DNA from: an uncultured bacterium
Lineage (GTDB): Bacteria > Hydrothermota > UBA3073 > NMUJ01 > CBEVQO01
Length of the DNA stretch: 64,000 nucleotides
NCBI GenBank assembly: GCA_965552055.1
Contig: CBEVQO010000002.1
Coordinates: forward strand, 416,001-480,000
Direction of reading: 5' to 3'
In this document: positions 1 to 64,000 of the stretch, one piece after another
How the letters are laid out: each line of letters starts with the position of its first letter
Position numbering within the stretch: position 1 is the stretch's first letter
The notes under the pieces: model-generated
Told to the model about the DNA's origin: nothing
The model's database searches: none
The model's input: the letters and a program-made list of their open reading frames with translations, nothing else
Made by a program: the position numbers and the translations under genes

Positions 1-524
1 GAAGATGTGGTTGAAACCGTATCCCAGGAGGATGTCTTTTTTCTCTCTTTCATTAAAATTCTCCCTTCTTTTATCGAATAGCTGGGTGATAAGCCCATTG
101 CTAATGAAAATGACCTTTTTACAAATATAATCTTAAAAAGTTCAAAGCCCGTAGAAAATAAATTTGCTTTATATTCTTTTTTTCTAAAAATAAATTCTAC
201 CGTAGTATCTGTTACTGTAAATGTATCATAAATATCATTAGAATAAGTGATTGCTTCCACTGCTACGCTATCTCCATGTGTCCATTTTTTATATGCCACA
301 TCAAAACCGAGCGATATTTTTTTAAATGGACGATATAAAATTGTATACTCTGATGGCAGATAAGCAGCAAATGACTGAAAGAGATCAATTAAATACGGCG
401 ATACATATAAATAACTCCTTTGAGAGAAAGCACTCGATAAATTGACTCCGAACACTAATTTTCCTTTAACTTCGTCAAAAGATAAACTCTGGAAAGCCAA
501 CCCGATTAAAAATAACCCCATCAT
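1..524 (-). CDS. Partial hypothetical exported/outer-membrane protein (runs off the window start)
   Basis: Not in the ORF track because it has no stop in the window. Manual translation from ATG 524 gives MMGLFLIGLAFQSLSFDEVKGKLVFGVNLSS...; signal-like N-terminus and beta-strand-like pattern. Confidence 0.6.
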   Translation of the reverse strand, partial: MMGLFLIGLAFQSLSFDEVKGKLVFGVNLSSAFSQRSYLYVSPYLIDLFQSFAAYLPSEYTILYRPFKKISLGFDVAYKKWTHGDSVAVEAITYSNDIYDTFTVTDTTVEFIFRKKEYKANLFSTGFELFKIIFVKRSFSLAMGLSPSYSIKEGRILMKERKKTSSWDTVSTTS

Positions 525-544
525 TAATGGTTAAAAATCATTTG

Positions 545-1411
545 TTAATGCTTTTTTAAAATTTTTGCAAAGTCAGGGTCGTATTCTTTTAACTTTTCTA
601 TTTGTCTATCATACCAGCTCTTTGATTTTCTAGCGAATATATGTCTCTTTGACGATTTACTTTCTATATCAATGTGCACATTTTTGGCTGAATTTTTCGC
701 CCAGAAATATCCTGTGCCGTTACCTGTCACATTTCCTCCTATAGTGCGACCTATCCATGGGCCACTTATTGCAGTGACTGATATCTCTCCACTTCCATAA
801 AATACGCTATCAACATATGCTGGGAAAAGCCTTTTTGCTGGAATTAAAACAGAAGTGCCTGTTTGTTCGATTGTGGTATCAAAGTCAAACCAGTCCTCAT
901 AACCACTTGTATCACGATAATCGTACCATATAGAAATACATATCTCGTAATAGTCTGCACCAGTAGCTTCATCCCAACTTATATTTAAATCTTTATTTTG
1001 ATGCAAAGTATCATCCTCGCTGGGTGAAGTTATCTCAAAATCACCCGGTAATGTCACTGTTGCCTCTGCTGTGCCATCAGAGTGATAAACCTTTAGCTTT
1101 AATTCTTTACCAGGTTCATAATCGCATTTATCCTTAGACCACTCACTATACCAACCGTACTCTCCCCAACTATAGTAATAACCAAGTTTGAGTGTATCAT
1201 CGTTTATCGTAACTACCGGCACCAAACGAGTACCATCAACTTCAACATACGCTTTTGTCCGTCTCTCGTCATCCCCATAATAACTTCTATTAACATATCC
1301 CATAATCGCTGTTCCGAAACTGATTGTTGTAGCGCCTTCCTCTTTTTTACACCCGTAAGTGGCTCCGAGCACCAATGCCACAACCCCCACAATTTTAACA
1401 ACATGCTTCAT
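545..1411 (-). CDS. Hypothetical lipoprotein with Ig/FN3-like region
   Basis: Lipobox-like ATYGC after a hydrophobic stretch; strong SD GGAGGGGG; own promoter. Confidence 0.65.
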   Translation of the reverse strand: MKHVVKIVGVVALVLGATYGCKKEEGATTISFGTAIMGYVNRSYYGDDERRTKAYVEVDGTRLVPVVTINDDTLKLGYYYSWGEYGWYSEWSKDKCDYEPGKELKLKVYHSDGTAEATVTLPGDFEITSPSEDDTLHQNKDLNISWDEATGADYYEICISIWYDYRDTSGYEDWFDFDTTIEQTGTSVLIPAKRLFPAYVDSVFYGSGEISVTAISGPWIGRTIGGNVTGNGTGYFWAKNSAKNVHIDIESKSSKRHIFARKSKSWYDRQIEKLKEYDPDFAKILKKH

Positions 1412-1431
1412 TACCCCCTCCCTTTTATTGA

Positions 1432-1458
1432 ATCATAATCACCCTATGAGTTTGTCAA
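1432..1458 (-). promoter_or_regulatory. Sigma70-like promoter TTGACA-N15-TATGAT
   Basis: Read directly; upstream of the SD of 545..1411. Confidence 0.7.
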
Positions 1459-1477
1459 TAAAAATTTTTAAAAATTT

Positions 1478-4300
1478 TTATTTTACTACGGACAAAGGCA
1501 AATTATTATCAAAATCGCCGTCTAAATCCGGGTTTTGCTTTCCTGCTGTTGCATTTCTCACCCTTTTATAAACCCAGTTGTATAATTCTCTCAGACGAAC
1601 AAATCCATCCCTATCTGTATCTGCCGAGCCCCGTAACCCTTTTATCAAATAATAGGTGAAAACGCCGTGATTATCCCATTTCTCTCCTTCAAAGGATACT
1701 TCACCAGCACTTGAGGCAGACATCACCGCCAAACTCCTGCGTGAAAGCGCAAGCTCTTCTATCAACTGCGAAACAAGATAATGTATCAATCCTCTCTTTA
1801 AACCGATTTCATCAATAAAACCACCAGAATGACAGGCATCTATGAAGAACACAATCTTACCTGCACGCGATAATTTAAGCAACCGTATAATATCCGAACT
1901 CGGAATGCCTGTAGCTGCTATTTTATCTGTTTCCGCATCATAGGGCAAAAAGTATAACTCATTGGCATAAGGAATACCGTGCAAAGCAAGATAACAAATA
2001 ACCATGTCATCTTTTCCTGCTCCTTTTAAAACCTTCTCAAAAGCATCAACTATATTTTTTCTGCTCGCTTTTTTATCTATTAAAAACCATATTTTATCAG
2101 GTGTAGCCCCGATAAACGGACTTTTCACAAGTTTATAAAAAGAAAGAGCATCGTTTGAAGCAGCCTTTAAGCGCAAGGATTTTTCCCTGTAATTTGAAAT
2201 CCCTATCACTATCGCCCAAATGGTAGGCAAAGAAAATTCCCTTCTGTCAATTACAAATTCATAAGAAGATTTTAAACCTTCCACATCTTCCGCTTCTATC
2301 CTCACATAATTTCTGCCTTCTCTTAACTTTATCTTCTCACTTATTTTATAAACTTTGCCAAAAATTTTCTTTTGTTTTAGTACCATGCCTCTTACTTCTT
2401 TTTTATTAAGGAAAATTTTCACATCCTTTATTCCCTTATCATCGAAAACCGCTCCATAAATTTCGTAAAATTCTTTATCTGTCTTCACATAAGAATCTTT
2501 TGGTTTGCTTATGGCAATTATTGGTGGGTTTTTCAAAAATATTCTGTAATATCTTATTTTTGGCTTTTCTTTTAAAATTTTGATTTTCTCCAGATTTTCT
2601 TTTCTTATCCATCCCGATAATCCTTTTTCTTCTATTTTAACCCATTCACCCATTTTTGCGGAAATAACTATATTTTGTCCAGAATCAATTTCTGCAATAA
2701 CAGGTAAGAAATCGCCTGCACCTGCATAAACTTTGACCCTGCTTTTTGTTCTGTAAAAATCTTTCACTTTCACAATTTTTGAAGGACGCATTTTTACAGG
2801 TAATTTTATATTAAATTCCCTTTTTATTCCCCAGAATTTATCAAAAATTTCAATTTTTAGAGGGATTTCTTTCCCTTTATATGCTGGTTTGCATGAAAAA
2901 TAAAATTTTGCTATTTTAACCTCCTGCGGATAGATTTTGCCAATTTCTTTTTCGGTCTTTGTGTGAAATTCAATATTTTTATAGTTTTTTGGTTTTATTT
3001 TAATTTTGACATCTCTACCTTCACCTGCACCTATATTTTTTACAAAAACATAAAGATTTATTCCTTCACCAGGTTGCACTATTCCATCGCCATTTCCCGG
3101 CTGGTCTTTAACCCTGTAAATGCAGGTAAAATCAGGATGTGGTAAACCCTCAACATAAATTTCTGTTCCTATATCCTGTGGATAATATCCATTATATTCT
3201 GTGAATTTTATTTCCAGAGGTATTTTTTGGGATTTTAAAGTTTCAGGTATTTCACAAATTAAAGATTTTGTGATTTCTTCTCCGGGTTTTAATCTTCCGA
3301 TTTCAAATTTTAAACCATTGAATATTTTTGACCTCGATTTTACAATTGCTTTTAAGCCATAAAATGTTCCGTCACCAATATTTTTTATTTTTAATTTCAG
3401 TAAAATTGACTCTCCTGCTCTTATGTGGTTACCGGGAAGTATCTGCAGGTCGCACCGAGCATAAGGCGTGCCACCCGGTTCTCCATGAAGATCGAGCAAA
3501 CTTAAAACTTTAAATTCATAAATCGGGCAAAAATCAACATTTTTAACTTTTAAAGTATAATTACCAGAAGGAGCATCTTCATCAATCTTTATCCTGACAG
3601 GAATTGATACCGCTTCACCAGGTTCTAACTCTTTTACTCTCTTCAAAACAGAAACTTCTGCATGATTTAACAAACTGCCTTCAAGAATCAAAGGAAAACT
3701 CTCAGATTTTAGATTCCCTCTATTCTCAATTTCTATATTGAGCATTTGATATTCTCCTGCTTCGAGTACTTTCTTTTTTGCATATATTTCTGCATATAAT
3801 TCTGGCGTATATTTTTTTATTTTCAAAGACCTTATCTCACCGAGCATTATTCCTGCTGATAAGAAAGGAGATATTTTTCCTTTTGTAAACTCTGCACCTG
3901 CTGATAATTCACCCGATATAACTCCTTTGCAGAACCTAACGCTTAAATTTGCTCTCCCTGTTTTCAATGTATCAAAAGGCTTTTGTAAATTTTGTGTCGC
4001 CCATCCGCACAGAGATAAATTTAAAAATGTGGAAAATTCGATTTGACCTGTTTTAAATGTTTTACCAAAAAGTGATAGGTAAAGATTTACAGGTAAAAAT
4101 AGGAATTTCTGACCAGAATCTATAAATGCTTCGCAGATGGAAGTGCCGATGCCTATCCCGGGAAAACCAGTACCCACGCTCATTCTTCCTGCTTTTATTT
4201 CTTTTTGATATTGATTTGCACCCAGATAAATGTAATCAAAGGAAATCCAGCCTTCGGGTTTATACTTTACCTGTAAAAGCAAAAAAAATATCCACATCAT
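1478..4300 (-). CDS. Exported multidomain protein with Ig-like (CARDB/NEW3-type) repeats, SH3-like domain and C-terminal caspase-family (peptidase C14) domain
   Basis: WAIVIGISNY, ALHG and FIDACHSG (His/Cys dyad), HGVFTYYLIKGLRGSAD, KQNP; SH3b-like EWVKIEEKGLSGWI. Confidence 0.8.
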   Translation of the reverse strand: MMWIFFLLLQVKYKPEGWISFDYIYLGANQYQKEIKAGRMSVGTGFPGIGIGTSICEAFIDSGQKFLFLPVNLYLSLFGKTFKTGQIEFSTFLNLSLCGWATQNLQKPFDTLKTGRANLSVRFCKGVISGELSAGAEFTKGKISPFLSAGIMLGEIRSLKIKKYTPELYAEIYAKKKVLEAGEYQMLNIEIENRGNLKSESFPLILEGSLLNHAEVSVLKRVKELEPGEAVSIPVRIKIDEDAPSGNYTLKVKNVDFCPIYEFKVLSLLDLHGEPGGTPYARCDLQILPGNHIRAGESILLKLKIKNIGDGTFYGLKAIVKSRSKIFNGLKFEIGRLKPGEEITKSLICEIPETLKSQKIPLEIKFTEYNGYYPQDIGTEIYVEGLPHPDFTCIYRVKDQPGNGDGIVQPGEGINLYVFVKNIGAGEGRDVKIKIKPKNYKNIEFHTKTEKEIGKIYPQEVKIAKFYFSCKPAYKGKEIPLKIEIFDKFWGIKREFNIKLPVKMRPSKIVKVKDFYRTKSRVKVYAGAGDFLPVIAEIDSGQNIVISAKMGEWVKIEEKGLSGWIRKENLEKIKILKEKPKIRYYRIFLKNPPIIAISKPKDSYVKTDKEFYEIYGAVFDDKGIKDVKIFLNKKEVRGMVLKQKKIFGKVYKISEKIKLREGRNYVRIEAEDVEGLKSSYEFVIDRREFSLPTIWAIVIGISNYREKSLRLKAASNDALSFYKLVKSPFIGATPDKIWFLIDKKASRKNIVDAFEKVLKGAGKDDMVICYLALHGIPYANELYFLPYDAETDKIAATGIPSSDIIRLLKLSRAGKIVFFIDACHSGGFIDEIGLKRGLIHYLVSQLIEELALSRRSLAVMSASSAGEVSFEGEKWDNHGVFTYYLIKGLRGSADTDRDGFVRLRELYNWVYKRVRNATAGKQNPDLDGDFDNNLPLSVVK

Positions 4301-4363
4301 TTATTATTCGATTTTAAATTTTACAACTTTATTTTTTTCGAGATTTTTTATTTTGAGAGATAT

Positions 4364-7300
4364 TCACCTTTCGAATCTTCCGCAGCAGTGTTTGTATTTT
4401 TTACCGCTACCGCATGGACATGGGTCATTTCTTCCAACTTTTTTATGTGGTCTCCTGTATGGCTCTGATGTGGTACCAACAGGTTGTGGACGCTGAGGTT
4501 CTGCTGGTTTCACCCCAAGTGCCTCTGGTGTAAGGTCTGAAAGGCGCTGTACTTCGGGCTTGTATGCAACCATTGGACGCTTTTTCTCTTCCTCCGGTAT
4601 AATAAATCTTAAACCAAATAAATGCCTTATAGTTTCTCTGTTAATCTGGGACAATAATTCTTCAAACATCGCAAATGCTTCATGCTTATACTCTACAAGG
4701 GGATCACGCTGAGCGTATCCCCTTAAACCTATCCCTTCTCTCAATGCATCAAGTTCATAAAGATGTTCACGCCACTTCCTATCAAGAGTGAAAAGTAAAA
4801 CCTGTTTCTCCAGCTCTCTCATATTCTCTTCTCCAAGTTCTTCTTCTCTTTGCTTATAAAGTGCAAAAATTGTTTCTTTAATTGTTCGCTCTATTTCATC
4901 TCGCTTTTTCTCAAGTAATTTTTCTTTCGGAACAACTATATCAACAAGGAATACATCCCGAATCTCAGAAAGCATTCCTTCAATATTCCATTCATCCGGG
5001 TCTTTTGAACTCAAATGTTTGTCAAAAATTTCTTCGAGAGTTTCCTCTATCATCTCTTTTACTCTCTCTTTTAAATTATCTTCTGCAAGAATCTGGTCTC
5101 TCATCTTATAAATCGTTTCTCTTTGTTTATTCAACACATCGTCGTATTCAAGTAGATGCTTTCTAATCCCAAAGTGAAATTTTTCCACTCTCTTTTGTGC
5201 ATTTTCTATTGATTTTGTAACCCATTTATGCTCTATTGGCTGGTCATCTTTCATTCCGAATCTTTCCATTATCGGTATCATCCTGTCACCACCGAACAAT
5301 CTCATCAAATCATCTTCAAGGGATACATAGAAGCGCACAGAACCTGGGTCGCCCTGTCTTGCGCATCTACCAGCGAGCTGAAGGTCTATTCGCCTTGCTT
5401 CGTGCCTTTCCGAACCTATTATATGTAAGCCACATTTTGGTTTTTCTCTGCATTCTTTTTTACATTGATTACGCCATTCTTTGTTTTTTCTTTTCTCTTC
5501 ATCAGGACAATTATCGCATCCCACAGTTTTTTCGAACTCACAGTTTATACAGCATTGTTTGCATTTCACAACTCCAGGTCCCAGTTTTATATCTGTTCCT
5601 CTTCCTGCCATATTTGTAGCAATTGTTACTTTGCCTTTTTGACCTGCCAGTGCAACGATTTCTGCTTCCCTCTGGTGATGCTTTGCATTCAAAACTTCGT
5701 GCTTTATGCCCCTTCTTTTTAGCATCCTCGATAACATCTCTGACACTTCAACCGATGTCGTTCCAATTAAAATTGGTCTCCCTGTTTTGTGGACTTCTTC
5801 TATTTCTTTCATTATTGCTCTGTATTTCTCTCTCTTTGTCTTATAAACTTTATCATCAAACCATACTCTTCTTACTGGCTTATGTGTCGGTATTTGCACC
5901 ACTTCGAGTTTATAAATTGTCCAGAATTCTTCTGCTTCTGTATGCGCTGTTCCTGTCATTCCTGCCAGTTTTTCATACATTCTAAAATAGTTTTGCAAAG
6001 TTATTGTGGCAAGAGTTTGGGTTTCTTCTTCAATTTTTACACCTTCTTTTGCTTCGAGTGCCTGATGTAAACCATCCGAATATCTTCTTCCTGGCATCAA
6101 TCTACCTGTAAATTCATCAACGATTATCACTTTGCCATTTTGCACAACATATTCAACATCGCGTTCAAACAGGGTATATGCTTTTATAAGCTGGGTTATG
6201 GCATGTGCCCTTTCTGCCTTCTCTGCATATTCTCTTTGTATTCTCTGTTTTTCAAAGAATTTCTCTCTTGGTGATAAATTCGGGTCTTTATCTACTTTTT
6301 TCAGTTCTGTTGCTAAATCCGGTAATTTGAAAAATTCTGGGTCACCATGGGCTAACTCTTTTCTACCCATCTCCGAAATATTCACAGTATGAGCTTTTTC
6401 ATCTATTGCGAAATATAATTGCTCATCAAGTTCATGCAGTTTTTTCTCCCTCATATATTCTGCTTCAACTTCTTCTATAAGGCGTTTGATTCGTGCTTCC
6501 TGTTCCAGCTTCATTAACCTTTTGTGTTTGGGCATTCCTCTTTTTGCTATCAACAATTTTTTACCTGCTTCTTTTTCTTTACCTTCCTTTAATAAGCGTT
6601 CGGCTTCTGCTACTATTTTGTTTATCAAATCCCTCTGTAATGCTACAACTCTTCTAACTCTTGGGTTTAATTTTTGATATGTTTTATTCAAAACAGATTC
6701 AACAGGTCCTGAAATTATGAGAGGGGTTCTTGCTTCGTCAATCAAGATACTATCAACTTCGTCAACGATTGCATAATGATGACCACGCTGTACTTTGTCT
6801 TCTAATCTCAAAACCATATTATCACGCAAATAGTCAAATCCAAATTCATTATTTGTTCCATAGGTTATATCGCAATTATACTGGGGCTTTCTGTCTTCCG
6901 GTCCCATGCCCATTTGTATCACGCCAACGGTCAATCCGAGAAGTTCATAAACAGGTCCCATCCATTCTTTATCACGGCGTGCAAGGTAATCGTTTACAGT
7001 TACAAGATGACATGAGCCCCGAGGTTTTCCATCCACCATGAAATCTCTTTCACCTTTAAGACCTCTTGCTCTGTGAATAACAGCGTTTAAATAAAGTGGC
7101 ATGGTTGCTACGAGTGTTTTTCCTTCGCCTGTTGCCATCTCTGCGATTTTACCCTGATGCAAAACTATCGCTCCAAGCAACTGCACATCATAGGGAATCA
7201 TATTCCAGTCCCAGAAATGTCCCGTCACCTTCCATTTTTTACCACAGAGTATCTCGCATGCGAGTTTTACAAGAGCATAAGCTTCATAAAGTATTTTTTC

Positions 7301-7549
7301 ATCGGGATTTTCACCATCTGCAATTCTCTTCACAAATTCTTCCGTCATCCAGAAATCTCCTGCTTCTTCCTGTGTTTCTCCAGAATATCTTGCTACTACG
7401 AGTTTTGCACGCTCTTCGAGTTCGTTTCTCAATTTCGTGTCATTCCTTAATTTTTCGTAGATTTCATTTATCCTTTTTACCTGTGGCCATAACTTTTTGA
7501 GTGCACGCTCATTGGCTGTGCCAAAAATTTTGGTCAAAAGATTTAACAT
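4364..7549 (-). CDS. secA: Preprotein translocase ATPase SecA
   Basis: MATGEGKT, DEVDSILIDEARTPLIISG, TNMAGRGTDI, GRCARQGDPG; C-terminal SEC-C motif CPCGSGKKYKHCC. Confidence 0.98.
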   Translation of the reverse strand: MLNLLTKIFGTANERALKKLWPQVKRINEIYEKLRNDTKLRNELEERAKLVVARYSGETQEEAGDFWMTEEFVKRIADGENPDEKILYEAYALVKLACEILCGKKWKVTGHFWDWNMIPYDVQLLGAIVLHQGKIAEMATGEGKTLVATMPLYLNAVIHRARGLKGERDFMVDGKPRGSCHLVTVNDYLARRDKEWMGPVYELLGLTVGVIQMGMGPEDRKPQYNCDITYGTNNEFGFDYLRDNMVLRLEDKVQRGHHYAIVDEVDSILIDEARTPLIISGPVESVLNKTYQKLNPRVRRVVALQRDLINKIVAEAERLLKEGKEKEAGKKLLIAKRGMPKHKRLMKLEQEARIKRLIEEVEAEYMREKKLHELDEQLYFAIDEKAHTVNISEMGRKELAHGDPEFFKLPDLATELKKVDKDPNLSPREKFFEKQRIQREYAEKAERAHAITQLIKAYTLFERDVEYVVQNGKVIIVDEFTGRLMPGRRYSDGLHQALEAKEGVKIEEETQTLATITLQNYFRMYEKLAGMTGTAHTEAEEFWTIYKLEVVQIPTHKPVRRVWFDDKVYKTKREKYRAIMKEIEEVHKTGRPILIGTTSVEVSEMLSRMLKRRGIKHEVLNAKHHQREAEIVALAGQKGKVTIATNMAGRGTDIKLGPGVVKCKQCCINCEFEKTVGCDNCPDEEKRKNKEWRNQCKKECREKPKCGLHIIGSERHEARRIDLQLAGRCARQGDPGSVRFYVSLEDDLMRLFGGDRMIPIMERFGMKDDQPIEHKWVTKSIENAQKRVEKFHFGIRKHLLEYDDVLNKQRETIYKMRDQILAEDNLKERVKEMIEETLEEIFDKHLSSKDPDEWNIEGMLSEIRDVFLVDIVVPKEKLLEKKRDEIERTIKETIFALYKQREEELGEENMRELEKQVLLFTLDRKWREHLYELDALREGIGLRGYAQRDPLVEYKHEAFAMFEELLSQINRETIRHLFGLRFIIPEEEKKRPMVAYKPEVQRLSDLTPEALGVKPAEPQRPQPVGTTSEPYRRPHKKVGRNDPCPCGSGKKYKHCCGRFER

Positions 7550-7567
7550 CTTGCCCCCCTATCAATA

Positions 7568-7594
7568 AATTTAATTAAATTTTTATAAAGTCAA
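7568..7594 (-). promoter_or_regulatory. Promoter TTGACT-N15-TAAATT for secA
   Basis: Read directly. Confidence 0.65.
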
Positions 7595-7596
7595 GC

Positions 7597-8787
7597 TTAA
7601 TCTTCTTTCCACACAGGATACATAACTTTTCCTATGAATAAAATTGTCCCCGTATAATTGTCAAATATTACAAAGACGAAAGGCCTGTTTACATAAAAAT
7701 AAGGTGGAAGAGACACAATTAAATCCATCACTGTAACAGCAGATGCCTCTGTGCCTTCTTCATCCACCTGAATGAATGTCGCATGGATTGCTTTTCTTAT
7801 CCAGGGACATAATGTATCTTCAAATATATCTTTAAAATTTGCTTTTCCTGGAGTAAACGCTATTCCCATACCAAGTGAAGTTAATGCTTCTTTCATAGTG
7901 TTATCATACTTACATTTAATTTTAAATTTTGGAAAGTAAATGTGTACGGTGCATTCTGTAAAATCGTTGAGCCATCTTTCCCAATTTTCAGAATTCATAT
8001 TATTTATAACAGTATCAATGTTGCTCTCTGGTAGAATTACCATCATATTGAAATTTCCGTTACCATAAGGCAGGATAATTGCATCGAATTTATCTTCATC
8101 CAAATATTTGCAATATATTTTTTGACGCATCATATAGCATGGGATTTTGCCTGTGGGAGAGTAAAAAGTATCTATGAAAGTGCTTTCTTCTGGAAATCTG
8201 AAAGTCCATATTCCTTTGTAATAGAGGGCGTTTACAAGAACCATTACATCTTCAGGGTCTATGTAATCCACAACATCTTCTATTTTGCCATTTGTTTCCG
8301 TTTCTATCCAGTTATTTATCACATCTTTTGCATTCGGGTCGCCAAAGTTAAGAGCTGTGATTTTTGCATCAAAATATTTCTCACATGTGGATTTGAACTT
8401 ATCTCTCACTTTTAAATCTTCTCTATACCATATTGAGTTTGCGATGTTTAACTTCACTCTGTTATCAAGTTGTGGCAATAAATCTTTTATCTTTCTGTAA
8501 GTGTAGTTTATTTCGTCATCTGTAAGTCCATCAAATCCAAGCACATTTTTCATTGCCTTTTCCGTGCTATCCCTTGCGCCATTGAGGAGCATACCCAGTG
8601 CCATTGATGCGCTTAAAGGTGATATCACAATATTCGTATCGCCCTCAATTTTGTTTATCTCCCTGAAAAGATTAAAGCCGAATTCGTTGAATCCATCCAC
8701 TATTTCTGTATCGGTGAGAGTGAGTTTAGGAAGTCCTGTCTCCCTGCATCCCCAGAAACAAATTAAAATGAGGATAAGATAACGCAT
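7597..8787 (-). CDS. Serpin (likely lipoprotein)
   Basis: NIVISPLS, NALYYKGIW, hinge EEGTEASAVT, VNRPFVF; lipobox-like FWGC. Confidence 0.93.
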   Translation of the reverse strand: MRYLILILICFWGCRETGLPKLTLTDTEIVDGFNEFGFNLFREINKIEGDTNIVISPLSASMALGMLLNGARDSTEKAMKNVLGFDGLTDDEINYTYRKIKDLLPQLDNRVKLNIANSIWYREDLKVRDKFKSTCEKYFDAKITALNFGDPNAKDVINNWIETETNGKIEDVVDYIDPEDVMVLVNALYYKGIWTFRFPEESTFIDTFYSPTGKIPCYMMRQKIYCKYLDEDKFDAIILPYGNGNFNMMVILPESNIDTVINNMNSENWERWLNDFTECTVHIYFPKFKIKCKYDNTMKEALTSLGMGIAFTPGKANFKDIFEDTLCPWIRKAIHATFIQVDEEGTEASAVTVMDLIVSLPPYFYVNRPFVFVIFDNYTGTILFIGKVMYPVWKED

Positions 8788-8788
8788 C

Positions 8789-9949
8789 TTACCCCCTATC
8801 TTCTTTCCACACAGGATACATAACTTTGCCTATGAATAGAATTGTCTTTGTGTATTTGTCAAATATTACAAAAATGAAAGGTCTGTTCACATGAAATAGT
8901 ATGGGAATCCTATGTATTACGCGTTTCTCGAGAACAACCGAAGTTGCAGCGACTGCTTCTGTGCCTTCTTCGTCCACTCTGATGAATGTCGCATGCTTTA
9001 CCCTATCTATCCAGATTTGTTCATCGGTAATGTCTCTAAAATTTGCCAAAATGCGAGAAAAAGCTATTTTCATATCCAGAGCTTTAAGCACATCGTTTAG
9101 TTCGTATTTACACTTAATTTTAAATTTGGGTAAATGTACTTCTACTTCTCTATCTTTGAATTTCTTCAATAAATCCTGCCATTTCTGTGGATTAAACAAT
9201 AAAATTATGTCATCAACATTTATTTTTTCATGCGGAAGGATAATCATCATTTCAAATCTCTCTTTATCCTTTTTACCGTACGGCAAAATAATAGCCGAAA
9301 ATTTATCGTCAGAAAAATATTTACAGGTGATTTCCCTTTTCATCATATAACAGAGCATTTTACCTTCAGGAGTATAAAATGTATCAATATAGGTTTTTTC
9401 TTTGTCAAATTTATAAGCCCAAAGTCCCTTAAAATAAACAGCGTTAATCAAAAACATCACATCAAGTGGTTTTATAGTATCTACTATTTTTTCAATCTTT
9501 CCTCTCGTTTTTCTTTTAACCCAGTTATTTATGGTATCTTTTGCCCATTTTTTAGTAAAATCTAAATCTCTTATTTCTGCATCAAAATATTTCTTGTTTA
9601 CTTCTATGAATTTCTTTTTCACTTTAAAACCTTTGCGATACCATATTGAATTTGCCACATCCATTGTTATTGCAGAATCCCTCTTTAATAAACTATCTTT
9701 TAACTCTCTGTAAATTTTGTTTATTTCATCTTTTTTGAGATTTGAAAATCCCAAGACATTTTTAATTGCTTTTTCTGTACTGTCTCTCGCACCGTTAAGC
9801 AACATACCGAGTGCCACTGATACACTTAAAGGTGATATTACCACATTTGTGTCTCCTTCAATCTCATTTACTTTTTTGAATAGTTTAAAAGTAAATTCGT
9901 TGAATGGAGAGGAAATCAAGTTATATAATATCAAAAATAAAAGCATCAT
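8789..9949 (-). CDS. Serpin (exported), paralog of 7597..8787
   Basis: NVVISPLS, NAVYFKGLW, hinge EEGTEAVAAT, VNRPFIF. Confidence 0.93.
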   Translation of the reverse strand: MMLLFLILYNLISSPFNEFTFKLFKKVNEIEGDTNVVISPLSVSVALGMLLNGARDSTEKAIKNVLGFSNLKKDEINKIYRELKDSLLKRDSAITMDVANSIWYRKGFKVKKKFIEVNKKYFDAEIRDLDFTKKWAKDTINNWVKRKTRGKIEKIVDTIKPLDVMFLINAVYFKGLWAYKFDKEKTYIDTFYTPEGKMLCYMMKREITCKYFSDDKFSAIILPYGKKDKERFEMMIILPHEKINVDDIILLFNPQKWQDLLKKFKDREVEVHLPKFKIKCKYELNDVLKALDMKIAFSRILANFRDITDEQIWIDRVKHATFIRVDEEGTEAVAATSVVLEKRVIHRIPILFHVNRPFIFVIFDKYTKTILFIGKVMYPVWKEDRG

Positions 9950-10077
9950 CGCCAGTATTGTGGATTTTCGCTTTCCAAAATTTCGCCTTTGATTATTATT
10001 TTATCCTTACTGCCAAGTATCCTCCTCAATGTTTTTATCTTCTTTTTCAATGACTTTAATTTACCAAATTTCTTCAT
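9946..10077 (-). CDS. Small basic protein, 43 aa (MKKFGKLKSLKKKIKTLRRILGSKDKIIIKGEILESENPQYWR)
   Basis: Below the ORF-track cutoff. Fills the gap exactly, with a TGATG overlap to the upstream kinase stop and an ATGA overlap to the serpin start. Confidence 0.6.
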   Translation of the reverse strand: MKKFGKLKSLKKKIKTLRRILGSKDKIIIKGEILESENPQYWR

Positions 10078-11504
10078 CAATATTTGAAACTACTACCGCC
10101 TATGAATTCTCTGAGGATAGAAGTGGGTGGCACATCTGTTGTTTCTATAGGTAAAAAGTGTGATAGGAAATCTTTGAGTAACTGTGCTTCTTCGTATTCT
10201 TTCATATCCTCCGGTATTTCATCGAGTAAAGGAATAACAAATCTTTTAAGAACTGCAATCTCATAAAGTAAAGCGCTGTTAAAAATTTCGTCGGCATTCT
10301 CCTGATGCGGAAAGATATATTTCTCCTCTGCTTCCCTCACCGTACTCCACATTCTCAATGTATCACCTGCTCTGTGTCCTCTGTAAAAATAATCTCTTAC
10401 TATTCTGCGTAAGAGTCGTGCATGGGATGTTGAAATCCTGTTGTGGTCATCAAGATTTAAAGGTGTTAAAGCACTTACATAAATTTTAAAAGCACATCTT
10501 TCTAATTCTTCGCAAAAGATGGGATTTAAAGCATGTATCCCTTCGATTATAAGAATGCCATCTTTTGGCAGATAAAAAGGTTTATTTCTCCATTCCCTTT
10601 TTCTTGTTGTAAAATTGAATTTTGGCAAAATTACTTCTTTGCCTTTTAATATTTCTTTTATTTGTTTTTTGAAAAGCGGGATATCAATGGCTTCTGGAGC
10701 ATCGGTATCGAGTGTGCCATCGGGTTTTCTCGGACATTGCTCTGATGGCAAAAAATAGTCATCCATAGAAATTATAAAAACTTTCCTTTGATTCACCATC
10801 AATTGAATTCTTAATCTTTTTGAAAAAGTTGTTTTACCTGAACTTGAAGGTCCTGCCACCAGAATCACCCTTTTTCCTGTTTCAACGATTTTATCTGCGA
10901 GATTTGCTATCTTTTTCTCATGCAAAGCCTCTTCTATTTTTATGCAATCCGATATCTCACCTTCAACTATTTTTTCATTAAGGTCGCCAACATTTCTTAT
11001 ACCGAGTATTTCTGCCCAGTGTTCAGCTTCTTCGAATGCTTCAAAAAATTTCCTTTGCTCTTTAAACTTCTCTTCGAATAAAAGCAAAAATCCAGGGGGA
11101 TAATATTTTAACATGTAAAAGCCAATCTTTGAGAAATCGCGGAATGGCGGGAAGAAAAGATAATCATAAACATCGTCTATACCATAAATTCTTATTTTTT
11201 CCCGTTGATTATATTTTAAAAGTTTTACAACATCATTCCTTCCTTCATTTTCAAAAAATTTAATGGCTTTATCTTTTTCTAAAATTTTGCTTGAAATTTT
11301 TTTATTCTGGCACAATATTTCTTCGTATTTTTTGCACAATTTTTTGAAATTATCTTCTTTAAGCTTGAAATTTTTGATTTCGCAATAAACTCCTGTTGAA
11401 TACGAGTGTCTTATTATCAATCTTGCTTCAGGTGATAATTTTTTCAGTATGTAATATAAGAGGAGTAAAAGTGTTTTTTCTTTTTTTCTTTTATAAACTT
11501 CCAT
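10077..11504 (-). CDS. udk: Uridine/nucleoside kinase with N-terminal ThrRS-like domain
   Basis: P-loop AGPSSSGKTT, ISMDDYF, IIEGIHALNP, RLLRRIVRD, SILREFIGGS. Confidence 0.85.
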   Translation of the reverse strand: MEVYKRKKEKTLLLLLYYILKKLSPEARLIIRHSYSTGVYCEIKNFKLKEDNFKKLCKKYEEILCQNKKISSKILEKDKAIKFFENEGRNDVVKLLKYNQREKIRIYGIDDVYDYLFFPPFRDFSKIGFYMLKYYPPGFLLLFEEKFKEQRKFFEAFEEAEHWAEILGIRNVGDLNEKIVEGEISDCIKIEEALHEKKIANLADKIVETGKRVILVAGPSSSGKTTFSKRLRIQLMVNQRKVFIISMDDYFLPSEQCPRKPDGTLDTDAPEAIDIPLFKKQIKEILKGKEVILPKFNFTTRKREWRNKPFYLPKDGILIIEGIHALNPIFCEELERCAFKIYVSALTPLNLDDHNRISTSHARLLRRIVRDYFYRGHRAGDTLRMWSTVREAEEKYIFPHQENADEIFNSALLYEIAVLKRFVIPLLDEIPEDMKEYEEAQLLKDFLSHFLPIETTDVPPTSILREFIGGSSFKY

Positions 11505-11509
11505 CTTTT

Positions 11510-11536
11510 ATTGTAATCTTTATTTTAATTTGTCAA
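11510..11536 (-). promoter_or_regulatory. Leaderless promoter TTGACA-N15-TACAAT-N5-ATG
   Basis: Read directly; no SD before ATG 11504. Confidence 0.7.
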
Positions 11537-11545
11537 TGTTTAATT

Positions 11546-11700
11546 GCGAGCGTAGCGAGCATATTACATATGGGTTGATATGTCAGCCCATTACGGGTTT
11601 TTCGTTATAGCAGGGGTTTCTGGCTTTATCTGCTGTCTGCGTATTTCAGCTGGAGTAGTGGGCTGACTTAATCGGGAAGGTGGGGACAGCGGAGGAGGGG
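11546..11700 (+). repeat. Structured GC-rich intergenic element, copy 1
   Basis: GCGAGC-GTA-GCGAGC at 5' end; 13-bp inverted repeat 11582-11594/11655-11667; GGTGGGGACAG core in a G-run tract; termini shared with 17466-17588. Confidence 0.7.
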
Positions 11701-11711
11701 CTAAAAATTAC

Positions 11712-11738
11712 TTGACATATAAGAGAACCGATTAAACT
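11712..11738 (+). promoter_or_regulatory. Leaderless promoter TTGACA-N15-TAAACT-N5-ATG
   Basis: Read directly. Confidence 0.7.
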
Positions 11739-11743
11739 TAAAG

Positions 11744-14700
11744 ATGTTTTTGGCACTCCTTATATCGATTTTTCCAGAGATGAAAGATTTGATGCTCAAA
11801 CAAAAGGAATTTCTTCCAAAAATCTATCAAAATTATTATAACTTATTGCGGAAAAATCCCGAGCTGAGAGAAATTTTGAGAAAAATACCCAAAAATAGAT
11901 TGAAATTTGCCCGTAACTTAAGCAAAAAATTAAAGCAAGATGAAGCCGAAACCTTACATATTATTGCCATTCGTGTCGAATTTTTAAAAGATACTTTTTC
12001 GTTGACTTTTGGAAACGGATTGATGTGTGATACACCGAAATATTCGATGTATACAGGTGATGGATATCACAACATTTTGTATTATGACCCGCCTCATGAT
12101 TCCATTTATTTCCATTATTTGATGGTTGCTTTACGCAATTATTATCAGGATATCAGTTATGGCAAAATTTATATAACATGGGATATTGCACCAAAGGGGC
12201 TCGATACTGCATATCAATTACCTCATGAGATGGCTTATTATGGTGATACTTCAAATTATGCCCTTGGTCTTTTTATGCTGGTTCGTGATGCTATACTTGC
12301 ATGTGATGCTGACCACAATTTTCAGGTAGGCAAATATGATGGACATCTAATTTTTCACGCTGGATGCTCATGGCAGGCACAGGCAGCTTTTGGACTTACA
12401 CCCTACGATATTTTAACAGCTTATATACCATATTCTGAATATTTCCCGCCGATAATTACAAAAGAAGGAGACACCGTTTATGACGCTATAATTCTTCCGG
12501 AATCCAACTGGTATTATGTTGCTTTTGGAATGCAGGGAAGTATGTTTCATGAGTTCGCCCATCTACTTGGCGCCGTTGACCTTTATGATATCTCTTATAT
12601 GACGATTGGCGTGGGTGCATGGGACTTGATGGGTACGGGTGCCTGGAATATGCTGGGACATGTGCCCTGCAGGCTGTGTGCATTCCACCTTGAATATCTC
12701 GGTATAGTGAAGCCCAAAGTTATAACCAGAGATACTGTAATATGGGTGAAAAGATTATCACTCGCTCCTGACATTTATAAAATACCTGTAAATGAGAAAG
12801 AATATTTCCTGATAGAAAATAGATGTGCTTATATGCCGGAAAGTCTCGAAAGTACAAATCCAGATTCAAATGCTTTTAGAGTATGGAAATATGGAGTACT
12901 TGTAGATGTTAATGACTGGGATGTTTCTTTGCCGTGCAGTATTAATACATCGGGTATTGCTGTATGGCATATTGATACGCAAAAAGTTGCCATTTATGAT
13001 GATTCAAATACGGTAAATGTTGGCAGTCCCAAGGGAGTTGATATGGAAGAGGCAGATGGTGTTCAGGATTTTGAACTCCCATGGTATGAGATATCTGACT
13101 GGGATGCTGCACTTGAAGGTACACAATGGGATTTATTCTACAAGGGAAACGCAGATAGTTTTTCTTATTACACAAATCCCAGTTCTGCTTCAAATGATGG
13201 CGCTAATTCTTTTGTAAAAATGAAATTCGGAGAGATGGGCGATTCTATAAAAGTTGAAATAAAATTTGAATTTGTAAAATCGGGCTTCCCTGTTTCAAAT
13301 CTCGGTAAAGTTGATATAAACTCTCCTGTTCCTTTTGACTATGACGGCGATAATTTAGATGAAATTTTACTGATAGCAAATAAAGACAGTATCGGAATAC
13401 TTTATCTTTTTGATTACAAAAGTGGTTTAAAAATTGATACATTGTTAAAAAATTTCCCTGTTTCTTTTTCACAAATTGCAATAGGTGATATTGATGGCGA
13501 CAATCATGAAGAAATTGTATGGGGAAGTACAAAAGGTTTATGTGTTTATGACAGAGAAAAAGACACCCTTTATCTTTTTGGGATAAAAGAAGGGGTTTAT
13601 TCTGTTCCTACGATTTACGAAGGATTTGTAATTTTCGGTGCAGATGATAACAAATTGCATTGCGTATATCTTGAAAATGATAGTTTAAAAGAAAAGAAAG
13701 GTTTTCCAGTGGAAATAGGACACATGATAAGGGGTTCTGCGTGTTGTATCGGTGATTCTATTTTTGTCCTTTCGGGTGATGGAAGATTATATTGTGTATC
13801 TTTATCCGGTAAAATCTTATTTAGAGTTCTCAAAGAAAATTTGATGTTTACCGGTTTCAGTCCCGTTGCCGTTGATATAAATGGTGATGGCGAAAAGGAA
13901 ATAATTTGCGTAACCGGTACAGGTGATGTTTACGCAGTCAAATTAAACGGCGAAATTCTATGGCACAGACAGATTCCGGAAAATACTTATGAATATGCAT
14001 GGCTATCCACATCTCATCCTGTAATTGCGGACATTGATGGCGATTCTTTACCTGATATTATTTTTACTGCTGGCAAAAAATTGTATGTTTTAAATCACAA
14101 TGGTGCTTATCTAAATAATTTCCCGATTGAAGCAGATACCGGCTGGATTATTTCGACACCCATAATTTATGATATTGATGGAGATGGTGAAGTTGAGATT
14201 TCTTTTGGTCTTTCAAAAGGAAAATTTACATCATACGATGCTAATGGCAAATTGCAGATGTTTTTCCCTGTAGAAACCGGCACTCCCTGTTATTCTTCTC
14301 CCTGTATCTGCGACTGGGACGGCAATAAAAAAGCTGATATTTTCTTTGTCTCGGACACAGGTAAAATGTGGTGCATAGAATTTAATGGCAGTTACAAAAA
14401 AACAAAATGGTTCACAATTTGCAAGAATTTATCACGAAATCCTGTAATCGAATGGAATTATCCGCAAAAAGAATTTGTATTTACAAAAGAAAATTTTTAT
14501 ATTTATCCAAATCCATCAAAAGACGGAAAAATATTTTTGAGATTAACATCGCCTTCGAACGGCAAAGTAGAAATCATGATTTTAACCATCTCTGGTGATA
14601 TAAAAGCGAAATATGAAAAAGAAGTTTTAAAAGGAATAAATGATATTCCCCTATCCCTTAATCTGCCCGATGGCTTTTACATTGCACGAGTTAAAGTGCC

Positions 14701-14752
14701 TGATGGCAAATGTGGTTTTGCCAAATTTGTAATCGCCCGTAAATGGAAATAA
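11744..14752 (+). CDS. M6 (immune inhibitor A-like) metalloprotease with FG-GAP repeats and T9SS-type C-terminal domain
   Basis: HEFAHLLGAVDLY zinc motif, WDLMGTGAWN, EYFLIENR, repeated DIDGD motifs, YIYPNP C-terminal domain. Confidence 0.88.
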   Translation: MFLALLISIFPEMKDLMLKQKEFLPKIYQNYYNLLRKNPELREILRKIPKNRLKFARNLSKKLKQDEAETLHIIAIRVEFLKDTFSLTFGNGLMCDTPKYSMYTGDGYHNILYYDPPHDSIYFHYLMVALRNYYQDISYGKIYITWDIAPKGLDTAYQLPHEMAYYGDTSNYALGLFMLVRDAILACDADHNFQVGKYDGHLIFHAGCSWQAQAAFGLTPYDILTAYIPYSEYFPPIITKEGDTVYDAIILPESNWYYVAFGMQGSMFHEFAHLLGAVDLYDISYMTIGVGAWDLMGTGAWNMLGHVPCRLCAFHLEYLGIVKPKVITRDTVIWVKRLSLAPDIYKIPVNEKEYFLIENRCAYMPESLESTNPDSNAFRVWKYGVLVDVNDWDVSLPCSINTSGIAVWHIDTQKVAIYDDSNTVNVGSPKGVDMEEADGVQDFELPWYEISDWDAALEGTQWDLFYKGNADSFSYYTNPSSASNDGANSFVKMKFGEMGDSIKVEIKFEFVKSGFPVSNLGKVDINSPVPFDYDGDNLDEILLIANKDSIGILYLFDYKSGLKIDTLLKNFPVSFSQIAIGDIDGDNHEEIVWGSTKGLCVYDREKDTLYLFGIKEGVYSVPTIYEGFVIFGADDNKLHCVYLENDSLKEKKGFPVEIGHMIRGSACCIGDSIFVLSGDGRLYCVSLSGKILFRVLKENLMFTGFSPVAVDINGDGEKEIICVTGTGDVYAVKLNGEILWHRQIPENTYEYAWLSTSHPVIADIDGDSLPDIIFTAGKKLYVLNHNGAYLNNFPIEADTGWIISTPIIYDIDGDGEVEISFGLSKGKFTSYDANGKLQMFFPVETGTPCYSSPCICDWDGNKKADIFFVSDTGKMWCIEFNGSYKKTKWFTICKNLSRNPVIEWNYPQKEFVFTKENFYIYPNPSKDGKIFLRLTSPSNGKVEIMILTISGDIKAKYEKEVLKGINDIPLSLNLPDGFYIARVKVPDGKCGFAKFVIARKWK

Positions 14753-15600
14753 TACCCGTTGCTTTCGATAGTCTGGGAACAAGGAGTATGTGCACATTTA
14801 TAAAATCAGATGATATAAACATTTTAATTGACCCTGCGGTTGCTCTTGGACCAAGAAGATATGGCTTGCCACCACATAAAAAGGAACTCGAAAGAAAAGA
14901 GGAACACTGGAAAAAAATAAAAGAATATGCAAAAAAAGCAGATTTGATAATAATAACACATTATCATTATGACCATCACAATCCAAATTATCCCGAACTT
15001 TTTAAAGACAAAATTTTATTTATAAAGCATCCTGAGAAAAACATAAACCGCAGTCAATATGTGCGTGCAAAGCGCTTTCTGGAGCGAATTGAGGGATATC
15101 CAAAGGAGATAAGAATTGCAGAAGGTGTGGAAGAAAAATTTGGAAAATTAAGGTTAAAAATATCACAAAGTGTATGGCATGGTAACGATAAAAGATTGGG
15201 TTTTGTAGTGGAAATTTTTATCGAAGAAGATAAAAGATTTTTGTTCACATCGGATGTTGAAGGACCTGTTACAGATGAACAAACTTTATTTATTCTTGAG
15301 AACGACCCCGATATTATTTTTTCGGATGGTCCCATGACCTATCAGCCACAGGTTTATGATGAAGAAACTTTAAAGAAGGCAATTGAAAATATAAAAAAGA
15401 TAATCGAAAAGACAGGAGTAAAAAAATATATTCTTGACCATCATCTTGTAAGAGACCTTGAATTTTCTCGTAAGATAAAAGAGATTTTTGAAGTAGCAGA
15501 GCAAAATGGCTGTGAGATTATGACGGCTGCGAAATTCGGTGGCTTTGAAGAAGATTTCCTTGAAGCACACAGAAAAGATTTGTGGAAAGGAGAAAAATAA
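14743..15600 (+). CDS. Metallo-beta-lactamase fold hydrolase (UPF0282-like)
   Basis: DSLGTRSM, IDPAVALGPRRYGLPPH, THYHYDHH, ILDHHLVRD. Confidence 0.8.
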   Translation: MEIIPVAFDSLGTRSMCTFIKSDDINILIDPAVALGPRRYGLPPHKKELERKEEHWKKIKEYAKKADLIIITHYHYDHHNPNYPELFKDKILFIKHPEKNINRSQYVRAKRFLERIEGYPKEIRIAEGVEEKFGKLRLKISQSVWHGNDKRLGFVVEIFIEEDKRFLFTSDVEGPVTDEQTLFILENDPDIIFSDGPMTYQPQVYDEETLKKAIENIKKIIEKTGVKKYILDHHLVRDLEFSRKIKEIFEVAEQNGCEIMTAAKFGGFEEDFLEAHRKDLWKGEK

Positions 15601-15601
15601 C

Positions 15602-15628
15602 TTGACTTTACAGTTCTTTAATTAAAAT
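15602..15628 (+). promoter_or_regulatory. Leaderless promoter TTGACT-N15-TAAAAT (second ATG at 15634 is 5 nt downstream)
   Basis: Read directly. Confidence 0.65.
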
Positions 15629-15630
15629 AA

Positions 15631-16044
15631 ATGATGAAAAGAGATTTACCTTTGACTCCACAAGAAGCAATTGAAAGGTCAGAAGAATATTATAACAACG
15701 CCAAAGAAATTTTAAAAGATGTGGAAATAAAATTTGGGATTTACACTGATGGCAAAAAGGTAAGGGAAGCATGTGCAATGGGTTATCTGTCTGCATTGAC
15801 CGCAATAGACGCATATCTGCTGAAAAGAGGTAAAAAGCCAGAAGAATTGCCAACATCTTTTGCGGAATACAGAGAGGTGGTATCAAAAATGCCTTACAAT
15901 GGAAAGCTAACAGCATCTTTAACCGCAGTTTACCAGAACCTTCATGTGCTCGGATATTACAGAGGCGGTATAGAAGTAGAGATGATTAAATCTGGCTTCA
16001 AACATGCAAAGAGAATAATCGATACAATTAAGAAACTGGTATGA
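15631..16044 (+). CDS. DUF5618-like (HEPN-fold-like) protein, copy 1
   Basis: YYNNAKEIL...YTDGKKVREACAMGYLSALTAIDAYL...YQNLHVLGYY resembles DUF5618 as I recall it. Confidence 0.65.
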   Translation: MMKRDLPLTPQEAIERSEEYYNNAKEILKDVEIKFGIYTDGKKVREACAMGYLSALTAIDAYLLKRGKKPEELPTSFAEYREVVSKMPYNGKLTASLTAVYQNLHVLGYYRGGIEVEMIKSGFKHAKRIIDTIKKLV

Positions 16045-16454
16045 TGAAGAGGGATTTGCCCTTAAATCCTAAAGAAGCGATTGAAAGGTCTGAAGAATAT
16101 TACAATAATGCGAAAGAAATTTTAAAAGATGTTGAGATAAAATTTGGTCTTTATACCGATGGCAAAAAGGTAAGGGAGGCATGTGCAATGGGCTATCTGT
16201 CTGCATTGACCGCAATAGACGCATATCTGCTGAAAAGAGGAAAAAAGCCAGAGGAATTGCCAACATCTTTCGCGGAATACAGAGAGGTGGTATCAAAAAT
16301 GCCTTACAATGGAAAGCTAACAGCATCTTTAACCGCAGTTTATCAAAATCTTCATGTTTTTGGATATTACAGGGGTGGAATAGAAGTAGAGATGATTAAA
16401 TCTGGCTTCAAACATGCAAAAAGAATAATCGATACGATTAAGAAACTGGTGTAA
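16041..16454 (+). CDS. DUF5618-like protein, copy 2
   Basis: 133/137 aa identical to copy 1; ATGA overlap. Confidence 0.65.
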   Translation: MMKRDLPLNPKEAIERSEEYYNNAKEILKDVEIKFGLYTDGKKVREACAMGYLSALTAIDAYLLKRGKKPEELPTSFAEYREVVSKMPYNGKLTASLTAVYQNLHVFGYYRGGIEVEMIKSGFKHAKRIIDTIKKLV

Positions 16455-17455
16455 TGGAAAGAATACTGCTTGTTAGGACGCATGCGATCGGAGATGTATT
16501 GCTGACAACACCGGCTGTAAAAGCTGCGAGAAAAATTTATCCAGATGCAAAAATAGATTACTTAACAACAAAATGGTCAAAAGAAGCAATAACTTTAAAT
16601 CCTAATATAGACGAAATAATAGCAGTGGATGACGATGTTTTTTTCTCAAAAAATCCTACAAAAATCATCAAATTGGTAAAAGAATTGAAAAAAAGAAATT
16701 ATGATAGAATTTATGCATTTCACAGATCAAAGAAAATCCATCTTTTATGCAAGTTAATAGGCAATAAAGTAACAGGAATATCTGATGGCGATTTTAATCC
16801 TTTTCTCGATGAAAAAATAGTTTTAAAAAGGGAAAACAGCAATTATGTGGCAGATGATTATCTAAAAATGTTTAACATTGAAATTGAAAATTCTTCTCTC
16901 GAATTTTACTGGAGCAAGGAAGATGAAATTTTTATTGATAATTTAATTGGTGATTTAAGGTTTGTCTGTGTAGCACCTGGTGGTGCACATAATCCTGCGG
17001 AAAGCGTCTGGCAAAAATTGTGGAAGATTGAGAATTTTATAAAAGTAATTAAATATTTGAAAAACAGGAAGGAAAAAGTTATAATAGTGGGTGGCAAGAG
17101 CGATGAAAAAATTTGTAAGGAAATCGAAGAAAAATGCGAAATTTTAAATCTGTGCGGTAAATTAACTTTAAAGCATCTCGGAGTTTTGTTGAAAAGGAGT
17201 AAATTTTTATTAACAAATGATAGTGCACCCCTTCATATTGCTGTTGCGGTAAATACTCCTGTTATCGGGCTTTTTGGACCCACATCCCCTGATGTGCTTT
17301 TACCCAAAAGAGAAAACATTATAGCAATAAGGAGCGATGCCGAATGTAGCCCCTGTTATGTTAACCGCAGATTTAAAGGATGTAAAAAGCCAATTTGTAT
17401 GGATATGATAACCACTGATAAAGTAATCTCCGTAATTGAGAAGAAATTCTATTAA
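16454..17455 (+). CDS. Glycosyltransferase family 9 (LPS heptosyltransferase-like)
   Basis: AIGDVLLTTP, LTNDSAPLHIAVAVNTPVIGLFGPT. Confidence 0.9.
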   Translation: MERILLVRTHAIGDVLLTTPAVKAARKIYPDAKIDYLTTKWSKEAITLNPNIDEIIAVDDDVFFSKNPTKIIKLVKELKKRNYDRIYAFHRSKKIHLLCKLIGNKVTGISDGDFNPFLDEKIVLKRENSNYVADDYLKMFNIEIENSSLEFYWSKEDEIFIDNLIGDLRFVCVAPGGAHNPAESVWQKLWKIENFIKVIKYLKNRKEKVIIVGGKSDEKICKEIEEKCEILNLCGKLTLKHLGVLLKRSKFLLTNDSAPLHIAVAVNTPVIGLFGPTSPDVLLPKRENIIAIRSDAECSPCYVNRRFKGCKKPICMDMITTDKVISVIEKKFY

Positions 17456-17465
17456 AATTTTTAAT

Positions 17466-17588
17466 GCGAGCGAAAGCGAGTAAGGCACTGCCTTGACCAC
17501 GCTGTGGCTTTATAAACACCCTTCCCGTAATGAATCACAAGTACCTTGAGAGGGGTGTGCACGAGGGCGGTGGGGACAGGGAGGTGGG
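17466..17588 (+). repeat. Structured GC-rich intergenic element, copy 2
   Basis: GCGAGC-GAAA-GCGAGT; stems 17482-17494, 17497-17507 and 17516-17524/17550-17558; GGTGGGGACAG core; four G3+ runs at 17565-17588. Confidence 0.7.
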
Positions 17589-17598
17589 CAAAAAATAT

Positions 17599-17625
17599 TT
17601 GACAAATAAATAATTTGATTAAATT
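17599..17625 (+). promoter_or_regulatory. Leaderless promoter TTGACA-N15-TAAATT-N5-ATG
   Basis: Read directly. Confidence 0.7.
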
Positions 17626-17630
17626 TAGAG

Positions 17631-18344
17631 ATGAGATTCGATGGTAGAAATTATGATGAACTGAGACCCCTTGAAATCATAAAGGATTATTTAAAGGATG
17701 TTGAAGGTTCGTGTCTTATAAAACTTGGCAATACCCATGTTATCTGTACTGCTACTGTTCAATCAGGTGCGCCGAAATTTGCGAAGGACCAGGGTATTGG
17801 CTGGGTTACCGCGGAATACAGGATGATACCGAGAGCTGTTCCCGAGCGCCTTCCCCGTGACAAAATAAACGGAAGGTCAATAGAGATACAGAGAATTATA
17901 GGAAGGTCTTTGAGAGGAGCATGCGATTTATCTTTACTAAATGGTTATACAATATGGATTGATTGTGATGTGATACAGGCAGATGGTGGCACAAGGGTTA
18001 CTTCGATCATCGGTGGTTTTGTTGCACTTTATGATGCAATTCAACATATGTTATCACTTGGAATGATTGAAAAAAGTCCCATCAAAAAATTCATAGGCGC
18101 TGTAAGTGTGGGTATTGTGGAAGGCAAACCTATGCTTGATTTAACTTTTGAAGAAGATTCAAAAGCAGATGTTGACATGAATGTCGTAATGACCGAAAAT
18201 TATGAGATTATTGAATTACAGGCAACGGGAGAAGGAGGAACTTTAAAAGAAGAAGATTTAAAATTAATGCTTGAACTTGCCAAAAAAGGAATAAATGAAA
18301 TAATAAATAAGGAAAAAGAAGTCCTGTGGTTGAAGCGTAGTTAA
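17631..18344 (+). CDS. rph: Ribonuclease PH
   Basis: GWVTAEYRMIPRA, EIQRIIGRSLR, DVIQADGGTR, DVDMNVVMT. Confidence 0.95.
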   Translation: MRFDGRNYDELRPLEIIKDYLKDVEGSCLIKLGNTHVICTATVQSGAPKFAKDQGIGWVTAEYRMIPRAVPERLPRDKINGRSIEIQRIIGRSLRGACDLSLLNGYTIWIDCDVIQADGGTRVTSIIGGFVALYDAIQHMLSLGMIEKSPIKKFIGAVSVGIVEGKPMLDLTFEEDSKADVDMNVVMTENYEIIELQATGEGGTLKEEDLKLMLELAKKGINEIINKEKEVLWLKRS

Positions 18345-18355
18345 TCCACCTTCAA

Positions 18356-19312
18356 ATGCCTCTAATAGTTTTTGAAAGAAAAGTTCGTGCTGGTGCAGGA
18401 ATGCGTCTTGACAAATATTTACATCAAGTAGGACTCGGACTCTCTCGTACACAAATCCAGAAATTAATAGAAGAAGGCAAAGTACTGGTAAATGGCAGAC
18501 CTGTAAAACCCAGTTATACTTTGAAAAGAGGAGATGAAATTTATGCAGAATACGAAAGAAAAGAACCTTTAAAGATAGAACCTGAACCCATTCCCCTTGA
18601 TATAATTTATGAAGATGATTACATAGTAGTTGTGAACAAGCCTGCTGGTATGGTTACGCACCCTGCGCCCGGCAATCTACGTGGCACCCTTGTAAATGCG
18701 CTTTTACATCACTGCGGCTTGGCAAAAGCAGATAGTATCGCAAGACCAGGCGTAGTCCATAGACTTGATAAAGACACATCGGGAGTTATTGTTTTCGCAA
18801 AAGAAAAGATTGCCTTATCAAATCTTGCAGAACAACTGCAAAAAAGAAGAATGAAAAAAGAATATTTAACATTTGTATGGGGAAATTTGCCACTGGATAA
18901 AGGAATAATCGATGCTCCGATTGGCAGGGATTTTATCGATAGGAAAAAAATGGCAGTAACACCTCTTTTATCCAAAGATGCTATTACCGAATATTTTGTT
19001 GAAAAGCGTTATAAATACATAACATTTGCGAGGGTGCATATTTTAACAGGCAGGACACATCAAATAAGGGTACACATGGCGCACATAGGGCATCCTGTTG
19101 TGGGTGACGAAACTTATCAGGGTAGACAGCGCTTATCGGGTATACCCCATGAATTTTTCGAAAAGGTTTTAGAAATTATGCAAAGACAGGCGTTGCATTC
19201 ACATAAACTTGGTTTTGAACATCCTGTTACAAAAAAATGGATGGAATTTGAAGCTCCTCTTCCAGAAGACATGAGAAACTTAAAAGAGTTTTTGGAGGCA
19301 CAAATTAATTGA
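18356..19312 (+). CDS. rluD: RluA/RluD family pseudouridine synthase with S4 domain
   Basis: RLDKYL S4 domain, VNKPAGM, HRLDKDTSG, TGRTHQIRVH. Confidence 0.9.
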   Translation: MPLIVFERKVRAGAGMRLDKYLHQVGLGLSRTQIQKLIEEGKVLVNGRPVKPSYTLKRGDEIYAEYERKEPLKIEPEPIPLDIIYEDDYIVVVNKPAGMVTHPAPGNLRGTLVNALLHHCGLAKADSIARPGVVHRLDKDTSGVIVFAKEKIALSNLAEQLQKRRMKKEYLTFVWGNLPLDKGIIDAPIGRDFIDRKKMAVTPLLSKDAITEYFVEKRYKYITFARVHILTGRTHQIRVHMAHIGHPVVGDETYQGRQRLSGIPHEFFEKVLEIMQRQALHSHKLGFEHPVTKKWMEFEAPLPEDMRNLKEFLEAQIN

Positions 19313-19335
19313 CAAAACTGTAAATCGATTATAAT
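19309..19335 (+). promoter_or_regulatory. Perfect-consensus promoter TTGACA-N15-TATAAT
   Basis: Read directly; precedes SD AAGGAGG of gcvH. Confidence 0.8.
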
Positions 19336-19354
19336 GGGCTAAAAAGGAGGGATT

Positions 19355-19774
19355 ATGGCAAGGATTGAGGACTATGAATTGCCGGATGACCTTTATTACC
19401 ATAAAGAGCATTTCTGGGTAAGAGTAGAAGACAAAAAAGCTGTTGTGGGCTTTACTGACTTTGCTCAAAAAATGGCAGGTGAGATTAGTTTCGTAGAATT
19501 GCCCGAAGTTGACCAGGATGTACAAAAAGACGAAGTAATAGGTTCAATCGAAACAGGTAAATGGCTTGGAAAAATTTACGCACCACTATCTGGTACAATC
19601 ACAAGAGTAAATGAAGAGTTAGAGGACGAACCCACTCTCATAAACGAAGACCCATACGGTAGAGGATGGCTGTTTGAAATGGAAATAACAAATCCAGATG
19701 AACTTAAAGAATTATATAAAGGAGAAAAAGCTGTTGAATGGCTTAAGGAAGAAATCAAAAAATATAAAAAATAG
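19355..19774 (+). CDS. gcvH: Glycine cleavage H-like lipoyl carrier protein
   Basis: KEHFWV, GFTDFAQ, lipoyl-Lys motif IETGKW, INEDPYGRGW. Confidence 0.88.
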   Translation: MARIEDYELPDDLYYHKEHFWVRVEDKKAVVGFTDFAQKMAGEISFVELPEVDQDVQKDEVIGSIETGKWLGKIYAPLSGTITRVNEELEDEPTLINEDPYGRGWLFEMEITNPDELKELYKGEKAVEWLKEEIKKYKK

Positions 19775-19778
19775 CAAG

Positions 19779-20822
19779 ATGTATTTGTTTAACCTCGGAT
19801 ATCTCGAAGGTTTTGATTCCATGACAGTTTTCCATGCTCTTGCGCGTCTCGGAATAGAAGGATTGTGCATCTGTTCACCTGCATCGCCTCAAATAAGTAT
19901 AGGATACTTTCAGGATGCGGAAAAAGAAATAGACCTTGAAATGTGCAAAAAACTTGGCTTACCTTATATGCGTAGAGAAGTGGGAGGAGGTGCGACTTAT
20001 CTTGACCAAAATCAAATTTTTTATCAAGTTATCCTGAAAAAAGACAATCCATTATTCACAAGAGATGTTTCAAAACTTTTTGAAACTTTTTCCCAGCCTG
20101 TGTGTGAAATGTATAAAGAATTTGGCATAAAGGCACAATTTAAACCCATTAATGACATTGTAACTGCAGAAGGTCGCAAAATATCAGGCGAAGGCGTTGG
20201 AGATATTGGAGAATGCATAGTATTCGTGGGAGGTGTCCTTCTTGATTTTAATTATGACACAATGGTGAAAATCTTAAAAGTACCTGACGAAAAATTTAGA
20301 GATAAAATTTACAAATCTATGAAAGAATATCTCACAACGATGAAAAAAGAATTAGGTGAAATACCAGATAGAGAGGAAATTGTAAAAGTATTAATTGAAA
20401 AATTTGAAAATCTACTCGGAAAACTAACACCTGCAAAATTAACTCCTGAAATTTATCAAAAAATGAAAGAAGTTGAAAAATATTTAACATCTCCCGAAAT
20501 GATTTATAAAAAGACGATGAAAAGATTTGAAGGAGTAAAAATCAAAGGCGGTGTTGAAATTATCTGGGGACTTCACAAAGCAAAAGGCGGACTCATAAGG
20601 ACAGCACAGGAAGTAAAGGAAGAAAAAATCGAAGATGTTGAAATAACAGGAGATTTTACTTGTTATCCAAAGGAAGGATTACAAAAGATTGAAGAAAATG
20701 TTAAAGGTGTGAAGAGAAAAAGAGAAAAAGTAATGGAGAAAATAGAAGAAGCAAAAGAAAAAGGAAAAATTCAAACACCCGGAGTTGAAGTAGAAGATTT
20801 TGCTATAGCTTTAAAATTATGA
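19779..20822 (+). CDS. lplA: Lipoate-protein ligase family protein with C-terminal domain
   Basis: RREVGGGATYLD, INDIV, GRKISG, C-terminal KAKGGLIR/ITGDF; start moved to ATG 19779, just after the gcvH stop. Confidence 0.85.
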   Translation: MYLFNLGYLEGFDSMTVFHALARLGIEGLCICSPASPQISIGYFQDAEKEIDLEMCKKLGLPYMRREVGGGATYLDQNQIFYQVILKKDNPLFTRDVSKLFETFSQPVCEMYKEFGIKAQFKPINDIVTAEGRKISGEGVGDIGECIVFVGGVLLDFNYDTMVKILKVPDEKFRDKIYKSMKEYLTTMKKELGEIPDREEIVKVLIEKFENLLGKLTPAKLTPEIYQKMKEVEKYLTSPEMIYKKTMKRFEGVKIKGGVEIIWGLHKAKGGLIRTAQEVKEEKIEDVEITGDFTCYPKEGLQKIEENVKGVKRKREKVMEKIEEAKEKGKIQTPGVEVEDFAIALKL

Positions 20823-21517
20823 TAGGGGTATTTTTTGGATGCACAACAAGGTCCAATGAATATTTGGATGCCAATCTCAACACTTTTCTTAAAAAGATAA
20901 AGATTAGTTTTTTACCACTTGGCAGAGAGTTATGCTGTGGTGCTCCTCTCCATCTCGCAGGCACAGAGCATGATTTCAAAGAACAGGCAAAAAAAGTAAA
21001 AGAAGAAATTGAAAAACAAAAATTAAATTTAATAATCACAACATGTCCTCATTGTTTTACAACTCTAAAATATGAATATTCGAAAATTGGAATTCAGTTA
21101 GAAAAAGAAGTTTTACATATCACCCAGTTTATTAAAAAAATGATAGATGAAGGAAACCTGATTTTCCAGAAAAAATTGAATAAAAAAATATTATATCACG
21201 ACCCATGCTATATCGGGAGGCAGAGTGAAGGTATTTTTGACGAACCAAGAGAAATCTTACGAAAAGCAGGCTATGAGATAGTGGAATTTGATTTAAACAG
21301 AGACAACTCTATTTGTTGTGGCGGAGGAGGTTTATTGCGCGCTTATTTACCAAAGTTATCGGTTGAGGTATCAAAAGAAAAATTAATAACTTATGGTAAA
21401 GAAGCCGATTTTGTAACAGCTCCCTGTCCTTTTTGCTATCAAAATCTAAAAGAAGGTGCAGAAGGTTTAAATTATGAGGTTAAAGATTTTATCGAAATTT
21501 TGCTGGAAGCATTATGA
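20819..21517 (+). CDS. CCG-domain Fe-S protein (HdrB/GlpC/LutA-like)
   Basis: FFGC...LCCG...TTCPHC and YHDPC...ICCGGGG...APCPFC. Confidence 0.85.
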   Translation: MIGVFFGCTTRSNEYLDANLNTFLKKIKISFLPLGRELCCGAPLHLAGTEHDFKEQAKKVKEEIEKQKLNLIITTCPHCFTTLKYEYSKIGIQLEKEVLHITQFIKKMIDEGNLIFQKKLNKKILYHDPCYIGRQSEGIFDEPREILRKAGYEIVEFDLNRDNSICCGGGGLLRAYLPKLSVEVSKEKLITYGKEADFVTAPCPFCYQNLKEGAEGLNYEVKDFIEILLEAL

Positions 21518-22764
21518 AAAAGTTCACAGAATATAAAAAACAGATTTATAAAGTTATAAAAGATGAGTTTACACGAACGGCTTTAAGACGGGCGGTATCG
21601 TCTTTTAGAAAAGCACGCGATGAAGCTCTAAAAATGTTCCCCTATGTCGAAGAAGAAAGAAAAAAATTGAGAGAAATAAAAGAAAAAGTATTGTCAAACC
21701 TCGAATATTGGATTGACAAAGTAATGGAAATTGCAAAGAAGAATAAAGTCAATGTTTATTTTGCAAAAAATTCATGTGAAGCCCTTGAAATAATTAAAAA
21801 TATCGTTGGTAATGGGAAACGAATAGTAAAGTCAAAATCCATAACCTCAGAAGAACTTGAACTAAACAAGTATCTCGAAGAATGGGGAAATGAAGTTTAT
21901 GAAACGGATTTGGGCGAATTCATAGTGCAGTTGTTGAAATCCCGTCCGATGCATATTCTTACGCCTGCTGTTAATGTACCAAAAGAAAAAGTTGCAGAAT
22001 TATTTTCAAAAGTAGCAGGAAAAGATTTGCCATCCGACCCTGTAAAGCTTACTCTTTTTGCACGCGAATATTTGCGTGATAAATTTATAACTGCAGATGT
22101 TGGAATCAGCGGTGCAAATGTTATAACAGCCGATACAGGTTCAGTATTTTTAATCGAAAATGAAGGTAATATAAGATTTGTTACAAATGCTCCTCCTGTT
22201 CATATTGTCCTTTGTGGTGTTGAAAAGATTTTACCTACTTTAAGGGATGGTATGCTCTTTGTTGAAGTTATCTCACGCTATGCCGGTTACCCTGCAATGA
22301 CCTATGTATCCATAATTTCCGGTCCTTCAAAAACTGGTGATATCGAGAAAACGGTCGTTTACGGTGCTCATGGTCCCCGTGAATTACATATAATTTTACT
22401 TGATAACGGTAGATGTGAAGTTGCGAAAAATGATGATTTGAGAGAATTTTTACTTTGTGCAAGATGCGGTGCATGTATGTACGAATGCGCAGTATATCCT
22501 ATAACAACAGGATACTGGGGATATAGATACATGGGAGGAATTGGTATCCCATGGACAGCATTTATAGCAGGAGGTCTCGAAGAAGCTGCTCCACTTGCTT
22601 TCACCTGCACACTTTGTGGTAGATGTAAAAAGTATTGCCCAATGGAAATAGATACCCCCAAACTTGTTGAAAAAATAAGAAAAATACTTTTTGAAAAAGA
22701 TTTGATACCACCTTACATCAAAAAAATGGTAGAGGAAATCAAAGAAAAAGGTGTTCCTTATTAG
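21514..22764 (+). CDS. LUD-domain Fe-S protein (LutB/LldF-like)
   Basis: VKSKSITSEE, ETDLGEFIVQL, ENEGN, ISGPSKTGDIE, GAHGP, two CxxCxxCxxxC motifs. Confidence 0.85.
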   Translation: MKKFTEYKKQIYKVIKDEFTRTALRRAVSSFRKARDEALKMFPYVEEERKKLREIKEKVLSNLEYWIDKVMEIAKKNKVNVYFAKNSCEALEIIKNIVGNGKRIVKSKSITSEELELNKYLEEWGNEVYETDLGEFIVQLLKSRPMHILTPAVNVPKEKVAELFSKVAGKDLPSDPVKLTLFAREYLRDKFITADVGISGANVITADTGSVFLIENEGNIRFVTNAPPVHIVLCGVEKILPTLRDGMLFVEVISRYAGYPAMTYVSIISGPSKTGDIEKTVVYGAHGPRELHIILLDNGRCEVAKNDDLREFLLCARCGACMYECAVYPITTGYWGYRYMGGIGIPWTAFIAGGLEEAAPLAFTCTLCGRCKKYCPMEIDTPKLVEKIRKILFEKDLIPPYIKKMVEEIKEKGVPY

Positions 22765-22772
22765 GGGGTAAA

Positions 22773-23861
22773 ATGGAAGAAATGATTGAAGTACCGGTTA
22801 AGAATTTAAAAGAATTCACAAAACAGTTCTTTACAGGTCTTGGATGCACCGAAGAAGATGCAGAAATTTCTGCTGATCTTCTAATAGCAGCTGACAGAAG
22901 AGGAATAAGTTCACATGGAGTCCAGCGTCTCAAAAGATATTACACTTATGTAAAAGAGGGACGTATTAAACCAAGGTACGAATTAAAAATTATAAAAGAA
23001 ACACCCAACACTCTTACAGTATCTGGAGGATTTGGTATGGGTCATCCTGTTGCTTATAAGGTTATGAAAATGGTAATAAACAAAGCAAAAGAAACTGGAA
23101 TGTGCTTTGCAACTGTAAGGGAATCAAATCACTTTGGTATAGCAGGTTATTATGCGATGATGGCGTTGCCTTACGATATGATAGGAATAGCGCTTACAAA
23201 TACCGAACCTATTGTTGTGCCTACACATGGCAGGACAGTAGCTATCGGCACCAATCCCATTTCGGTAGCTGTACCTGCTAAAGAAGAACGACCATTTGTA
23301 CTTGACATGGGCACTTCTACGGTAGTGCGTGGCAAAGTTGAAATCTATGCAAGATTAGGTAAAGAAATGCCAGGAACATGGGCTGCAAATGAAGAAGGCT
23401 ATCCAATACAAGACCCTGCAAAAGCCCTCGAAAATATAAAAAAGAGAAAAGGAGGAGGATTACTTCCTCTTGGTGGCGCAGAAGAAGAAACAGGCGGTCA
23501 TAAAGGTTATGGCCTTGCCGTTCTCGTTGATATTCTTTGTGGAGTATTATCTGGTGGTGCCTTTGGTGCACTTGTAGCGCGTGACCCAAAATCTCCACCC
23601 AACATCTGCCATTTCCTTGGCGCTATAAGAATTGACCTATTCTGTGAACCTGAGGAATTTAAAAAGAGAATGGATGAATTCATCAGAATGTTAAAAAATA
23701 CCCCAAAAGCAAAGGGAAAAGACAGAATTTGGATACACGGTGAAAAAGAGTTCGAGGCAGAGGAACGCCATAGAGAAAAAGTGCCAGTCTACCGAAATGT
23801 ATTGGACGAAATTAAAAAACTCGGAAAAGAACTTGGAGCAGATATCTCGCTTTTGCCTTAA
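22773..23861 (+). CDS. Ldh_2 family NAD(P)-dependent 2-hydroxyacid dehydrogenase (Mdh/AllD/ComC-like)
   Basis: GISSHG, SNHFGIAGYY, GTNPIS, LDMGTS, GHKGYGL. Confidence 0.9.
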   Translation: MEEMIEVPVKNLKEFTKQFFTGLGCTEEDAEISADLLIAADRRGISSHGVQRLKRYYTYVKEGRIKPRYELKIIKETPNTLTVSGGFGMGHPVAYKVMKMVINKAKETGMCFATVRESNHFGIAGYYAMMALPYDMIGIALTNTEPIVVPTHGRTVAIGTNPISVAVPAKEERPFVLDMGTSTVVRGKVEIYARLGKEMPGTWAANEEGYPIQDPAKALENIKKRKGGGLLPLGGAEEETGGHKGYGLAVLVDILCGVLSGGAFGALVARDPKSPPNICHFLGAIRIDLFCEPEEFKKRMDEFIRMLKNTPKAKGKDRIWIHGEKEFEAEERHREKVPVYRNVLDEIKKLGKELGADISLLP

Positions 23862-23872
23862 TTTTTAACTTT

Positions 23873-24142
23873 TTATTTTCTTAAACCCAGCTCCTTTATT
23901 ATTTTTCGATATCTTTCCGGGTCTTTTTCCATCAAATATTGTAACAATCTTTTTCTCTTGTTAACCATGGCGATCAGTCCTCTTCTCGAGTGTATATCCT
24001 TTTTGTGTTGCGAGAGATGTCGTGTAAGGTTGTTGATTCTTTCTGTAAGAATCGCTATCTGCACCTCAGGTGACCCTGTATCTTTTTCGTGTAATCTAAA
24101 TTTTTCTATGAGTTCTTTTTTCCTTTCTTTTGATATCGACAT
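23873..24142 (-). CDS. rpsO: 30S ribosomal protein S15
   Basis: [22 protein letters not shown]. Confidence 0.98.
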
Positions 24143-24151
24143 CCCTCCCTC

Positions 24152-25288
24152 CTATTTTATCCTTCTAACAGCAAGCAGCGCAATATCATCGAACAACTCC
24201 TGCCCCTCAGAAAACGCTAACACTTCATTTAATATCCCTTTTAGAAACATGTCAATATCAAATTTTGAATATTTTACTATCGCATCATAAAACCTTTTTT
24301 CTCCGAATCTTTCCTTTTTCTTATTTCTTGCATCAACAACACCATCAGTATATAAAATAATCATATCTCCCACTTCAATATTAAAATCCACAATTTCAAG
24401 GGATTTTATAAACTCATTGTGATTTACTATTCCCAGTGCCTTACCTTTGGGTCTTATAAGTTTTACTTCGTCAGCCTTATAGGGCAGGTGTATCATTGGT
24501 TTATGACCTGCATTTGCGTAAGTTATTTTATGATATTCCTGCTCCAAAACTCCATATCCCATTGTTACGAACATAAAAGGTGGAATATCCGAAAGTAACT
24601 TTCTATTCAAACCATCTAACAATTCTTTTATGTTTTGCGGATTTCTTGCATAGTATAGGATAAGTGCCCTAACTTCTGACATTACTAGAGTTGCAGGAAT
24701 TCCTTTACCGCTCACATCTGCGATGACAAGTCCATAAAGATTATCCTGAAAAGGTATAATGGCACAATAATCTCCTCCTACTTTTTCTGCCGGAAAAACA
24801 ACAGCATTCGCCTCATAATATTCATTTTGCAGTTTATATTTCGGCAAAAATGTATCCTGAATCCTGCGAGCAACTTCCATCTCGTGCTTTAACCTCTCTG
24901 CTTCTCTTATATCATGCAACATCTTCCTGACATCCTTTATCGTCTGATCAAACATCTTCGAAATATACCCTACTTCATCACGAGATGCCACTTCTACAGA
25001 ACGGGAAATGTCACCCAGGGCAACACGCTTTACGCTCTCCCTTAAATAACGCAATGGCTTCGTTATAAGCCTCAAAGAAGGATACGATAAGCCATAAAGA
25101 AAAAGGATACTTAAAAATAGAGCCCAGTTATAAAAAAAATCCAACAGAAAAATATAAAGTAACAAAAGTGAAAACCCAACATATATCCTTATTTTAAACT
25201 CAAGGGTAAATTCTTTTTCTCTCAAACATTTAAAATACTCAATAGCCAGTGCTATCACTATTACAATTGCAGGGATAAATTTCTCCAT
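24152..25288 (-). CDS. Membrane HAMP + SpoIIE/RsbU PP2C phosphatase
   Basis: TM helices, HAMP (SRDEVG), VGGDY, DVSGKG, YTDG, DDIAL. Confidence 0.88.
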   Translation of the reverse strand: MEKFIPAIVIVIALAIEYFKCLREKEFTLEFKIRIYVGFSLLLLYIFLLDFFYNWALFLSILFLYGLSYPSLRLITKPLRYLRESVKRVALGDISRSVEVASRDEVGYISKMFDQTIKDVRKMLHDIREAERLKHEMEVARRIQDTFLPKYKLQNEYYEANAVVFPAEKVGGDYCAIIPFQDNLYGLVIADVSGKGIPATLVMSEVRALILYYARNPQNIKELLDGLNRKLLSDIPPFMFVTMGYGVLEQEYHKITYANAGHKPMIHLPYKADEVKLIRPKGKALGIVNHNEFIKSLEIVDFNIEVGDMIILYTDGVVDARNKKKERFGEKRFYDAIVKYSKFDIDMFLKGILNEVLAFSEGQELFDDIALLAVRRIK

Positions 25289-26436
25289 CACATTTTCGCA
25301 TAAGGTAAAAATAATCTTTCGTATTCATCCTGTGCAAATCTATCTGTCATTCCAGCGATATAATCACATACTATCTGCTCAGGTGGAGCATCACCGCATC
25401 TCTTCTTAAAATCAGGTGGAATTTGCCTCATATCCGAAAGATAGGTCGTAAAAAGAGCTTTAACATAACGCTTCGCTTTATTCTGCATCTTTACAACCTT
25501 ATAATGAGTATACAAATTTTCGTATAAAAATTTCTTTAACTCATTTTGATACTCTGCCATATCTTTGCTAAATTCCACAAGAGGCGGCAATTCTCTTACC
25601 TTTTCAACAGAATCTACATTATGTTTTTCGATATTCCTAAGAGTAGTATTTATCACATCCTCAATTTGAGCAGAAATGAGTTTTCTTAAAGTTTTCCGAA
25701 TACAAAGTTCAATATCTTTCCCTTTAAGTTCCTTTTTAACTTCATCAAAAATTTCTTTCCAGATTTTTACTTCCTCCAGTTGTTCAAGTTCGATGTAGCC
25801 CGATTTCAATCCATCATCTATATCATGGACATTATATGCGATTTCATCTGCAAGATTTATAATTTGTGCTTCTATCGTTGGCGATTTATCAGGTTCAAAT
25901 TCTTTTAATTGAGATATATCCGGCTTATCATAAACAGTTACATGTTTAACAATTCCTTCTCTTACTTCAAAAGTAAGATTAAGTCCATGGAAATCGGGAT
26001 AACGATATTCGAGCACATCCACTACTCTTAATCCCTGCAAATTATGTTCAAAACCATTTGGCATAAGCTCGTTTAATGCTTCTTCACCAGCATGTCCAAA
26101 AGGTGGATGTCCTATATCATGTGCAAGTGCTATGGCTTCGGTAAGGTCTTCATTAACCCTGAGTGCACGCGCAATAGTGCGAGCAATTTGAGCAACCTCA
26201 ATCGTATGCGTTAACCTTGTCCTGTAATAATCACCTTCATGATTGACAAAAACCTGTGTTTTATATTCCATGCGCCTGAAAGCTGTGGAATGTATTATTC
26301 TGTCCCTATCTCTCTGATAACATGTCCTGTATTCATATTCTTCTTCGGGATATTTTCTCCCCCTAGAATATTTAGCTTTCATAGCATAGGGAGCCAGAAC
26401 CTTTTCTTCTAAATTAAGTAATTCTTTGGAGGTCAT
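25288..26436 (-). CDS. dgt: dGTP triphosphohydrolase-like HD protein
   Basis: RDRDRIIHS, RTRLTHT, AHDIGHPPFGHAGE, DYIAGMTD. Confidence 0.92.
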   Translation of the reverse strand: MTSKELLNLEEKVLAPYAMKAKYSRGRKYPEEEYEYRTCYQRDRDRIIHSTAFRRMEYKTQVFVNHEGDYYRTRLTHTIEVAQIARTIARALRVNEDLTEAIALAHDIGHPPFGHAGEEALNELMPNGFEHNLQGLRVVDVLEYRYPDFHGLNLTFEVREGIVKHVTVYDKPDISQLKEFEPDKSPTIEAQIINLADEIAYNVHDIDDGLKSGYIELEQLEEVKIWKEIFDEVKKELKGKDIELCIRKTLRKLISAQIEDVINTTLRNIEKHNVDSVEKVRELPPLVEFSKDMAEYQNELKKFLYENLYTHYKVVKMQNKAKRYVKALFTTYLSDMRQIPPDFKKRCGDAPPEQIVCDYIAGMTDRFAQDEYERLFLPYAKM

Positions 26437-27239
26437 ATTGATAAAGCCTCACAAATAAGCTCTGTAAAATATTTTACCTCTATACCTGTGAAATCTGGAT
26501 AGTTTTCCTTTATAAAATCCTGAAAGTTCTTAAGATTATAATGGCAAAGCGGACAGGAGGTTATCAAAATTTCTCCTCCCCTATCTATTGCGGATTTAAG
26601 TATCTTGTGAGCCCTCTCAATAACGAATTCCTTTTCATTTACAACCTGATAACTTCCGCAACATTCATTCATAAATGGAAACTCAACGGGCTCACCGCCT
26701 ATTGCTTTTATTAAATCGGATAATATATGGGGATTCTCAGGGTCATCAAGCGCTGCTTCTTCGGGACGCAAAAGCATACATCCATAATAAGGTGCCACTT
26801 TCTTACCTATCTTTTTCTTCACCATTTGCCCCAATTTATCGAAACCAAATTCTTTTAACAAATGAAGACCATGAATTACCTCAACACCTCCATCATATTT
26901 CGTTTCCTCTTCATACATCAAATCGTTTATCTTATCCATCTTTTCTTTATCTCTTTTCACAAGTAAATCAACTCTTTTAAGGGTGTTGTAACACATAGAG
27001 CACATACACAAAATCTTATCTGCCCCTTCTTCCTTTGCTCTTATCAAATTTCTGAAAGACGCAACATGAAACATAACATTATCAGAAGCAAGTGAATAAA
27101 CTGTTCCACAACAATTCCATCTATCGAGTTCTTTTATGTCGTATCCTAAATACTTAAAGAGTTTTTTCGAAGTCTCATCAAATTCTTTCGCATCTGATTT
27201 TAAGGTGCATCCAGGATAATATAAAATCTTCTCACTCAT
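26433..27239 (-). CDS. hdrB: Heterodisulfide reductase subunit B-like
   Basis: YYPGC, WNCCG, CSMC, YYGC, ECCG, SCPLC. Confidence 0.85.
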   Translation of the reverse strand: MSEKILYYPGCTLKSDAKEFDETSKKLFKYLGYDIKELDRWNCCGTVYSLASDNVMFHVASFRNLIRAKEEGADKILCMCSMCYNTLKRVDLLVKRDKEKMDKINDLMYEEETKYDGGVEVIHGLHLLKEFGFDKLGQMVKKKIGKKVAPYYGCMLLRPEEAALDDPENPHILSDLIKAIGGEPVEFPFMNECCGSYQVVNEKEFVIERAHKILKSAIDRGGEILITSCPLCHYNLKNFQDFIKENYPDFTGIEVKYFTELICEALSI

Positions 27240-27628
27240 GCTGATAACTTTCTTTGCGCACTTATCAAAGCAATTGGTGGCAGGATTTTTCTTTCATCTT
27301 CCTTTATTTTATTCAAATGCACATGGTCTATATTTTCGCGTAATTTCAACAATCTAACGGCTTCAAACACACGGGCAAGGTCAATTCCCCGGGGACACCT
27401 GACAGTACACATAAAGCAACTTGCACAAATCCATATCGTTTTTGAATCAATTACCCTCCTTACATTGCCCATCTGTAAATACCTTATCGCCTGATTCGGA
27501 AGCAAATCCATTGCAGAAGCAGAAGGACAACTACCAGAACATCTACCACACTGATAGCACAACATTATGTTTTGCTCAGATATCTCTTCTATTCTCTTAA
27601 GCTCGGAAATGTTCAATCCTAAATTCAT
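27236..27628 (-). CDS. hdrC: Heterodisulfide reductase subunit C-like
   Basis: CYQCGRCSGSCP and WICASCFMCTVRCP. Confidence 0.85.
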   Translation of the reverse strand: MNLGLNISELKRIEEISEQNIMLCYQCGRCSGSCPSASAMDLLPNQAIRYLQMGNVRRVIDSKTIWICASCFMCTVRCPRGIDLARVFEAVRLLKLRENIDHVHLNKIKEDERKILPPIALISAQRKLSA

Positions 27629-27633
27629 CATCT

Positions 27634-27660
27634 ATTTTAATCCTATTCCCAGAATGTCAA
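27634..27660 (-). promoter_or_regulatory. Leaderless promoter TTGACA-N15-TAAAAT-N5-ATG
   Basis: Read directly. Confidence 0.7.
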
Positions 27661-27684
27661 GTTATTTTTGAAAAAATTTTCCGC

Positions 27685-27711
27685 TTGACATTTTTAAATT
27701 TCTTTTAAATT
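27685..27711 (+). promoter_or_regulatory. Leaderless promoter TTGACA-N15-TAAATT-N6-ATG
   Basis: Read directly. Confidence 0.65.
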
Positions 27712-27717
27712 TTCAAG

Positions 27718-28371
27718 ATGAAAATAAAAGCAGATTTGCATATCCACACCTTTTATTCTCCCGATAGTATAATAACATTTCAAACCTTAATAAAAATTTG
27801 TAAAAGGAGAAAGATAAATTGCGTTGCCATCACAGACCATAACACAATTAAAGGAGCTGTAGAATTTTCAAAAATTTCTCCGCTCAAAGTTATTATCGGT
27901 GAAGAAATTGATACGAAAGATGGCGAAATTATAGGCTATTTTTTGAAAAAAGAAATCAGAAAAGGTTTAAGTGCAGAAGATACTGTTTATGCTATAAAAG
28001 AACAAGATGGTCTTGTGTGCATTCCCCATCCTTTTGACAAATTAAGGGGCTCTGCATTGAATCCCGATAAATTAATGAAAATCATTGATGATGTTGACAT
28101 AATCGAAGGTGTAAATGGCAGGGTTTTTAAAGAGCTTGATAATGCTCTCGCAATAGAATTTGCGGTTGCTTATAAAAAGCAGGTATCCGCAGGAAGCGAT
28201 GCACATACAGCACTTGAAATCGGTATCGCAACAGTAGAACTTGAAGATTTTAACTCAAAAGAAGAATTTTTAAAAAACCTTGAAGATGCTAAAATTTATA
28301 ACAAAGTAAGTCATCCCATTGTCCATATTTTTAGCACGGGAATTAAAATTGCGAAAAAAATATTAAAATGA
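27718..28371 (+). CDS. PHP domain phosphoesterase
   Basis: DLHIHT, ITDHN, IPHPF, GSDAH. Confidence 0.9.
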   Translation: MKIKADLHIHTFYSPDSIITFQTLIKICKRRKINCVAITDHNTIKGAVEFSKISPLKVIIGEEIDTKDGEIIGYFLKKEIRKGLSAEDTVYAIKEQDGLVCIPHPFDKLRGSALNPDKLMKIIDDVDIIEGVNGRVFKELDNALAIEFAVAYKKQVSAGSDAHTALEIGIATVELEDFNSKEEFLKNLEDAKIYNKVSHPIVHIFSTGIKIAKKILK

Positions 28372-29222
28372 CAGACATCATCATTGTAACCCATAATTCA
28401 GAAAAATTCATAGAACATTGTTTGAATAGCATTCCCAAAAATTACAGAATAATCATAATAGATAACGCTTCAAAAGATAAAACAAAAGAAATTGTCAAAA
28501 AATTTGAAAATGTAAAACTTATCGAGAATAAGAAAAATATTGGATTCACAAAGGCGGTAAATCAAGGGATAAAAGAAACGCGGTCGGAATTTATTTTATT
28601 ATTAAATCCGGACATCATTGTATTAGGTGACGCAATAAAAAAGCTTGAAGAGTTCATGAAAGTACATCCGGAATGCGGAGCGGTTGCTCCACAGCTTTTA
28701 AATCCAGACCTCACAATTCAAAACTCATGCAGAAAATTCCCAACACCATTTAACATATTTCTGGAGTTCATGTTATTACCGCGGATTTTTAAAAAACTTT
28801 CTCTATGGAAAATGGGATATTTTAAACACAATAAGTTATGTGAAGTAGAACAACCAATGGCATCTGCTATCATGATAAGAAAAAAAGTTTTCAAAAAGAT
28901 TGGATATTTCAACGAAAAATACAAAAACTATGTCAGCGATGTCGATTTTTGTTACAGAATGAAAAAGGAAGGTTTTAAAATTTACTTTTATCCTGATGCC
29001 AAGATGATTCATTATCTTGGTAGGACGATGAAAATGTATCCTTTAAAATCTGTAATAGAATTACATCATTCGCTTTATAAATTTTTAAAGGAAAATTACG
29101 ATAAGAAATTTTTATTGATTATCGACGGATTTCTACTTTATTTCAGCATGTTGATTCGTGTATTTTTCCTTTTATTTTTTAAATTTTTCAAGAATATCTT
29201 TCGCTGTTTTTTTACCCGATAA
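28368..29222 (+). CDS. Glycosyltransferase family 2
   Basis: IIIVTHNS, IDNASKD, LLNPD, DVDFCYR. Confidence 0.9.
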   Translation: MTDIIIVTHNSEKFIEHCLNSIPKNYRIIIIDNASKDKTKEIVKKFENVKLIENKKNIGFTKAVNQGIKETRSEFILLLNPDIIVLGDAIKKLEEFMKVHPECGAVAPQLLNPDLTIQNSCRKFPTPFNIFLEFMLLPRIFKKLSLWKMGYFKHNKLCEVEQPMASAIMIRKKVFKKIGYFNEKYKNYVSDVDFCYRMKKEGFKIYFYPDAKMIHYLGRTMKMYPLKSVIELHHSLYKFLKENYDKKFLLIIDGFLLYFSMLIRVFFLLFFKFFKNIFRCFFTR

Positions 29223-29924
29223 CAGCATACCGGCGAATATCGGACCCATTCTTGGACCACCATATACTGCGTTGACTGCCATACCGGCTACATAAAGACC
29301 AGGGACTACTTCTCCTGCTTTCTCGACAACAAACTTTTCTCCTTCTTCAGCGTTCATAGGACCTTCTCCTTTGATTATCTTCTCTCCCATTTTCTTCTCA
29401 TACAGTTTCACAAGCTGAGCATCATGTCCTGTTGCATCAACAAGTGCTTTACATAGAAAAGAAAGAGGGTCAACATGCAAGCCAGATGCAAGAGCAGAAT
29501 GCCAGTTCACCACAACACCGCATACCTCCTTATTTTTTATCACTAAATCTTCAACTTCTATGAGATTTAAAATATTTACTCCTTCTTTTTTACATTTTAA
29601 ACCGAGCCCGCAAGCAAGTTCAATTGCATCAACAATCAAATATCTATCTTTCTCTTTATATTTTACGCCTATTTCTTCTAAAATCCCAATCGATTCTTTG
29701 CTGAGTACAGTTTTATTAAACATCATACCGCCACCCCATATCCCTCCTCCTATTGACAATCTTTTCTCGAATACACAAACCTTTAGTCCTCTTTGAGCAA
29801 GAGTATAAGCACATGTCAAACCAGCAGGACCAGCGCCACAAATTATAACATCAACTTCTAAATTATTTCGTAAGGAATAAAAATACTCCTCTATTATAAG
29901 GCGGGAAATTTCTTTTTCTATCAT
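29172..29924 (-). CDS. thi4: Sulfide-dependent thiazole synthase (Thi4)
   Basis: GAGPAGL, GGGIWGGGM, HVDP, DATGHDA, GPRMGPIFAGMLLSG. Confidence 0.92.
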   Translation of the reverse strand: MIEKEISRLIIEEYFYSLRNNLEVDVIICGAGPAGLTCAYTLAQRGLKVCVFEKRLSIGGGIWGGGMMFNKTVLSKESIGILEEIGVKYKEKDRYLIVDAIELACGLGLKCKKEGVNILNLIEVEDLVIKNKEVCGVVVNWHSALASGLHVDPLSFLCKALVDATGHDAQLVKLYEKKMGEKIIKGEGPMNAEEGEKFVVEKAGEVVPGLYVAGMAVNAVYGGPRMGPIFAGMLLSGKKTAKDILEKFKK

Positions 29925-29925
29925 T

Positions 29926-31443
29926 TTATTGTATCACAACAAATTTATACGATTTCCCACCCGTTCTGCAAATATAAATCCCGGGCTTAAATTCTCCGTT
30001 TATTTTCAAGATATATCTATCTCCGGAGATATTCACCTCTTTTATCAATCTTCCTGTCATATCGTATATCGTTAGTTTGCCTTTTAATCCGTTAAATATC
30101 ACATAATTTTTAGCAGGATTTGGATAAATATTTATTTTATTGAGGGAAAGTTGTTGCAATGCTTTGATATTTTCTTTTGCAACTTCGATTCTTATCTCAT
30201 GTAAAACAGGACTCCCGATATCCGAAACTGCATTAAATTCGACCATATACTGAACATATCTGTGATTAGAATTTACAGATGCAATTACCGAAAGGTCATC
30301 ACCGCACTGCAACTGCGGACACATATCCCAATCCATAGCATCGGACATATCAGGAGTGGAGCCCGTACGAACTTTAACCACAGGATTACCTGTCGCCCTA
30401 AAATAAATTTTGCCATAAGGTGTTTGAAGAGGTCCCCTATCGAAAACAGAAGATTCAAAATAACCGAATTGATGAAAACCAGAGCAATACATCCATTCTT
30501 TACCCGCAACCAGTATCAATTGATTTGGCAAAATAAGCAAAGACAAAGGCGAACCAAGATATGAAAAATCTTTGCATAAGCTCCAGTTAACATCCTTTTT
30601 GTATAACCTTCCTGCGTCTGACAGAGCATAAAGCTTATCATCAGCGTTTTTAATCAAAGAGATTATCTCCTGCTCCGGTATAGCAGAAGTTATTTTAAAT
30701 GTATCATTAATCAAAGTAAGGATACAGGCAGGTTTACCAGTTGCTATTATTTTGCCATCATATTCTGTTATTATGTTTATCTTTTCAACAGTATCAGGTA
30801 AAGGATATTTTTTCACACTACCTGCTAATATACTGTAAATAGTATCTGTTTTACAGCCGACAAATATTGTTTCTCCCTTTGTGTAGATAGCTGTTATTTC
30901 GGATGGCAATTGAGCGAGCTCCTGCCAGACATTATCCTCTTTTAAAACTTTACCGCATGCTGTTCCCAGCAAAATTTTATCATCAACTGTAAGCCCTGTA
31001 GCAGTCACACTAACATTCAATGTATCACATGGAATGTAACTAACCCATTCACCATACTCATTCAGATATAAAACAGGATTAATAGTATTGGATGTAACCG
31101 CAAATAATTTTCCTGTTTTCTTAAATAGCAACCATTTAACTGTATCATCAACTTCCCAGTATCCATCCCATGATATACCATTGTTAAACGAGACCCATAT
31201 TTCACATCCTGTACAGCAGAACAGAGCCTCATCTCCTGCTTTTAAGAAAGTTAGTCCATCTGCAGGTGGTCTAAGCTTAACCCACACTTCGTCGCTTGCT
31301 TTCAGCATAATGTCACCCACTGGCAAGCCCTGCACATTTATCCCAATGAGATATTTATTCGTATCAGACCACATAGATTGGTAAGGACCACCCGACCAGT
31401 CTGTTTGTAGCCACTGGAAAGCAAGAAATATCGCTATTATCAT
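29926..31443 (-). CDS. Exported beta-propeller-like protein with T9SS-type C-terminal domain
   Basis: QTDWSGG N-terminus; IYPNPA...IYDMTGRLI...PGIY...KFVV. Confidence 0.7.
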   Translation of the reverse strand: MIIAIFLAFQWLQTDWSGGPYQSMWSDTNKYLIGINVQGLPVGDIMLKASDEVWVKLRPPADGLTFLKAGDEALFCCTGCEIWVSFNNGISWDGYWEVDDTVKWLLFKKTGKLFAVTSNTINPVLYLNEYGEWVSYIPCDTLNVSVTATGLTVDDKILLGTACGKVLKEDNVWQELAQLPSEITAIYTKGETIFVGCKTDTIYSILAGSVKKYPLPDTVEKINIITEYDGKIIATGKPACILTLINDTFKITSAIPEQEIISLIKNADDKLYALSDAGRLYKKDVNWSLCKDFSYLGSPLSLLILPNQLILVAGKEWMYCSGFHQFGYFESSVFDRGPLQTPYGKIYFRATGNPVVKVRTGSTPDMSDAMDWDMCPQLQCGDDLSVIASVNSNHRYVQYMVEFNAVSDIGSPVLHEIRIEVAKENIKALQQLSLNKINIYPNPAKNYVIFNGLKGKLTIYDMTGRLIKEVNISGDRYILKINGEFKPGIYICRTGGKSYKFVVIQ

Positions 31444-31455
31444 GGCACCCCCTTT

Positions 31456-33810
31456 TTAACGCATCCAGATTATCTTTGATAAGCAAACATTTCTACCCGA
31501 TTGAACTTTAATGAAATAGATTCCCGATGGAACCATTACTCCTTTACTATCTTTTCCATCCCATCTTAATATCTTTTCTCCTGTCAGCATCCCATCGAAC
31601 AATGTCCTTATTTTCCTGCCAGCTATATCATAAATAGCAACCTTCACATTTCCCTTTCCTGCAGGTAGCAATCTTATATTAACAAAGTATGAAGCAGGAT
31701 TTGGATACACTTCTATCCTCTTATCAATTGCAACTTTCTTTTCTTCGAGCTCAATTGCCTTCTTTTTACCAGTAAGTGCAAGTACCAATGAGTCTTCTGT
31801 AAATGTCGTTAAAACTTTTAAACCTGTTCCTCTCCAGATTGCAGTCTCAGCTTCGGGTATCATAAATGTATCAAATGCTACAACGACAGATTCACCCGGG
31901 AGAAGCTCAACCAATCTCTCAGATGAATACATCCACAACGGCTCAATAAGGGTATCTTTCCTCTCAGGTGAAATCGAATCAATCGAAGGGTATATGTAAA
32001 GAGTATCATGATATATGAAGAAACCTGTAAATATAATTTCTGCCCTCGCTGTAAACTTTAGCGGTCTGTCACCTGCATTTTTGTACATCACTTTAGGAAC
32101 AATAGGCACCCCAAAATCAGTGGTATCAACAAAATGCAAAGCATAATTATACAATTTAACCGTGTCCAGAGAGGTAAATGGCATTATCACCGTATCAATA
32201 GTATCATTCGGTAACAAACCTTCTACATGTTTCTCAACAATTTCACCTTCTCCTATCACCGGCAAATCTCCTACCTGTCCAACAACTACAGGATTCACAG
32301 TGTAATTATAGCCATCCTCTGAAGGATCTATGTCCCTTAAAGGATCAAGGTCCTGCTGGAAAAGAATATAGGGTTTATTTTCCGATTCTGACCAGCATGC
32401 TGATAAGAACCATTCTGAAAGTTCAGGAGTATTTGAAATATTGAATTTCGGACTCCATGTCCTGCCCATATCCGTTGAGAATGCAAAGTATATCTCTCCA
32501 ATAGCAACAGTATCCGAACCCTGAAAACCATATTGATGAAACGGTGGCTCTATCCAGAAGCAATATAGAGTGTGGGTTCCGGGGTCTTCCACGAGAGCAA
32601 AATGGTGAATTATATTACCCCAGTAGAAAGGATATATCCCGAAGCTCCATGGTAATTCTCGGGAAGGTGCAAAATTATATGCCACCATGTAAACAGAATC
32701 TGTCTTCTCATAATAGTGCCAGAGAACACTCGACCATACACTTACATAGTATCTTCCAACATCCGGCAAACTCGATGCAGGTTTTCCGATGAATAGAACA
32801 TGTAAATAACCTTCGCTATCGAACATCGCATATACATCGCCATCGAATGCATTTATAAACCCTTTCAGGGTATAAGTACCTTTGCCTCCTTTCATCTTAT
32901 TTGTTATATCAACTTTATCTCCCCATGTAAGCCCACCATCATTCGAGATTTGATAATACACATGCACATTATAGGGGTCGAGAGCAGTATCGCATCCTGC
33001 ATACACCAGTGCCATAACACATGTATCTTTCCTAGCACATGGAAATGCTCCTCCCAGAATATAAGGATATTCGCCCATTTCAATCCAGTCTATAAATCCT
33101 CCTCCACCCATCAACAGATCGACATTCGCCCAGGTGTACAGTGTTGGTTTGGGAGGGTTCTGAGCATAAAGTGTTGCTGTAAGCACAAGATTGTTATACC
33201 CATCAACGGCTATACATGGCCAGATATATTCTGTGCCAGGAGACTTCGTGTAATGTTCATCAAAAATATTCGAACCAGGCCATAGATTAATCGCTACACC
33301 TGATTGATAATAACCATCCTGCTTCACATGTGCCGATACAACCGTCAAACCAGCGGTATCAACTTCTATATCACCATAGCCATTTTTTGCACCGAAAATC
33401 TTTATCCCAGCAGAAGTATCCACACCACCACCATAAACCCATGACCCTTCCTCCGGATTATAATAATTCCAGGTCATTTTTCTATCAGGATAAGAAGGTG
33501 GGCTCTCAAATCCTCTCATCCACAGAACATGTATCCATCCATTTTTCCTGTCGTAAACTATTCTTTTATTATAAGGACCCGGATTCCATTGCCAGTCATA
33601 AGCAGTATATCCAACTGTATCAACTTTCAAGAAATAGGGATATGCATTTTCACCGAGTTTAATATTGGGATGATACGGCTTCACACTTTTCGCTTTATCA
33701 ACCGCACCCATACTCGGATATTCGGCTTTCGACATCATTCTCACTTTACCCAGTAAATCCCTGTCTACAGGCATTATTTTTACAACATACATTAACAACA
33801 CAAGCAACAT
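31456..33810 (-). CDS. Exported BNR/Asp-box protein with FlgD-Ig/CTD
   Basis: SNDGGLTW, STDMGRTW; VYPNP...WDGKD...SGIYF. Confidence 0.72.
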   Translation of the reverse strand: MLLVLLMYVVKIMPVDRDLLGKVRMMSKAEYPSMGAVDKAKSVKPYHPNIKLGENAYPYFLKVDTVGYTAYDWQWNPGPYNKRIVYDRKNGWIHVLWMRGFESPPSYPDRKMTWNYYNPEEGSWVYGGGVDTSAGIKIFGAKNGYGDIEVDTAGLTVVSAHVKQDGYYQSGVAINLWPGSNIFDEHYTKSPGTEYIWPCIAVDGYNNLVLTATLYAQNPPKPTLYTWANVDLLMGGGGFIDWIEMGEYPYILGGAFPCARKDTCVMALVYAGCDTALDPYNVHVYYQISNDGGLTWGDKVDITNKMKGGKGTYTLKGFINAFDGDVYAMFDSEGYLHVLFIGKPASSLPDVGRYYVSVWSSVLWHYYEKTDSVYMVAYNFAPSRELPWSFGIYPFYWGNIIHHFALVEDPGTHTLYCFWIEPPFHQYGFQGSDTVAIGEIYFAFSTDMGRTWSPKFNISNTPELSEWFLSACWSESENKPYILFQQDLDPLRDIDPSEDGYNYTVNPVVVGQVGDLPVIGEGEIVEKHVEGLLPNDTIDTVIMPFTSLDTVKLYNYALHFVDTTDFGVPIVPKVMYKNAGDRPLKFTARAEIIFTGFFIYHDTLYIYPSIDSISPERKDTLIEPLWMYSSERLVELLPGESVVVAFDTFMIPEAETAIWRGTGLKVLTTFTEDSLVLALTGKKKAIELEEKKVAIDKRIEVYPNPASYFVNIRLLPAGKGNVKVAIYDIAGRKIRTLFDGMLTGEKILRWDGKDSKGVMVPSGIYFIKVQSGRNVCLSKIIWMR

Positions 33811-33823
33811 ATCCCCCCCTTTT

Positions 33824-36367
33824 TTATTTCAATTTTACAAGTTTCAAAACTTCCTCCCTATTACCACATTTTATCTTCAAAAAGTAAATACCGGGACTTA
33901 ATCCCTTTAAATCCCAGATTATCTCTTTGCCTGAAAAATGCTTCTCTTCTTTTACACCTACAAGCCTGCCAATGTTGTCATATAACTCCAGAGTCAGGTT
34001 ATTTCCCACTTTATTCTTAAACCTTATTTTTACAACATCCCTAACTGGATTTTTATAATAAGCGACGAATTGCTCCTTTTCTCTTTTTTCTTCTTGCTTG
34101 ATACCTTCTTCTTTTAATATCCTCTCAAGAACATCGGCTACAGAATTATATCCGCTACCAGACCTTATTCCTTCCAGACCGAATCCAAAATAATATAAAC
34201 TATAATCGCCCTCGTATCTCACAGCTGCAACTCTACCTGAGCCGTAAACGAAGCAAGTTTCAGAGCCAACAGGTATCAATGCATCTTTATCACGCTGACC
34301 AACAACCACTAAATTTAGACCCTCACTAACTGAATTCCCCTCAACACCATAAATATAGTATCCTGATTCATCTCCTGGGTCAAACTCAGCTTTCAAATAA
34401 TTGCGATAAAAATCCGTGTTACCAATATCATTCCCTATGTTCCTGCCACTCAATACAAGTGCACCACCGCCATTTAAATATTCTTTCAAATCAATTGTAT
34501 CTTCCGGCTCCAGTGTAGTTAAAGAATCACCCCCTGTAAACCATATTACAAGTTTATATTGTTTAAGAAGGTCACCCAATCTTCCTTTTTCCCTGTTATA
34601 AATATCAAATTTTACCTTCAAAGAATCCCTGAGTGCGGATATGTAAATATCTTCGCCCGAACTTTTATCATCATCAACGAGTAATATATCGGGATAGCCT
34701 ATTTCCAGCTTAAATGTATCTCCTGCATTTTCGGACTGAGGTGTCACAAAATAACTAAGATAAAACTCCACCGAATCTACAAGGGTATCAATTATGGTGA
34801 ATTTGAATTCAACTGTATCTTTAAAACCGGCATCCAATCTTCCTATTTTAACTATTGAATCGATCATTTTAATTTCGGGTCTCTCTGTATGTAATCTCAC
34901 TTCCCCTGAATCCACATCCTGCCATATTTGAGCATTCTTTAAAATAATCCTCAATAGCACAGTGTCACCAAACTCGGGTCTGCCATTACCATTACCCATA
35001 GATGAATCATCAACATTGAAGCCTATGAGTTTTAGCTTTGAGTAGATAAGAGTTGCTATCGCCCTATATACATTTAACCTTCCGCTCCCCAATTTTCCTG
35101 CATAATCAGGATTTAGATGGTCAATCGAATCTGCCGTTAGTTTTAAGTGTTCAAATATAAATTTGTTATCTGCCTGTGGATAAAATGCTTTCAAAAGCCC
35201 CGCTGCTCCCGTCACAAATGGTGCAGCCATCGAAGTACCATCCCATTTGACATAGCTATTATCATAAACTGTGCTCAAAATTGACACACCAGGTGCAGAA
35301 ATATCAATGGTATATCCATAATTCGAAAACCACGCCTTATGATCTGAAGAATTTGTAGCCGCTACAACCATTATAGTATCGCCCATTATAGCACCTGCTT
35401 CATTTAAAGTATCAAAAAACACATTATCATTACCAGCAGCTTCTATGAGCAACACACCTTTAGAATATGCATATCTGCAAGCATCAAGGAAGTAGCCCAC
35501 AGTATCCGTGCCCCAGCTCATATTAATTGCAGTCGCACCTTTATCAGCAGCGTATATTAAAGCCTCTTTACAATAATCAAGCCAGACCACACCACCATAC
35601 ACCGAATCAGCTGCTCCCACTCTCAAACACATTATCTTGCATTTAAAGCCAACACCCGCTATACCCCTATCATTATCAGCTACAGCACTGGCTATCCCTG
35701 CACAATGCGTTCCATGTCCTCCAAAATCCATAGGGTCATTATCGGGTATCCAATAATCCTCGCCCGATACTGGATTATTCGATTCTCTATTTACCCAGTC
35801 CCAGCCTATAAAATCATCAGGAAGTCCATTACCATCGTCATCTATACCGTTCGAATCATCTTCAACATCCCAGACAACCCCATCCCCATCGATATCCTCA
35901 CCGGGATTAACCCATATATTGGTAATCAAATCAGGATGATTCCAGTCAACACCGCCATCAGGTATAGCAAGTATAACTTCTTCTGAGCCCTTACAGATAT
36001 CCCATGCTTTATCTGCCATTATCTTAAAAATACCCCATTGCTGTTGAATAAAAGAATCAGATGGTATATAGCGTAAAGGCGCACAAACAATCGGGTCAAC
36101 TCTTTTTATCCCTTTCATCTTCTTCAAAATTTTTTCAGCAAATTTATACTTATCTGTTGAAAACTTCATAGCATACCACAAATCGAGCCCATATTTCTCA
36201 CCAAGCTCTTTATCAGCATAGAAACGAAACATCGGATATAAAGTATCGGGATGAAAAACCTTGTAAATTGAATCAAGCAACATTTCCTTTTTCTCCCTGA
36301 AATCTTTATCGATTTTAAAAGCAATTCTATCCTGCAATATCCATATTCCGATTAGAAATAAAATCAT
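33824..36367 (-). CDS. S8 subtilisin-like serine protease with CTD
   Basis: Catalytic triad IPDGG, GHGTHCAG, GTSMAAP; AAGN; C-terminal sorting-like domain. Confidence 0.92.
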   Translation of the reverse strand: MILFLIGIWILQDRIAFKIDKDFREKKEMLLDSIYKVFHPDTLYPMFRFYADKELGEKYGLDLWYAMKFSTDKYKFAEKILKKMKGIKRVDPIVCAPLRYIPSDSFIQQQWGIFKIMADKAWDICKGSEEVILAIPDGGVDWNHPDLITNIWVNPGEDIDGDGVVWDVEDDSNGIDDDGNGLPDDFIGWDWVNRESNNPVSGEDYWIPDNDPMDFGGHGTHCAGIASAVADNDRGIAGVGFKCKIMCLRVGAADSVYGGVVWLDYCKEALIYAADKGATAINMSWGTDTVGYFLDACRYAYSKGVLLIEAAGNDNVFFDTLNEAGAIMGDTIMVVAATNSSDHKAWFSNYGYTIDISAPGVSILSTVYDNSYVKWDGTSMAAPFVTGAAGLLKAFYPQADNKFIFEHLKLTADSIDHLNPDYAGKLGSGRLNVYRAIATLIYSKLKLIGFNVDDSSMGNGNGRPEFGDTVLLRIILKNAQIWQDVDSGEVRLHTERPEIKMIDSIVKIGRLDAGFKDTVEFKFTIIDTLVDSVEFYLSYFVTPQSENAGDTFKLEIGYPDILLVDDDKSSGEDIYISALRDSLKVKFDIYNREKGRLGDLLKQYKLVIWFTGGDSLTTLEPEDTIDLKEYLNGGGALVLSGRNIGNDIGNTDFYRNYLKAEFDPGDESGYYIYGVEGNSVSEGLNLVVVGQRDKDALIPVGSETCFVYGSGRVAAVRYEGDYSLYYFGFGLEGIRSGSGYNSVADVLERILKEEGIKQEEKREKEQFVAYYKNPVRDVVKIRFKNKVGNNLTLELYDNIGRLVGVKEEKHFSGKEIIWDLKGLSPGIYFLKIKCGNREEVLKLVKLK

Positions 36368-37296
36368 AATTCAAAATTTACAGCAACTCTATGGATATAA
36401 CCGAGATACTTATGCTTTTGAACAGTATAATCGATACCCATACTTGAGCCAACATTATATCCTATTCCAGCACCGTATTCTATCAAATCTTTTCGGGTAA
36501 TTCCTGTTCTTATTTTCATATTCCCGAGAACTGCTTCCAGACCAACAGCATAGGTAGTTGGCTGATCATTCTGATGCACAATCTCAGCATCCACCGTTAC
36601 TTTAGGACTTGAAAGCACATCCACAGCAAACCCTCCCTGAAAGCAGAGAGGCATAGGGAATGATGTAGAAATATATGTCCACGAAAAACCCTCTTCGGTT
36701 TCTTCTGTCAGATTCTCGCCCCTGTATCTGGTATTCGGTCCAAAATTCCTTATCGCATAACCAAACCTCAAATTGCCTGCAAGTCCTGTGTTGTATGTGC
36801 CACCGATATCTATCAACCATCCTGTCGCTGTAACTTTATAAATGTTCAGACTATAAACTTTTATCGTAAATCCCGCATTAAATTTATCTGTCAACCTCCT
36901 TGCGTAACTTATACCGAGTGCATAGTCGTTTGCAGAATAGTAATGCCCGGTACCTTCCTGTTGCTCCTCTGTTGTAATCTCAATCTTACCCGAAAAAGAA
37001 GCAATCATACTTATACCAACCGCTCCTTCTTTGGATGGGCTCACAAAAGCTATATCTGCACCTGTTATCCCGGCAAAAAACTTATTGCTCGTTAAAGATA
37101 CACTCTTCCTACTTACAAGCGCTATACCTGCGGGATTCCAGAACACAGCCTGTGGACCTTCTGCTATCGCAGTAAATGCACCACAGAGAGCTGTAGGTCG
37201 AGCACCTGCTCCGCGCGATAAGAACACACCCCCTGACCTGCCAGTATAGGCACTCAATACCCCTGGAAAAATAATTAATAACAAATACTTCCTCAT
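36364..37296 (-). CDS. PorV/PorQ family outer-membrane beta-barrel
   Basis: FLSRGAGARPTALCGAF, AVFWNPAGIA, ISYARRLTDKF; start at ATG 37296 after GGAGGTG. Confidence 0.8.
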   Translation of the reverse strand: MRKYLLLIIFPGVLSAYTGRSGGVFLSRGAGARPTALCGAFTAIAEGPQAVFWNPAGIALVSRKSVSLTSNKFFAGITGADIAFVSPSKEGAVGISMIASFSGKIEITTEEQQEGTGHYYSANDYALGISYARRLTDKFNAGFTIKVYSLNIYKVTATGWLIDIGGTYNTGLAGNLRFGYAIRNFGPNTRYRGENLTEETEEGFSWTYISTSFPMPLCFQGGFAVDVLSSPKVTVDAEIVHQNDQPTTYAVGLEAVLGNMKIRTGITRKDLIEYGAGIGYNVGSSMGIDYTVQKHKYLGYIHRVAVNFEL

Positions 37297-37305
37297 AATC
37301 ACCTC

Positions 37306-39078
37306 CTATAATCCATTAAATACCTGAATCCTGCCGTTACCTGTATCACTTACATAAACTTTACCATCTTTCACCATTATACCGTGGGGATTCTGGAACA
37401 ATCCTTCAGCTGTGCCTCCTGCTCCCCATCTGGCTATCCTTACTTCTTTGTTAATGTCATAAATCTTCACAGCATCTTCATCTAAATCTGTAACATAAAT
37501 CTTATTCCCGTCTATTACAAAAGCAAATGGCGTGGTAGAGAGACCCACTGAAAAAGAGTTATAAATATTTATGTAAGAGTCAGGGGAGTCATGTATATTC
37601 ACATATTTTTCTAATTTACCAACACCTCTTCCTGCATATTTCTTTAATATCCAGATAACAGTATCTACATACTCGACATCGTTAATCTCACTTATCACAG
37701 CTGAATCCATTATTTCTTTATTATGTAAGTTGAAAATGTACAATTTTTGTGCATCCGCATCAACAACTGCAAGCATACTATCTTTTACTGACATACTCCT
37801 GGGACGCAATTTCCTTTCACCCTTTGTAATTTCACCTATAATCTCACCCTTTACATTAAGCATAAATACTTTGAAATCACTAAGGTCACTTACAAAAATA
37901 GTGTCACCGAGCACCTCAATATCCCATGGTCTCTTAAATCCTTCCCACCTGCCAGCATACTCACCATTTTCAAAAATGTAAATGTAGCCACCTTCTTCAT
38001 CGGCATCAGCCACAAGCAAACTGTCACCAAAAAATGCAAGCCCTATTGGCTGATTCAATACTCCTTCACCTATCACCTTATCGAATTTTGATACCAGTTC
38101 TAACTTCAATGTGCATGCCTGAGGCGAATATTTACCATGGACATTCATAACCCTAACAATGACATTGTAAGTACCAGGCTCAACATAATAGTGCGAAGCT
38201 GTTATCTCCGCTTTCATGGGATTCTTAAAAGAAGTCCTCCATTTCTCACCATCTCCCCAATCGAATTCTGCACATAAAAGAGAATCACCAGGATCCGGGT
38301 CACTTGCTCCACCTTCAGCTATCGCTACCCAGTACTCCGTCTTGCTGAACATTATGGTATCTGTAATTGTATCTATACCTGTGTTTTTAAACTTAATCGC
38401 ATCCCTTTCAAGATAGGGTGGTCTATCATAATATAACACATTTAAAGTCTCAGATGCAAACCACCAGTTACAATCCCTCGCTTTTACCACAACAGGTAAA
38501 AAGACATCAACATCCCTCGTTGCAAAACTATGATAAAAAACAAACTCCTTGCCACTGGGCAAATCAACTACCTTCCAGTCTTCTACTTTGCCATCACCCC
38601 ATTCTACCATACAATTCACACTATCATTCTCCGGGTCAGTTATCTTCACAACTAATTTATATTGGGTGCCAACATAACATGTTTCCCTTGCTTCCACAAA
38701 ATTTATCACAGGAGGCTTACTCACAGGATATACTCCCACCACCTGAATTTTTGTCCATTCGGAAATCTTACCATGATAATCCTTTGCCCTGGCTTTAACC
38801 GTGCAGATACCTGTAGATTGATAAACATGCTTCATCTCCACCATCTTACCATATTCAACAAACTTACTCCAATCACTTATCTTACCATCGCCCCAATCAA
38901 CCTGAAAAGACAAACTATCAAATTCTGCATCTTCGGCAGAAAGGTATACATTTAGAGTTTCTCCAACATGAGTGTAATCTTTCATCAAGCCAGTGATATT
39001 TACAGGAGGATATTCTGTTCTTTTGAAACACCCCCAGATTACTAATCCTAAAATTAAGCCTATATACAATTTCTTCAT
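37306..39078 (-). CDS. Lipoprotein with PKD-like repeats and NHL beta-propeller
   Basis: Lipobox IWGC; three (D/E)WGDG repeats; NPHGI...VSDTGNGRIQVF. Confidence 0.78.
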   Translation of the reverse strand: MKKLYIGLILGLVIWGCFKRTEYPPVNITGLMKDYTHVGETLNVYLSAEDAEFDSLSFQVDWGDGKISDWSKFVEYGKMVEMKHVYQSTGICTVKARAKDYHGKISEWTKIQVVGVYPVSKPPVINFVEARETCYVGTQYKLVVKITDPENDSVNCMVEWGDGKVEDWKVVDLPSGKEFVFYHSFATRDVDVFLPVVVKARDCNWWFASETLNVLYYDRPPYLERDAIKFKNTGIDTITDTIMFSKTEYWVAIAEGGASDPDPGDSLLCAEFDWGDGEKWRTSFKNPMKAEITASHYYVEPGTYNVIVRVMNVHGKYSPQACTLKLELVSKFDKVIGEGVLNQPIGLAFFGDSLLVADADEEGGYIYIFENGEYAGRWEGFKRPWDIEVLGDTIFVSDLSDFKVFMLNVKGEIIGEITKGERKLRPRSMSVKDSMLAVVDADAQKLYIFNLHNKEIMDSAVISEINDVEYVDTVIWILKKYAGRGVGKLEKYVNIHDSPDSYINIYNSFSVGLSTTPFAFVIDGNKIYVTDLDEDAVKIYDINKEVRIARWGAGGTAEGLFQNPHGIMVKDGKVYVSDTGNGRIQVFNGL

Positions 39079-39086
39079 ATCCCCTC

Positions 39087-42000
39087 CTATTTAATTATCG
39101 CAAACTTACCGACCTTCCTTTTTCCATCAGGAGTAGTTATTAGATAAATATAAAGTCCACTGGGAGCTTCAAATCCATCATCCGTCCTTAAATCCCATGC
39201 ATGTGCACCAGGACCCCTATCTTCCTGCCTCAACTCCTCAGGTGACGCTCCACTCAAAGGTCTTATCGTCTGCTCCTTATGCTCTATCGTCTTTATCAAA
39301 AGACCAGCTGCATTAAATATCCTTATCGTGCACTCAGAAGGCAGACCCTGGAACCATATTTTCCTTTTTTCAACACTTTCATCCCAGCTCGCTTTAACAA
39401 AGTAAGGATTGGGCACTACCCTCACACTGTCAAGTGAGTAGCTTTCTTTTTTAATCCCGAATTTCGTTGGCACAAGTATAAATTGAGTTGAAGGTGTCAA
39501 TCTATTCAATGTATATAAATAGAATACAGTTCCACTATCGGGTAATGGCGGATATTCTTCGCCCGCTGGCGTCGCTCCCTTCACAGTATCCCATTTCAAA
39601 CATATCACCCAGTTATTCGGATAATTATCGGTGAATATACTACTATCAGCGTATATGTAGATAGCATCAAGATTGGGGTTTAAGATTTCGGGCTGAATTT
39701 TATTGTAAAACCAGAAATAAGCAGGCTTATCGTCTGTTACATCCCACACTGTGAAGAAACAGGGATTACCCCTTGTATCCTTCTCCGACCATGTATCGCC
39801 AACAAATCTTATCTCATACTCATGCAAAGGATAATATTTATCTACATTTTTAAGATCATAGTTAAACTTCCAGCCCACACTCTTTGACCAGTGAGAATAA
39901 ACTGTGTCTATTACTTTCTCGGTATCAATCTTACAGACTCTGCACGCCGCTAACCTGAATACTATTCCTTTTGTTGGCGGTAATGCCTTGAAATCAAAAT
40001 CTGTACATCTATCCACTATCGTATCACCCGATTCTTTCCCTATTATGCTCCAGGACTCTATCTTTGTGGTTTCTGTAGGCGAAGTTTGAAACACCAGCAA
40101 CAATGTTTCCTCGGGCATATCAAGGGGATTTGCTACAAAAGCTTCGAACCTTACATCTCCCATTCCTTTTATTCTCTCTAATCTTAATCCCGGTTTCTTC
40201 AAATCCGCTGGCGTTTCCATCGGGATAGCCCAGTATTTTGTGCCTGTCTTACCTGATTCCATAGAAGGAATACCATAATAGGGCAACTCCCTGCTGTAAG
40301 AAGTAACACAATAATAGTATTTCTTACCATTCACAACATCTTCATCAACATATACATAGTTTAGCCCTGTTTCCTGACCCACGGTATAGCCCTTAAAGCT
40401 TTTCACTTCAAAGACATCCCCTGGATTCGGCGAAATATCGGCAGGCTGAGATGGATTATAAACACCATCTTTTATTATTATATAAAATCCATCAATGTAG
40501 ATTTTAGCTCCCGAAACATAACCCGGGTCAGAAGAATATGGCTTATTCGTGTTCGGATCTATTATACAATAATCACCTATTTCATCATCAATTGCATCAG
40601 GATTATATTCATAAAGTATTCTCTCAGTTTCATTATAAATTTTGAAAGAATTCTTTGACTCAAATGTTATCGTGTATGAATAAGTCCCAAGTATTGTGTC
40701 AATCTGCGCCAATAAAATTTGGGCACTCGATGTTCCCTTTAAATATCCCACAATAACTGTATCTTTAGTCCTGCTTCCTTTTTTATCAAATTCTGCTAAC
40801 AATTCCCATGTTCCTGGCAAACCTGATTCACTTTTGTAAACTCTATAGCCCTCAAATGTTTTTTCTCCGCTCATAGGACAAACATAGCTCTCCGGTTTAT
40901 TATCCCATGCTATTATAACTTTCTTATCCAGTGGCGTGATCCAGACATCAGGCGAAGGAGGCGGTGCAAACCCCACATACCCATTCTCAAACTGCTTCCT
41001 CGCCATCTCTGCTCTTTCCTTCAACTCATCGAGAGTAAGCCCCACAACCAAAGCAACAGTAAAAGATATCTCTTCACCCGGTTCCAGCACAGGATAAGGA
41101 CCTGTTGATTGTAATTGCCTGATGTCAAAAGGATTATTCCATACCATAAATGCTGTATCAGACAGGAATAAGTATTTTAAAGAATCGGTTCTATCTTCGT
41201 CAATATCATGCCCATAATGCCACACTTTAAATCCCGTCATTCCCTTATCACCCGGTGTCTCACAGAAAACACATCCAACATACCCAGCCGGTGTCTCCCA
41301 ACCGGGCTCAAAACCATCGGAGTCATAGGTATAACCCAAATCAAGTTCTTTATCGTATCCAGCTAAATCATCCTGGGCACCTTGACCCTCTTCAGAAACT
41401 TCAGAACCCACATCGTTATCCATAAATACACCACAATAAATATTCTTCAAAGGAAAAGGATTCATATTCCTTATTCTCCAGTTGATATAAACATAGGCGT
41501 TATTATAATCATAATTCCATGAGTATGTTCTCTGCTCTATCCTTATCCCCATCCCCCATTCATCATAAGGTCCTGCATCCCTCACCCAGAGCACGGTTGC
41601 CTGACCAGCTGGTATCCAGTCGCCCGCACATGCATAAGTGTCCTCAAGGGATATTATATCACCTGTATCCACCTCCATACCCTCTGGTCTTCTCCTGTTT
41701 ATTGTAGTATCAGTAAAGGGCCAGCGCGCCTGATAGGAAGCAGGTTCTTCTCCCTGCTGAGCAAACAACAGATTGCCTTCACCTTCATAGCCATATCCAA
41801 CAGGTATCACCTGGTCGCTGAAATAGAGACCCAATCCACTTAAATCCTTGCCACCCAAATTCTGTGCCTCATAGCAAGCCATAGCACCCAGATCCGAATA
41901 ATAGGCACATTTGCTGACATTTGGCTTCCATACAGTATCTGAACCTGATATCACAGGATAAAGCGCACCAACCCACAATCCATAAGCCCAGATATAATAT

Positions 42001-42314
42001 TGACCTGAACCAGCAGGATATTCTCCATTTAGACCGAGTGGCATATCAAGAGTTTCAAAAGGAAATGTACCATCATAATATTGCCATGATGGGGGTCTTG
42101 AAAATATTCCTCCCTGCAGAGTATTACTTATGCAAATATCCCTTAACTCACCTACCCCTGTCCATGCTACAATCCACCAATCCGCAGGCTTATCCCAGAC
42201 CCTTGTCTTATCACCAGTAGCATGATACGGCTCAGTGAACCTCAATTTCATCTCGTATTTACCATAGAGCAGGAAAGAATAAAGCAAACCTGTTATTAAA
42301 AACAATCTCCTCAT
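39087..42314 (-). CDS. Large exported protein with FN3-like region and CTD
   Basis: APPPSP, FEGYRVYKS, VVPNPY, TIRIFNAAGLLIK, WDLRT, SGLYIY, KFAIIK. Confidence 0.75.
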   Translation of the reverse strand: MRRLFLITGLLYSFLLYGKYEMKLRFTEPYHATGDKTRVWDKPADWWIVAWTGVGELRDICISNTLQGGIFSRPPSWQYYDGTFPFETLDMPLGLNGEYPAGSGQYYIWAYGLWVGALYPVISGSDTVWKPNVSKCAYYSDLGAMACYEAQNLGGKDLSGLGLYFSDQVIPVGYGYEGEGNLLFAQQGEEPASYQARWPFTDTTINRRRPEGMEVDTGDIISLEDTYACAGDWIPAGQATVLWVRDAGPYDEWGMGIRIEQRTYSWNYDYNNAYVYINWRIRNMNPFPLKNIYCGVFMDNDVGSEVSEEGQGAQDDLAGYDKELDLGYTYDSDGFEPGWETPAGYVGCVFCETPGDKGMTGFKVWHYGHDIDEDRTDSLKYLFLSDTAFMVWNNPFDIRQLQSTGPYPVLEPGEEISFTVALVVGLTLDELKERAEMARKQFENGYVGFAPPPSPDVWITPLDKKVIIAWDNKPESYVCPMSGEKTFEGYRVYKSESGLPGTWELLAEFDKKGSRTKDTVIVGYLKGTSSAQILLAQIDTILGTYSYTITFESKNSFKIYNETERILYEYNPDAIDDEIGDYCIIDPNTNKPYSSDPGYVSGAKIYIDGFYIIIKDGVYNPSQPADISPNPGDVFEVKSFKGYTVGQETGLNYVYVDEDVVNGKKYYYCVTSYSRELPYYGIPSMESGKTGTKYWAIPMETPADLKKPGLRLERIKGMGDVRFEAFVANPLDMPEETLLLVFQTSPTETTKIESWSIIGKESGDTIVDRCTDFDFKALPPTKGIVFRLAACRVCKIDTEKVIDTVYSHWSKSVGWKFNYDLKNVDKYYPLHEYEIRFVGDTWSEKDTRGNPCFFTVWDVTDDKPAYFWFYNKIQPEILNPNLDAIYIYADSSIFTDNYPNNWVICLKWDTVKGATPAGEEYPPLPDSGTVFYLYTLNRLTPSTQFILVPTKFGIKKESYSLDSVRVVPNPYFVKASWDESVEKRKIWFQGLPSECTIRIFNAAGLLIKTIEHKEQTIRPLSGASPEELRQEDRGPGAHAWDLRTDDGFEAPSGLYIYLITTPDGKRKVGKFAIIK

Positions 42315-42323
42315 AGCCCCTCC

Positions 42324-45300
42324 TTAAATTGATAACCTTATACCAACTCTTATTAATCTCCTGTTCATGTAATGATAAGGATTTGTTACATATATTTTCC
42401 AGAACTCTTTCACAGCGTTATACCACTCTTCAGGTGATTCAAAACCATAATCTTTATAATACCTCGAATAAAGTGAAGGCTCATAAACAGGTGCAGCTCC
42501 ATTATCATCGGGCAAACCTGTCGTTTCATAAACATCAGCGATGTTCAAGTTATTGGTCATATTCAAAATATCAGCATATAACTCCATTGGCAGCTTAAAT
42601 TTATACAATTCTTTCCTCAATCTTACATCTATTTGCCATGTAGAAGGTCTCCTTTTTGAACCCGGAGCAAGTGGATTGCCTTTCAGGTCTTCGGGTGTAT
42701 AAGGTGTGCCCGATTGGAATGTCCAATCCAAGTTTATGTTTAAACCGCCGAGTAACAGATTAAATTTAGGATAATCTATCGGGAAATAAAAGTTTATATA
42801 ACCCCTGAATGTGTGTGGCACTTCAAAATCCAGTGGAAACTCCATCTTCGGTAATTCCCTTGTCGTCAGCATATATCTCCTGTAATACTCATCGGATTCC
42901 GAACCTGTACCCCTTGCCGATTGATATTCATAACTTACCTCAAAACTCGTCTGTATACCGGCAAAAGAGCCAGCTCTCTGTTTCAAAGTAATCTCCATAC
43001 CTTTAACTTCTGCAATATCTCTTAACAAATAAATTGTGTACTGGGCAAGACGCTTACGCCAGATTGTTCTAACAGGACGGCTACTTAATAGATTCTTGAC
43101 ATCTTTAAAGTAAAAGGCAATAAGTCCTTTGAATTCCGGTGAAAACGCATATTCGTATCCCACCTCATAAAGCACCTGGCTCTCTGGTGGCAAGTTTGGA
43201 TTGCCTATCAGCGGATATCCGCAGGTTATATCGGCGTATAAATTCTGATAAAGGTCTTCAAGATTTACATGCTTAAAGAACCATCCATAATGGGCATACA
43301 TCTTTGATTTCTCTGTCACTGCATAACTTATTCCGAATCTCGGTGAAATCTGCCACTTGGGCTTTACCCATGCCCTACCAGAATCGAGATTCTCAAGATC
43401 AACATAGAATTCGGACATAGGATGGAAGAAATCTATCCTTAAACCAGGTTTCATTGTAAGGTCTCCGTACTCTATCTTATCCTGTATGTAAGCAGCAGCA
43501 GATACAGGTTTTTTACTATAATGGTCGGTATAAGGGTTCTCATTTGCAAAATATACCTCTGTCATCTTAACATTATAAAATCTTACCTGACCCCCTGCTT
43601 TTATAGTATGGAATCTATTAGGAGCATATGTCATTTTGAAACTTATTTCATAATGTTTATTCATCCTATCATGCCAGTAAGGATAAGCATACCAGCCAAA
43701 TAACACACCAGATGGCCATGCCCAATCAGGTCCCCTGTTGTATCTTATCATATACATATTACCACTGGGCTCCATCATTTCACGGGTAAATGTAGTGTCT
43801 TCTATCAATTTTACTACATCTTCGATATATTTATCGAGATTAAATTTATGATAGAAAATAGCCGTATCCCCTTTCATTAACACAACTGTATTCCACACGG
43901 TATCAAGCGTATCTGGACGCAATGTCCAGTGATAAGAATTTACCTCATACCACCTGTCGTTCAAAGCATCAACAATATTTGGCACAGAAGTAGTCCAAAT
44001 CCATCCTTTCTCCGGGTCCCATTTACCCCAATTTAGCACATTTTCATAATAGTAATAATATGCTTTATCAGCACCCCAGCCTTCTTTCCATTTCCTCCAG
44101 GCAGGGTCCCACCAGCCCTGAGATACCGCATAAGAAACCCAGGGCAACCTCTCTGCTATAACCTTCCATTCACTGTAATGTTTCCCATTAAACCCCGCTA
44201 CATGATAATGGGTGTTGAATAATCCAAAGGTAAAATAAAATTTTAACTTCGCAGAAGCAGAATATGTCAGATTCGCATTTAGTCTATAACTATCATGAGA
44301 ATATAATGGAGTATCCCTTAACCAATCTCCCCATGAAAAGTAATGAATATACCTGTGCCATACCCTTTTACCATAGCTCCCGGATAGCTTCAATATCAGT
44401 TTCTTCTCTTTACCGAAACCCCTTTCCCATTTAACGGTACCAGAACCTCCATACCTTCTTTCATCACTATGAGGCAATCTCCTTGGTCTCTTATATTTAA
44501 GCAACTCGTTGCGATAAAAGTTCCACATTGAAACAGAATCTTTTATCTCATACTCAGGAGAATCAAACCAGTTACCCTGCAAGAAGAAAGTGGAACCCTT
44601 ACCAAGGAACTTCAATGGACCACTCAAAACCCATCCAAGTTTATTATAGCCACTGTTATAAGGTCCAAGGAAGACATCACCATAATAGTTCAATCCAGCC
44701 ATCAGAATCGGTGTACCTGCTTTGGTAACGATATTTGCGACACCAGAAAGCACCTGTCCATATTCTGCATCAAAACCACTTTTTATAAGCTCCATTTCTT
44801 CAATGGCTGCGTTATCGATTATCTCACCAGCTTCACCTGTAAAAGGATCATTTACCACTACACCATCAACTATGTAAACGGTTTCTCCTGTTCTTCCGCC
44901 TCTTATGTGAATCTCTTTACCCGCTCCCCTCTGTATCGCTACAACTCCAGTGGATTTAGCTATAACATCGTGATAATTGGTAACGGGTTTTTGCTCTATC
45001 TCCTTACTTGTAACACGACTCACTGATGCAGTTACATCCCTCTCAACAATGGGTCTTTTCGCAGTAACAACTATAACCTGACCTTTCACCACCTCGGGCT
45101 CGAGGTAAAAATCCAGAGTATAAGTCATATCCGCAAATATCCAAACACTGTCAACACGCATCTTCGAATAACCCATACGAGATGCTTCAACAGTATAGCA
45201 ACCGACCGGGATATCTATTATCATGTAATTGCCATTCTTATCGGAAATAGCTCCTATCCCTGTGGGCTTGCCATTACGCAACAATGTTATTGAAACATAT

Positions 45301-45413
45301 CCCAGCGGCTTATTGGTAGATTTATCATAAGTCCTGCCAACGAGTTTACCAGTAACCCCTGCATACGCCGTCCAGCTCATTACACATAAAAATGCAATCG
45401 TTAAATACCTCAT
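42324..45413 (-). CDS. TonB-dependent receptor
   Basis: N-terminal CarboxypepD_reg-like domain, plug HIRGGR, GFDAEYG, SPRFGISY, GNPNL, C-terminal IRVGIRLSI. Confidence 0.9.
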   Translation of the reverse strand: MRYLTIAFLCVMSWTAYAGVTGKLVGRTYDKSTNKPLGYVSITLLRNGKPTGIGAISDKNGNYMIIDIPVGCYTVEASRMGYSKMRVDSVWIFADMTYTLDFYLEPEVVKGQVIVVTAKRPIVERDVTASVSRVTSKEIEQKPVTNYHDVIAKSTGVVAIQRGAGKEIHIRGGRTGETVYIVDGVVVNDPFTGEAGEIIDNAAIEEMELIKSGFDAEYGQVLSGVANIVTKAGTPILMAGLNYYGDVFLGPYNSGYNKLGWVLSGPLKFLGKGSTFFLQGNWFDSPEYEIKDSVSMWNFYRNELLKYKRPRRLPHSDERRYGGSGTVKWERGFGKEKKLILKLSGSYGKRVWHRYIHYFSWGDWLRDTPLYSHDSYRLNANLTYSASAKLKFYFTFGLFNTHYHVAGFNGKHYSEWKVIAERLPWVSYAVSQGWWDPAWRKWKEGWGADKAYYYYYENVLNWGKWDPEKGWIWTTSVPNIVDALNDRWYEVNSYHWTLRPDTLDTVWNTVVLMKGDTAIFYHKFNLDKYIEDVVKLIEDTTFTREMMEPSGNMYMIRYNRGPDWAWPSGVLFGWYAYPYWHDRMNKHYEISFKMTYAPNRFHTIKAGGQVRFYNVKMTEVYFANENPYTDHYSKKPVSAAAYIQDKIEYGDLTMKPGLRIDFFHPMSEFYVDLENLDSGRAWVKPKWQISPRFGISYAVTEKSKMYAHYGWFFKHVNLEDLYQNLYADITCGYPLIGNPNLPPESQVLYEVGYEYAFSPEFKGLIAFYFKDVKNLLSSRPVRTIWRKRLAQYTIYLLRDIAEVKGMEITLKQRAGSFAGIQTSFEVSYEYQSARGTGSESDEYYRRYMLTTRELPKMEFPLDFEVPHTFRGYINFYFPIDYPKFNLLLGGLNINLDWTFQSGTPYTPEDLKGNPLAPGSKRRPSTWQIDVRLRKELYKFKLPMELYADILNMTNNLNIADVYETTGLPDDNGAAPVYEPSLYSRYYKDYGFESPEEWYNAVKEFWKIYVTNPYHYMNRRLIRVGIRLSI

Positions 45414-45429
45414 ACTCCCCTCCAGCTTT

Positions 45430-45456
45430 TTTATAATCCATCTGTGAGGTTGTCAA
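45430..45456 (-). promoter_or_regulatory. Promoter TTGACA-N15-TATAAA for the TBDR operon
   Basis: Read directly. Confidence 0.6.
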
Positions 45457-45491
45457 GCTAAATTTAATTTCAAATTTTTTTTAATTTCTAC

Positions 45492-45518
45492 TTGACAATT
45501 TCAAAAATCGATTAATAT
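45492..45518 (+). promoter_or_regulatory. Promoter TTGACA-N15-TAATAT
   Basis: Read directly. Confidence 0.6.
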
Positions 45519-45527
45519 AGTAATGCT

Positions 45528-46307
45528 ATGGATAAAAAATTTCCATTCCCAACTTCAACGGTAAACCAGTTGATAAATACCCTGGAGAATATTCCACCTG
45601 AAGGTATTACTTCGGATGAGCTTTGTGAGAAGATGAAATGCACCAAAAAAGATTTAAGTAAAGTTATCCCCTTCTTAAGATATTTAAATCTCATTGATAT
45701 TAAAGAAGGCAAAATAATTTTGACAGAAATTGGCAAGGAATTTTTAGATGCTCCCGAAAAAGATAGACCCAAAATTTTCAGGAAAGCGCTCTTAAACAGT
45801 GTTTTTAAGGACCTTCTCAAATTACTTGATGGGAAAGAGTTTACCCTCTCCGAGCTTGCTCACTTCTTCAAAAACAAATTGAAAAGCAAAGGTAACTTAG
45901 CGGTTTTAAAAGGTTATGCTGTGAAGCTCCAAACATGGCTCGATTATGCTGGTATCGCTACAAAAAAGAGAATAGGCAGAGAAGTAAAAAGATTTTTTAG
46001 TTTAAAAGAAAAGGAAGAAGAAGTTCCGAAGGAAGAGAAAGTAGAAGCAAAAGAGAAATTTGATAATAAATTTTTCTATGAACTGGGAAAATTGATAGGC
46101 TATATTTATGCAAAGTCCGAGAAAGAACCTTTTTTATTGAGCCAGATTGATAAACTTGCTGAATTATCGAAGGAAATTGACAAAGAAGGTATAATTGCTG
46201 AGTTACTCAATGTTCATAAAGAATTGTTTAAGGAGCTGCGGGAGCCTCGTATTTTCATTGCAGATATTCAATTGCTCGAAAAGAAAATACAAAGCTCTTT
46301 AAAATGA
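45528..46307 (+). CDS. Hypothetical tandem winged-helix protein (AAA-associated-domain-like)
   Basis: LRYLNLI...IILTEIGKEF wing motif; second wHTH-like unit ending TWLDYAGI. Confidence 0.5.
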   Translation: MDKKFPFPTSTVNQLINTLENIPPEGITSDELCEKMKCTKKDLSKVIPFLRYLNLIDIKEGKIILTEIGKEFLDAPEKDRPKIFRKALLNSVFKDLLKLLDGKEFTLSELAHFFKNKLKSKGNLAVLKGYAVKLQTWLDYAGIATKKRIGREVKRFFSLKEKEEEVPKEEKVEAKEKFDNKFFYELGKLIGYIYAKSEKEPFLLSQIDKLAELSKEIDKEGIIAELLNVHKELFKELREPRIFIADIQLLEKKIQSSLK

Positions 46308-46312
46308 AAATT

Positions 46313-46442
46313 GGGGACCTTCGGTGCCCATACCGTGGGGGACACACCCGAACCCATTCCGAATTCGGTCGTTAAGCCCCACAGGGCCGATGGTACTGCA
46401 CCCGCAAGGGTGTGGGAGAGTAGGTCGGTGCCGGGGGTCCCT
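46313..46442 (+). rRNA. rrf: 5S rRNA (unlinked from 16S/23S); ends approximate
   Basis: CACCCGAACCCATTCCGAATTCGGTCGTTAAG, GCCGATGGTACTG, GGGAGAGTAGGTCGGTGCCG; complementary termini. Confidence 0.95.
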
Positions 46443-46450
46443 TCACTCAA

Positions 46451-47656
46451 ATGAATAAGAATTTTAAATTATCAGAAAGAGCAAAAAAAATACCCGCTTC
46501 TCCGATAAGAAAACTATTGCCTTATGCAGATGAAGCTAAAAAGAGAGGAATAAAAGTATATCATCTGAATATCGGACAGCCAGATATCCCGACTCCAGAT
46601 GTATTCTTCAAAGCAATAAAAGAAACGAAAGAAAAAGTGATAGCTTATGGACCATCTCAGGGATTACCCATCTTACGGGAAGCAATTGCTGAATATCTAA
46701 GAAAGAATAGCATAAATGCAGAGCCTGATGATGTTTTCATAACAATAGGCGGTAGCGAAGCAATTCTTTTCTCTTATCTCCTGACATGTGATAAGGATGA
46801 CGAAGTTCTGATACCCGAACCCTGCTATGCAAATTATATAAGCATTGGTGCAATGTGCGAGATTAAACTCATACCAATAAGGACAACAGTAGAAACAGGC
46901 TTCCATTTGCCACCCGCTGAAGAAATTAAAAAACTTGTAACGAAAAAGACAAAGGCAATAGTGCTAATATCTCCAAACAATCCCACGGGTACCGTCTATT
47001 CCGAAAATGAATTAAGGGAAATTGTCAAAGTAGCAAGAGAATTTAACCTTTGTATAATTTCCGATGAAGTTTATAGAGAATTTACCTTTGATAACATTCA
47101 TCATACGAGTATCTTTCACATAAAAGAAGCAGAGGATATTTCGATAATGATTGATAGCATTTCCAAGCGCTTCAGTGCATGTGGTGCAAGGATAGGTTTT
47201 ATCTTTACGAAAAATGAGAAATTCAAAGAGGCATTGTGGAGGATACCGCAGGCAAGATTGTGTCCCCCTACTCTTGAGCAATATGGGGCAACCGCCTGTT
47301 TTAAAGAATTTCAAAAAATAGTCCCAAGGATAAAAGAAGAATTCGAAAGAAGGAGAAATGTAGTTTATGAGGAGATTTTAAAAACAGATGGCTTATTTAC
47401 CCAGAAACCCGAAGGCGCTTTTTACACAGTTGTAAGATTACCCGTAGATGATGCCGAGGATTTTGTAAAATTTATGCTAACAGATTTTAATGTCAATGGC
47501 AAAACAGTAATGCTTGCACCGGCAAACGGCTTCTATGTGTCTAACCGTGGTAAAAACGAAGCAAGAATAGCCTATGTTCTTGAAGAAGAAAAATTAAGAG
47601 AAGCGATGCAAATTTTGAGAGAAGGATTAAAAAAATACAGGCTCAAGACTCAATAA
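46451..47656 (+). CDS. PLP-dependent class I/II aminotransferase (aspartate aminotransferase-like)
   Basis: LNIGQPD, SPNNPTG, SDEVY, DSISKRFSACGARIG. Confidence 0.92.
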   Translation: MNKNFKLSERAKKIPASPIRKLLPYADEAKKRGIKVYHLNIGQPDIPTPDVFFKAIKETKEKVIAYGPSQGLPILREAIAEYLRKNSINAEPDDVFITIGGSEAILFSYLLTCDKDDEVLIPEPCYANYISIGAMCEIKLIPIRTTVETGFHLPPAEEIKKLVTKKTKAIVLISPNNPTGTVYSENELREIVKVAREFNLCIISDEVYREFTFDNIHHTSIFHIKEAEDISIMIDSISKRFSACGARIGFIFTKNEKFKEALWRIPQARLCPPTLEQYGATACFKEFQKIVPRIKEEFERRRNVVYEEILKTDGLFTQKPEGAFYTVVRLPVDDAEDFVKFMLTDFNVNGKTVMLAPANGFYVSNRGKNEARIAYVLEEEKLREAMQILREGLKKYRLKTQ

Positions 47657-48718
47657 AATATTTTTTATCCTCTCAGCCGATTTGCCATCCCACAAATAAT
47701 ATCCCTTTGTCTTTTTAACTTTTCCTCTTAAAATTTTATCCACCTCTTTTTTTAACTTCTCTGTTGTCTTGCACAAAGTATTTGTCCCCAATCTTATGGT
47801 TATCGGGCGTTCTGTGTTGCGACGCAGAGTTAGACACGGTACATCGAGAAACATCGTCTCTTCCTGTACGCCACCCGAATCTGTAATAACAAACAGGGCA
47901 TTCATTTCAAGATTTAAAAAATCAATATAACCCACAGGCTCTATTACATATATATTTTTTAATAAAGAAGAAAGACCAAAACTTTTGATATTTTTCGAAG
48001 TCCTCGGATGAATCGGGAAAACTATCTTTACTTTCCTTGCGATTTCATTTAATGTTTTTAAAATTTTTTCTAATTTCTCTCTATCATCAACATTCTCCGG
48101 GCGATGTAATGTCAAAAGGCAATATTCTTTTTCTTTTAAACCTAATTTTTGTAAAATTTCCGATTTTTTTATTTTTTCAAAGTTCTCAATTAAAGTATCG
48201 ATCATGACATTACCAACCAGAAATATTTTTTCTTTCGGGATTCCTTCTCTTAACAAATTTTTATCGGCTTCTGGTGAATGGGTAAAAAGTAATTGTGATA
48301 TTGAGTCTGTCAATTTTCTGTTTATTTCTTCTGGCATTTTATCGTCAAAAGACCTGAGCCCAGCTTCTACATGGCAGACGGGAATATGGAGTTTCACAGC
48401 TGTGAGTGCAGCAGCAAGAGTAGAATTTACATCACCCACAACCATCACCCAATCGGGTTTTTCCTTAAAAAGTATTTTCTCAAATTCTATCATGACCTTA
48501 CCTTTTTGCTCTGCATGAGTACCTGAGCCTACTCCAAGATAAAAATGAGGTTCAGGAATTTCAAGGTCTTCGAAAAATTTTTTCGACATATTGAAATCAT
48601 AATGCTGACCTGTATGACATATTAAAAAATTGACCCCCTCTTTGTGCTTAAATTGATTGTAAATAGGTGCGATTTTCATAAAGTTGGGACGAGCACCAAC
48701 TACTCCTATTATTTTCAT
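47627..48718 (-). CDS. wecB: UDP-N-acetylglucosamine 2-epimerase (non-hydrolysing)
   Basis: GARPNFMK, HTGQHYD, HVEAGLRS, TDSGGVQEE. Confidence 0.93.
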   Translation of the reverse strand: MKIIGVVGARPNFMKIAPIYNQFKHKEGVNFLICHTGQHYDFNMSKKFFEDLEIPEPHFYLGVGSGTHAEQKGKVMIEFEKILFKEKPDWVMVVGDVNSTLAAALTAVKLHIPVCHVEAGLRSFDDKMPEEINRKLTDSISQLLFTHSPEADKNLLREGIPKEKIFLVGNVMIDTLIENFEKIKKSEILQKLGLKEKEYCLLTLHRPENVDDREKLEKILKTLNEIARKVKIVFPIHPRTSKNIKSFGLSSLLKNIYVIEPVGYIDFLNLEMNALFVITDSGGVQEETMFLDVPCLTLRRNTERPITIRLGTNTLCKTTEKLKKEVDKILRGKVKKTKGYYLWDGKSAERIKNILLSLEPVFF

Positions 48719-48724
48719 CGTGGG

Positions 48725-48797
48725 AGGCGCCGGGCGGATTCGAACCGCCGCATAGTGGTTTTGCAGACCACCCCCTTAACCCCTTGGGTACGGCGCC
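48725..48797 (-). tRNA. tRNA-Cys(GCA)
   Basis: Acceptor GGCGCCG/CGGCGCC; anticodon arm GTGGT-CTGCAAA-ACCAC; TTCGAAT. Confidence 0.95.
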
Positions 48798-48798
48798 G

Positions 48799-48870
48799 AG
48801 CGGAAGACGGGATTCGAACCCGCGACCTCCTGCATGGCAAGCAGGCGCTCTACCGCTGAGCTACTTCCGC
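48799..48870 (-). tRNA. tRNA-Gly(GCC)
   Basis: Acceptor GCGGAAG/CTTCCGC; anticodon arm CCTGC-TTGCCAT-GCAGG. Confidence 0.95.
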
Positions 48871-48878
48871 CCTAATAT

Positions 48879-48905
48879 ATTATATCCAAAATCTTAAATT
48901 GTCAA
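48879..48905 (-). promoter_or_regulatory. Perfect-consensus promoter TTGACA-N15-TATAAT for tRNA-Gly/Cys
   Basis: Read directly; -10 box ends 8 nt before the tRNA. Confidence 0.8.
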
Positions 48906-48914
48906 GCTTAATTT

Positions 48915-50378
48915 TCATAAGAAATAATTTAAAAATAAACATTCTGTTAACTCATCTCCCATTTTTTCACCCATTCTCTCGGCAACAAGATAATATCTCA
49001 ACGCAGGTTCATAATACCCCTCTTTATAGAAAAGGTCTCCTATCATTCTCAACAATTTACCAGACCCCCTCTTTTCTGCAGCTATCACAAGAAAATCAAC
49101 ACTAAAAAGCGGTACCCCATCCGCACCTGCAATGGATAAACTCTCACGAGTGTGCGGAAACAAATTCGATAAAAACAACCAAAAAGAAACTTCATCCTCA
49201 AATTTATTACCAGTCAAACTCTCAAAATACTCTTTCACATATTTAAATCCCTTTTCTTTGTACTTAACAAATCCCAACAAAAAATCTATTTCGAAAGTCC
49301 TTTTTTCCGATTTCGCCATCGATAAATATAATTTTGCACTGTTTATATTACCCATCGCCAAATTTATTATTCCACACCATTTTAAATTTTCATATCTTCT
49401 TTCTTTTAAACTTTTTTGCACTGCATCCAGCGCCATCTTTAACAAAACTTCTCTTTCTGCCACTTTACGCAACGCAGCAAAATAATATGCTTTACACAAA
49501 TTTAAATAAACATCCTCTTTTTCTTCAATAGCTTTAATATCTTCTTTTTCAATTATTTCACGCATCTTCTTTCCCCTTTCCTCAAAGGTATGTTCTTTAT
49601 GCGTCCGCAGATAGCCCATTTCTGCTATTTCTTTCCTTTCTTTATCATTTTCAAGATAATAAGAAATCAAATCCAAAAAATTTTTGGGATTAAAAACGAT
49701 TATTTCTTTTTTATCTTCAAAAATATCTTCAAGTCCATCTAATTTTTCTGTAAGTAAAAGTGCCTTACTGCCTGTTGCTTCAAACACTCTAAAATTTAAC
49801 TCATTCAAAATCGCTTCGTTTATCACAATTTTCGACTGATTGTAAATTTTTCCAAGTGTATCCCAATCAATCCTTTCTTTATCATCGGTACCAAATAACT
49901 TTATCTCAAATTTTTCTGCAATTCTTTGTAATAATTTTTTCCTTTTCAATCTATAGAAATTTACCTTTCCACAAAAACTTATATCGTAAATCTTTGGCAA
50001 TCCATAATCTTTAAAAAATTTAGTTTCTGTTCCCCAGGGTATCCAGAAAGAATTTAATCCTTCTCTCCTACCCTTTTCTGCAAAGGATTTCTGAGTAAAA
50101 AACACCACATCGAATGATTTCCCGTAGTATTTATGCCAGATATAATTGAGATGTACATCAATCCCATAAAATACTTTTTTAACGGGTATTTTCTCAAAAT
50201 TTAAAGGAAATTTTCTCTTTCCAAGTTCTTCTGCAATAAAAACTATGTTGAATTTTTTATCGGAATTTTCCCATATTTTCGACAAATCCGGATTTTTACC
50301 AGAAACATAAAAAACATCACACCCTGCATATTTTAACATCTGACCCACATAATAGTTACCGCAAAATAGAATTTTCAC
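48915..50378 (-). CDS. CgeB/Glyco_trans_1_2-like glycosyltransferase with TPR-like tail
   Basis: IYNQSKIVIN, LNFRVFEATG, KEHTFEER. Confidence 0.75.
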   Translation of the reverse strand: MKILFCGNYYVGQMLKYAGCDVFYVSGKNPDLSKIWENSDKKFNIVFIAEELGKRKFPLNFEKIPVKKVFYGIDVHLNYIWHKYYGKSFDVVFFTQKSFAEKGRREGLNSFWIPWGTETKFFKDYGLPKIYDISFCGKVNFYRLKRKKLLQRIAEKFEIKLFGTDDKERIDWDTLGKIYNQSKIVINEAILNELNFRVFEATGSKALLLTEKLDGLEDIFEDKKEIIVFNPKNFLDLISYYLENDKERKEIAEMGYLRTHKEHTFEERGKKMREIIEKEDIKAIEEKEDVYLNLCKAYYFAALRKVAEREVLLKMALDAVQKSLKERRYENLKWCGIINLAMGNINSAKLYLSMAKSEKRTFEIDFLLGFVKYKEKGFKYVKEYFESLTGNKFEDEVSFWLFLSNLFPHTRESLSIAGADGVPLFSVDFLVIAAEKRGSGKLLRMIGDLFYKEGYYEPALRYYLVAERMGEKMGDELTECLFLNYFL

Positions 50379-50406
50379 ATAGAGTTTAAAGCAAAATATA
50401 TATCAA

Positions 50407-51762
50407 CTAAATATTTTCCGGCAGCTTAATTATGCCTTCTTTCATCATCAGGTGTATTTCTTCGCGTGCTCTTTTTATCCTCTCTTCTGCCATTTTTCTT
50501 AATTCTTCTTCTGTTCTCTTTATCCTTGCTACTCCCTGTTCTATTGCTTTCATTCCGCAAGCCACTGCTTCATCAACAAAAACTTCCCATTCATCCATCC
50601 GCGGTATGATATAATCTTCGCTTAAACCTTTTTTCTCTGCACTTTTTGCAAGCGATTCTGCAGCCGCTATGCACATCTCATCGGTTATCGTTCTTGCCCA
50701 TACATCGAGCACTCCTCTGAAAATACCGGGGAATCCCAGGGAATTATTAATCTGATTTGGAAAATCAGACCTTCCTGTTGCAACTATTCTGGCACCTGCT
50801 TCTTTTGCTTCCCATGGCCATATTTCGGGAATCGGGTTCGCTTCCGTAAATACTATGGGCTCTTTCGCCATCATTTCAATCCATTCCTTTTTAATGGTAC
50901 CTGGACCCGGCTTTGAAGCAGCTATCAATACATCTGCTCCTTTCATCGCCTCTGGTATGCCACCTGTTCTGCCTTCGGCATTCGTATGCGTGCAAACCCA
51001 CCATTTCTCTTTGAATTGTTCTTTTTTCTCCTCAATGTCTTTCCTACCCGGATGTAAAATTCCTTTTGAATCGCACATTATTACATTTTCGGGTTTAACC
51101 CCTGCTTTTATTATCACGCGTAAAATACAAATATTTGCTGCTCCAGCTCCCACCATTGCTACTTTTATCTTATCAAGAGGTTTACCCACAATTTTACATG
51201 CGTTTATCAGACCTGCACAGGTTATGGCAGCTGTCCCCTGCTGGTCATCATGCCATACAGGTATTTCCATCTCATTTCTTAGCCTCTCAAGAATATAAAA
51301 ACATTTCGGTTGCGCTATATCTTCCAAGTTTATTCCACCAAATGTAGGCTCCAGTGCTTTTACTATCTCGCAGAACTTATCCGGGTCTTTTTCTCTTATA
51401 CAAATCGGAAATGCATCCACTCCTCCCAGATATTTAAAAAGTAACGCTTTTCCTTCCATTACAGGCAAAGCAGCTTCCGGACCTATATCACCCAGACCGA
51501 GTACCCTTGTTCCATCTGAAACAACTGCAACGAAGTTCGCTTTGTTGGTATATTCAAAAACCTTCTCAAAATGCTCCTTTATATCTTTACAGGGTTCCGC
51601 TACTCCAGGAGTATACCATATTGCAAAATCATCGAATCCTCTGATACAACATTTCGCAGTCACTTCAATTTTACCCTGATAGAATGGGTGCAGCTTTAAT
51701 GCATCCTGTCCCGGTTTCTTAGCCTTTGCAAGCAACTCCTCAACTGTATATTTTTTCTCCAT
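50407..51762 (-). CDS. NAD(P)-dependent malic enzyme
   Basis: YTPGVA, VSDGTRVLGLGDIG, NLEDI, HDDQQGTA, GRSDFPNQINN. Confidence 0.93.
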   Translation of the reverse strand: MEKKYTVEELLAKAKKPGQDALKLHPFYQGKIEVTAKCCIRGFDDFAIWYTPGVAEPCKDIKEHFEKVFEYTNKANFVAVVSDGTRVLGLGDIGPEAALPVMEGKALLFKYLGGVDAFPICIREKDPDKFCEIVKALEPTFGGINLEDIAQPKCFYILERLRNEMEIPVWHDDQQGTAAITCAGLINACKIVGKPLDKIKVAMVGAGAANICILRVIIKAGVKPENVIMCDSKGILHPGRKDIEEKKEQFKEKWWVCTHTNAEGRTGGIPEAMKGADVLIAASKPGPGTIKKEWIEMMAKEPIVFTEANPIPEIWPWEAKEAGARIVATGRSDFPNQINNSLGFPGIFRGVLDVWARTITDEMCIAAAESLAKSAEKKGLSEDYIIPRMDEWEVFVDEAVACGMKAIEQGVARIKRTEEELRKMAEERIKRAREEIHLMMKEGIIKLPENI

Positions 51763-51785
51763 CACCCCCTCCTTAAATTACTTTT

Positions 51786-51812
51786 AATTTAAGCCATATA
51801 CCAGTTTGTCAA
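51786..51812 (-). promoter_or_regulatory. Promoter TTGACA-N15-TAAATT
   Basis: Read directly. Confidence 0.7.
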
Positions 51813-51821
51813 TATATTTTC

Positions 51822-51848
51822 TTGACAAATATAAATTTTCATTAAAAT
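51822..51848 (+). promoter_or_regulatory. Leaderless promoter TTGACA-N15-TAAAAT-N5-ATG
   Basis: Read directly; places the start at 51854. Confidence 0.7.
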
Positions 51849-51853
51849 CGCAG

Positions 51854-52354
51854 ATGATAGTTTTTTTAATATTTTTTGATACTTTAACCTTTAAAAGCTA
51901 CTTAAAAACAGCAGATTCTCTTTTTATCTTCAAAAATTACTCTCTGTCAATTCTCTATTATAGAAAAGCGCTCGAAATAGACAGCACTTCACCTATTGCT
52001 CACAACAACCTCGGATTGGCTTATAAGGAGAAAAAATATTTATCTCTTGCCGAAAAAGAATTTAAAAAAGCAATAAAATTCGCACCCCTTTTTTACAAAG
52101 CTTATATAAATCTTGGAAATCTATATTTTGAGCGAAAAAGATTTTCCGATGCTGAAAGTTGTTATAAAATGGCAGAACGTTTAAAACCCAATTTCCCTGA
52201 CCTTCACTGGAATTTCGCTTTATTTTATGAAGCAAAAGGCGACACCATGCTCGCTGTAAGACACTGGAGGAAATACATTTATTTAAAAAGAGAAGATTTC
52301 GATGCATCCGTTAAATTCGCAGAAGATAGAATCAAAAAATTGCTAAAAAAATGA
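51854..52354 (+). CDS. TPR protein
   Basis: AHNNLGLAY, AYINLGNLY, LHWNFALFY repeats. Confidence 0.85.
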   Translation: MIVFLIFFDTLTFKSYLKTADSLFIFKNYSLSILYYRKALEIDSTSPIAHNNLGLAYKEKKYLSLAEKEFKKAIKFAPLFYKAYINLGNLYFERKRFSDAESCYKMAERLKPNFPDLHWNFALFYEAKGDTMLAVRHWRKYIYLKREDFDASVKFAEDRIKKLLKK

Positions 52355-53250
52355 TTTTTTTATTATTTTCTTTGAAATATTTATTTGCAGATACAAAGGA
52401 TGCAAAATACTGGAAATTCAACAAAAGTTTGCGATGGCAAAAAGCAGAAATTATCGAAGTTCATAAAAACTATTCAGAAATAAAAAAAGCAGAGTTAAAA
52501 TATTTCTTTTGCAAAAAGGTTGAAAATGGTGAAATAAAAAATAATAAAAAAATTTGTTATCTTATCGCGTATCATAGGTTTACCGATTTTCCTTTAAACG
52601 ATTATGAAACGACGCCCTATCATTTTTATCGTCATATTGATTTTTTTGAAAAAAGGGGCTTTGAAATAATACCCTTAAAATGGCTCATCGATGCACTTTA
52701 TACTGGTAGGGACGACTTCCTGCCCGATACTTCAGTTGTTATAACAATCGACGATGGATATAGATGTTTTTTCAAAATTTACGATTTTGTAAAGAAAAGA
52801 GAAATTCCTCTTACTCATTTCATTTATATAAATTTTGTGGAAGCACCAGGGGGCTTTAATTGGGATGAACTACGAAAATTAGCAAAAGAAGGTTTTGACA
52901 TTCAATCACATACAATCTCACATCCCGACTTAACAGAAATAAATAATAATAGATTGCGAATAGAATTAGAATTATCGAAAAAATGGCTCGAAGATGAACT
53001 TGGTGTAAACATTTATGCAATTGCCTATCCTTATGGTGCAGTTAATCAAAGGGTGGAAAGAGAAGCGATTCTCGCAGGATACTGGGCTGGTGTAACGATA
53101 TATTGGGGATATAACGACCTCAGGGTAAATCCAATGAGACTACGGCGCTTAGAAATCTTCTCACACGACACTCCTCAAATATTATCACAGAAATTGCTCC
53201 AATCAAATAATTATATGCGTGAATATTACCGCAATAAATGGACATTTTAA
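52351..53250 (+). CDS. Polysaccharide deacetylase (CE4, IcaB/PgaB-like)
   Basis: ITIDDGY, QSHTISHPDL, AYPYG. Confidence 0.88.
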   Translation: MIFLLFSLKYLFADTKDAKYWKFNKSLRWQKAEIIEVHKNYSEIKKAELKYFFCKKVENGEIKNNKKICYLIAYHRFTDFPLNDYETTPYHFYRHIDFFEKRGFEIIPLKWLIDALYTGRDDFLPDTSVVITIDDGYRCFFKIYDFVKKREIPLTHFIYINFVEAPGGFNWDELRKLAKEGFDIQSHTISHPDLTEINNNRLRIELELSKKWLEDELGVNIYAIAYPYGAVNQRVEREAILAGYWAGVTIYWGYNDLRVNPMRLRRLEIFSHDTPQILSQKLLQSNNYMREYYRNKWTF

Positions 53251-53268
53251 ATTATGAATAAATTTTTA

Positions 53269-53295
53269 TTGACAAACTGATATTTTACTTAAAAT
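53269..53295 (+). promoter_or_regulatory. Leaderless promoter TTGACA-N15-TAAAAT-N5-ATG
   Basis: Read directly; places the start at 53301. Confidence 0.7.
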
Positions 53296-53300
53296 TGGGG

Positions 53301-54305
53301 ATGTATGTAAGTGTTTCGCCTCATATAAGATGGCGTAAGACGACTTCAAGGATAATGTGGCTTGTGGTTATTGCTCTTTTACCTGCTTTTGCGGGTTCTA
53401 TCTATTTCTTCGGTTTAAGAGCCCTTTATTTAACACTTATTGCCTGTGCTTCTGCACAATTTTCTGAATGGCTTTGTTTATGGGTTCGTCGTAAAAAAAT
53501 AACATTTGATGGAAGTGCTATTCTAACCGGCATCCTGTTAGCATTCAACATACCTCCTAAATCTCCATGGTGGTTGCCTGCTGTTGGCTCTGCTTTCGCC
53601 ATAATAATAGCAAAACAATTATTCGGAGGACTGGGGTTTAACATTTTGAACCCAGCACTCGCAGGAAGAGCTTTTCTAATGGCATCATGGCCACTTATTA
53701 TGACAAAAGAATGGATGACACCTTTGAGACCCGCTGGAAGCACAATGAGTGGCTTACCACAAATGCAAATCTCACCCAAATATACTCAAATAATAACATC
53801 AGCAACTCCCTTAAAGGTTTTAAAATTACATTCGAATATCCCTGCAATTGCCAAAAATTTAAATTCATTGAACACAATAAAAGCACTTTTCATCGGAAAT
53901 GTAGGTGGCTCACTTGGTGAGACATCTGCACTGCTATTACTGATAGGGGGGCTATTTTTGATTTTCACAAAGATAATCGACTGGAGAATACCCCTTGGAT
54001 ATATTGGCACGGTGTTCGGTTTTACAGGAATTTTATATCTTACAGGAGTAACAAAAGCTACTCCTCTTTTTCACATTCTTTCTGGTGGTTTATTTTTGGG
54101 TGCATTCTTTATGGCAACTGATTATGTAACATCTCCTGTTACCAAGAAAGGCAGATGGCTTTTCGCAATAGGATGCGGTATCATTACGGTTATCATAAGG
54201 TTATGGGGAGGTTATCCCGAGGGTGTGTGTTATTCTATTCTTTTGATGAATTGCGTTACTCCTTTGCTTGATAGGTCAACCCGTCCTCGTCGCTTTGGAA
54301 CATAG
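53301..54305 (+). CDS. rnfD: Rnf complex subunit D
   Basis: SPHI, KQLFGGLGFNILNPA, FMN-Thr site TSATPL, GETS, FMATDYVTSP. Confidence 0.93.
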   Translation: MYVSVSPHIRWRKTTSRIMWLVVIALLPAFAGSIYFFGLRALYLTLIACASAQFSEWLCLWVRRKKITFDGSAILTGILLAFNIPPKSPWWLPAVGSAFAIIIAKQLFGGLGFNILNPALAGRAFLMASWPLIMTKEWMTPLRPAGSTMSGLPQMQISPKYTQIITSATPLKVLKLHSNIPAIAKNLNSLNTIKALFIGNVGGSLGETSALLLLIGGLFLIFTKIIDWRIPLGYIGTVFGFTGILYLTGVTKATPLFHILSGGLFLGAFFMATDYVTSPVTKKGRWLFAIGCGIITVIIRLWGGYPEGVCYSILLMNCVTPLLDRSTRPRRFGT

Positions 54306-54313
54306 GAGGGGGT

Positions 54314-54895
54314 ATGCAGAGACAGATGATATTAAGTTTAACAATTGTATGCGTTGTATCCTCATTATTACTTGCAGTTGTCTATAAAATAACGAATCCC
54401 AAAATTCAGGAAGATATAAGAAAAAAGACATTGCAAAATTTAAAAGAAGTTTTTCCGGATACTTTGAGGTATGATGATAAGGTTATAGTTTTCAAATCGC
54501 CTTTAAGTTTTAAAGAAATTGTTCGGGATAGTGTGTGGGCGGTTTATGACGCTGATGGCATGAAAGTGGGTATTGTTTTCCGATATGCGAAGCGTGGCTA
54601 TGGCGGTCCTGTTCCTATTCTTTGTGGTCTGACACTTGATACCGTGGTTACGGGGGTGCGTCCTGCATTACCTGTTGAGGGCTTAAAAGAAACACCTGGT
54701 CTTGGCACAAAAATTTTAGAACCATGGTTCAAAAATCAATTCATAGGTAGAAAAGGAAAAGAAGTGAGATTAAAGCGTGATGGTGGTAAAATTGATGCTA
54801 TAACAGGTGCAACCATATCTTCGAGAGCAGTAGCTGACGGAGTTTTTGAAGGAATTGAGAAATACAAAAAATATTTAAGTAATGAAAAGCAGTAA
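54314..54895 (+). CDS. rnfG: Rnf complex subunit G
   Basis: N-terminal TM, GYGG, ETPGLG, DAITGATISS. Confidence 0.9.
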   Translation: MQRQMILSLTIVCVVSSLLLAVVYKITNPKIQEDIRKKTLQNLKEVFPDTLRYDDKVIVFKSPLSFKEIVRDSVWAVYDADGMKVGIVFRYAKRGYGGPVPILCGLTLDTVVTGVRPALPVEGLKETPGLGTKILEPWFKNQFIGRKGKEVRLKRDGGKIDAITGATISSRAVADGVFEGIEKYKKYLSNEKQ

Positions 54896-54898
54896 GTT

Positions 54899-56716
54899 GT
54901 GATTTTATGTTTTTTGATAAACTTATCTGCACAAATTGAAATTTTGCCTTCAGGCTCTTTACCTATTATTTTAGATAGTGATACTGTCCCTGGCACTCCT
55001 TTTTATGTAAAAGTCAAAATTAGAGAAATTGTCCCTGATACTTATAAGATAGGCATCTGGGTTTATGGTGGTGCCGGTGATATCTGTGAGTGGTGGGACC
55101 CCTGGCTTTCATCGTGGCGTGGCTGGTATCATACATCACCTGCATTTACAACAGAAAAAGAATCATTAACTTTTATAATCCCGGTCAGGATAAAAAAATT
55201 TCCAGAAGCAGGATACGATTACTATATAAAATTTAAAATTGAACAAATTAGTGAAGGTGTAGAAGCCACATCGCAAATATACGATTATGAGGGATTCAAT
55301 TTAATGAATATGCGGACAGAAGGAGGCTGGATTTGTGGTAAAACTTCAAAATCAGGTTACTATGTGCTTGTAAAAAGGAATGACACCGTTTTTGGATTTG
55401 TTAGAGCAGAAGATAATGGAGTGGATGAAGGCAATCCTTCTCTTTCTGGCTATTTTATCTGTGCTGTACCCGCGGGAAATTATGATGAGATAGAAGTAAG
55501 AGATACTAATTTTAACATTTTTTCAGAAAGTTTTGATATACCACCGCCTTATTCTGTATCTGCAGGTGATACAACTTTTGTCTCATTCTTTGTAAATGTC
55601 GATTCACTAAAAGTTTCGCCACAAAATCCCATTCCATATATGCCATGCACTTTGAAAATTTTTGTAAAAAATCCATTCGAAGCAGAAGTTACACTAAAAA
55701 TCAGAATTTTCGAAGATACAACCTGGGATTATAAAGAAGATGTTTTTCTCGATAGTTCTTCTCATAAAATTTTTGCCTTATCTGATACAATTTTATCGTG
55801 TATTTTGAAATTGCAACAGGGAAATCGCATTCTCATAATTTATGCTGATAATACGAGATTTAAAAAATGTATCAAAGTAGGAAACCCTATTGGCGAAATA
55901 GTGATAAACGAATTTTTGCCTTACACTTCTGATTACAACGAATTCATTGAAATTTTAAATCGCTGGAATAAACCCATAAATCTAAAAGGATGGTGGATAG
56001 GTAAAGATGAGCCTGATTTTCAGATTAAAGATTCCATTGTATTAAATCCAGGACAATTTGCTGTTTTATGTTCTGATAGAGCAGATTTTAGAAAATATCA
56101 AATACCTCAAACCGCTATAATCATTGAGTTCGATGATTGGGCTGAAAGTTATTTACCGCAGGCTGGAGAAATAAGAATTTATATGCCCGATTCCTTTGAA
56201 ATAGATTATGTGAGATATACCATTGACCTTGGCAGTCATTATGATACATCGGTTGAGCGAATAAATCCAGAGATACCTTCTCTTGATAGCACAAACTGGG
56301 GATTGTGCGTCCATCCACTGGGAGCTACCCCCGGCGATACAAATAGTATCTATGCAGGGTTTAAAGTAAAAGAATTAAAGTTAGAAATAGAACCAAAAGT
56401 TTTTAATCCAGAAGACCCCACAAAATCTCGCATATTTATATCCTATAAATTGCCATTTGTGAGAGCTTATGTAAGATTATTTATTTTCGATGTAAGGGGT
56501 CGTGTTGTCAGGAAACTTTGTGATGGCACACCTTCTGGTGCAAGAAGTATATATCTCGAGGATGGAAGCGTTATTTATAGCCACATATGGGATGGAAAAG
56601 ACGATAAAGGAAGGAATTTACCAATGGGACCTTACATAATTTACTTACAGGCACAGGATATGGATTCTAAAAAAGTAGTATCTGCCAGAAAAACCTGTAT
56701 CGTAATAAGAAAATAA
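54899..56716 (+). CDS. Exported lamin-tail-domain protein with FlgD-Ig/CTD
   Basis: IVINEF, EFIEILN, ATPGDTNS, WDGKDDKG...GPYII. Confidence 0.75.
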   Translation: MILCFLINLSAQIEILPSGSLPIILDSDTVPGTPFYVKVKIREIVPDTYKIGIWVYGGAGDICEWWDPWLSSWRGWYHTSPAFTTEKESLTFIIPVRIKKFPEAGYDYYIKFKIEQISEGVEATSQIYDYEGFNLMNMRTEGGWICGKTSKSGYYVLVKRNDTVFGFVRAEDNGVDEGNPSLSGYFICAVPAGNYDEIEVRDTNFNIFSESFDIPPPYSVSAGDTTFVSFFVNVDSLKVSPQNPIPYMPCTLKIFVKNPFEAEVTLKIRIFEDTTWDYKEDVFLDSSSHKIFALSDTILSCILKLQQGNRILIIYADNTRFKKCIKVGNPIGEIVINEFLPYTSDYNEFIEILNRWNKPINLKGWWIGKDEPDFQIKDSIVLNPGQFAVLCSDRADFRKYQIPQTAIIIEFDDWAESYLPQAGEIRIYMPDSFEIDYVRYTIDLGSHYDTSVERINPEIPSLDSTNWGLCVHPLGATPGDTNSIYAGFKVKELKLEIEPKVFNPEDPTKSRIFISYKLPFVRAYVRLFIFDVRGRVVRKLCDGTPSGARSIYLEDGSVIYSHIWDGKDDKGRNLPMGPYIIYLQAQDMDSKKVVSARKTCIVIRK

Positions 56717-57178
56717 TCATTTTAAGTCTTTAAGAAAAGGCTTTAACACATGGTGAAAAATTGAGAGTATAACTGCACTTACAATAACCGCTAATGTCAC
56801 ATTCCAGGAAAATCCAGTAAGAGCTACACCAAGAGCGGTCCCTGCAGCCGGTGGATGACGCACCCCTACAACTACCATCAGAAAAATGGATAAACCAACA
56901 GCCAGAGAATAAACAAGAATAGAATGAAAAAGGGTAACCTGCGGAATAAGAGAGCAAAGCGAACCGCACAGCAAACCTATTAAATGCCCGCCTATAACAT
57001 TTTTCGCATTTGCTACAGTGCTCTTTGGAGTTATAAAAACGATAAAAGCAGTTGCACCAATGGATGCAATAACAACCTGATACTTTATGTTCAAAATAAG
57101 CAAAACAACAAATAAAGAAAGAGTAGCTAAAAAACTTTGCATTAAATAATTTTTCCATAACTCTTTAAATTTCTTCAT
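56717..57178 (-). CDS. HPP family membrane protein
   Basis: ASIGATAFIVF, NVIGGH, HPPAAGTAL; ATGA overlap with the upstream gene. Confidence 0.88.
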   Translation of the reverse strand: MKKFKELWKNYLMQSFLATLSLFVVLLILNIKYQVVIASIGATAFIVFITPKSTVANAKNVIGGHLIGLLCGSLCSLIPQVTLFHSILVYSLAVGLSIFLMVVVGVRHPPAAGTALGVALTGFSWNVTLAVIVSAVILSIFHHVLKPFLKDLK

Positions 57179-58173
57179 TCTATCACCCATATCCCAAGAT
57201 TCTTTAATTCTTCGATAACTTTTTCAAGTTTTTCAATAATTTCATCTCTTGTCTTTCTTATATCCCAGGGTTCGGGTACATTTAAAACTTTTATCTTACG
57301 ATGAACATCAGGACACATTTCCAATATTTCATCTTTATGCATCTCTTCCATACAAATGATTAAATCTGCCCATTCTATCAGCTCTAAATCGAGTTTCTTG
57401 GTTCTGTGATGCGATATGTCAATTCCTATTTCTTTCATTGCATTAATTGCAGATTGGCTTGCACCCTGTGTTATCGGCATTATTCCACATGACCCAACAT
57501 CTAAAGATTTCACATATTTCTCTTTAAGATAATAATGGGCAATGGGACTGCGGTCTTTATTTGCTGTGCAAACAACCAATATCCTTAATTTGCCATCATA
57601 TTCTACTTTTTCTCCTGATATTTTGACAATTTCATAAACACCAACCCTTCCCCGTCTCAAAATTTTGAAAGGTTTTTCCGAAACTTTTAAGACAGTCGAA
57701 GGAAGATTATATTTTGTTTCACCTCCATTTATCACATAATCTACTTTCAGCTTTATTTCCTTTGCCGAACGCGGTGGAGCTTCACCCGAAGGATTTGCAC
57801 TTGTAGTTGCAAGCGGATTTTTATAAACCCTAAGAATTTCAAGAATTTCTTTATTGTTCGGAATCCTAATTCCTATTGTTCCGTCTTCTGCTTTTATTGG
57901 ACATTCTTCTTTAGCTTTAAAAATTAAAGTCAATGCACCCGGCCAGAATTCATCAATTAGTCTTTTAGCACCTGCTGGAATTTCTTCTACATATTTCCCG
58001 AGTTCTTTTTTATCGTGAATGAATAAAATCAGAGGCTTTCTATAATCTCTTCCCTTTAAACCGTATATTTTTTTAACTGCTATTTTATTTTGGGCATCTG
58101 CACCTATTCCATAAACCGTATCTGTAGGAAATGCAATAATTCCTCCTTTTTTGAGTATTTCTATTATCTCCAT
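57175..58173 (-). CDS. tsaC: TsaC/Sua5 threonylcarbamoyl-AMP synthase fused to an LMW phosphatase domain
   Basis: FPTDTVYG, KGR, TTSANPSG; then CTANKDRS (Cx5R), WADLIICME; start reassigned to ATG 58173. Confidence 0.85.
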   Translation of the reverse strand: MEIIEILKKGGIIAFPTDTVYGIGADAQNKIAVKKIYGLKGRDYRKPLILFIHDKKELGKYVEEIPAGAKRLIDEFWPGALTLIFKAKEECPIKAEDGTIGIRIPNNKEILEILRVYKNPLATTSANPSGEAPPRSAKEIKLKVDYVINGGETKYNLPSTVLKVSEKPFKILRRGRVGVYEIVKISGEKVEYDGKLRILVVCTANKDRSPIAHYYLKEKYVKSLDVGSCGIMPITQGASQSAINAMKEIGIDISHHRTKKLDLELIEWADLIICMEEMHKDEILEMCPDVHRKIKVLNVPEPWDIRKTRDEIIEKLEKVIEELKNLGIWVIE

Positions 58174-59102
58174 CTTAGTTTTAAAAAACTCAAGGATAAT
58201 TGTAACACCTTTGTATTGAAAAAGCGTGCAGTCAAATGTCCTGCCGGTATCCAGCAAAGAGGTGGATAGCCAAATGCTTCCCATGTTTCATAAACTGCTT
58301 TCCTCGGAATTACTTCATCGAAAAAAGCATTAACCATTAAAACATTTCTTGGATTATTCCTGTAAGCGTAAGTTAAAGGGTCAATATAATACCATGACCA
58401 TCTTGTCTCATGCACTTTTTTGTCTCTATAAACTTTATCGAGATATTTTTTGTAATCCGAAAGAATGTAAAGGTAATCCTTTTTCCCTATTCCTCTTTTT
58501 TTAAGCCATCTTCTAATTGCTCTTCCTGCAAACCCTTCCCAGACAATTCTGTGTATGTGTCCTGCACCAAGAAAAGAAATACCAGCAGAATAACGCAAAT
58601 CAACACCCATCAATGTATTCAAAATTATTGCTCCTAAACTTATACCAAAGCAGGCAATTTTAAATCCTTCTTTCTGAAAGAAATCAGCAAGTGACATGAG
58701 GTCAATAATCGCCTGTCTATAAGCTTCGTAATTCTGTCTTTCGTTCACTGTGAAAAACAGCTCTCCTGACCTGTATCCCGAAGGGGTTCTTTCCCTATGA
58801 TATGGTAAAACAATTTGCACAGTATCGTATCCTTCCTTTCTAAACTGCACGGTGAAGTAGCAGGGATAAGTGCATTTTGGTCCGTGCCAGCCGTGAATTA
58901 AAACGATTACTTTATTGGAATTCTTTCTATGCCACAAAGCAAAAACTCTGTTATTCTCCGGAAAAGAAGTTTTTAAAGCACTTTCAAATTCAATCAAATA
59001 GGTATTAAGCCCCCATTTATCGAACTTTTTTATCCTATAGTTTTTGACCTTTTGATACTGAAATATTTCTTCTGGTTCAAATGTTGATTTCTGCTCCGAC
59101 AT
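58164..59102 (-). CDS. Alpha/beta hydrolase
   Basis: LIHGW, nucleophile GISLG, DEVIP, PAGH. Confidence 0.82.
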   Translation of the reverse strand: MSEQKSTFEPEEIFQYQKVKNYRIKKFDKWGLNTYLIEFESALKTSFPENNRVFALWHRKNSNKVIVLIHGWHGPKCTYPCYFTVQFRKEGYDTVQIVLPYHRERTPSGYRSGELFFTVNERQNYEAYRQAIIDLMSLADFFQKEGFKIACFGISLGAIILNTLMGVDLRYSAGISFLGAGHIHRIVWEGFAGRAIRRWLKKRGIGKKDYLYILSDYKKYLDKVYRDKKVHETRWSWYYIDPLTYAYRNNPRNVLMVNAFFDEVIPRKAVYETWEAFGYPPLCWIPAGHLTARFFNTKVLQLSLSFLKLRWR

Positions 59103-59715
59103 ATGCTTTTATGAAATTATCTTCCCATTCTTTTCCAAATAATTTCATCGCTGTATCCCCTGTGCAATGAGAAGGTGCTATTTTTTCCACACCTAATTCT
59201 TTTAATTTGTTTATAACTTTATAAATTTCCTTTCGCGAAGTATGAAAAAGATGGAATCCCCCCATCAATAAATAAATTTTTTCATTTAATTTTTCTTTAA
59301 ACAATTTTGCGATGTTTTCTACTCCTGGATGTGCGCAACCTGTAAGAATTACAAGACCTTTTTCTGTGCGTATGCAAAGGGATTGCTCTTTCACCCATCT
59401 ACCCATCTCGCCCGATGTGTAAACATTTTCCAGAATTTCCGAAAAACTTTTAATCTTTTGAAAAATTCTAATTTCCGGATTTTTCTTCAAAATCGCATTA
59501 ATTCCGCCTGTATGGTCATAATGGGAGTGTGATATAAACAGATATTTTAACTCTTTGGGATTTATTTTCAAAATTCCAAGATTTTGTATTAAAATATTAC
59601 CGTCGCTTCCTGTATCAAACATCAGTTTCAATTCGGGAATTACAGCAGAGTATCCCCAGCCTGTTTTCAGAAGTTTATGACCCGGATAATTATCGAAGGC
59701 AATTATGATTTTCAT
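59077..59715 (-). CDS. MBL-fold metallo-hydrolase
   Basis: FDTG, SHSHYDHTGG, GCAHPG, GGFHL, PSHCTG; start at ATG 59715. Confidence 0.88.
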   Translation of the reverse strand: MKIIIAFDNYPGHKLLKTGWGYSAVIPELKLMFDTGSDGNILIQNLGILKINPKELKYLFISHSHYDHTGGINAILKKNPEIRIFQKIKSFSEILENVYTSGEMGRWVKEQSLCIRTEKGLVILTGCAHPGVENIAKLFKEKLNEKIYLLMGGFHLFHTSRKEIYKVINKLKELGVEKIAPSHCTGDTAMKLFGKEWEDNFIKAYVGAEINI

Positions 59716-59720
59716 CCCAT

Positions 59721-59747
59721 AGTTTAAACAAATATTGTAATTGTCAA
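59721..59747 (-). promoter_or_regulatory. Leaderless promoter TTGACA-N15-TAAACT-N5-ATG
   Basis: Read directly. Confidence 0.7.
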
Positions 59748-59757
59748 CAATTTTCAC

Positions 59758-59784
59758 TTGACAAAGTACTATTTTGAATAATAA
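59758..59784 (+). promoter_or_regulatory. Promoter TTGACA-N15-TAATAA for tRNA-Arg
   Basis: Read directly; -10 box lacks the final T. Confidence 0.55.
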
Positions 59785-59793
59785 TTATTGTGT

Positions 59794-59867
59794 GCCCCCG
59801 TAGCTCAACTGGATAGAGCATCGGATTTCTAATCCGAGGGTTGGGGGTTCGAGTCCCTCCGGGGGCA
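59794..59867 (+). tRNA. tRNA-Arg(TCT)
   Basis: Acceptor GCCCCCG/CGGGGGC; anticodon arm TCGGA-TTTCTAA-TCCGA. Confidence 0.95.
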
Positions 59868-59876
59868 GGAGGTATT

Positions 59877-61382
59877 ATGAAAGAAAAATATGATGTGGTA
59901 ATAATTGGAGGAGGTATTTCAGGGCTCACATGTGCTGCATGGCTTTCGCGTAAAGGTCTCGAAGTATTGCTCATTGAGAAAAACGATAGAGTGGGAGGAT
60001 TGTGTTCTACATTTAAAAAAGGAGAATTCTTATTCCATCCCTGTGCATCCGTAATAGCCGGGTGTTCAGACGGCTTCTTACCGAAGTTATTTTCGGAGCT
60101 TAAATTAAAAGATATCGATTTCATCCCACTGCCATCGGTATTCAAATATGTGATACCAGGCTACACTGTTACGGAGGATAGGGATACGGGTAGTTATGTA
60201 AATCGTCTGAGCGAATTGTTCCCCAAAGAGCAGGCATCTATAAAATCGTTCTTCGAAGAAATGCAACATATTTACTCTGACCTGGAGAAAGTTATACTTG
60301 CTGATGACAGGATAAATTACGGAAAAGTTAAAAAATCGCCTATAACAAAATATACAGGTAAAACATTAATTCAGGTTATCAGGAAGATATTTAATTTTAA
60401 GGATGAAAAATTAATATCTTTACTTTGTGGCCTGCCTGCTTCTTTAATGTGCTTACCACCCGAAGAAGTATCCTTTCTTTCTTATGCCTTTTTCGTTATG
60501 CAATGGCATAATGGCGGATGTTTTATCGTAAAAGGAGGCATTCAGAACCTTGCAGATGCCCTTAAAGGAAGCATTGAAGAGCATGGCGGAGAAGTACTTT
60601 TATCGAGCACTGTTAAGAAATTGTTAATAAAAGATAAAAAAGTTTATGCTGTCCGCCTTGAAAATGGAGAAGAGATACAGGCAAATTATTTCGTATCCGC
60701 TATCAATCTTTATCACCTTTATTTAAATTTACTTGGGATAACCAACTCCGATATGGATACCGTTAAGAAATTGCGAGATGCTACTTTGCCTTATTCTATT
60801 TTTGGGGTATGTGTTGGCGTTGATGCTAAAGTAGTGGCTGATGCTGAGCCTGCATACCATTGTTATAGCCCTGCTTATAATTTAAGTGAATGGTATTCCA
60901 CCATTGAGAAAAATATGTATTCCATTGATGCTCAAGTAATTGCTAATGCAACTCTGGTTGCAGATTCTTCGCTTGCATCCAGTGGAAAAGCTACTCTCAC
61001 TCTTTATCTACCTGTTACCTATCAAACAAAAGCCAGCTGGCCCAGTTTGAAAGAAAAAATGGCAGATGTCCTGATAAAGAGAGCCGAAAAATTGTTCCCA
61101 GGAATTAAAAATGCTGTCTCTGATTATATGGCATTTACACCTATTGATTATGAAAACTGGATTTTGAGCGAAAAGGCATCACTTACTGGCTTTGCTGAAA
61201 CAGTTAATCACTCACTTGATAGAAGATTTGCTCATAAAACAATTTATGATAATTTGTTTACATGTGGACAATGGACACAACCGGGAATGGGAATTAATTC
61301 TGCAATCTACTCTGGCTTAACTGCAGCCAAAATTATTTTGCAAAAAGAAGGTATTGACCCACTTAGAGAATTAGGTTATTAG
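59877..61382 (+). CDS. FAD-dependent oxidoreductase, phytoene desaturase/COG1233 family
   Basis: IIGGGISGL, EKNDRVGG, KGGIQNLADAL, NLFTCGQWTQPGMG; SD GGAGGT before ATG 59877. Confidence 0.85.
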   Translation: MKEKYDVVIIGGGISGLTCAAWLSRKGLEVLLIEKNDRVGGLCSTFKKGEFLFHPCASVIAGCSDGFLPKLFSELKLKDIDFIPLPSVFKYVIPGYTVTEDRDTGSYVNRLSELFPKEQASIKSFFEEMQHIYSDLEKVILADDRINYGKVKKSPITKYTGKTLIQVIRKIFNFKDEKLISLLCGLPASLMCLPPEEVSFLSYAFFVMQWHNGGCFIVKGGIQNLADALKGSIEEHGGEVLLSSTVKKLLIKDKKVYAVRLENGEEIQANYFVSAINLYHLYLNLLGITNSDMDTVKKLRDATLPYSIFGVCVGVDAKVVADAEPAYHCYSPAYNLSEWYSTIEKNMYSIDAQVIANATLVADSSLASSGKATLTLYLPVTYQTKASWPSLKEKMADVLIKRAEKLFPGIKNAVSDYMAFTPIDYENWILSEKASLTGFAETVNHSLDRRFAHKTIYDNLFTCGQWTQPGMGINSAIYSGLTAAKIILQKEGIDPLRELGY

Positions 61383-61464
61383 CGGAGGTGGCGGAAAGGT
61401 AGACGCTCTGGACTTAGGATCCAGTGGGGTTTTCCCCGTGTGGGTTCAAGTCCCACCCTCCGCA
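61382..61464 (+). tRNA. tRNA-Leu(TAG)
   Basis: Acceptor GCGGAGG/CCTCCGC; anticodon arm CTGGA-CTTAGGA-TCCAG; long variable arm. Confidence 0.95.
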
Positions 61465-62289
61465 TCATTTGAAAATAACTATCTCTTCTTTTAGCTCTAT
61501 CCCAAATTTTTCTTTCACTTTATTTTTCACAATTTGAATTAGTTTATAAATATCCTCTGCTTTTGCTTTCCCTTTATTTATAATGAAATTCGCATGTTTT
61601 TGAGACACTTCTGCATCACCTATGCTTAATCCTTTACAACCAGCAAGTTCTATCAACCTACCTGCAAAGTTGTCTTCTGGATTTTTGAAGATACAGCCTG
61701 CACTTGGAAAATCCAAAGGAAATTTTTTTCGCCTTTCTTTCAAAATTTCATTTATCATTCGTTTTATAACCTCTTTCTCTCCTTTCTCACATTCAAAAAC
61801 TACCTCAATTATTACCTTTCCCGTATTTTTGAAAATACTTTCCCTGTATCCAAATTTGCATCTTTCTTTTGGTATCTCAAAAATTCCTTCCTTTGTTGCA
61901 TATTTCACTTTTAATATTTTATCAGAAATTTTCTTCCCTTTAAATCCTGCGTTCATTGCAGTAGCTCCTCCGATGGTACCTGGTATTCCTGCAAGAAATT
62001 CAAACCCTTTTATTTCGTTTTTTATGCAAAAATTCAAAAACTTTGTAATGGGTAAGCCTGCTCCTGCGGTTAAAAACTTATCTTTCAGTGTTATCTTCGA
62101 AAAATAAGGATATTTTATTAGCAGAAAAGGGGTTTTTTCGGCACTTTTTAAAATCAGAACATTTGAACCTCCTCCTATTACATAAAATTTCTCAACTTTC
62201 TTTAAAAATTCCATCAAATCTTCTTCGTTTTTAGGCTGAAATAAAATTTCAGGATTTATTTCTGTTCGGAAAGTAGTTATGTATTCCAT
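61465..62289 (-). CDS. murB: UDP-N-acetylenolpyruvoylglucosamine reductase
   Basis: GGGSNVL, GIPGTIGG, MNAG, SAGCIFKNP, HANFIIN. Confidence 0.93.
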   Translation of the reverse strand: MEYITTFRTEINPEILFQPKNEEDLMEFLKKVEKFYVIGGGSNVLILKSAEKTPFLLIKYPYFSKITLKDKFLTAGAGLPITKFLNFCIKNEIKGFEFLAGIPGTIGGATAMNAGFKGKKISDKILKVKYATKEGIFEIPKERCKFGYRESIFKNTGKVIIEVVFECEKGEKEVIKRMINEILKERRKKFPLDFPSAGCIFKNPEDNFAGRLIELAGCKGLSIGDAEVSQKHANFIINKGKAKAEDIYKLIQIVKNKVKEKFGIELKEEIVIFK

Positions 62290-62918
62290 CAAACTGTTTC
62301 TTTAATTAAGGCGATGATTGAACCTATTATCAAACTTATCAAGGCAGCGATTAATAAATTTAGCTTGATGTTAGGGACGGCGGGTTTCTTTGGCAAATAA
62401 GGTTTATCCAGCACTTTTGCCATTGGATTTATAGCCGTTAATTTTAATTCTTCATTTAATTTATTGAGAATCTGGGGATAAAGATTTGCTATTGCAACTG
62501 CCACATCAGGGCTTTCGTCTCTGACCCTTATTTCAATCACACCTTCTTTTGTTTTCCTTATCCTTGTTCTTTTTCTTAAAATACTAACAGCACTTCTAAT
62601 TTCTTTGCGATTATAATGTTCTTTTAAATTCAATTTCTTTACGATTTCTTCGCAAATTTTGTTGCTTTGAAGTAATGCGAGTATCATTGAGACAGAAGGT
62701 GAAGGTATCTCAAATGATGTAAAATATGGGATAAAACCCGGTGATGGCAATTTTTCAGAGGACGGAGGCAAAAGTGAAATGCGTGCTTCATATAAAGGTG
62801 TCATCTTTTTTGAGATTACAAATGTTACTATTTCGCTACCTATAAAAATAGTTAAAATAAGTATTTTCCTTTTCCACAATATTCTCCAGATATCTATAAG
62901 TGTTAGTTCTTTTTCCAT
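62289..62918 (-). CDS. Wzz/GumC-like chain-length determinant (short)
   Basis: ELTLIDIWRILWKRK, two TMs, PLYEA, VLDKPYLP. Confidence 0.8.
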   Translation of the reverse strand: MEKELTLIDIWRILWKRKILILTIFIGSEIVTFVISKKMTPLYEARISLLPPSSEKLPSPGFIPYFTSFEIPSPSVSMILALLQSNKICEEIVKKLNLKEHYNRKEIRSAVSILRKRTRIRKTKEGVIEIRVRDESPDVAVAIANLYPQILNKLNEELKLTAINPMAKVLDKPYLPKKPAVPNIKLNLLIAALISLIIGSIIALIKETV

Positions 62919-64000
62919 TTATTTTTTAATAACAGCTATTGCGAGTGCTATATCTTTCAGTAAAGCAACCCACTGGGTTACCATATCCAATATGGATTTC
63001 TTTTCAACGAGATAAGGCTTCGGAGGCACAACTATTATATCACCTGGTTCAACTTTTTGACGCCTTCCTCTTATTACTTTGCCCGATGCCTTTATAACAT
63101 ACACATCTTTTTTTAAAGCATCAGGTGTAAAACCTCCTGCCAATTTTATATAATGTAAAGCAGATGAACCTTCTGCATAGGAAATTATACCGGGCTGATA
63201 AACACAGCCTATAACCTGAATATAATTAGGTTTTGACGGGACATGTAAGCTGTCGCCATTTTCCACTATCACATCAAATTTTTTCTCCTTTCTCATTACT
63301 TTCTCCAAATCAATAGCAACCCTTCCCTTTCCCGCAAATGCCTGTAATTGCTGTAAAAATTTCGTTTTCATAAATAAAGTATATTCCTTCCTTCGTTTTT
63401 TTAACGGGTCTCTTTCTGTTTTAATTTCTTCCTTTAGTTGCGTAATTTCGGATTGCAATCCCGCGATCTGGGGCTTTACAAAAACATTTACATATTTTTG
63501 TGCAACTTTGCGATAAAAAACAGCACCTTTTAAATAAGCATTGGGTGTAAAACCACCAGCTCTCTCAACAACCTCGGAAAGATGTGTACCACGCGGCACA
63601 AAATATACCCCTGGTTTATTAAATTCACCTGTTAAAGTAACTTTCACAAAGTCAGGTAACGCATATTTTATCTTCTTAAATGAAAATACATAAATACTGT
63701 CATTATCATTCAAAGGCAGTATCGAATCTTTCATCAAATTTATAAAAAATTTCTCCCTTTCGCCTTTTTCATTGTATCTGAAAAGCAAAGCAGTTTCATA
63801 ATAAGTATCGTATTTTAATCCCCCTGCTTTTTTTATCAAATCGGAAAGTGTAAGTCCTTTATTGAATTCATATTTTCCTGGAACATTAACATTACCATCT
63901 ATGCTCACAACATGTTTCATCTGTAAAGGCAGTTTTTCAACTACTATGATATCCCCATTCTGCACCTTAAATTTAGAGAAATCCGAACTCTTAACTTCCA
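62919..64000 (-). CDS. SLBB-repeat polysaccharide export protein (Wza/KpsD-like), partial
   Basis: Repeated V.G.V..PG.Y...AGG units; frame stays open to the window end. Confidence 0.85.
   Translation of the reverse strand, partial: EVKSSDFSKFKVQNGDIIVVEKLPLQMKHVVSIDGNVNVPGKYEFNKGLTLSDLIKKAGGLKYDTYYETALLFRYNEKGEREKFFINLMKDSILPLNDNDSIYVFSFKKIKYALPDFVKVTLTGEFNKPGVYFVPRGTHLSEVVERAGGFTPNAYLKGAVFYRKVAQKYVNVFVKPQIAGLQSEITQLKEEIKTERDPLKKRRKEYTLFMKTKFLQQLQAFAGKGRVAIDLEKVMRKEKKFDVIVENGDSLHVPSKPNYIQVIGCVYQPGIISYAEGSSALHYIKLAGGFTPDALKKDVYVIKASGKVIRGRRQKVEPGDIIVVPPKPYLVEKKSILDMVTQWVALLKDIALAIAVIKK

Follow-up and report, generated by a model that had tools for sequence, protein, structure and literature searches.

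Promoter-like sites with a 15-bp spacer in a probable WOR-3 genome and a short sigma factor as their likely reader

Introduction

What reads a set of promoter-like sites that keep the sigma70-type hexamers and place them 15 bp apart? A spacer of 17 bp counts as a near-universal constant, set on the polymerase by how far sigma2 lies from sigma4. The window, which is the whole 64,000-nt stretch of DNA analysed here, contains 17 sites of the form TTGACA-N15-TAnnnT or close to it (N15 sites), and the initial annotation had attributed them to a lineage with an altered sigma2-sigma4 geometry, set by RpoD, by core polymerase or by a global accessory factor. A literature search, whose coverage left most subscription journals outside, returned no description of a 15-bp housekeeping promoter class.

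Results

N15 sites in the window

Re-reading of the sequence recovered all 17 annotated TTGACA/TTGACT sites with their positions and strands, each with a spacer of 15 bp (Table 1). The -10 box is TAnnnT in 15 of the 17 and TAnnnA in two (45456- and 59758+), two sites are perfect (19309+ and 48905-), and the bases before the -10 box are GAT in 8/17, with a T immediately before it in 15/17, all of which agrees with the initial annotation. Its description of the boxes as intergenic is right for most and not strictly for all, the box at 19309 containing the stop codon of ORF 18356-19312. The spacer sequences vary from site to site. The window holds a total of 72 TTGAC[AT] boxes, 15 of them followed by TAnnnT at 15 bp and between one and three at each of 13, 14 and 16 to 19 bp.

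Table 1. N15 promoter-like sites of the window.
Position	Strand	Element	Context
1432..1458	-	N15 promoter-like site TTGACA / TATGAT	leadered; upstream of ORF 545-1411
7568..7594	-	N15 site TTGACT / TAAATT	upstream of secA (4364-7549)
11510..11536	-	N15 site	ATG 5 nt past -10; PRK/uridine kinase family gene
11712..11738	+	N15 site	ATG 5 nt past -10; ORF 11744-14752
15602..15628	+	N15 site TTGACT / TAAAAT	ATG at 2 and 5 nt; DUF5618 gene
17599..17625	+	N15 site	ATG at 5 nt; RNase PH gene
19309..19335	+	perfect TTGACA-N15-TATAAT	upstream of glycine cleavage H gene; -35 overlaps preceding stop codon
27634..27660	-	N15 site	ATG at 2 and 5 nt; 4Fe-4S protein gene; divergent partner of 27685
27685..27711	+	N15 site	ATG at 6 nt; PHP-domain gene
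45430..45456	-	N15 site, -10 TATAAA	leadered; TonB-dependent receptor-like gene
45492..45518	+	N15 site, -10 TAATAT	alternative TAnnnT also at 18 bp
48879..48905	-	perfect TTGACA-N15-TATAAT	8 nt before tRNA-Gly (48798-48870), then tRNA-Cys
51786..51812	-	N15 site	leadered; malic enzyme gene; overlaps divergent site at 51822
51822..51848	+	N15 site	ATG at 5 nt; TPR protein gene
53269..53295	+	N15 site	upstream of RnfD-family gene; ATG at 5 nt
59721..59747	-	N15 site	ATG at 5 nt; metallo-beta-lactamase-fold gene
59758..59784	+	N15 site, -10 TAATAA	8 nt before tRNA-Arg (59793-59868); alternative at 18 bp

Genome-wide spacer counts and promoter anatomy

Compared with shuffled DNA, the genome-wide spacer histogram has its mode at 15 bp: TAnnnT stands at this distance after 312 of the 523 intergenic TTGACA boxes, where shuffling of the 40 nt after each box gives an expectation of about 25 per spacer. 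It stands at 16 bp after 46 of the 523, so that the term invariant, correct for the 17 sites of the window, is too strong for the genome. Among the boxes lacking a 15-bp match, 19 have TAnnnT at 17 bp and 19 at 18 bp, and such exclusive N17/N18 sites often hold a shifted N15/N16 box; 114 of the 523 have no TAnnnT at any spacer from 12 to 21 bp, 44 of which still carry TA at the N15 position. An unbiased matrix of the DNA following the 523 boxes peaks at offsets 16, 17 and 21 (T 0.85, A 0.80 and T 0.67). The N15 pattern occurs 416 times in the whole genome against 26 for the reversed pattern, an N15 site is present at 205 of the 368 divergently headed genes (N16, 25; N17, 36), and a gene on the same strand starts within -60 to 200 nt of 392 of 487 sites.

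The -10 box of this genome is mostly TAAAAT or TATAAT with a G three bases upstream in 47% of sites, and a C just before the -35 box is preceded by an AT-rich upstream tract. A division into two promoter classes for two sigmas was considered and rejected, since TAnnAT and TAnnTT sites are alike in seven of eight features, the C before the -35 box being the one that differs (p=0.007). TTGACA was found within 60 nt upstream of 26 of the 47 tRNA/tmRNA genes, 25 times as N15 and once as N16 (three of the 26 were judged by eye), and both rRNA promoter sites fit N15, the second also fitting N18 with a TATAAT. The tRNA 5' ends lie 5-9 nt past the -10 box; together with the start codons they give an upper bound of about 6 nt for the start site past -10. 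Where a leaderless ATG lies 5 nt past the -10 box, it is preceded by a G in 96 of 108 cases.

Spacer length across relatives

Among the genomes of the phylum that were sampled, N15 was found only in this genome and in the sister family f2 of the same order, the others having 16 or 17 bp or no clear peak in a survey of spacers of 15, 16 and 17 bp. Family f2 is monophyletic with this genome in an RpoB+RpoC tree (support 0.993) and is deeply diverged; of its 68 intergenic TTGACA boxes 36 are at 15 bp, five at 16 and none at 17. Its -10 consensus is TA[AT][AT]TT, and the upstream G is found in only 14% of sites versus the 47% of this genome. A fixed 16-bp spacer characterizes families f17, f24, f27 and f34, and a fixed 17-bp spacer family f4; in f17 (38%) and f27 (44%) the G three bases upstream of -10 is present as it is here. 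Family f15 is also N16 (34 sites, versus 7 at N15). Family f3, considered as a second N15 lineage, was discarded (4, 17 and 22 of 100 at 15, 16 and 17 bp), and no further N15 lineage was found among 75 more genomes of the phylum. In a few genomes of the phylum the count is 2.5-3 times that of the reversed control (G039, 48 vs 15; G018, 42 vs 16), but their peak is at 16-17 bp. A clear N15 TTGACA excess was found in none of 221 Bacteroidota-phylum genomes, a weak test because the -35 element differs there.

In this genome and across its order, the N15 sites are thus the promoter-like element that dominates. Because they stand before tRNA, tmRNA and rRNA genes, because of their spacing to start codons and because they are shared across the order, they are very likely its housekeeping promoters, and the altered sigma2-sigma4 ruler of the initial annotation is supported on the same grounds.

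Core RNA polymerase and long RpoD

The specific seats that had been suggested for this alteration fared less well. The beta-flap and beta' zipper are free of indels, as are the zinc-binding domain, the lid/clamp helices and the dock, all with lengths identical to those of E. coli in the four N15 genomes (the scan covered beta and beta'). As to a global accessory factor, CarD was not found in any of the five genomes tested, where only Mfd matched. This genome and G001 have 11 RpoB and 9 RpoC substitutions in common that set them apart from 17 other genomes, no unusual number given the 4-28 seen in four control sister pairs; they include beta K890R in the flap, which is conservative and also present in an N16 genome. 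An R-to-K change in the beta' zipper is found in this genome only, not in f2.

Nor is the long RpoD shortened, its span from the WW of region 2.3 to the RER of region 4.2 being 151 residues versus 149-151 in 26 other long RpoDs. The gene (G000:C7, L002:490-2217) is linked to dnaG with its reading frame intact, and the protein has regions 1.1, 1.2, 2, 3 and 4 and keeps all melting and -35 residues. It has nevertheless diverged: 14 of 80 near-invariant columns are changed versus 0-8 in 21 canonical relatives, no homologue of its C-terminal part exceeds 53% identity, and its score against the TIGR02393 equivalog is 288 bits, below the cut-off of 354 (relatives mostly range from 318 to 387, and many of them fall short of it too). 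The changes in regions 2.4/3.0 comprise A438Q, T440M, R441K, D445E, V454P, E458N and a one-residue deletion in the 3.0 helix, a clustering that could reflect adaptation rather than decay; the finger is non-acidic, and regions 1.1 and 1.2 are changed as well. The ratio of long to short sigma divergence, 0.80, is the highest of 16 genomes (f15, 0.60-0.74; the other 12, 0.36-0.57). The N16 families f17, f24, f27, f34 and f9 carry V454A and E458D in RpoD. In the strict N16 families the span of long RpoD is normal, and therefore span alone does not set the spacer. A locus search for relatives of RpoD gave four distant sigmas only, and the ESM Atlas sigma70 clusters only.

Long RpoD is absent from all three f2 genomes (99, 87 and 66% complete), and in both of those where dnaG was found this gene runs straight into a DUF4159 gene, with no rpoD. 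Of the 100 other genomes tested, this genome among them, 97 have it; the candidate losses in G128, G020 and G086 look like assembly gaps.

Short sigma factor and 6S RNA

A second sigma of about 265 aa without region 1.1 is encoded on the minus strand at about 66580-67377 of G000:C5, with degP on one side and a gene for an M23 peptidase on the other. Its regions 1.2, 2, 3 and 4 were assigned by Pfam on the G001 orthologue, to which the copy of this genome was aligned. The span from region 2.3 to 4.2 is 147 residues here and 148 in f2 versus about 150, so that in this genome sigma2 and sigma4 are separated by 3 residues fewer. Conserved in the protein are the positions that align with E. coli F427, Y430, W433, W434, R436, Q437, T583-R586, R588 and Q589. 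It was the only group 1/2-type sigma found in f2, and by parsimony its orthologue would therefore read N15 here too, where it is not the sole group-1-like sigma since long RpoD remains. The copies of this genome and f2 occupy the same locus and group together at 0.839. The gene adjoins degP in 13 of 16 WOR-3 loci and in one of four Bacteroidota loci (Prevotellaceae best hit), and the clade uniting WOR-3 short sigmas with those of Bacteroidota has a support of 0.715. In two Bacteroidota genomes long RpoD is missing; one of them has its best sigma next to degP. By codon bias the two sigmas of this genome are not told apart (44th and 31st percentile, against a crude reference set).

Rfam 6S RNA was found in 14 of 14 genomes of the same class outside the order and in none of four inside. 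In this genome a remnant of about 90 nt, which Rfam does not detect, lies between zapA and rny; it keeps both ends of the closing stem, has 128 model positions (central bubble and upstream arm) replaced by 45 nt, and folds as one long hairpin. 6S RNA was also undetected in nine other families, most of them with canonical RpoD. In family f15 the long RpoD is divergent too, the short sigma (span 149) is conserved and 6S was not found, yet the spacer is N16.

Discussion

The N15 sites are likely housekeeping promoters, probably read by the short Bacteroidota-like sigma, which likely displaced long RpoD; from the sequence comparisons we give this reading a probability of about 0.55. Region 4.2 of the short sigma would still read TTGACA and region 2 would still melt TAnnnT, while a shorter sigma3.2-4 linker and an altered region 3.0 would draw sigma4 towards sigma2 by about two base-pair steps, the core being unchanged. 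The predicted start of transcription, 4-6 nt past -10, would often yield leaderless or 1-nt-leader (G-AUG) mRNAs. Long RpoD would by now play a secondary role or be in decay, and the 6S RNA, which mimics RpoD promoters, would be left without a target. The 15-bp spacing would thus likely exist because a short back-up sigma took over from a fast-changing standard sigma. In favour of this best reading we count the N15 promoters of f2 and its lack of long RpoD, the acceleration of RpoD here, the conserved residues of the short sigma, the absence of core indels, the loss of 6S in the order and the Bacteroides precedent. Against it, the promoters of this genome look more like those of long-RpoD lineages than those of f2 in -10 consensus and upstream G; the dnaG-linked RpoD is intact, f15 offers a parallel with N16, and the 221 Bacteroidota-phylum genomes have no clear N15 excess, weak as that test is. 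Span is moreover not the sole determinant of the spacer, 6S is undetected elsewhere, the clade support is 0.715, and codon bias does not help. That the replacement of the housekeeping sigma stands half-way, with RpoD and 6S decaying while the short paralogue, a relative of the primary sigma of Bacteroidota, runs the cell from N15 boxes on an unmodified core, we hold to be slightly short of an even chance.

An unlikely alternative reader is long RpoD itself, whose remodelled regions 2.4/3.0 would have reset the ruler to 15 bp, the short sigma of f2 inheriting N15 promoters later. Its changes do cluster where sigma3.0 grips the spacer, the N16 families are altered at two of the same positions (V454A and E458D), f17 and f27 among them have the upstream-shifted G in common with this genome, the -10 consensus resembles that of RpoD, and the gene is intact and syntenic with dnaG. 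However, two different sigmas would then have reached N15 inside one order, this RpoD is the fastest-evolving of the 16 relative to its paralogue and is changed in regions 1.1 and 1.2 as well, f15 is similarly divergent without N15, and the 6S RNA has decayed.

We consider it improbable too, to a like degree, that an order-wide core change such as beta K890R, or an unrecognised accessory factor, sets N15 for any sigma and that the loss of RpoD in f2 is incidental. One change would then cover both families despite their different -10 consensus and sigma sets, there are shared RpoB and RpoC substitutions to choose from, and family-specific modes of 16 and 17 bp with normal RpoD spans show that something besides linker length tunes the spacer; yet the core elements examined have no indel, the shared substitutions are no more numerous than in control pairs, K890R occurs at N16, and CarD was missing from the five genomes. 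It is very improbable that the boxes are mis-registered, with the real -10 lying 1-2 bp downstream in AT-rich DNA, or that they are repeat-spread sites rather than promoters. Some sites do have an alternative TAnnnT at 17-18 bp, the second rRNA promoter among them, but the matrix peaks exactly at the N15 offsets, a box 2 bp downstream would not fit before an ATG at 5 nt or tRNA ends at 5-9 nt, the spacers differ in sequence, and the deeply diverged f2 has the same spacing with another -10 consensus.

A whole promoter set at 15 bp with unchanged boxes, with relatives at 16 and 17 bp, makes the determinant of the spacer testable by sigma and core swaps. If the short sigma is indeed the reader, sigma alone could reset the sigma2-sigma4 ruler, and WOR-3 would offer a natural 15/16/17 series and a second takeover (f15) for mapping it, as well as a possible route to the replacement of a housekeeping sigma. 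N15 sites would escape promoter predictors built on E. coli, and an N15-specific sigma could provide an orthogonal expression system.

Comparison with known systems

In Bacteroides the primary sigma lacks region 1.1 (PMC12632263), and with the sigmaA of B. fragilis and its -33/-7 promoters (PMC12632263; bioRxiv 10.1101/172254) a short sigma without region 1.1 is primary. The Bacteroidota/Chlorobi sigma resembles the one described here in its degP-adjacent locus, a similar region 2.3 motif and a start near the -10-like box, and the TAnnTT box of f2 is alike. The Bacteroidota promoter is -33 TTTG / -7 TAnnTTTG, whereas the sites here are TTGACA / TAnnnT without a TTTG tail; N15 was not seen in the 221 genomes, while the WOR-3 order has full TTGACA with N15, and this genome still has a long RpoD. 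Orthology of the two short sigmas has moderate support (0.715).

Other WOR-3 families (f17, f24, f27 and f34 at 16 bp, f4 at 17 bp) likewise have near-perfect boxes and a family-specific spacer set point. Family f17 shares the leaderless ATG at 5 nt but has a T before it (8/9), where this genome has a G. Unlike this genome, the N16/N17 families have a conserved long RpoD and, in those tested, mostly an intact 6S. Relative to 6S RNA as described in Rfam RF00013 and PMC8058203, the remnant has the same zapA-rny position and closing stem ends and is without the central bubble and upstream arm that mimic an open promoter.

With canonical sigma70/SigA the N15 sites share the TTGACA -35 and TAnnnT -10 boxes, the C before -35, the AT-rich upstream tract and the use by tRNA and rRNA genes. 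The canonical housekeeping spacer (E. coli, B. subtilis; 49 species in PMC12641261) is 16-18 bp with 17 predominant, so that the modal spacer is 17 there and 15 here. Compared with the canonical TGn extended -10, the G or TG lies one base further from the -10 box. Canonical transcription starts at a Y-1 R+1 7-8 bp past -10, whereas the leaderless ATG lies 5 nt past it with a G before. Short counted spacers of about 15 bp are also a trait of alternative sigmas such as sigma28, sigma32 and SigB, but these have an extended, different -10 and small regulons, in contrast to the sigma70 hexamers and the genome-wide set found here. For sigma28 the spacer is N14-15 (PMC3333780).

Promoter spacing in the window and the genome

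All 17 promoter-like sites that the initial annotation described for the window were recovered at their claimed places, each with exactly 15 bp between the -35 box (TTGACA or TTGACT) and the -10 box (TAnnnT, or TAnnnA in two cases), hereafter N15 (N16 and N17 for 16 and 17 bp); the bases before the -10 box are GAT at 8 of the 17 sites, and T in 15. The inverted TGTCAA/TTGACA pairs in the window exist because back-to-back promoters sit close together. The proposed genome-wide spacer count also has its mode at 15. In this genome (2.23 Mb, about 35% G+C, 97% complete; the window is G000:C2:416001-480000), TAnnnT follows at 15 bp after 312 of the 523 TTGACA boxes not wholly inside crude gene calls, at 16 bp after 46 and at 17 bp after 62, just 19 of the latter lacking an N15 box. 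Shuffled sequence gave about 25 matches per spacer, and the reversed pattern 26 matches versus 416 for the true pattern. An unbiased position matrix has its maxima at offset 16 (T, 0.85), offset 17 (A, 0.80) and offset 21 (T, 0.67), which is the T-12, A-11, T-7 signature of a -10 box. The 15-bp spacing is real.

Features located in the window, the genome and its relatives
Feature	Location	Strand	Remark
Back-to-back promoter pairs	window 27660/27685, 45456/45492, 51812/51822, 59747/59758	-/+	-35 starts 10-36 bp apart
G before leaderless-type ATG	window 11536, 11712, 17599, 51822, 59747	-, +, +, +, -	
CARDB protein, C-terminal caspase (C14) domain	window 1478-4300	-	940 aa; downstream of secA
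Long one-strand cluster, FCB-like	window 29926-45413	-	TonB-dependent receptor-like gene at head; subtilase; proteins with Por secretion C-terminal sorting domains
rpoC	G000:C1 ~188465-192500	-	zipper Arg, invariant in 20 relatives, is Lys in this genome only
6S remnant, zapA-rny gap	G000:C2:320593-320684 (L290:594-685)	+	about 90 nt; outside the window
Weak 6S-model matches off the zapA-rny locus	G002:C58:4328-4389, G002:C103:3041-3113, G003:C76:4684-4756		18-20 bits
TTGACT-N14-TATTAT upstream of degP-short sigma operon, family f3	L102:4456, L100:315, L101:284	-, +, +	3/3 genomes
rpoB and rpoC, sister family f2	L110-L112, L170-L172		apart in all three genomes: different contigs, rpoC absent from stretch after rpoB
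Families f15 (G030, G036, G042, G047, others) and f32 (G123)	L037, L078, L204-L207, L220, L241		well-conserved short sigma beside a long RpoD that has diverged (248-296 bits)

Housekeeping role and register of the promoters

N15 sites precede 205 of 368 divergently headed genes (N16, 25; N17, 36), and 392 of the 487 TTGAC[AT]-N15-TAnnnT sites aim into a gene start. TTGACA lies at most 60 nt upstream of 26 of 47 tRNA/tmRNA genes, 25 of these being N15 (T or A accepted as sixth base, three judged by eye) and one N16; both rRNA promoter sites match N15, one with TATAAT also at 18. The N15 sites are likely the housekeeping promoters, and a search for a second promoter class in this genome found one class only.

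An ATG opening a frame of at least 60 codons stands 5 nt past the -10 box at 108 of the 487 sites and 6 nt past at 57, and tRNA 5' ends mostly fall 5-9 nt past it. These positions leave no space for a true -10 box two bases further downstream, so that a mis-registration of the boxes is very improbable. They also imply predicted transcription starts slightly nearer the -10 box than in E. coli, where a distance of 7-8 bp from the box and a Y-1 R+1 element at the start are preferred (PMC12641261); one Chlorobaculum promoter has a -6 box 4 bp ahead of +1 (bioRxiv 10.1101/172254). The base before the ATG is G in 96 of 108 cases of the 5-nt class and 40 of 57 of the 6-nt class. This G may point to mRNAs with a leader of 1 nt (G-AUG) or to a start element of an unusual kind; family f17 has T in 8 of 9.

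Distribution among relatives

The closest named homologues of the standard group-1 sigma (long RpoD) of this genome carry the labels WOR-3 (two) and Cloacimonas/Cloacimonadota (two), at 51-53% identity, and WOR-3 is the probable phylum of the genome. TTGACA-Nk-TAnAAT occurs 261, 49 and 21 times here at spacers of 15, 16 and 17, and the N15 form at most 17 times per genome elsewhere (151 phylum genomes scanned). Family f4 is strictly N17 (152-277 versus 2-10 at N16; 8 genomes), and f17 and f24 are strictly N16 (234-285; 8 genomes). The proposed spacer comparison with relatives showed that the sister family f2, whose three genomes are the sole other members of the order among the relatives, is also N15, its -10 box being rich in T (99, 89 and 62 sites versus 19, 17 and 12 in controls); of 68 f2 intergenic boxes (444 kb), 36 have the -10 box at 15, 5 at 16 and none at 17. 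This genome and f2 are sisters (support 0.993), both on long branches. No further N15 lineage was found in 75 additional phylum genomes or in 221 Bacteroidota-phylum genomes: among the genomes searched, N15 promoters are confined to one order.

Most genomes of families f28, f30, f22, f19 and f20 are poor in TTGACA-N15/16/17-TAnAAT sites, and may have promoters with a different motif or spacer length. Family f3 has 10-17 N15 TAnAAT sites per genome versus 1-5 in controls, possibly a small regulon of the short sigma described below.

RNA polymerase and sigma factors

Core indels, for which the initial annotation proposed to check the flap and zipper, were not found: in each of the four N15 genomes, beta flap, beta' zipper, zinc-binding domain, lid/clamp helices and dock are as long as in E. 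coli. This genome and the relative G001 have 11 RpoB and 9 RpoC substitutions in common (four control pairs span 4-28), of which K890R is the sole one inside the flap and is carried by an N16 genome too; CarD was not found in any of five genomes tested. A core change or unknown factor is an unlikely determinant of the spacing.

We favour, at a probability of roughly 0.55, that the spacing is set by a short sigma, a second, group-1-like factor lacking region 1.1, which would have displaced long RpoD as the housekeeping sigma. Long RpoD is missing from all three f2 genomes, whose single group 1/2-type sigma, the putative orthologue, has 275 aa with regions 1.2, 2, 3 and 4. The f2 dnaG overlaps a DUF4159 gene in both genomes where it was located; rpoD comes after dnaG here and just downstream of it in G004. 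Long RpoD is present in 97 of 100 other genomes tested (two split); of the three in which it was not found, two lack dnaG as well, and in the third dnaG sits at the end of a contig. The short sigma adjoins degP in 13 of 16 WOR-3 loci tested, including this genome, and likewise in G001 and G003; in a Prevotellaceae genome the best-matching sigma likewise has degP as its neighbour, and long RpoD was not found in two Bacteroidota genomes. The short sigmas of WOR-3 group with Bacteroidota sigmas in one clade (support 0.715). The Bacteroides primary sigma lacks region 1.1 (PMC12632263), and Chlorobaculum RpoD clusters with it (bioRxiv 10.1101/172254). From region 2.3 to region 4.2 the short sigma spans 147 in this genome, 148 in f2, 149 in f15 and 147-149 elsewhere in the class where it was measured.

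The initial annotation suggested a changed sigma linker; measured between the WW of region 2.3 and the RER of region 4.2, the long RpoD of this genome spans 151, inside the 149-151 of 26 others, and it is therefore not shortened. Its divergence is unusual, with 14 of 80 near-invariant columns altered (0-8 in 21 canonical relatives), including R441K and D445E; further changes are A438Q, T440M, V454P and E458N (E. coli numbering by alignment), and the helix of region 3.0 has lost one residue. Certain sigma residues serve melting and -35 recognition, and long RpoD retains the residues aligned to them. At 0.80, the long/short divergence ratio here is larger than in any other of the 16 genomes compared (0.60-0.74 in f15, 0.36-0.57 in the remaining 12).

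That a remodelled long RpoD itself sets the spacing is also improbable. N16 families that have long RpoD and whose promoters resemble those of this genome carry V454A and E458D, which makes region 3.0 of long RpoD a live alternative. Against the displacement of long RpoD, promoters here are nearer to those families than to f2: most -10 boxes read TAAAAT or TATAAT, and a G stands three bases upstream in 47% of cases (38% in f17, 44% in f27, 14% in f2). RpoD spans are normal in strict N16 families, and f15 is N16 although its long RpoD is divergent, its short sigma conserved and its 6S RNA missing. Families f15 and f32, both N16 and without 6S at zapA-rny, are a possible second case of sigma replacement.

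Decay of 6S RNA

6S RNA, a mimic of an open promoter, binds to the housekeeping holoenzyme (PMC8058203). Rfam detects 6S in all 14 same-class genomes from outside the order and in none of the four from within it; in G009 and G035 it lies between zapA and rny. A model built from 15 WOR-3 6S RNAs has a single match here, the remnant (23 bits, E 0.0014), in which 45 nt stand in for 128 model positions: bubble and upstream arm are gone, the closing stem is kept, and the predicted fold is one long hairpin (z -5.0). No 6S was found at zapA-rny in f2 (3/3), f15 (2/2), f10, f21 or f32, where some tens of bases separate a zapA-like gene from rny; f10 and f21 still have canonical RpoD. The model also had no match in nine further families, the majority of which have a canonical RpoD, and therefore the link between 6S decay and sigma replacement is suggestive only.

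Comparison with known promoters

In a 49-species survey, whose E. coli-trained model is confined to 15-19 bp, spacers are 16-18 bp with 17 predominant (PMC12641261). Structures show sigma4 rotating to suit spacers of the usual 16-19 range (PMC4496709). No 15-bp housekeeping promoter class was found in the literature searched, where a sigma28 promoter is the sole match to a 'spacer of 15' (PMC3333780). With their shorter spacer, the N15 promoters form a variant of the sigma70 type.

Follow-up and report, generated by a model that had tools for sequence, protein, structure and literature searches.

A mosaic intergenic repeat of about 70 copies, with tandem-GA mini-hairpin heads and G-rich tails, in an uncultured vent bacterium

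In Streptococcus pneumoniae, BOX elements consist of fixed end modules around middle units of variable number, and the attC sites of integrons lie downstream of co-oriented genes as long one-strand stems closed by paired RYYYAAC/GTTRRRY core boxes. REP sequences are defined by a GTAG or GTGG (or CGTC) tetranucleotide 0-2 nt from the foot of a hairpin (PMC3733652, bioRxiv 10.1101/279083), and those of the CGTC type are not known to have a dedicated transposase (PMC3733652, PMC8266576, bioRxiv 10.1101/279083). TIRtrons carry the motif GGGGWSAS in their terminal repeats (PMC3733652, bioRxiv 10.1101/279083). The BoxC repeats of E. coli are structure-forming and linked to local instability, their loci being unstable between strains, and no enzyme is known for them (PMC4666352). 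Mini-hairpins of the form GCGNAGC or GCGNNAGC, which serve in phage G4 and ssiA priming sites and in N4 promoters, are reported to be very stable and poorly bound by SSB (PMC13037366).

The family considered here was noticed in a stretch of 64,000 nt, called the window below (GCA_965552055.1, CBEVQO010000002.1:416001-480000), from an uncultured vent bacterium whose assembly (G000; 15 contigs, 97% complete) is 93% coding. The original prediction was of a twice-repeated structured non-coding element, present as two GC-rich islands in the same orientation. Inspection of the sequence bears out the islands, both on the + strand and each extending one base beyond the end first given, together with their heads and the TTGACA boxes, 11 bp (copy 1) and 10 bp (copy 2) past the last G (Table 1). 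The window contains two matches to the head motif and two to the tail motif, as compared to 0.00 expected for each from 100 shuffles. The genome, however, holds about 70 copies, not two. Both predicted stems exist, each with one G.T pair, the 13-bp stem of copy 1 and the 9-bp stem of copy 2 (17516-17524/17550-17558), but the latter is no family feature, because copy 2 is rearranged: as compared with the copy at C5-113721, its middle module is inverted and the usual 5' arm of the second hairpin is absent.

Table 1. Features of the two copies and their surroundings, in window coordinates.
Feature	Position	Strand	Basis or detail
-35-like box (TTGACA on - strand, read as TGTCAA) of uridine-kinase-like gene 10077-11504, left of copy 1	11531-11536	-	Pfam PF00485 for the gene
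AT-rich left flank of copy 1	11537-11545	+	one truncated 11-bp AT-repeat unit
Copy 1, of "type B" (genome total of this type 24, lengths 154-162 bp)	11546-11701	+	
Copy 1 head mini-hairpin, GC-GA-GC-GTA-GC-GA-GC	11546-11560	+	tandem GA:GA, GNA loop
Conserved linker	11561-11581	+	core ATTACATATGGGT
Type B middle of copy 1	11582-11667	+	arms 11582-11594 and 11655-11667
Copy 1 G-rich tail	11674-11701	+	
Copy 1 A-tract right end, conserved	11702-11709	+	TAAWAATT
-35 box of M6/FG-GAP gene, after copy 1 A-tract	11712-11717	+	
AT-rich left flank of copy 2	17452-17465	+	overlaps stop codon of GT9 gene (16454-17455)
Copy 2, rearranged 124-bp member	17466-17589	+	
Copy 2 head mini-hairpin, GC-GA-GC-GAAA-GC-GA-GT	17466-17481	+	GAAA loop
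Copy 2 inverted middle module	17482-17547	+	bounding arms AAGGCAC / GTACCTT
Second tandem-GA hairpin of the family, 3' arm	17548-17562	+	usual 5' arm lacking
Copy 2 G-rich tail	17563-17589	+	matches canonical four-run G-quadruplex pattern
A-tract after copy 2, with the -35 box at 17599-17604 that belongs to rph (17631-18344)	17590-17604	+	

The search of the genome returned 70 tails and 78 heads, with copies of 58-463 bp; the repeat is a real multi-copy non-coding element. Copies are built on one plan: an AT-rich left end, which in the longest copies is an array of about 100 bp of the 11-bp AT repeat, then the tandem-GA/GNA mini-hairpin head, a variable middle, the G-rich tail and an A-tract. 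The terminal modules are near-invariant and the middles drift, being degenerate, invertible, of several types and periodic at about 18, 36 and 73 bp. In type B the stem arms of the middle are near-invariant, and the G/T-rich loop of about 60 bp varies in sequence and little in length. The inverted module of copy 2 follows six heads in the genome, and other rearranged copies display head-to-head deletions, "corrected" perfect stems and fusions to attC tips. Head and second hairpin lie on the same strand; in chained copies the heads are direct, not inverted, and the outer ones stop sharply at the hairpin foot. Neighbouring copies no more than 15 kb apart are oriented alike in 24 cases and unlike in 11 (p 0.04). 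A coding origin of the middles was rejected, since their lengths differ by single bases. A test for helical phasing of element lengths gave a resultant of 0.68 (p 0.017) for 12 length classes, but these classes are not independent, and the middles have a period of about 18 bp whose multiples mimic phasing. By eye, without statistics, short mirror words (GGGGTG..GTGGGG and GGGCT..TCGGG) are also seen; a mirror-repeat purine strand after a hairpin is what marks intrastrand-triplex repeats of the BoxC type.

In being high-copy, intergenic, lineage-specific and mosaic, with strand-specific hairpins that hold a conserved mismatch, the family resembles the REP/BIME/REPIN sequences served by RAYTs, and as with the CGTC REPs no dedicated transposase was found for it. 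It nevertheless lacks what defines a REP: the tetranucleotide tag, the Y1 gene and the inverted two-hairpin unit. Its hairpins are direct, no RAYT was detected, and it adds a G-rich tail, an AT array and a periodic middle; moreover, REPs are described as lying mostly downstream of genes, whereas these copies often stand upstream of promoters. With BOX it shares fixed ends around variable middles, but the sequence is unrelated and the middles are degenerate and of several types. The intrastrand-triplex BoxC/PIT repeats (PMC4666352) and the GGGNATC quadruplex repeats of Xanthomonas and Nostoc (PMC4692102) are likewise intergenic, with non-B potential on one strand and no known mover. They are, however, short single-module or simple repeats, unlike the multi-module copies with tandem-GA hairpins found here. 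The mini-hairpin core is the same as in the phage G4, ssiA and N4 hairpins (PMC13037366), but here it comes in some 70 dispersed chromosomal copies, with tandem-GA clamps and no replication-strand bias.

As single-stranded DNA, the G-rich strand is predicted to form mini-hairpins and a G-quadruplex. Among the 70 non-coding heads the outer pair is GC..GC in 49 and AC..GT in 15, the inner pairs are GA/GA in 66 and TC/GA (perfect pairing) in two, and the loops are GNA triloops in 40 and GNRA tetraloops in 29. A generic scan for the tandem-GA design found 80 non-coding matches, as compared to 0-6 for four control dinucleotides. The genome contains 67 canonical G-quadruplex motifs, 46 of them in this family, and all 53 non-coding ones belong either to it or to a second, similarly designed family; the type B tail fits a quadruplex solely with loops of up to 12 nt. 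Whole-element folding, by programs that score neither sheared GA pairs nor quadruplexes, was modestly better than shuffles for copy 1 (z -2.15 as DNA, -1.62 as RNA) and no better for copy 2 (-0.01 and -0.72). Private mutations exhibit no excess of C to T on the G-rich strand, the deamination signature of single-stranded DNA, and by eye orientation follows no replication strand (13+/8- on C2 and 8+/3- on C3, contigs of opposite skew, and 5+/5- on C5). Prolonged single-strand exposure is therefore unsupported.

The covariation of the heads suits single-stranded DNA, one of the options first proposed, better than RNA. A family of small structured RNAs, or of leader or trailer RNA motifs, might be suggested by the GNRA loops and by the invariant long-range stem of type B. 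I consider it highly improbable, given the larger number of GNA triloops, whose RNA versions are far less stable than the DNA (r(GCGAAAGC) has a Tm of 39 C; PMC13037366), and given that 23 copies, copy 1 included, stand behind both neighbouring promoters. Rfam yielded no known family either; the window was searched at the gathering threshold, and four loci, three of the element and one of family 2, at E<=1.

The right end of the element is precise, conserved to about 8 bases past the G-tail, while the left end is ragged. Such a right end has the appearance of one defined by an enzyme, and counts against a reading through host recombination. It would fit an orphaned non-autonomous element whose HUH enzyme (RAYT/TIRYT or IS200/IS605-like) is either gone or encoded outside the assembled contigs; cleavage and strand transfer next to the hairpins would then have generated the mosaics, in the manner of BIMEs. 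The one-strand hairpins with a conserved mismatch are of the type that HUH enzymes recognise (PMC8266576), the outer heads of chained copies have their sharp ends at the hairpin foot, and the commonest tail core, GGGGACAG, matches the TIRtron GGGGWSAS (PMC3733652, bioRxiv 10.1101/279083). Target-site duplication is also absent (longest shared flank word 6.23 versus 6.25 in shuffled flanks, 66 copies). Against this origin, the 64 left flanks have TAAT/TATT beside the heads and no GTAG, GTGG or CGTC at the foot, the tail variants ACTG, ATAG and ATTG break the TIRtron consensus, and the tails are single rather than in inverted pairs. Of the marks of a MITE driven by a DDE transposase, terminal inverted repeats are seen only as short AT-rich inverted flanks (AATTTTTA / TAAAAATT) with no copy-specific excess, and neither a target-site duplication nor an autonomous element sharing the ends was found.

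The enzyme itself, predicted as an HUH/RAYT protein or reverse transcriptase acting in trans, did not turn up in the assembly. The search covered eight Pfam families, with DDE transposases represented by PF01609 (DDE_Tnp_1) and PF13683 (rve_3). Y1 (PF01797) gave no match in G000, in a search positive in 6 of 14 controls, nor in G087, G089 and the single-contig G272; reverse transcriptase, TnpB, rve_3 and DDE_Tnp_1 were unmatched in G000, and the Y2 profile, which would bear on an IS91-like element, matched no control and so says nothing either way. No head-tail pair anywhere in the genome encloses an ORF, so that an autonomous partner has no support either, and G000 has neither a TIRtron layout of inverted tail pairs around a Y1 gene nor a multi-copy transposase among its paralog clusters. 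The resident IS110 ends match their own remnants and not the element body; one IS110 remnant adjoins one head. Empty sites, expected at udk/M6 and GT9/rph, were not seen in four DNA runs: reads mapped to window positions 9500-19000 gave no joint skipping either copy, read contigs break at the copies, and one strain contig has copy 1 in the same place. Clean empty sites are lacking in the strain contigs, too. Taken with these results, the HUH origin seems to me possible, on balance somewhat unlikely.

The position of copies relative to genes bears on a different proposal, that the element is a domesticated DNA signal at promoters or gene boundaries, its A-tract resembling an UP element and its structured, G/C-skewed body acting as insulator or terminator. 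Back-to-back -35 boxes at divergent junctions are close genome-wide, as had been noted within the window, with a peak spacing of 8-10 bp and mostly less than 35 bp. A -35-like box lies within 40 nt of 40 tails, at 9-10 nt in 17 and 20-22 nt in 12; tails facing a gene end provide its TAG stop in 12 of 30 cases, TAG being 261 of 2022 stops overall; and the near-invariance of the end modules beside drifting middles would suit a signal. Yet element-free promoters have an A-tract at the same position, promoters are faced by copies no less than gene ends are, and the excess of divergent over convergent copies (23 to 5) mirrors the intergenic DNA available (39,081 versus 7,692 bp). The search of 271 other genomes of the phylum, which did not find the family (below), also speaks against a signal of this kind, and I regard it as improbable.

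Strains differ in gene content beside the heads. Among strain contigs that allow the comparison, collinearity with G000 is broken at the head flank in 5 of 17 and at the tail flank in 2 of 18, figures that stand without matched element-free intergenic controls; in L034 the element retains its body and tail but has a new head and 1.5 kb of additional cargo. Base divergence is only slightly higher in the element (34/2318) than in its flanks (41/4087). Cargo is also found between directly repeated heads (C2:13676-14918 and C9:28370-35959). The promoter or start of an integron integrase adjoins a head at four of five loci in G000 and at none of 12 homologous loci elsewhere in the phylum, and the integron remnants beside heads may descend from one event.

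These associations raise the question of whether the copies are attC sites in decay that owe their spread to the integron-like integrase of this genome. The attC-like sites of G000 and its phylum have the same one-strand tandem-GA/GNA tips, half attC sites are found joined to heads and to tails (to a head at C9:35927-35960), and a GTT triplet often stands about 13 nt after the head. However, the paired core boxes and the long imperfect stem are absent, the triplet keeping only GT; cassette polarity is missing, gene orientation around copies in tandem junctions being mixed (25 versus 16); the fusions sit at the hairpin tip rather than the core site; and the integrase is without 25 residues present in 11 homologues. 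Decayed attC sites are thus a very improbable source. A scripted attC scan, which found no sites and missed the known ones too, is uninformative.

The family was not found in 271 other genomes of the phylum by pattern search and BLAST; copy 1 gave four weak BLAST matches of 21-30 bp, which were taken as chance. The 13- to 14-mer of the head alone is no family marker, because it is common to 135 of the 271, in attC-like sites and other repeats. Repeats of similar design have expanded in three other genomes (53, 144 and 63 copies), where neither Y1 nor IS110 was found. All that the carrier genomes were found to share is one UvrC-sized GIY-YIG gene and two tyrosine recombinases each, a set rejected as the shared enzyme since non-carriers have it too. 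Viral sequences contained one match to the tail pattern, within a coding sequence, none to the second hairpin, the family-2 pattern or the integrase, and 22 loci with the head alone in unrelated contexts. No description of the head or tail motifs was found in open-access texts, taken without supplements.

Modular anatomy, copy number, covariation, the lack of target duplication, strain differences beside heads and the absence of the tested enzymes are what was observed. On this basis I read the family as a REP/BIME/BOX-like mosaic repeat that host recombination at its single-strand structures has likely spread and reshaped, a mechanism that I infer. To the fuller reading I give a probability of just under one half: a species-specific mosaic intergenic repeat with a G-rich strand predicted to form single-stranded DNA structures, which has no enzyme of its own and depends on the replication-repair and recombination of the host for its copying, its rearrangement and its use as a landing place for genes. 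On the exposed strand, folding of the GNA mini-hairpins and of the G-tail would make synthesis stall or take another course. The inverted middles, head-to-head deletions, "corrected" stems and attC-tip fusions would then be products of template switching at stems. Homologous recombination in the head or in the linker would admit incoming DNA that bears a copy, and would account for a tail-side neighbour that is usually kept next to head-side cargo that changes. Copies would persist only at harmless places, upstream of -35 boxes and at gene ends. Host recombination is a better account of the shuffling than of the first arrival at some 70 unrelated sites.

How transposase-less bacterial repeats (CGTC REPs, BOX, BoxC) originate and spread is an open question, and this family offers a sharp test case, with some 70 copies in a genome that is almost all coding, rearrangements that can be read, variants among strains, and look-alikes in other phyla. 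It is also conceivable, though I think it unlikely, that these repeats form a cross-phylum class, not previously described, of GA-clamped GNA mini-hairpins joined to a one-strand G-quadruplex tract, which need no dedicated enzyme to multiply and serve as portable landing pads by way of which integrons and accessory genes travel around compact genomes. Should the landing-pad idea prove false, the family would be one more lineage-specific mosaic repeat; should it prove true, it would be a simple route of gene traffic in an uncultured vent bacterium.

The two predicted GC-rich islands were both confirmed in the window, where the head motif (a tandem-GA/GNA mini-hairpin) and the tail motif (the G-rich right part) each occur twice, as against none in 100 shuffles. 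The original prediction spoke of an element repeated twice; a scan of the whole source genome, G000 (2.23 Mb, about 35.5% GC, 97% complete, 15 contigs designated C1, C2 and so on, with hydrothermal-vent metagenomes as its best-matching sequencing runs), instead finds 78 heads and 70 tails. I will refer to this repeat as family 1. The Rfam search that had been proposed was run and returned no known family. The window also holds a tandem pair of near-identical DUF5618 genes (14 paralogues across the genome, often in tandem runs), at which read joints suggest a strain difference. Several small-gene families form tandem arrays of 10–15 members genome-wide.

On the G-rich strand, which carries the hairpins and the tail, the modules run in the order AT-rich 11-bp repeats (from one unit to an array of about 100 bp), head hairpin, linker, second hairpin or, in some copies, the type B stem in its place, G-tail, and TAAWAATT. 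The second hairpin has the same build as the head, CACACCCC-GA-NN-GNA-NN-GA-GGGGTGTG, and in long copies its tip is opened by units rich in G and T, whose T-tracts recur at periods near 18, 36, 55 and 72 bp. The middles drift in sequence, and the end modules are almost invariant. Copy 2 is, judged by its sequence, a rearranged family member, its middle being the reverse complement of the C5-113721 module, flipped between the arms AAGGYAC/GTRCCTT; the inverted module follows six heads in the genome. Next to an intact copy, on its head side, there are often older, degenerate partial copies.

Features of family 1 and associated loci (length classes rest on the 66 copies with a clear head; contigs are those of G000 unless another genome is named; L numbers denote individual loci or contigs)
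Feature	Location	n	Length	Remarks
Copy 1	window 11546-11701			type B; neighbours are a uridine-kinase-like gene and an M6/FG-GAP protein, the copy sitting between their divergent promoters
Copy 2	window 17466-17589			between GT9 gene and rph
Short class		7	58-65 bp
Type A		15	~97 bp
Type B		24	154-162 bp
Type C		9	314-323 bp
Other family 1 copies		11	up to 463 bp
DUF5618 pair	window 15631-16454
Integron-like locus	L017:4406-11961 = C9:28405-35960			co-oriented integrase, attI-like site, AccI-type restriction pair, nuclease cassettes, attC-like sites
Integrase-less remnants	C7:29467, C10:26358, C2:13716, C3:55132
Cargo flanked by direct-repeat heads	C2:13676-14918; C9:28370-35959			the C9 segment ends in a hairpin-tip fusion of head and attC
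IS110	L018:2425-3450 (C6)	1
Derivative of IS110 ends	C1:358245-358474		~230 bp	internally deleted
IS110 right-end fragment	C5:37481-37533			adjoins a family 1 head
Family 2 sites	C1:36164-36208 and about 12 more; L123
Look-alike loci	G087 and G089: L112-L160; G272: L216-L227
Tandem units, other genomes of phylum	G160:C1:1395010-1395137 (L097); G145:C36 (L094)			short units with tandem-GA hairpin

Family 1 is predicted to fold on one strand, in a DNA-like manner. In the 70 non-coding heads, GC..GC forms the outer pairs of 49 and AC..GT those of 15, the remaining 6 being mismatched; GA/GA makes up the tandem of 66 and the perfectly pairing TC/GA that of 2; and the loop is of GNA type in 40 heads and of GNNA type in 30. 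Inner stems are 2 bp long in 48 heads and 3 bp long in 22, a count set by construction, since the search pattern demanded matched inner arms. The reversed genome gave 4 matches to the head pattern. Scanning for tandem-GA mini-hairpins without any fixed motif returned 100 matches (80 non-coding), as against 0–6 non-coding matches for the control dinucleotides AG, TC, GG and AA. PMC13037366 reports that the DNA forms of the GCGNAGC and GCGNNAGC hairpins greatly exceed the RNA forms in stability, and that SSB binds these hairpins poorly. The genome contains 67 canonical G-quadruplex motifs, 46 of them inside family 1 copies; the other seven non-coding ones are accounted for by one degenerate copy and by a second family of repeats (family 2). 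A predicted quadruplex fits 45/70 tails if its loops may reach 7 nt, and every one of the 70 if they may reach 12 nt; the tail of copy 1 fits only under the longer limit. Private changes in the copies show no C-to-T excess, and the copies no replication-strand bias in the genome, which argues against long single-strand exposure.

On gene predictions made for this analysis (2022 genes, 93% coding), divergent junctions hold 23 copies, tandem junctions 41 (25 and 16 by orientation), convergent junctions 5 and a contig end 1. The ratio of 23 to 5 fits the DNA available there (39,081 to 7,692 bp). A −35-like box lies within 40 nt of 40 tails, at 9–10 nt in 17 and 20–22 nt in 12. Promoters without a copy, however, also have an A-tract at that place. 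Of the 30 tails directed at the end of a gene, 12 provide that gene's TAG stop, and in one of these cases the protein exceeds its paralogues by two residues; the A-tract therefore probably belongs to the element. No target duplication was found at family 1 copies.

A metagenome scan yielded 22 contigs, each 94–100% identical to G000 across aligned parts. The flank is collinear with G000 on the head side in 12 of 17 testable contigs and on the tail side in 16 of 18, counts that compare the two sides only and whose cases, like the others in this paragraph, are not necessarily independent. One contig (L031) has a different gene on the head side. Another (L034) differs in its head, retains body and tail, and has gained 1.5 kb comprising a remnant of the integrase promoter, an M23-domain gene and one half of an attC-like site (resembling integron recombination sites) fused to a family 2 tail. 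In a third (L043), 1.18 kb of inserted DNA at the 3' end of a tRNA, wholly absent from G000, carries a family 1 copy between nucleotidyltransferase and aspartyl-protease genes. Empty orthologous sites had been proposed as a check; neither the 22 contigs nor four runs mapped to the window gave a clean filled/empty pair. Of the six paralogous genes for a large secreted protein, four have a promoter joined to a remnant, each time on the head side of a different copy. The integrase promoter and start are present at five G000 loci, four of which adjoin a head (0/12 for homologous loci elsewhere). The C9 integrase scores under the TIGR02249 cut-off and has a 25-residue in-frame deletion relative to 11 homologues.

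The tail pattern was found in none of 40 relatives, and BLAST of copy 1 against 271 genomes of the phylum, a set with no genome of the same family as G000, gave only four weak short matches. The head motif alone occurs in 135 of these 271, within attC-like sites and other repeats, and at 22 viral loci. Family 2 of G000 (about 13 copies) consists of a GNA hairpin, a (GGGY)n tract and an A-tract, followed by a promoter, in one case that of the RNase P RNA gene. Among 226 genomes searched, G087 and G089 have 53 and 144 family-2-like tracts, those of G089 (378 kb examined) being units of about 200 bp with inverted ends in tandem arrays. A GTDB scan with the family 2 design found 14 loci in Streptomyces, Alpha- and Gammaproteobacteria, Chloroflexota, Clostridia and others; of five genomes counted, a single-contig alphaproteobacterial chromosome has 63 copies, with tandem-GA hairpins present too, and four have 2–5. 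The expansions in G087, G089 and G272 (53, 144 and 63 copies) are large and independent. Family 1 shares a design with family 2 and the look-alikes elsewhere and differs from them in sequence; no description of these motifs was found in the open-access literature searched. The L097 and L094 units directly follow tRNA/tmRNA-like 3' ends.

An orphaned HUH-type element is the main rival explanation of family 1 and is less likely than the best reading given below. The trans-acting HUH/RAYT enzyme or RT originally proposed did not appear: searches for Y1/RAYT, RT, TnpB, rve_3 and DDE_Tnp_1 found none in G000, nor is there a multi-copy transposase among its multi-copy genes and paralog clusters. What was found there is one IS110, whose ends are unlike family 1, one UvrC-sized GIY-YIG gene, the damaged integrase and a pair of XerC/D-like genes. 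Searches of G087, G089 and G272 yielded neither Y1 nor IS110, and the GIY-YIG and recombinase content of these three is the same as in non-carriers. Family 1 appears to work like a REP/BIME/BOX-like mosaic repeat, though it fails the tests that define REP in PMC3733652, bioRxiv 279083 and PMC8266576, having no tag, no inverted pairs and no RAYT. The best reading, with a probability of roughly 0.48, is that host processes would spread and reshape family 1 at its predicted single-strand structures, and that the copies may act as landing pads for accessory DNA.
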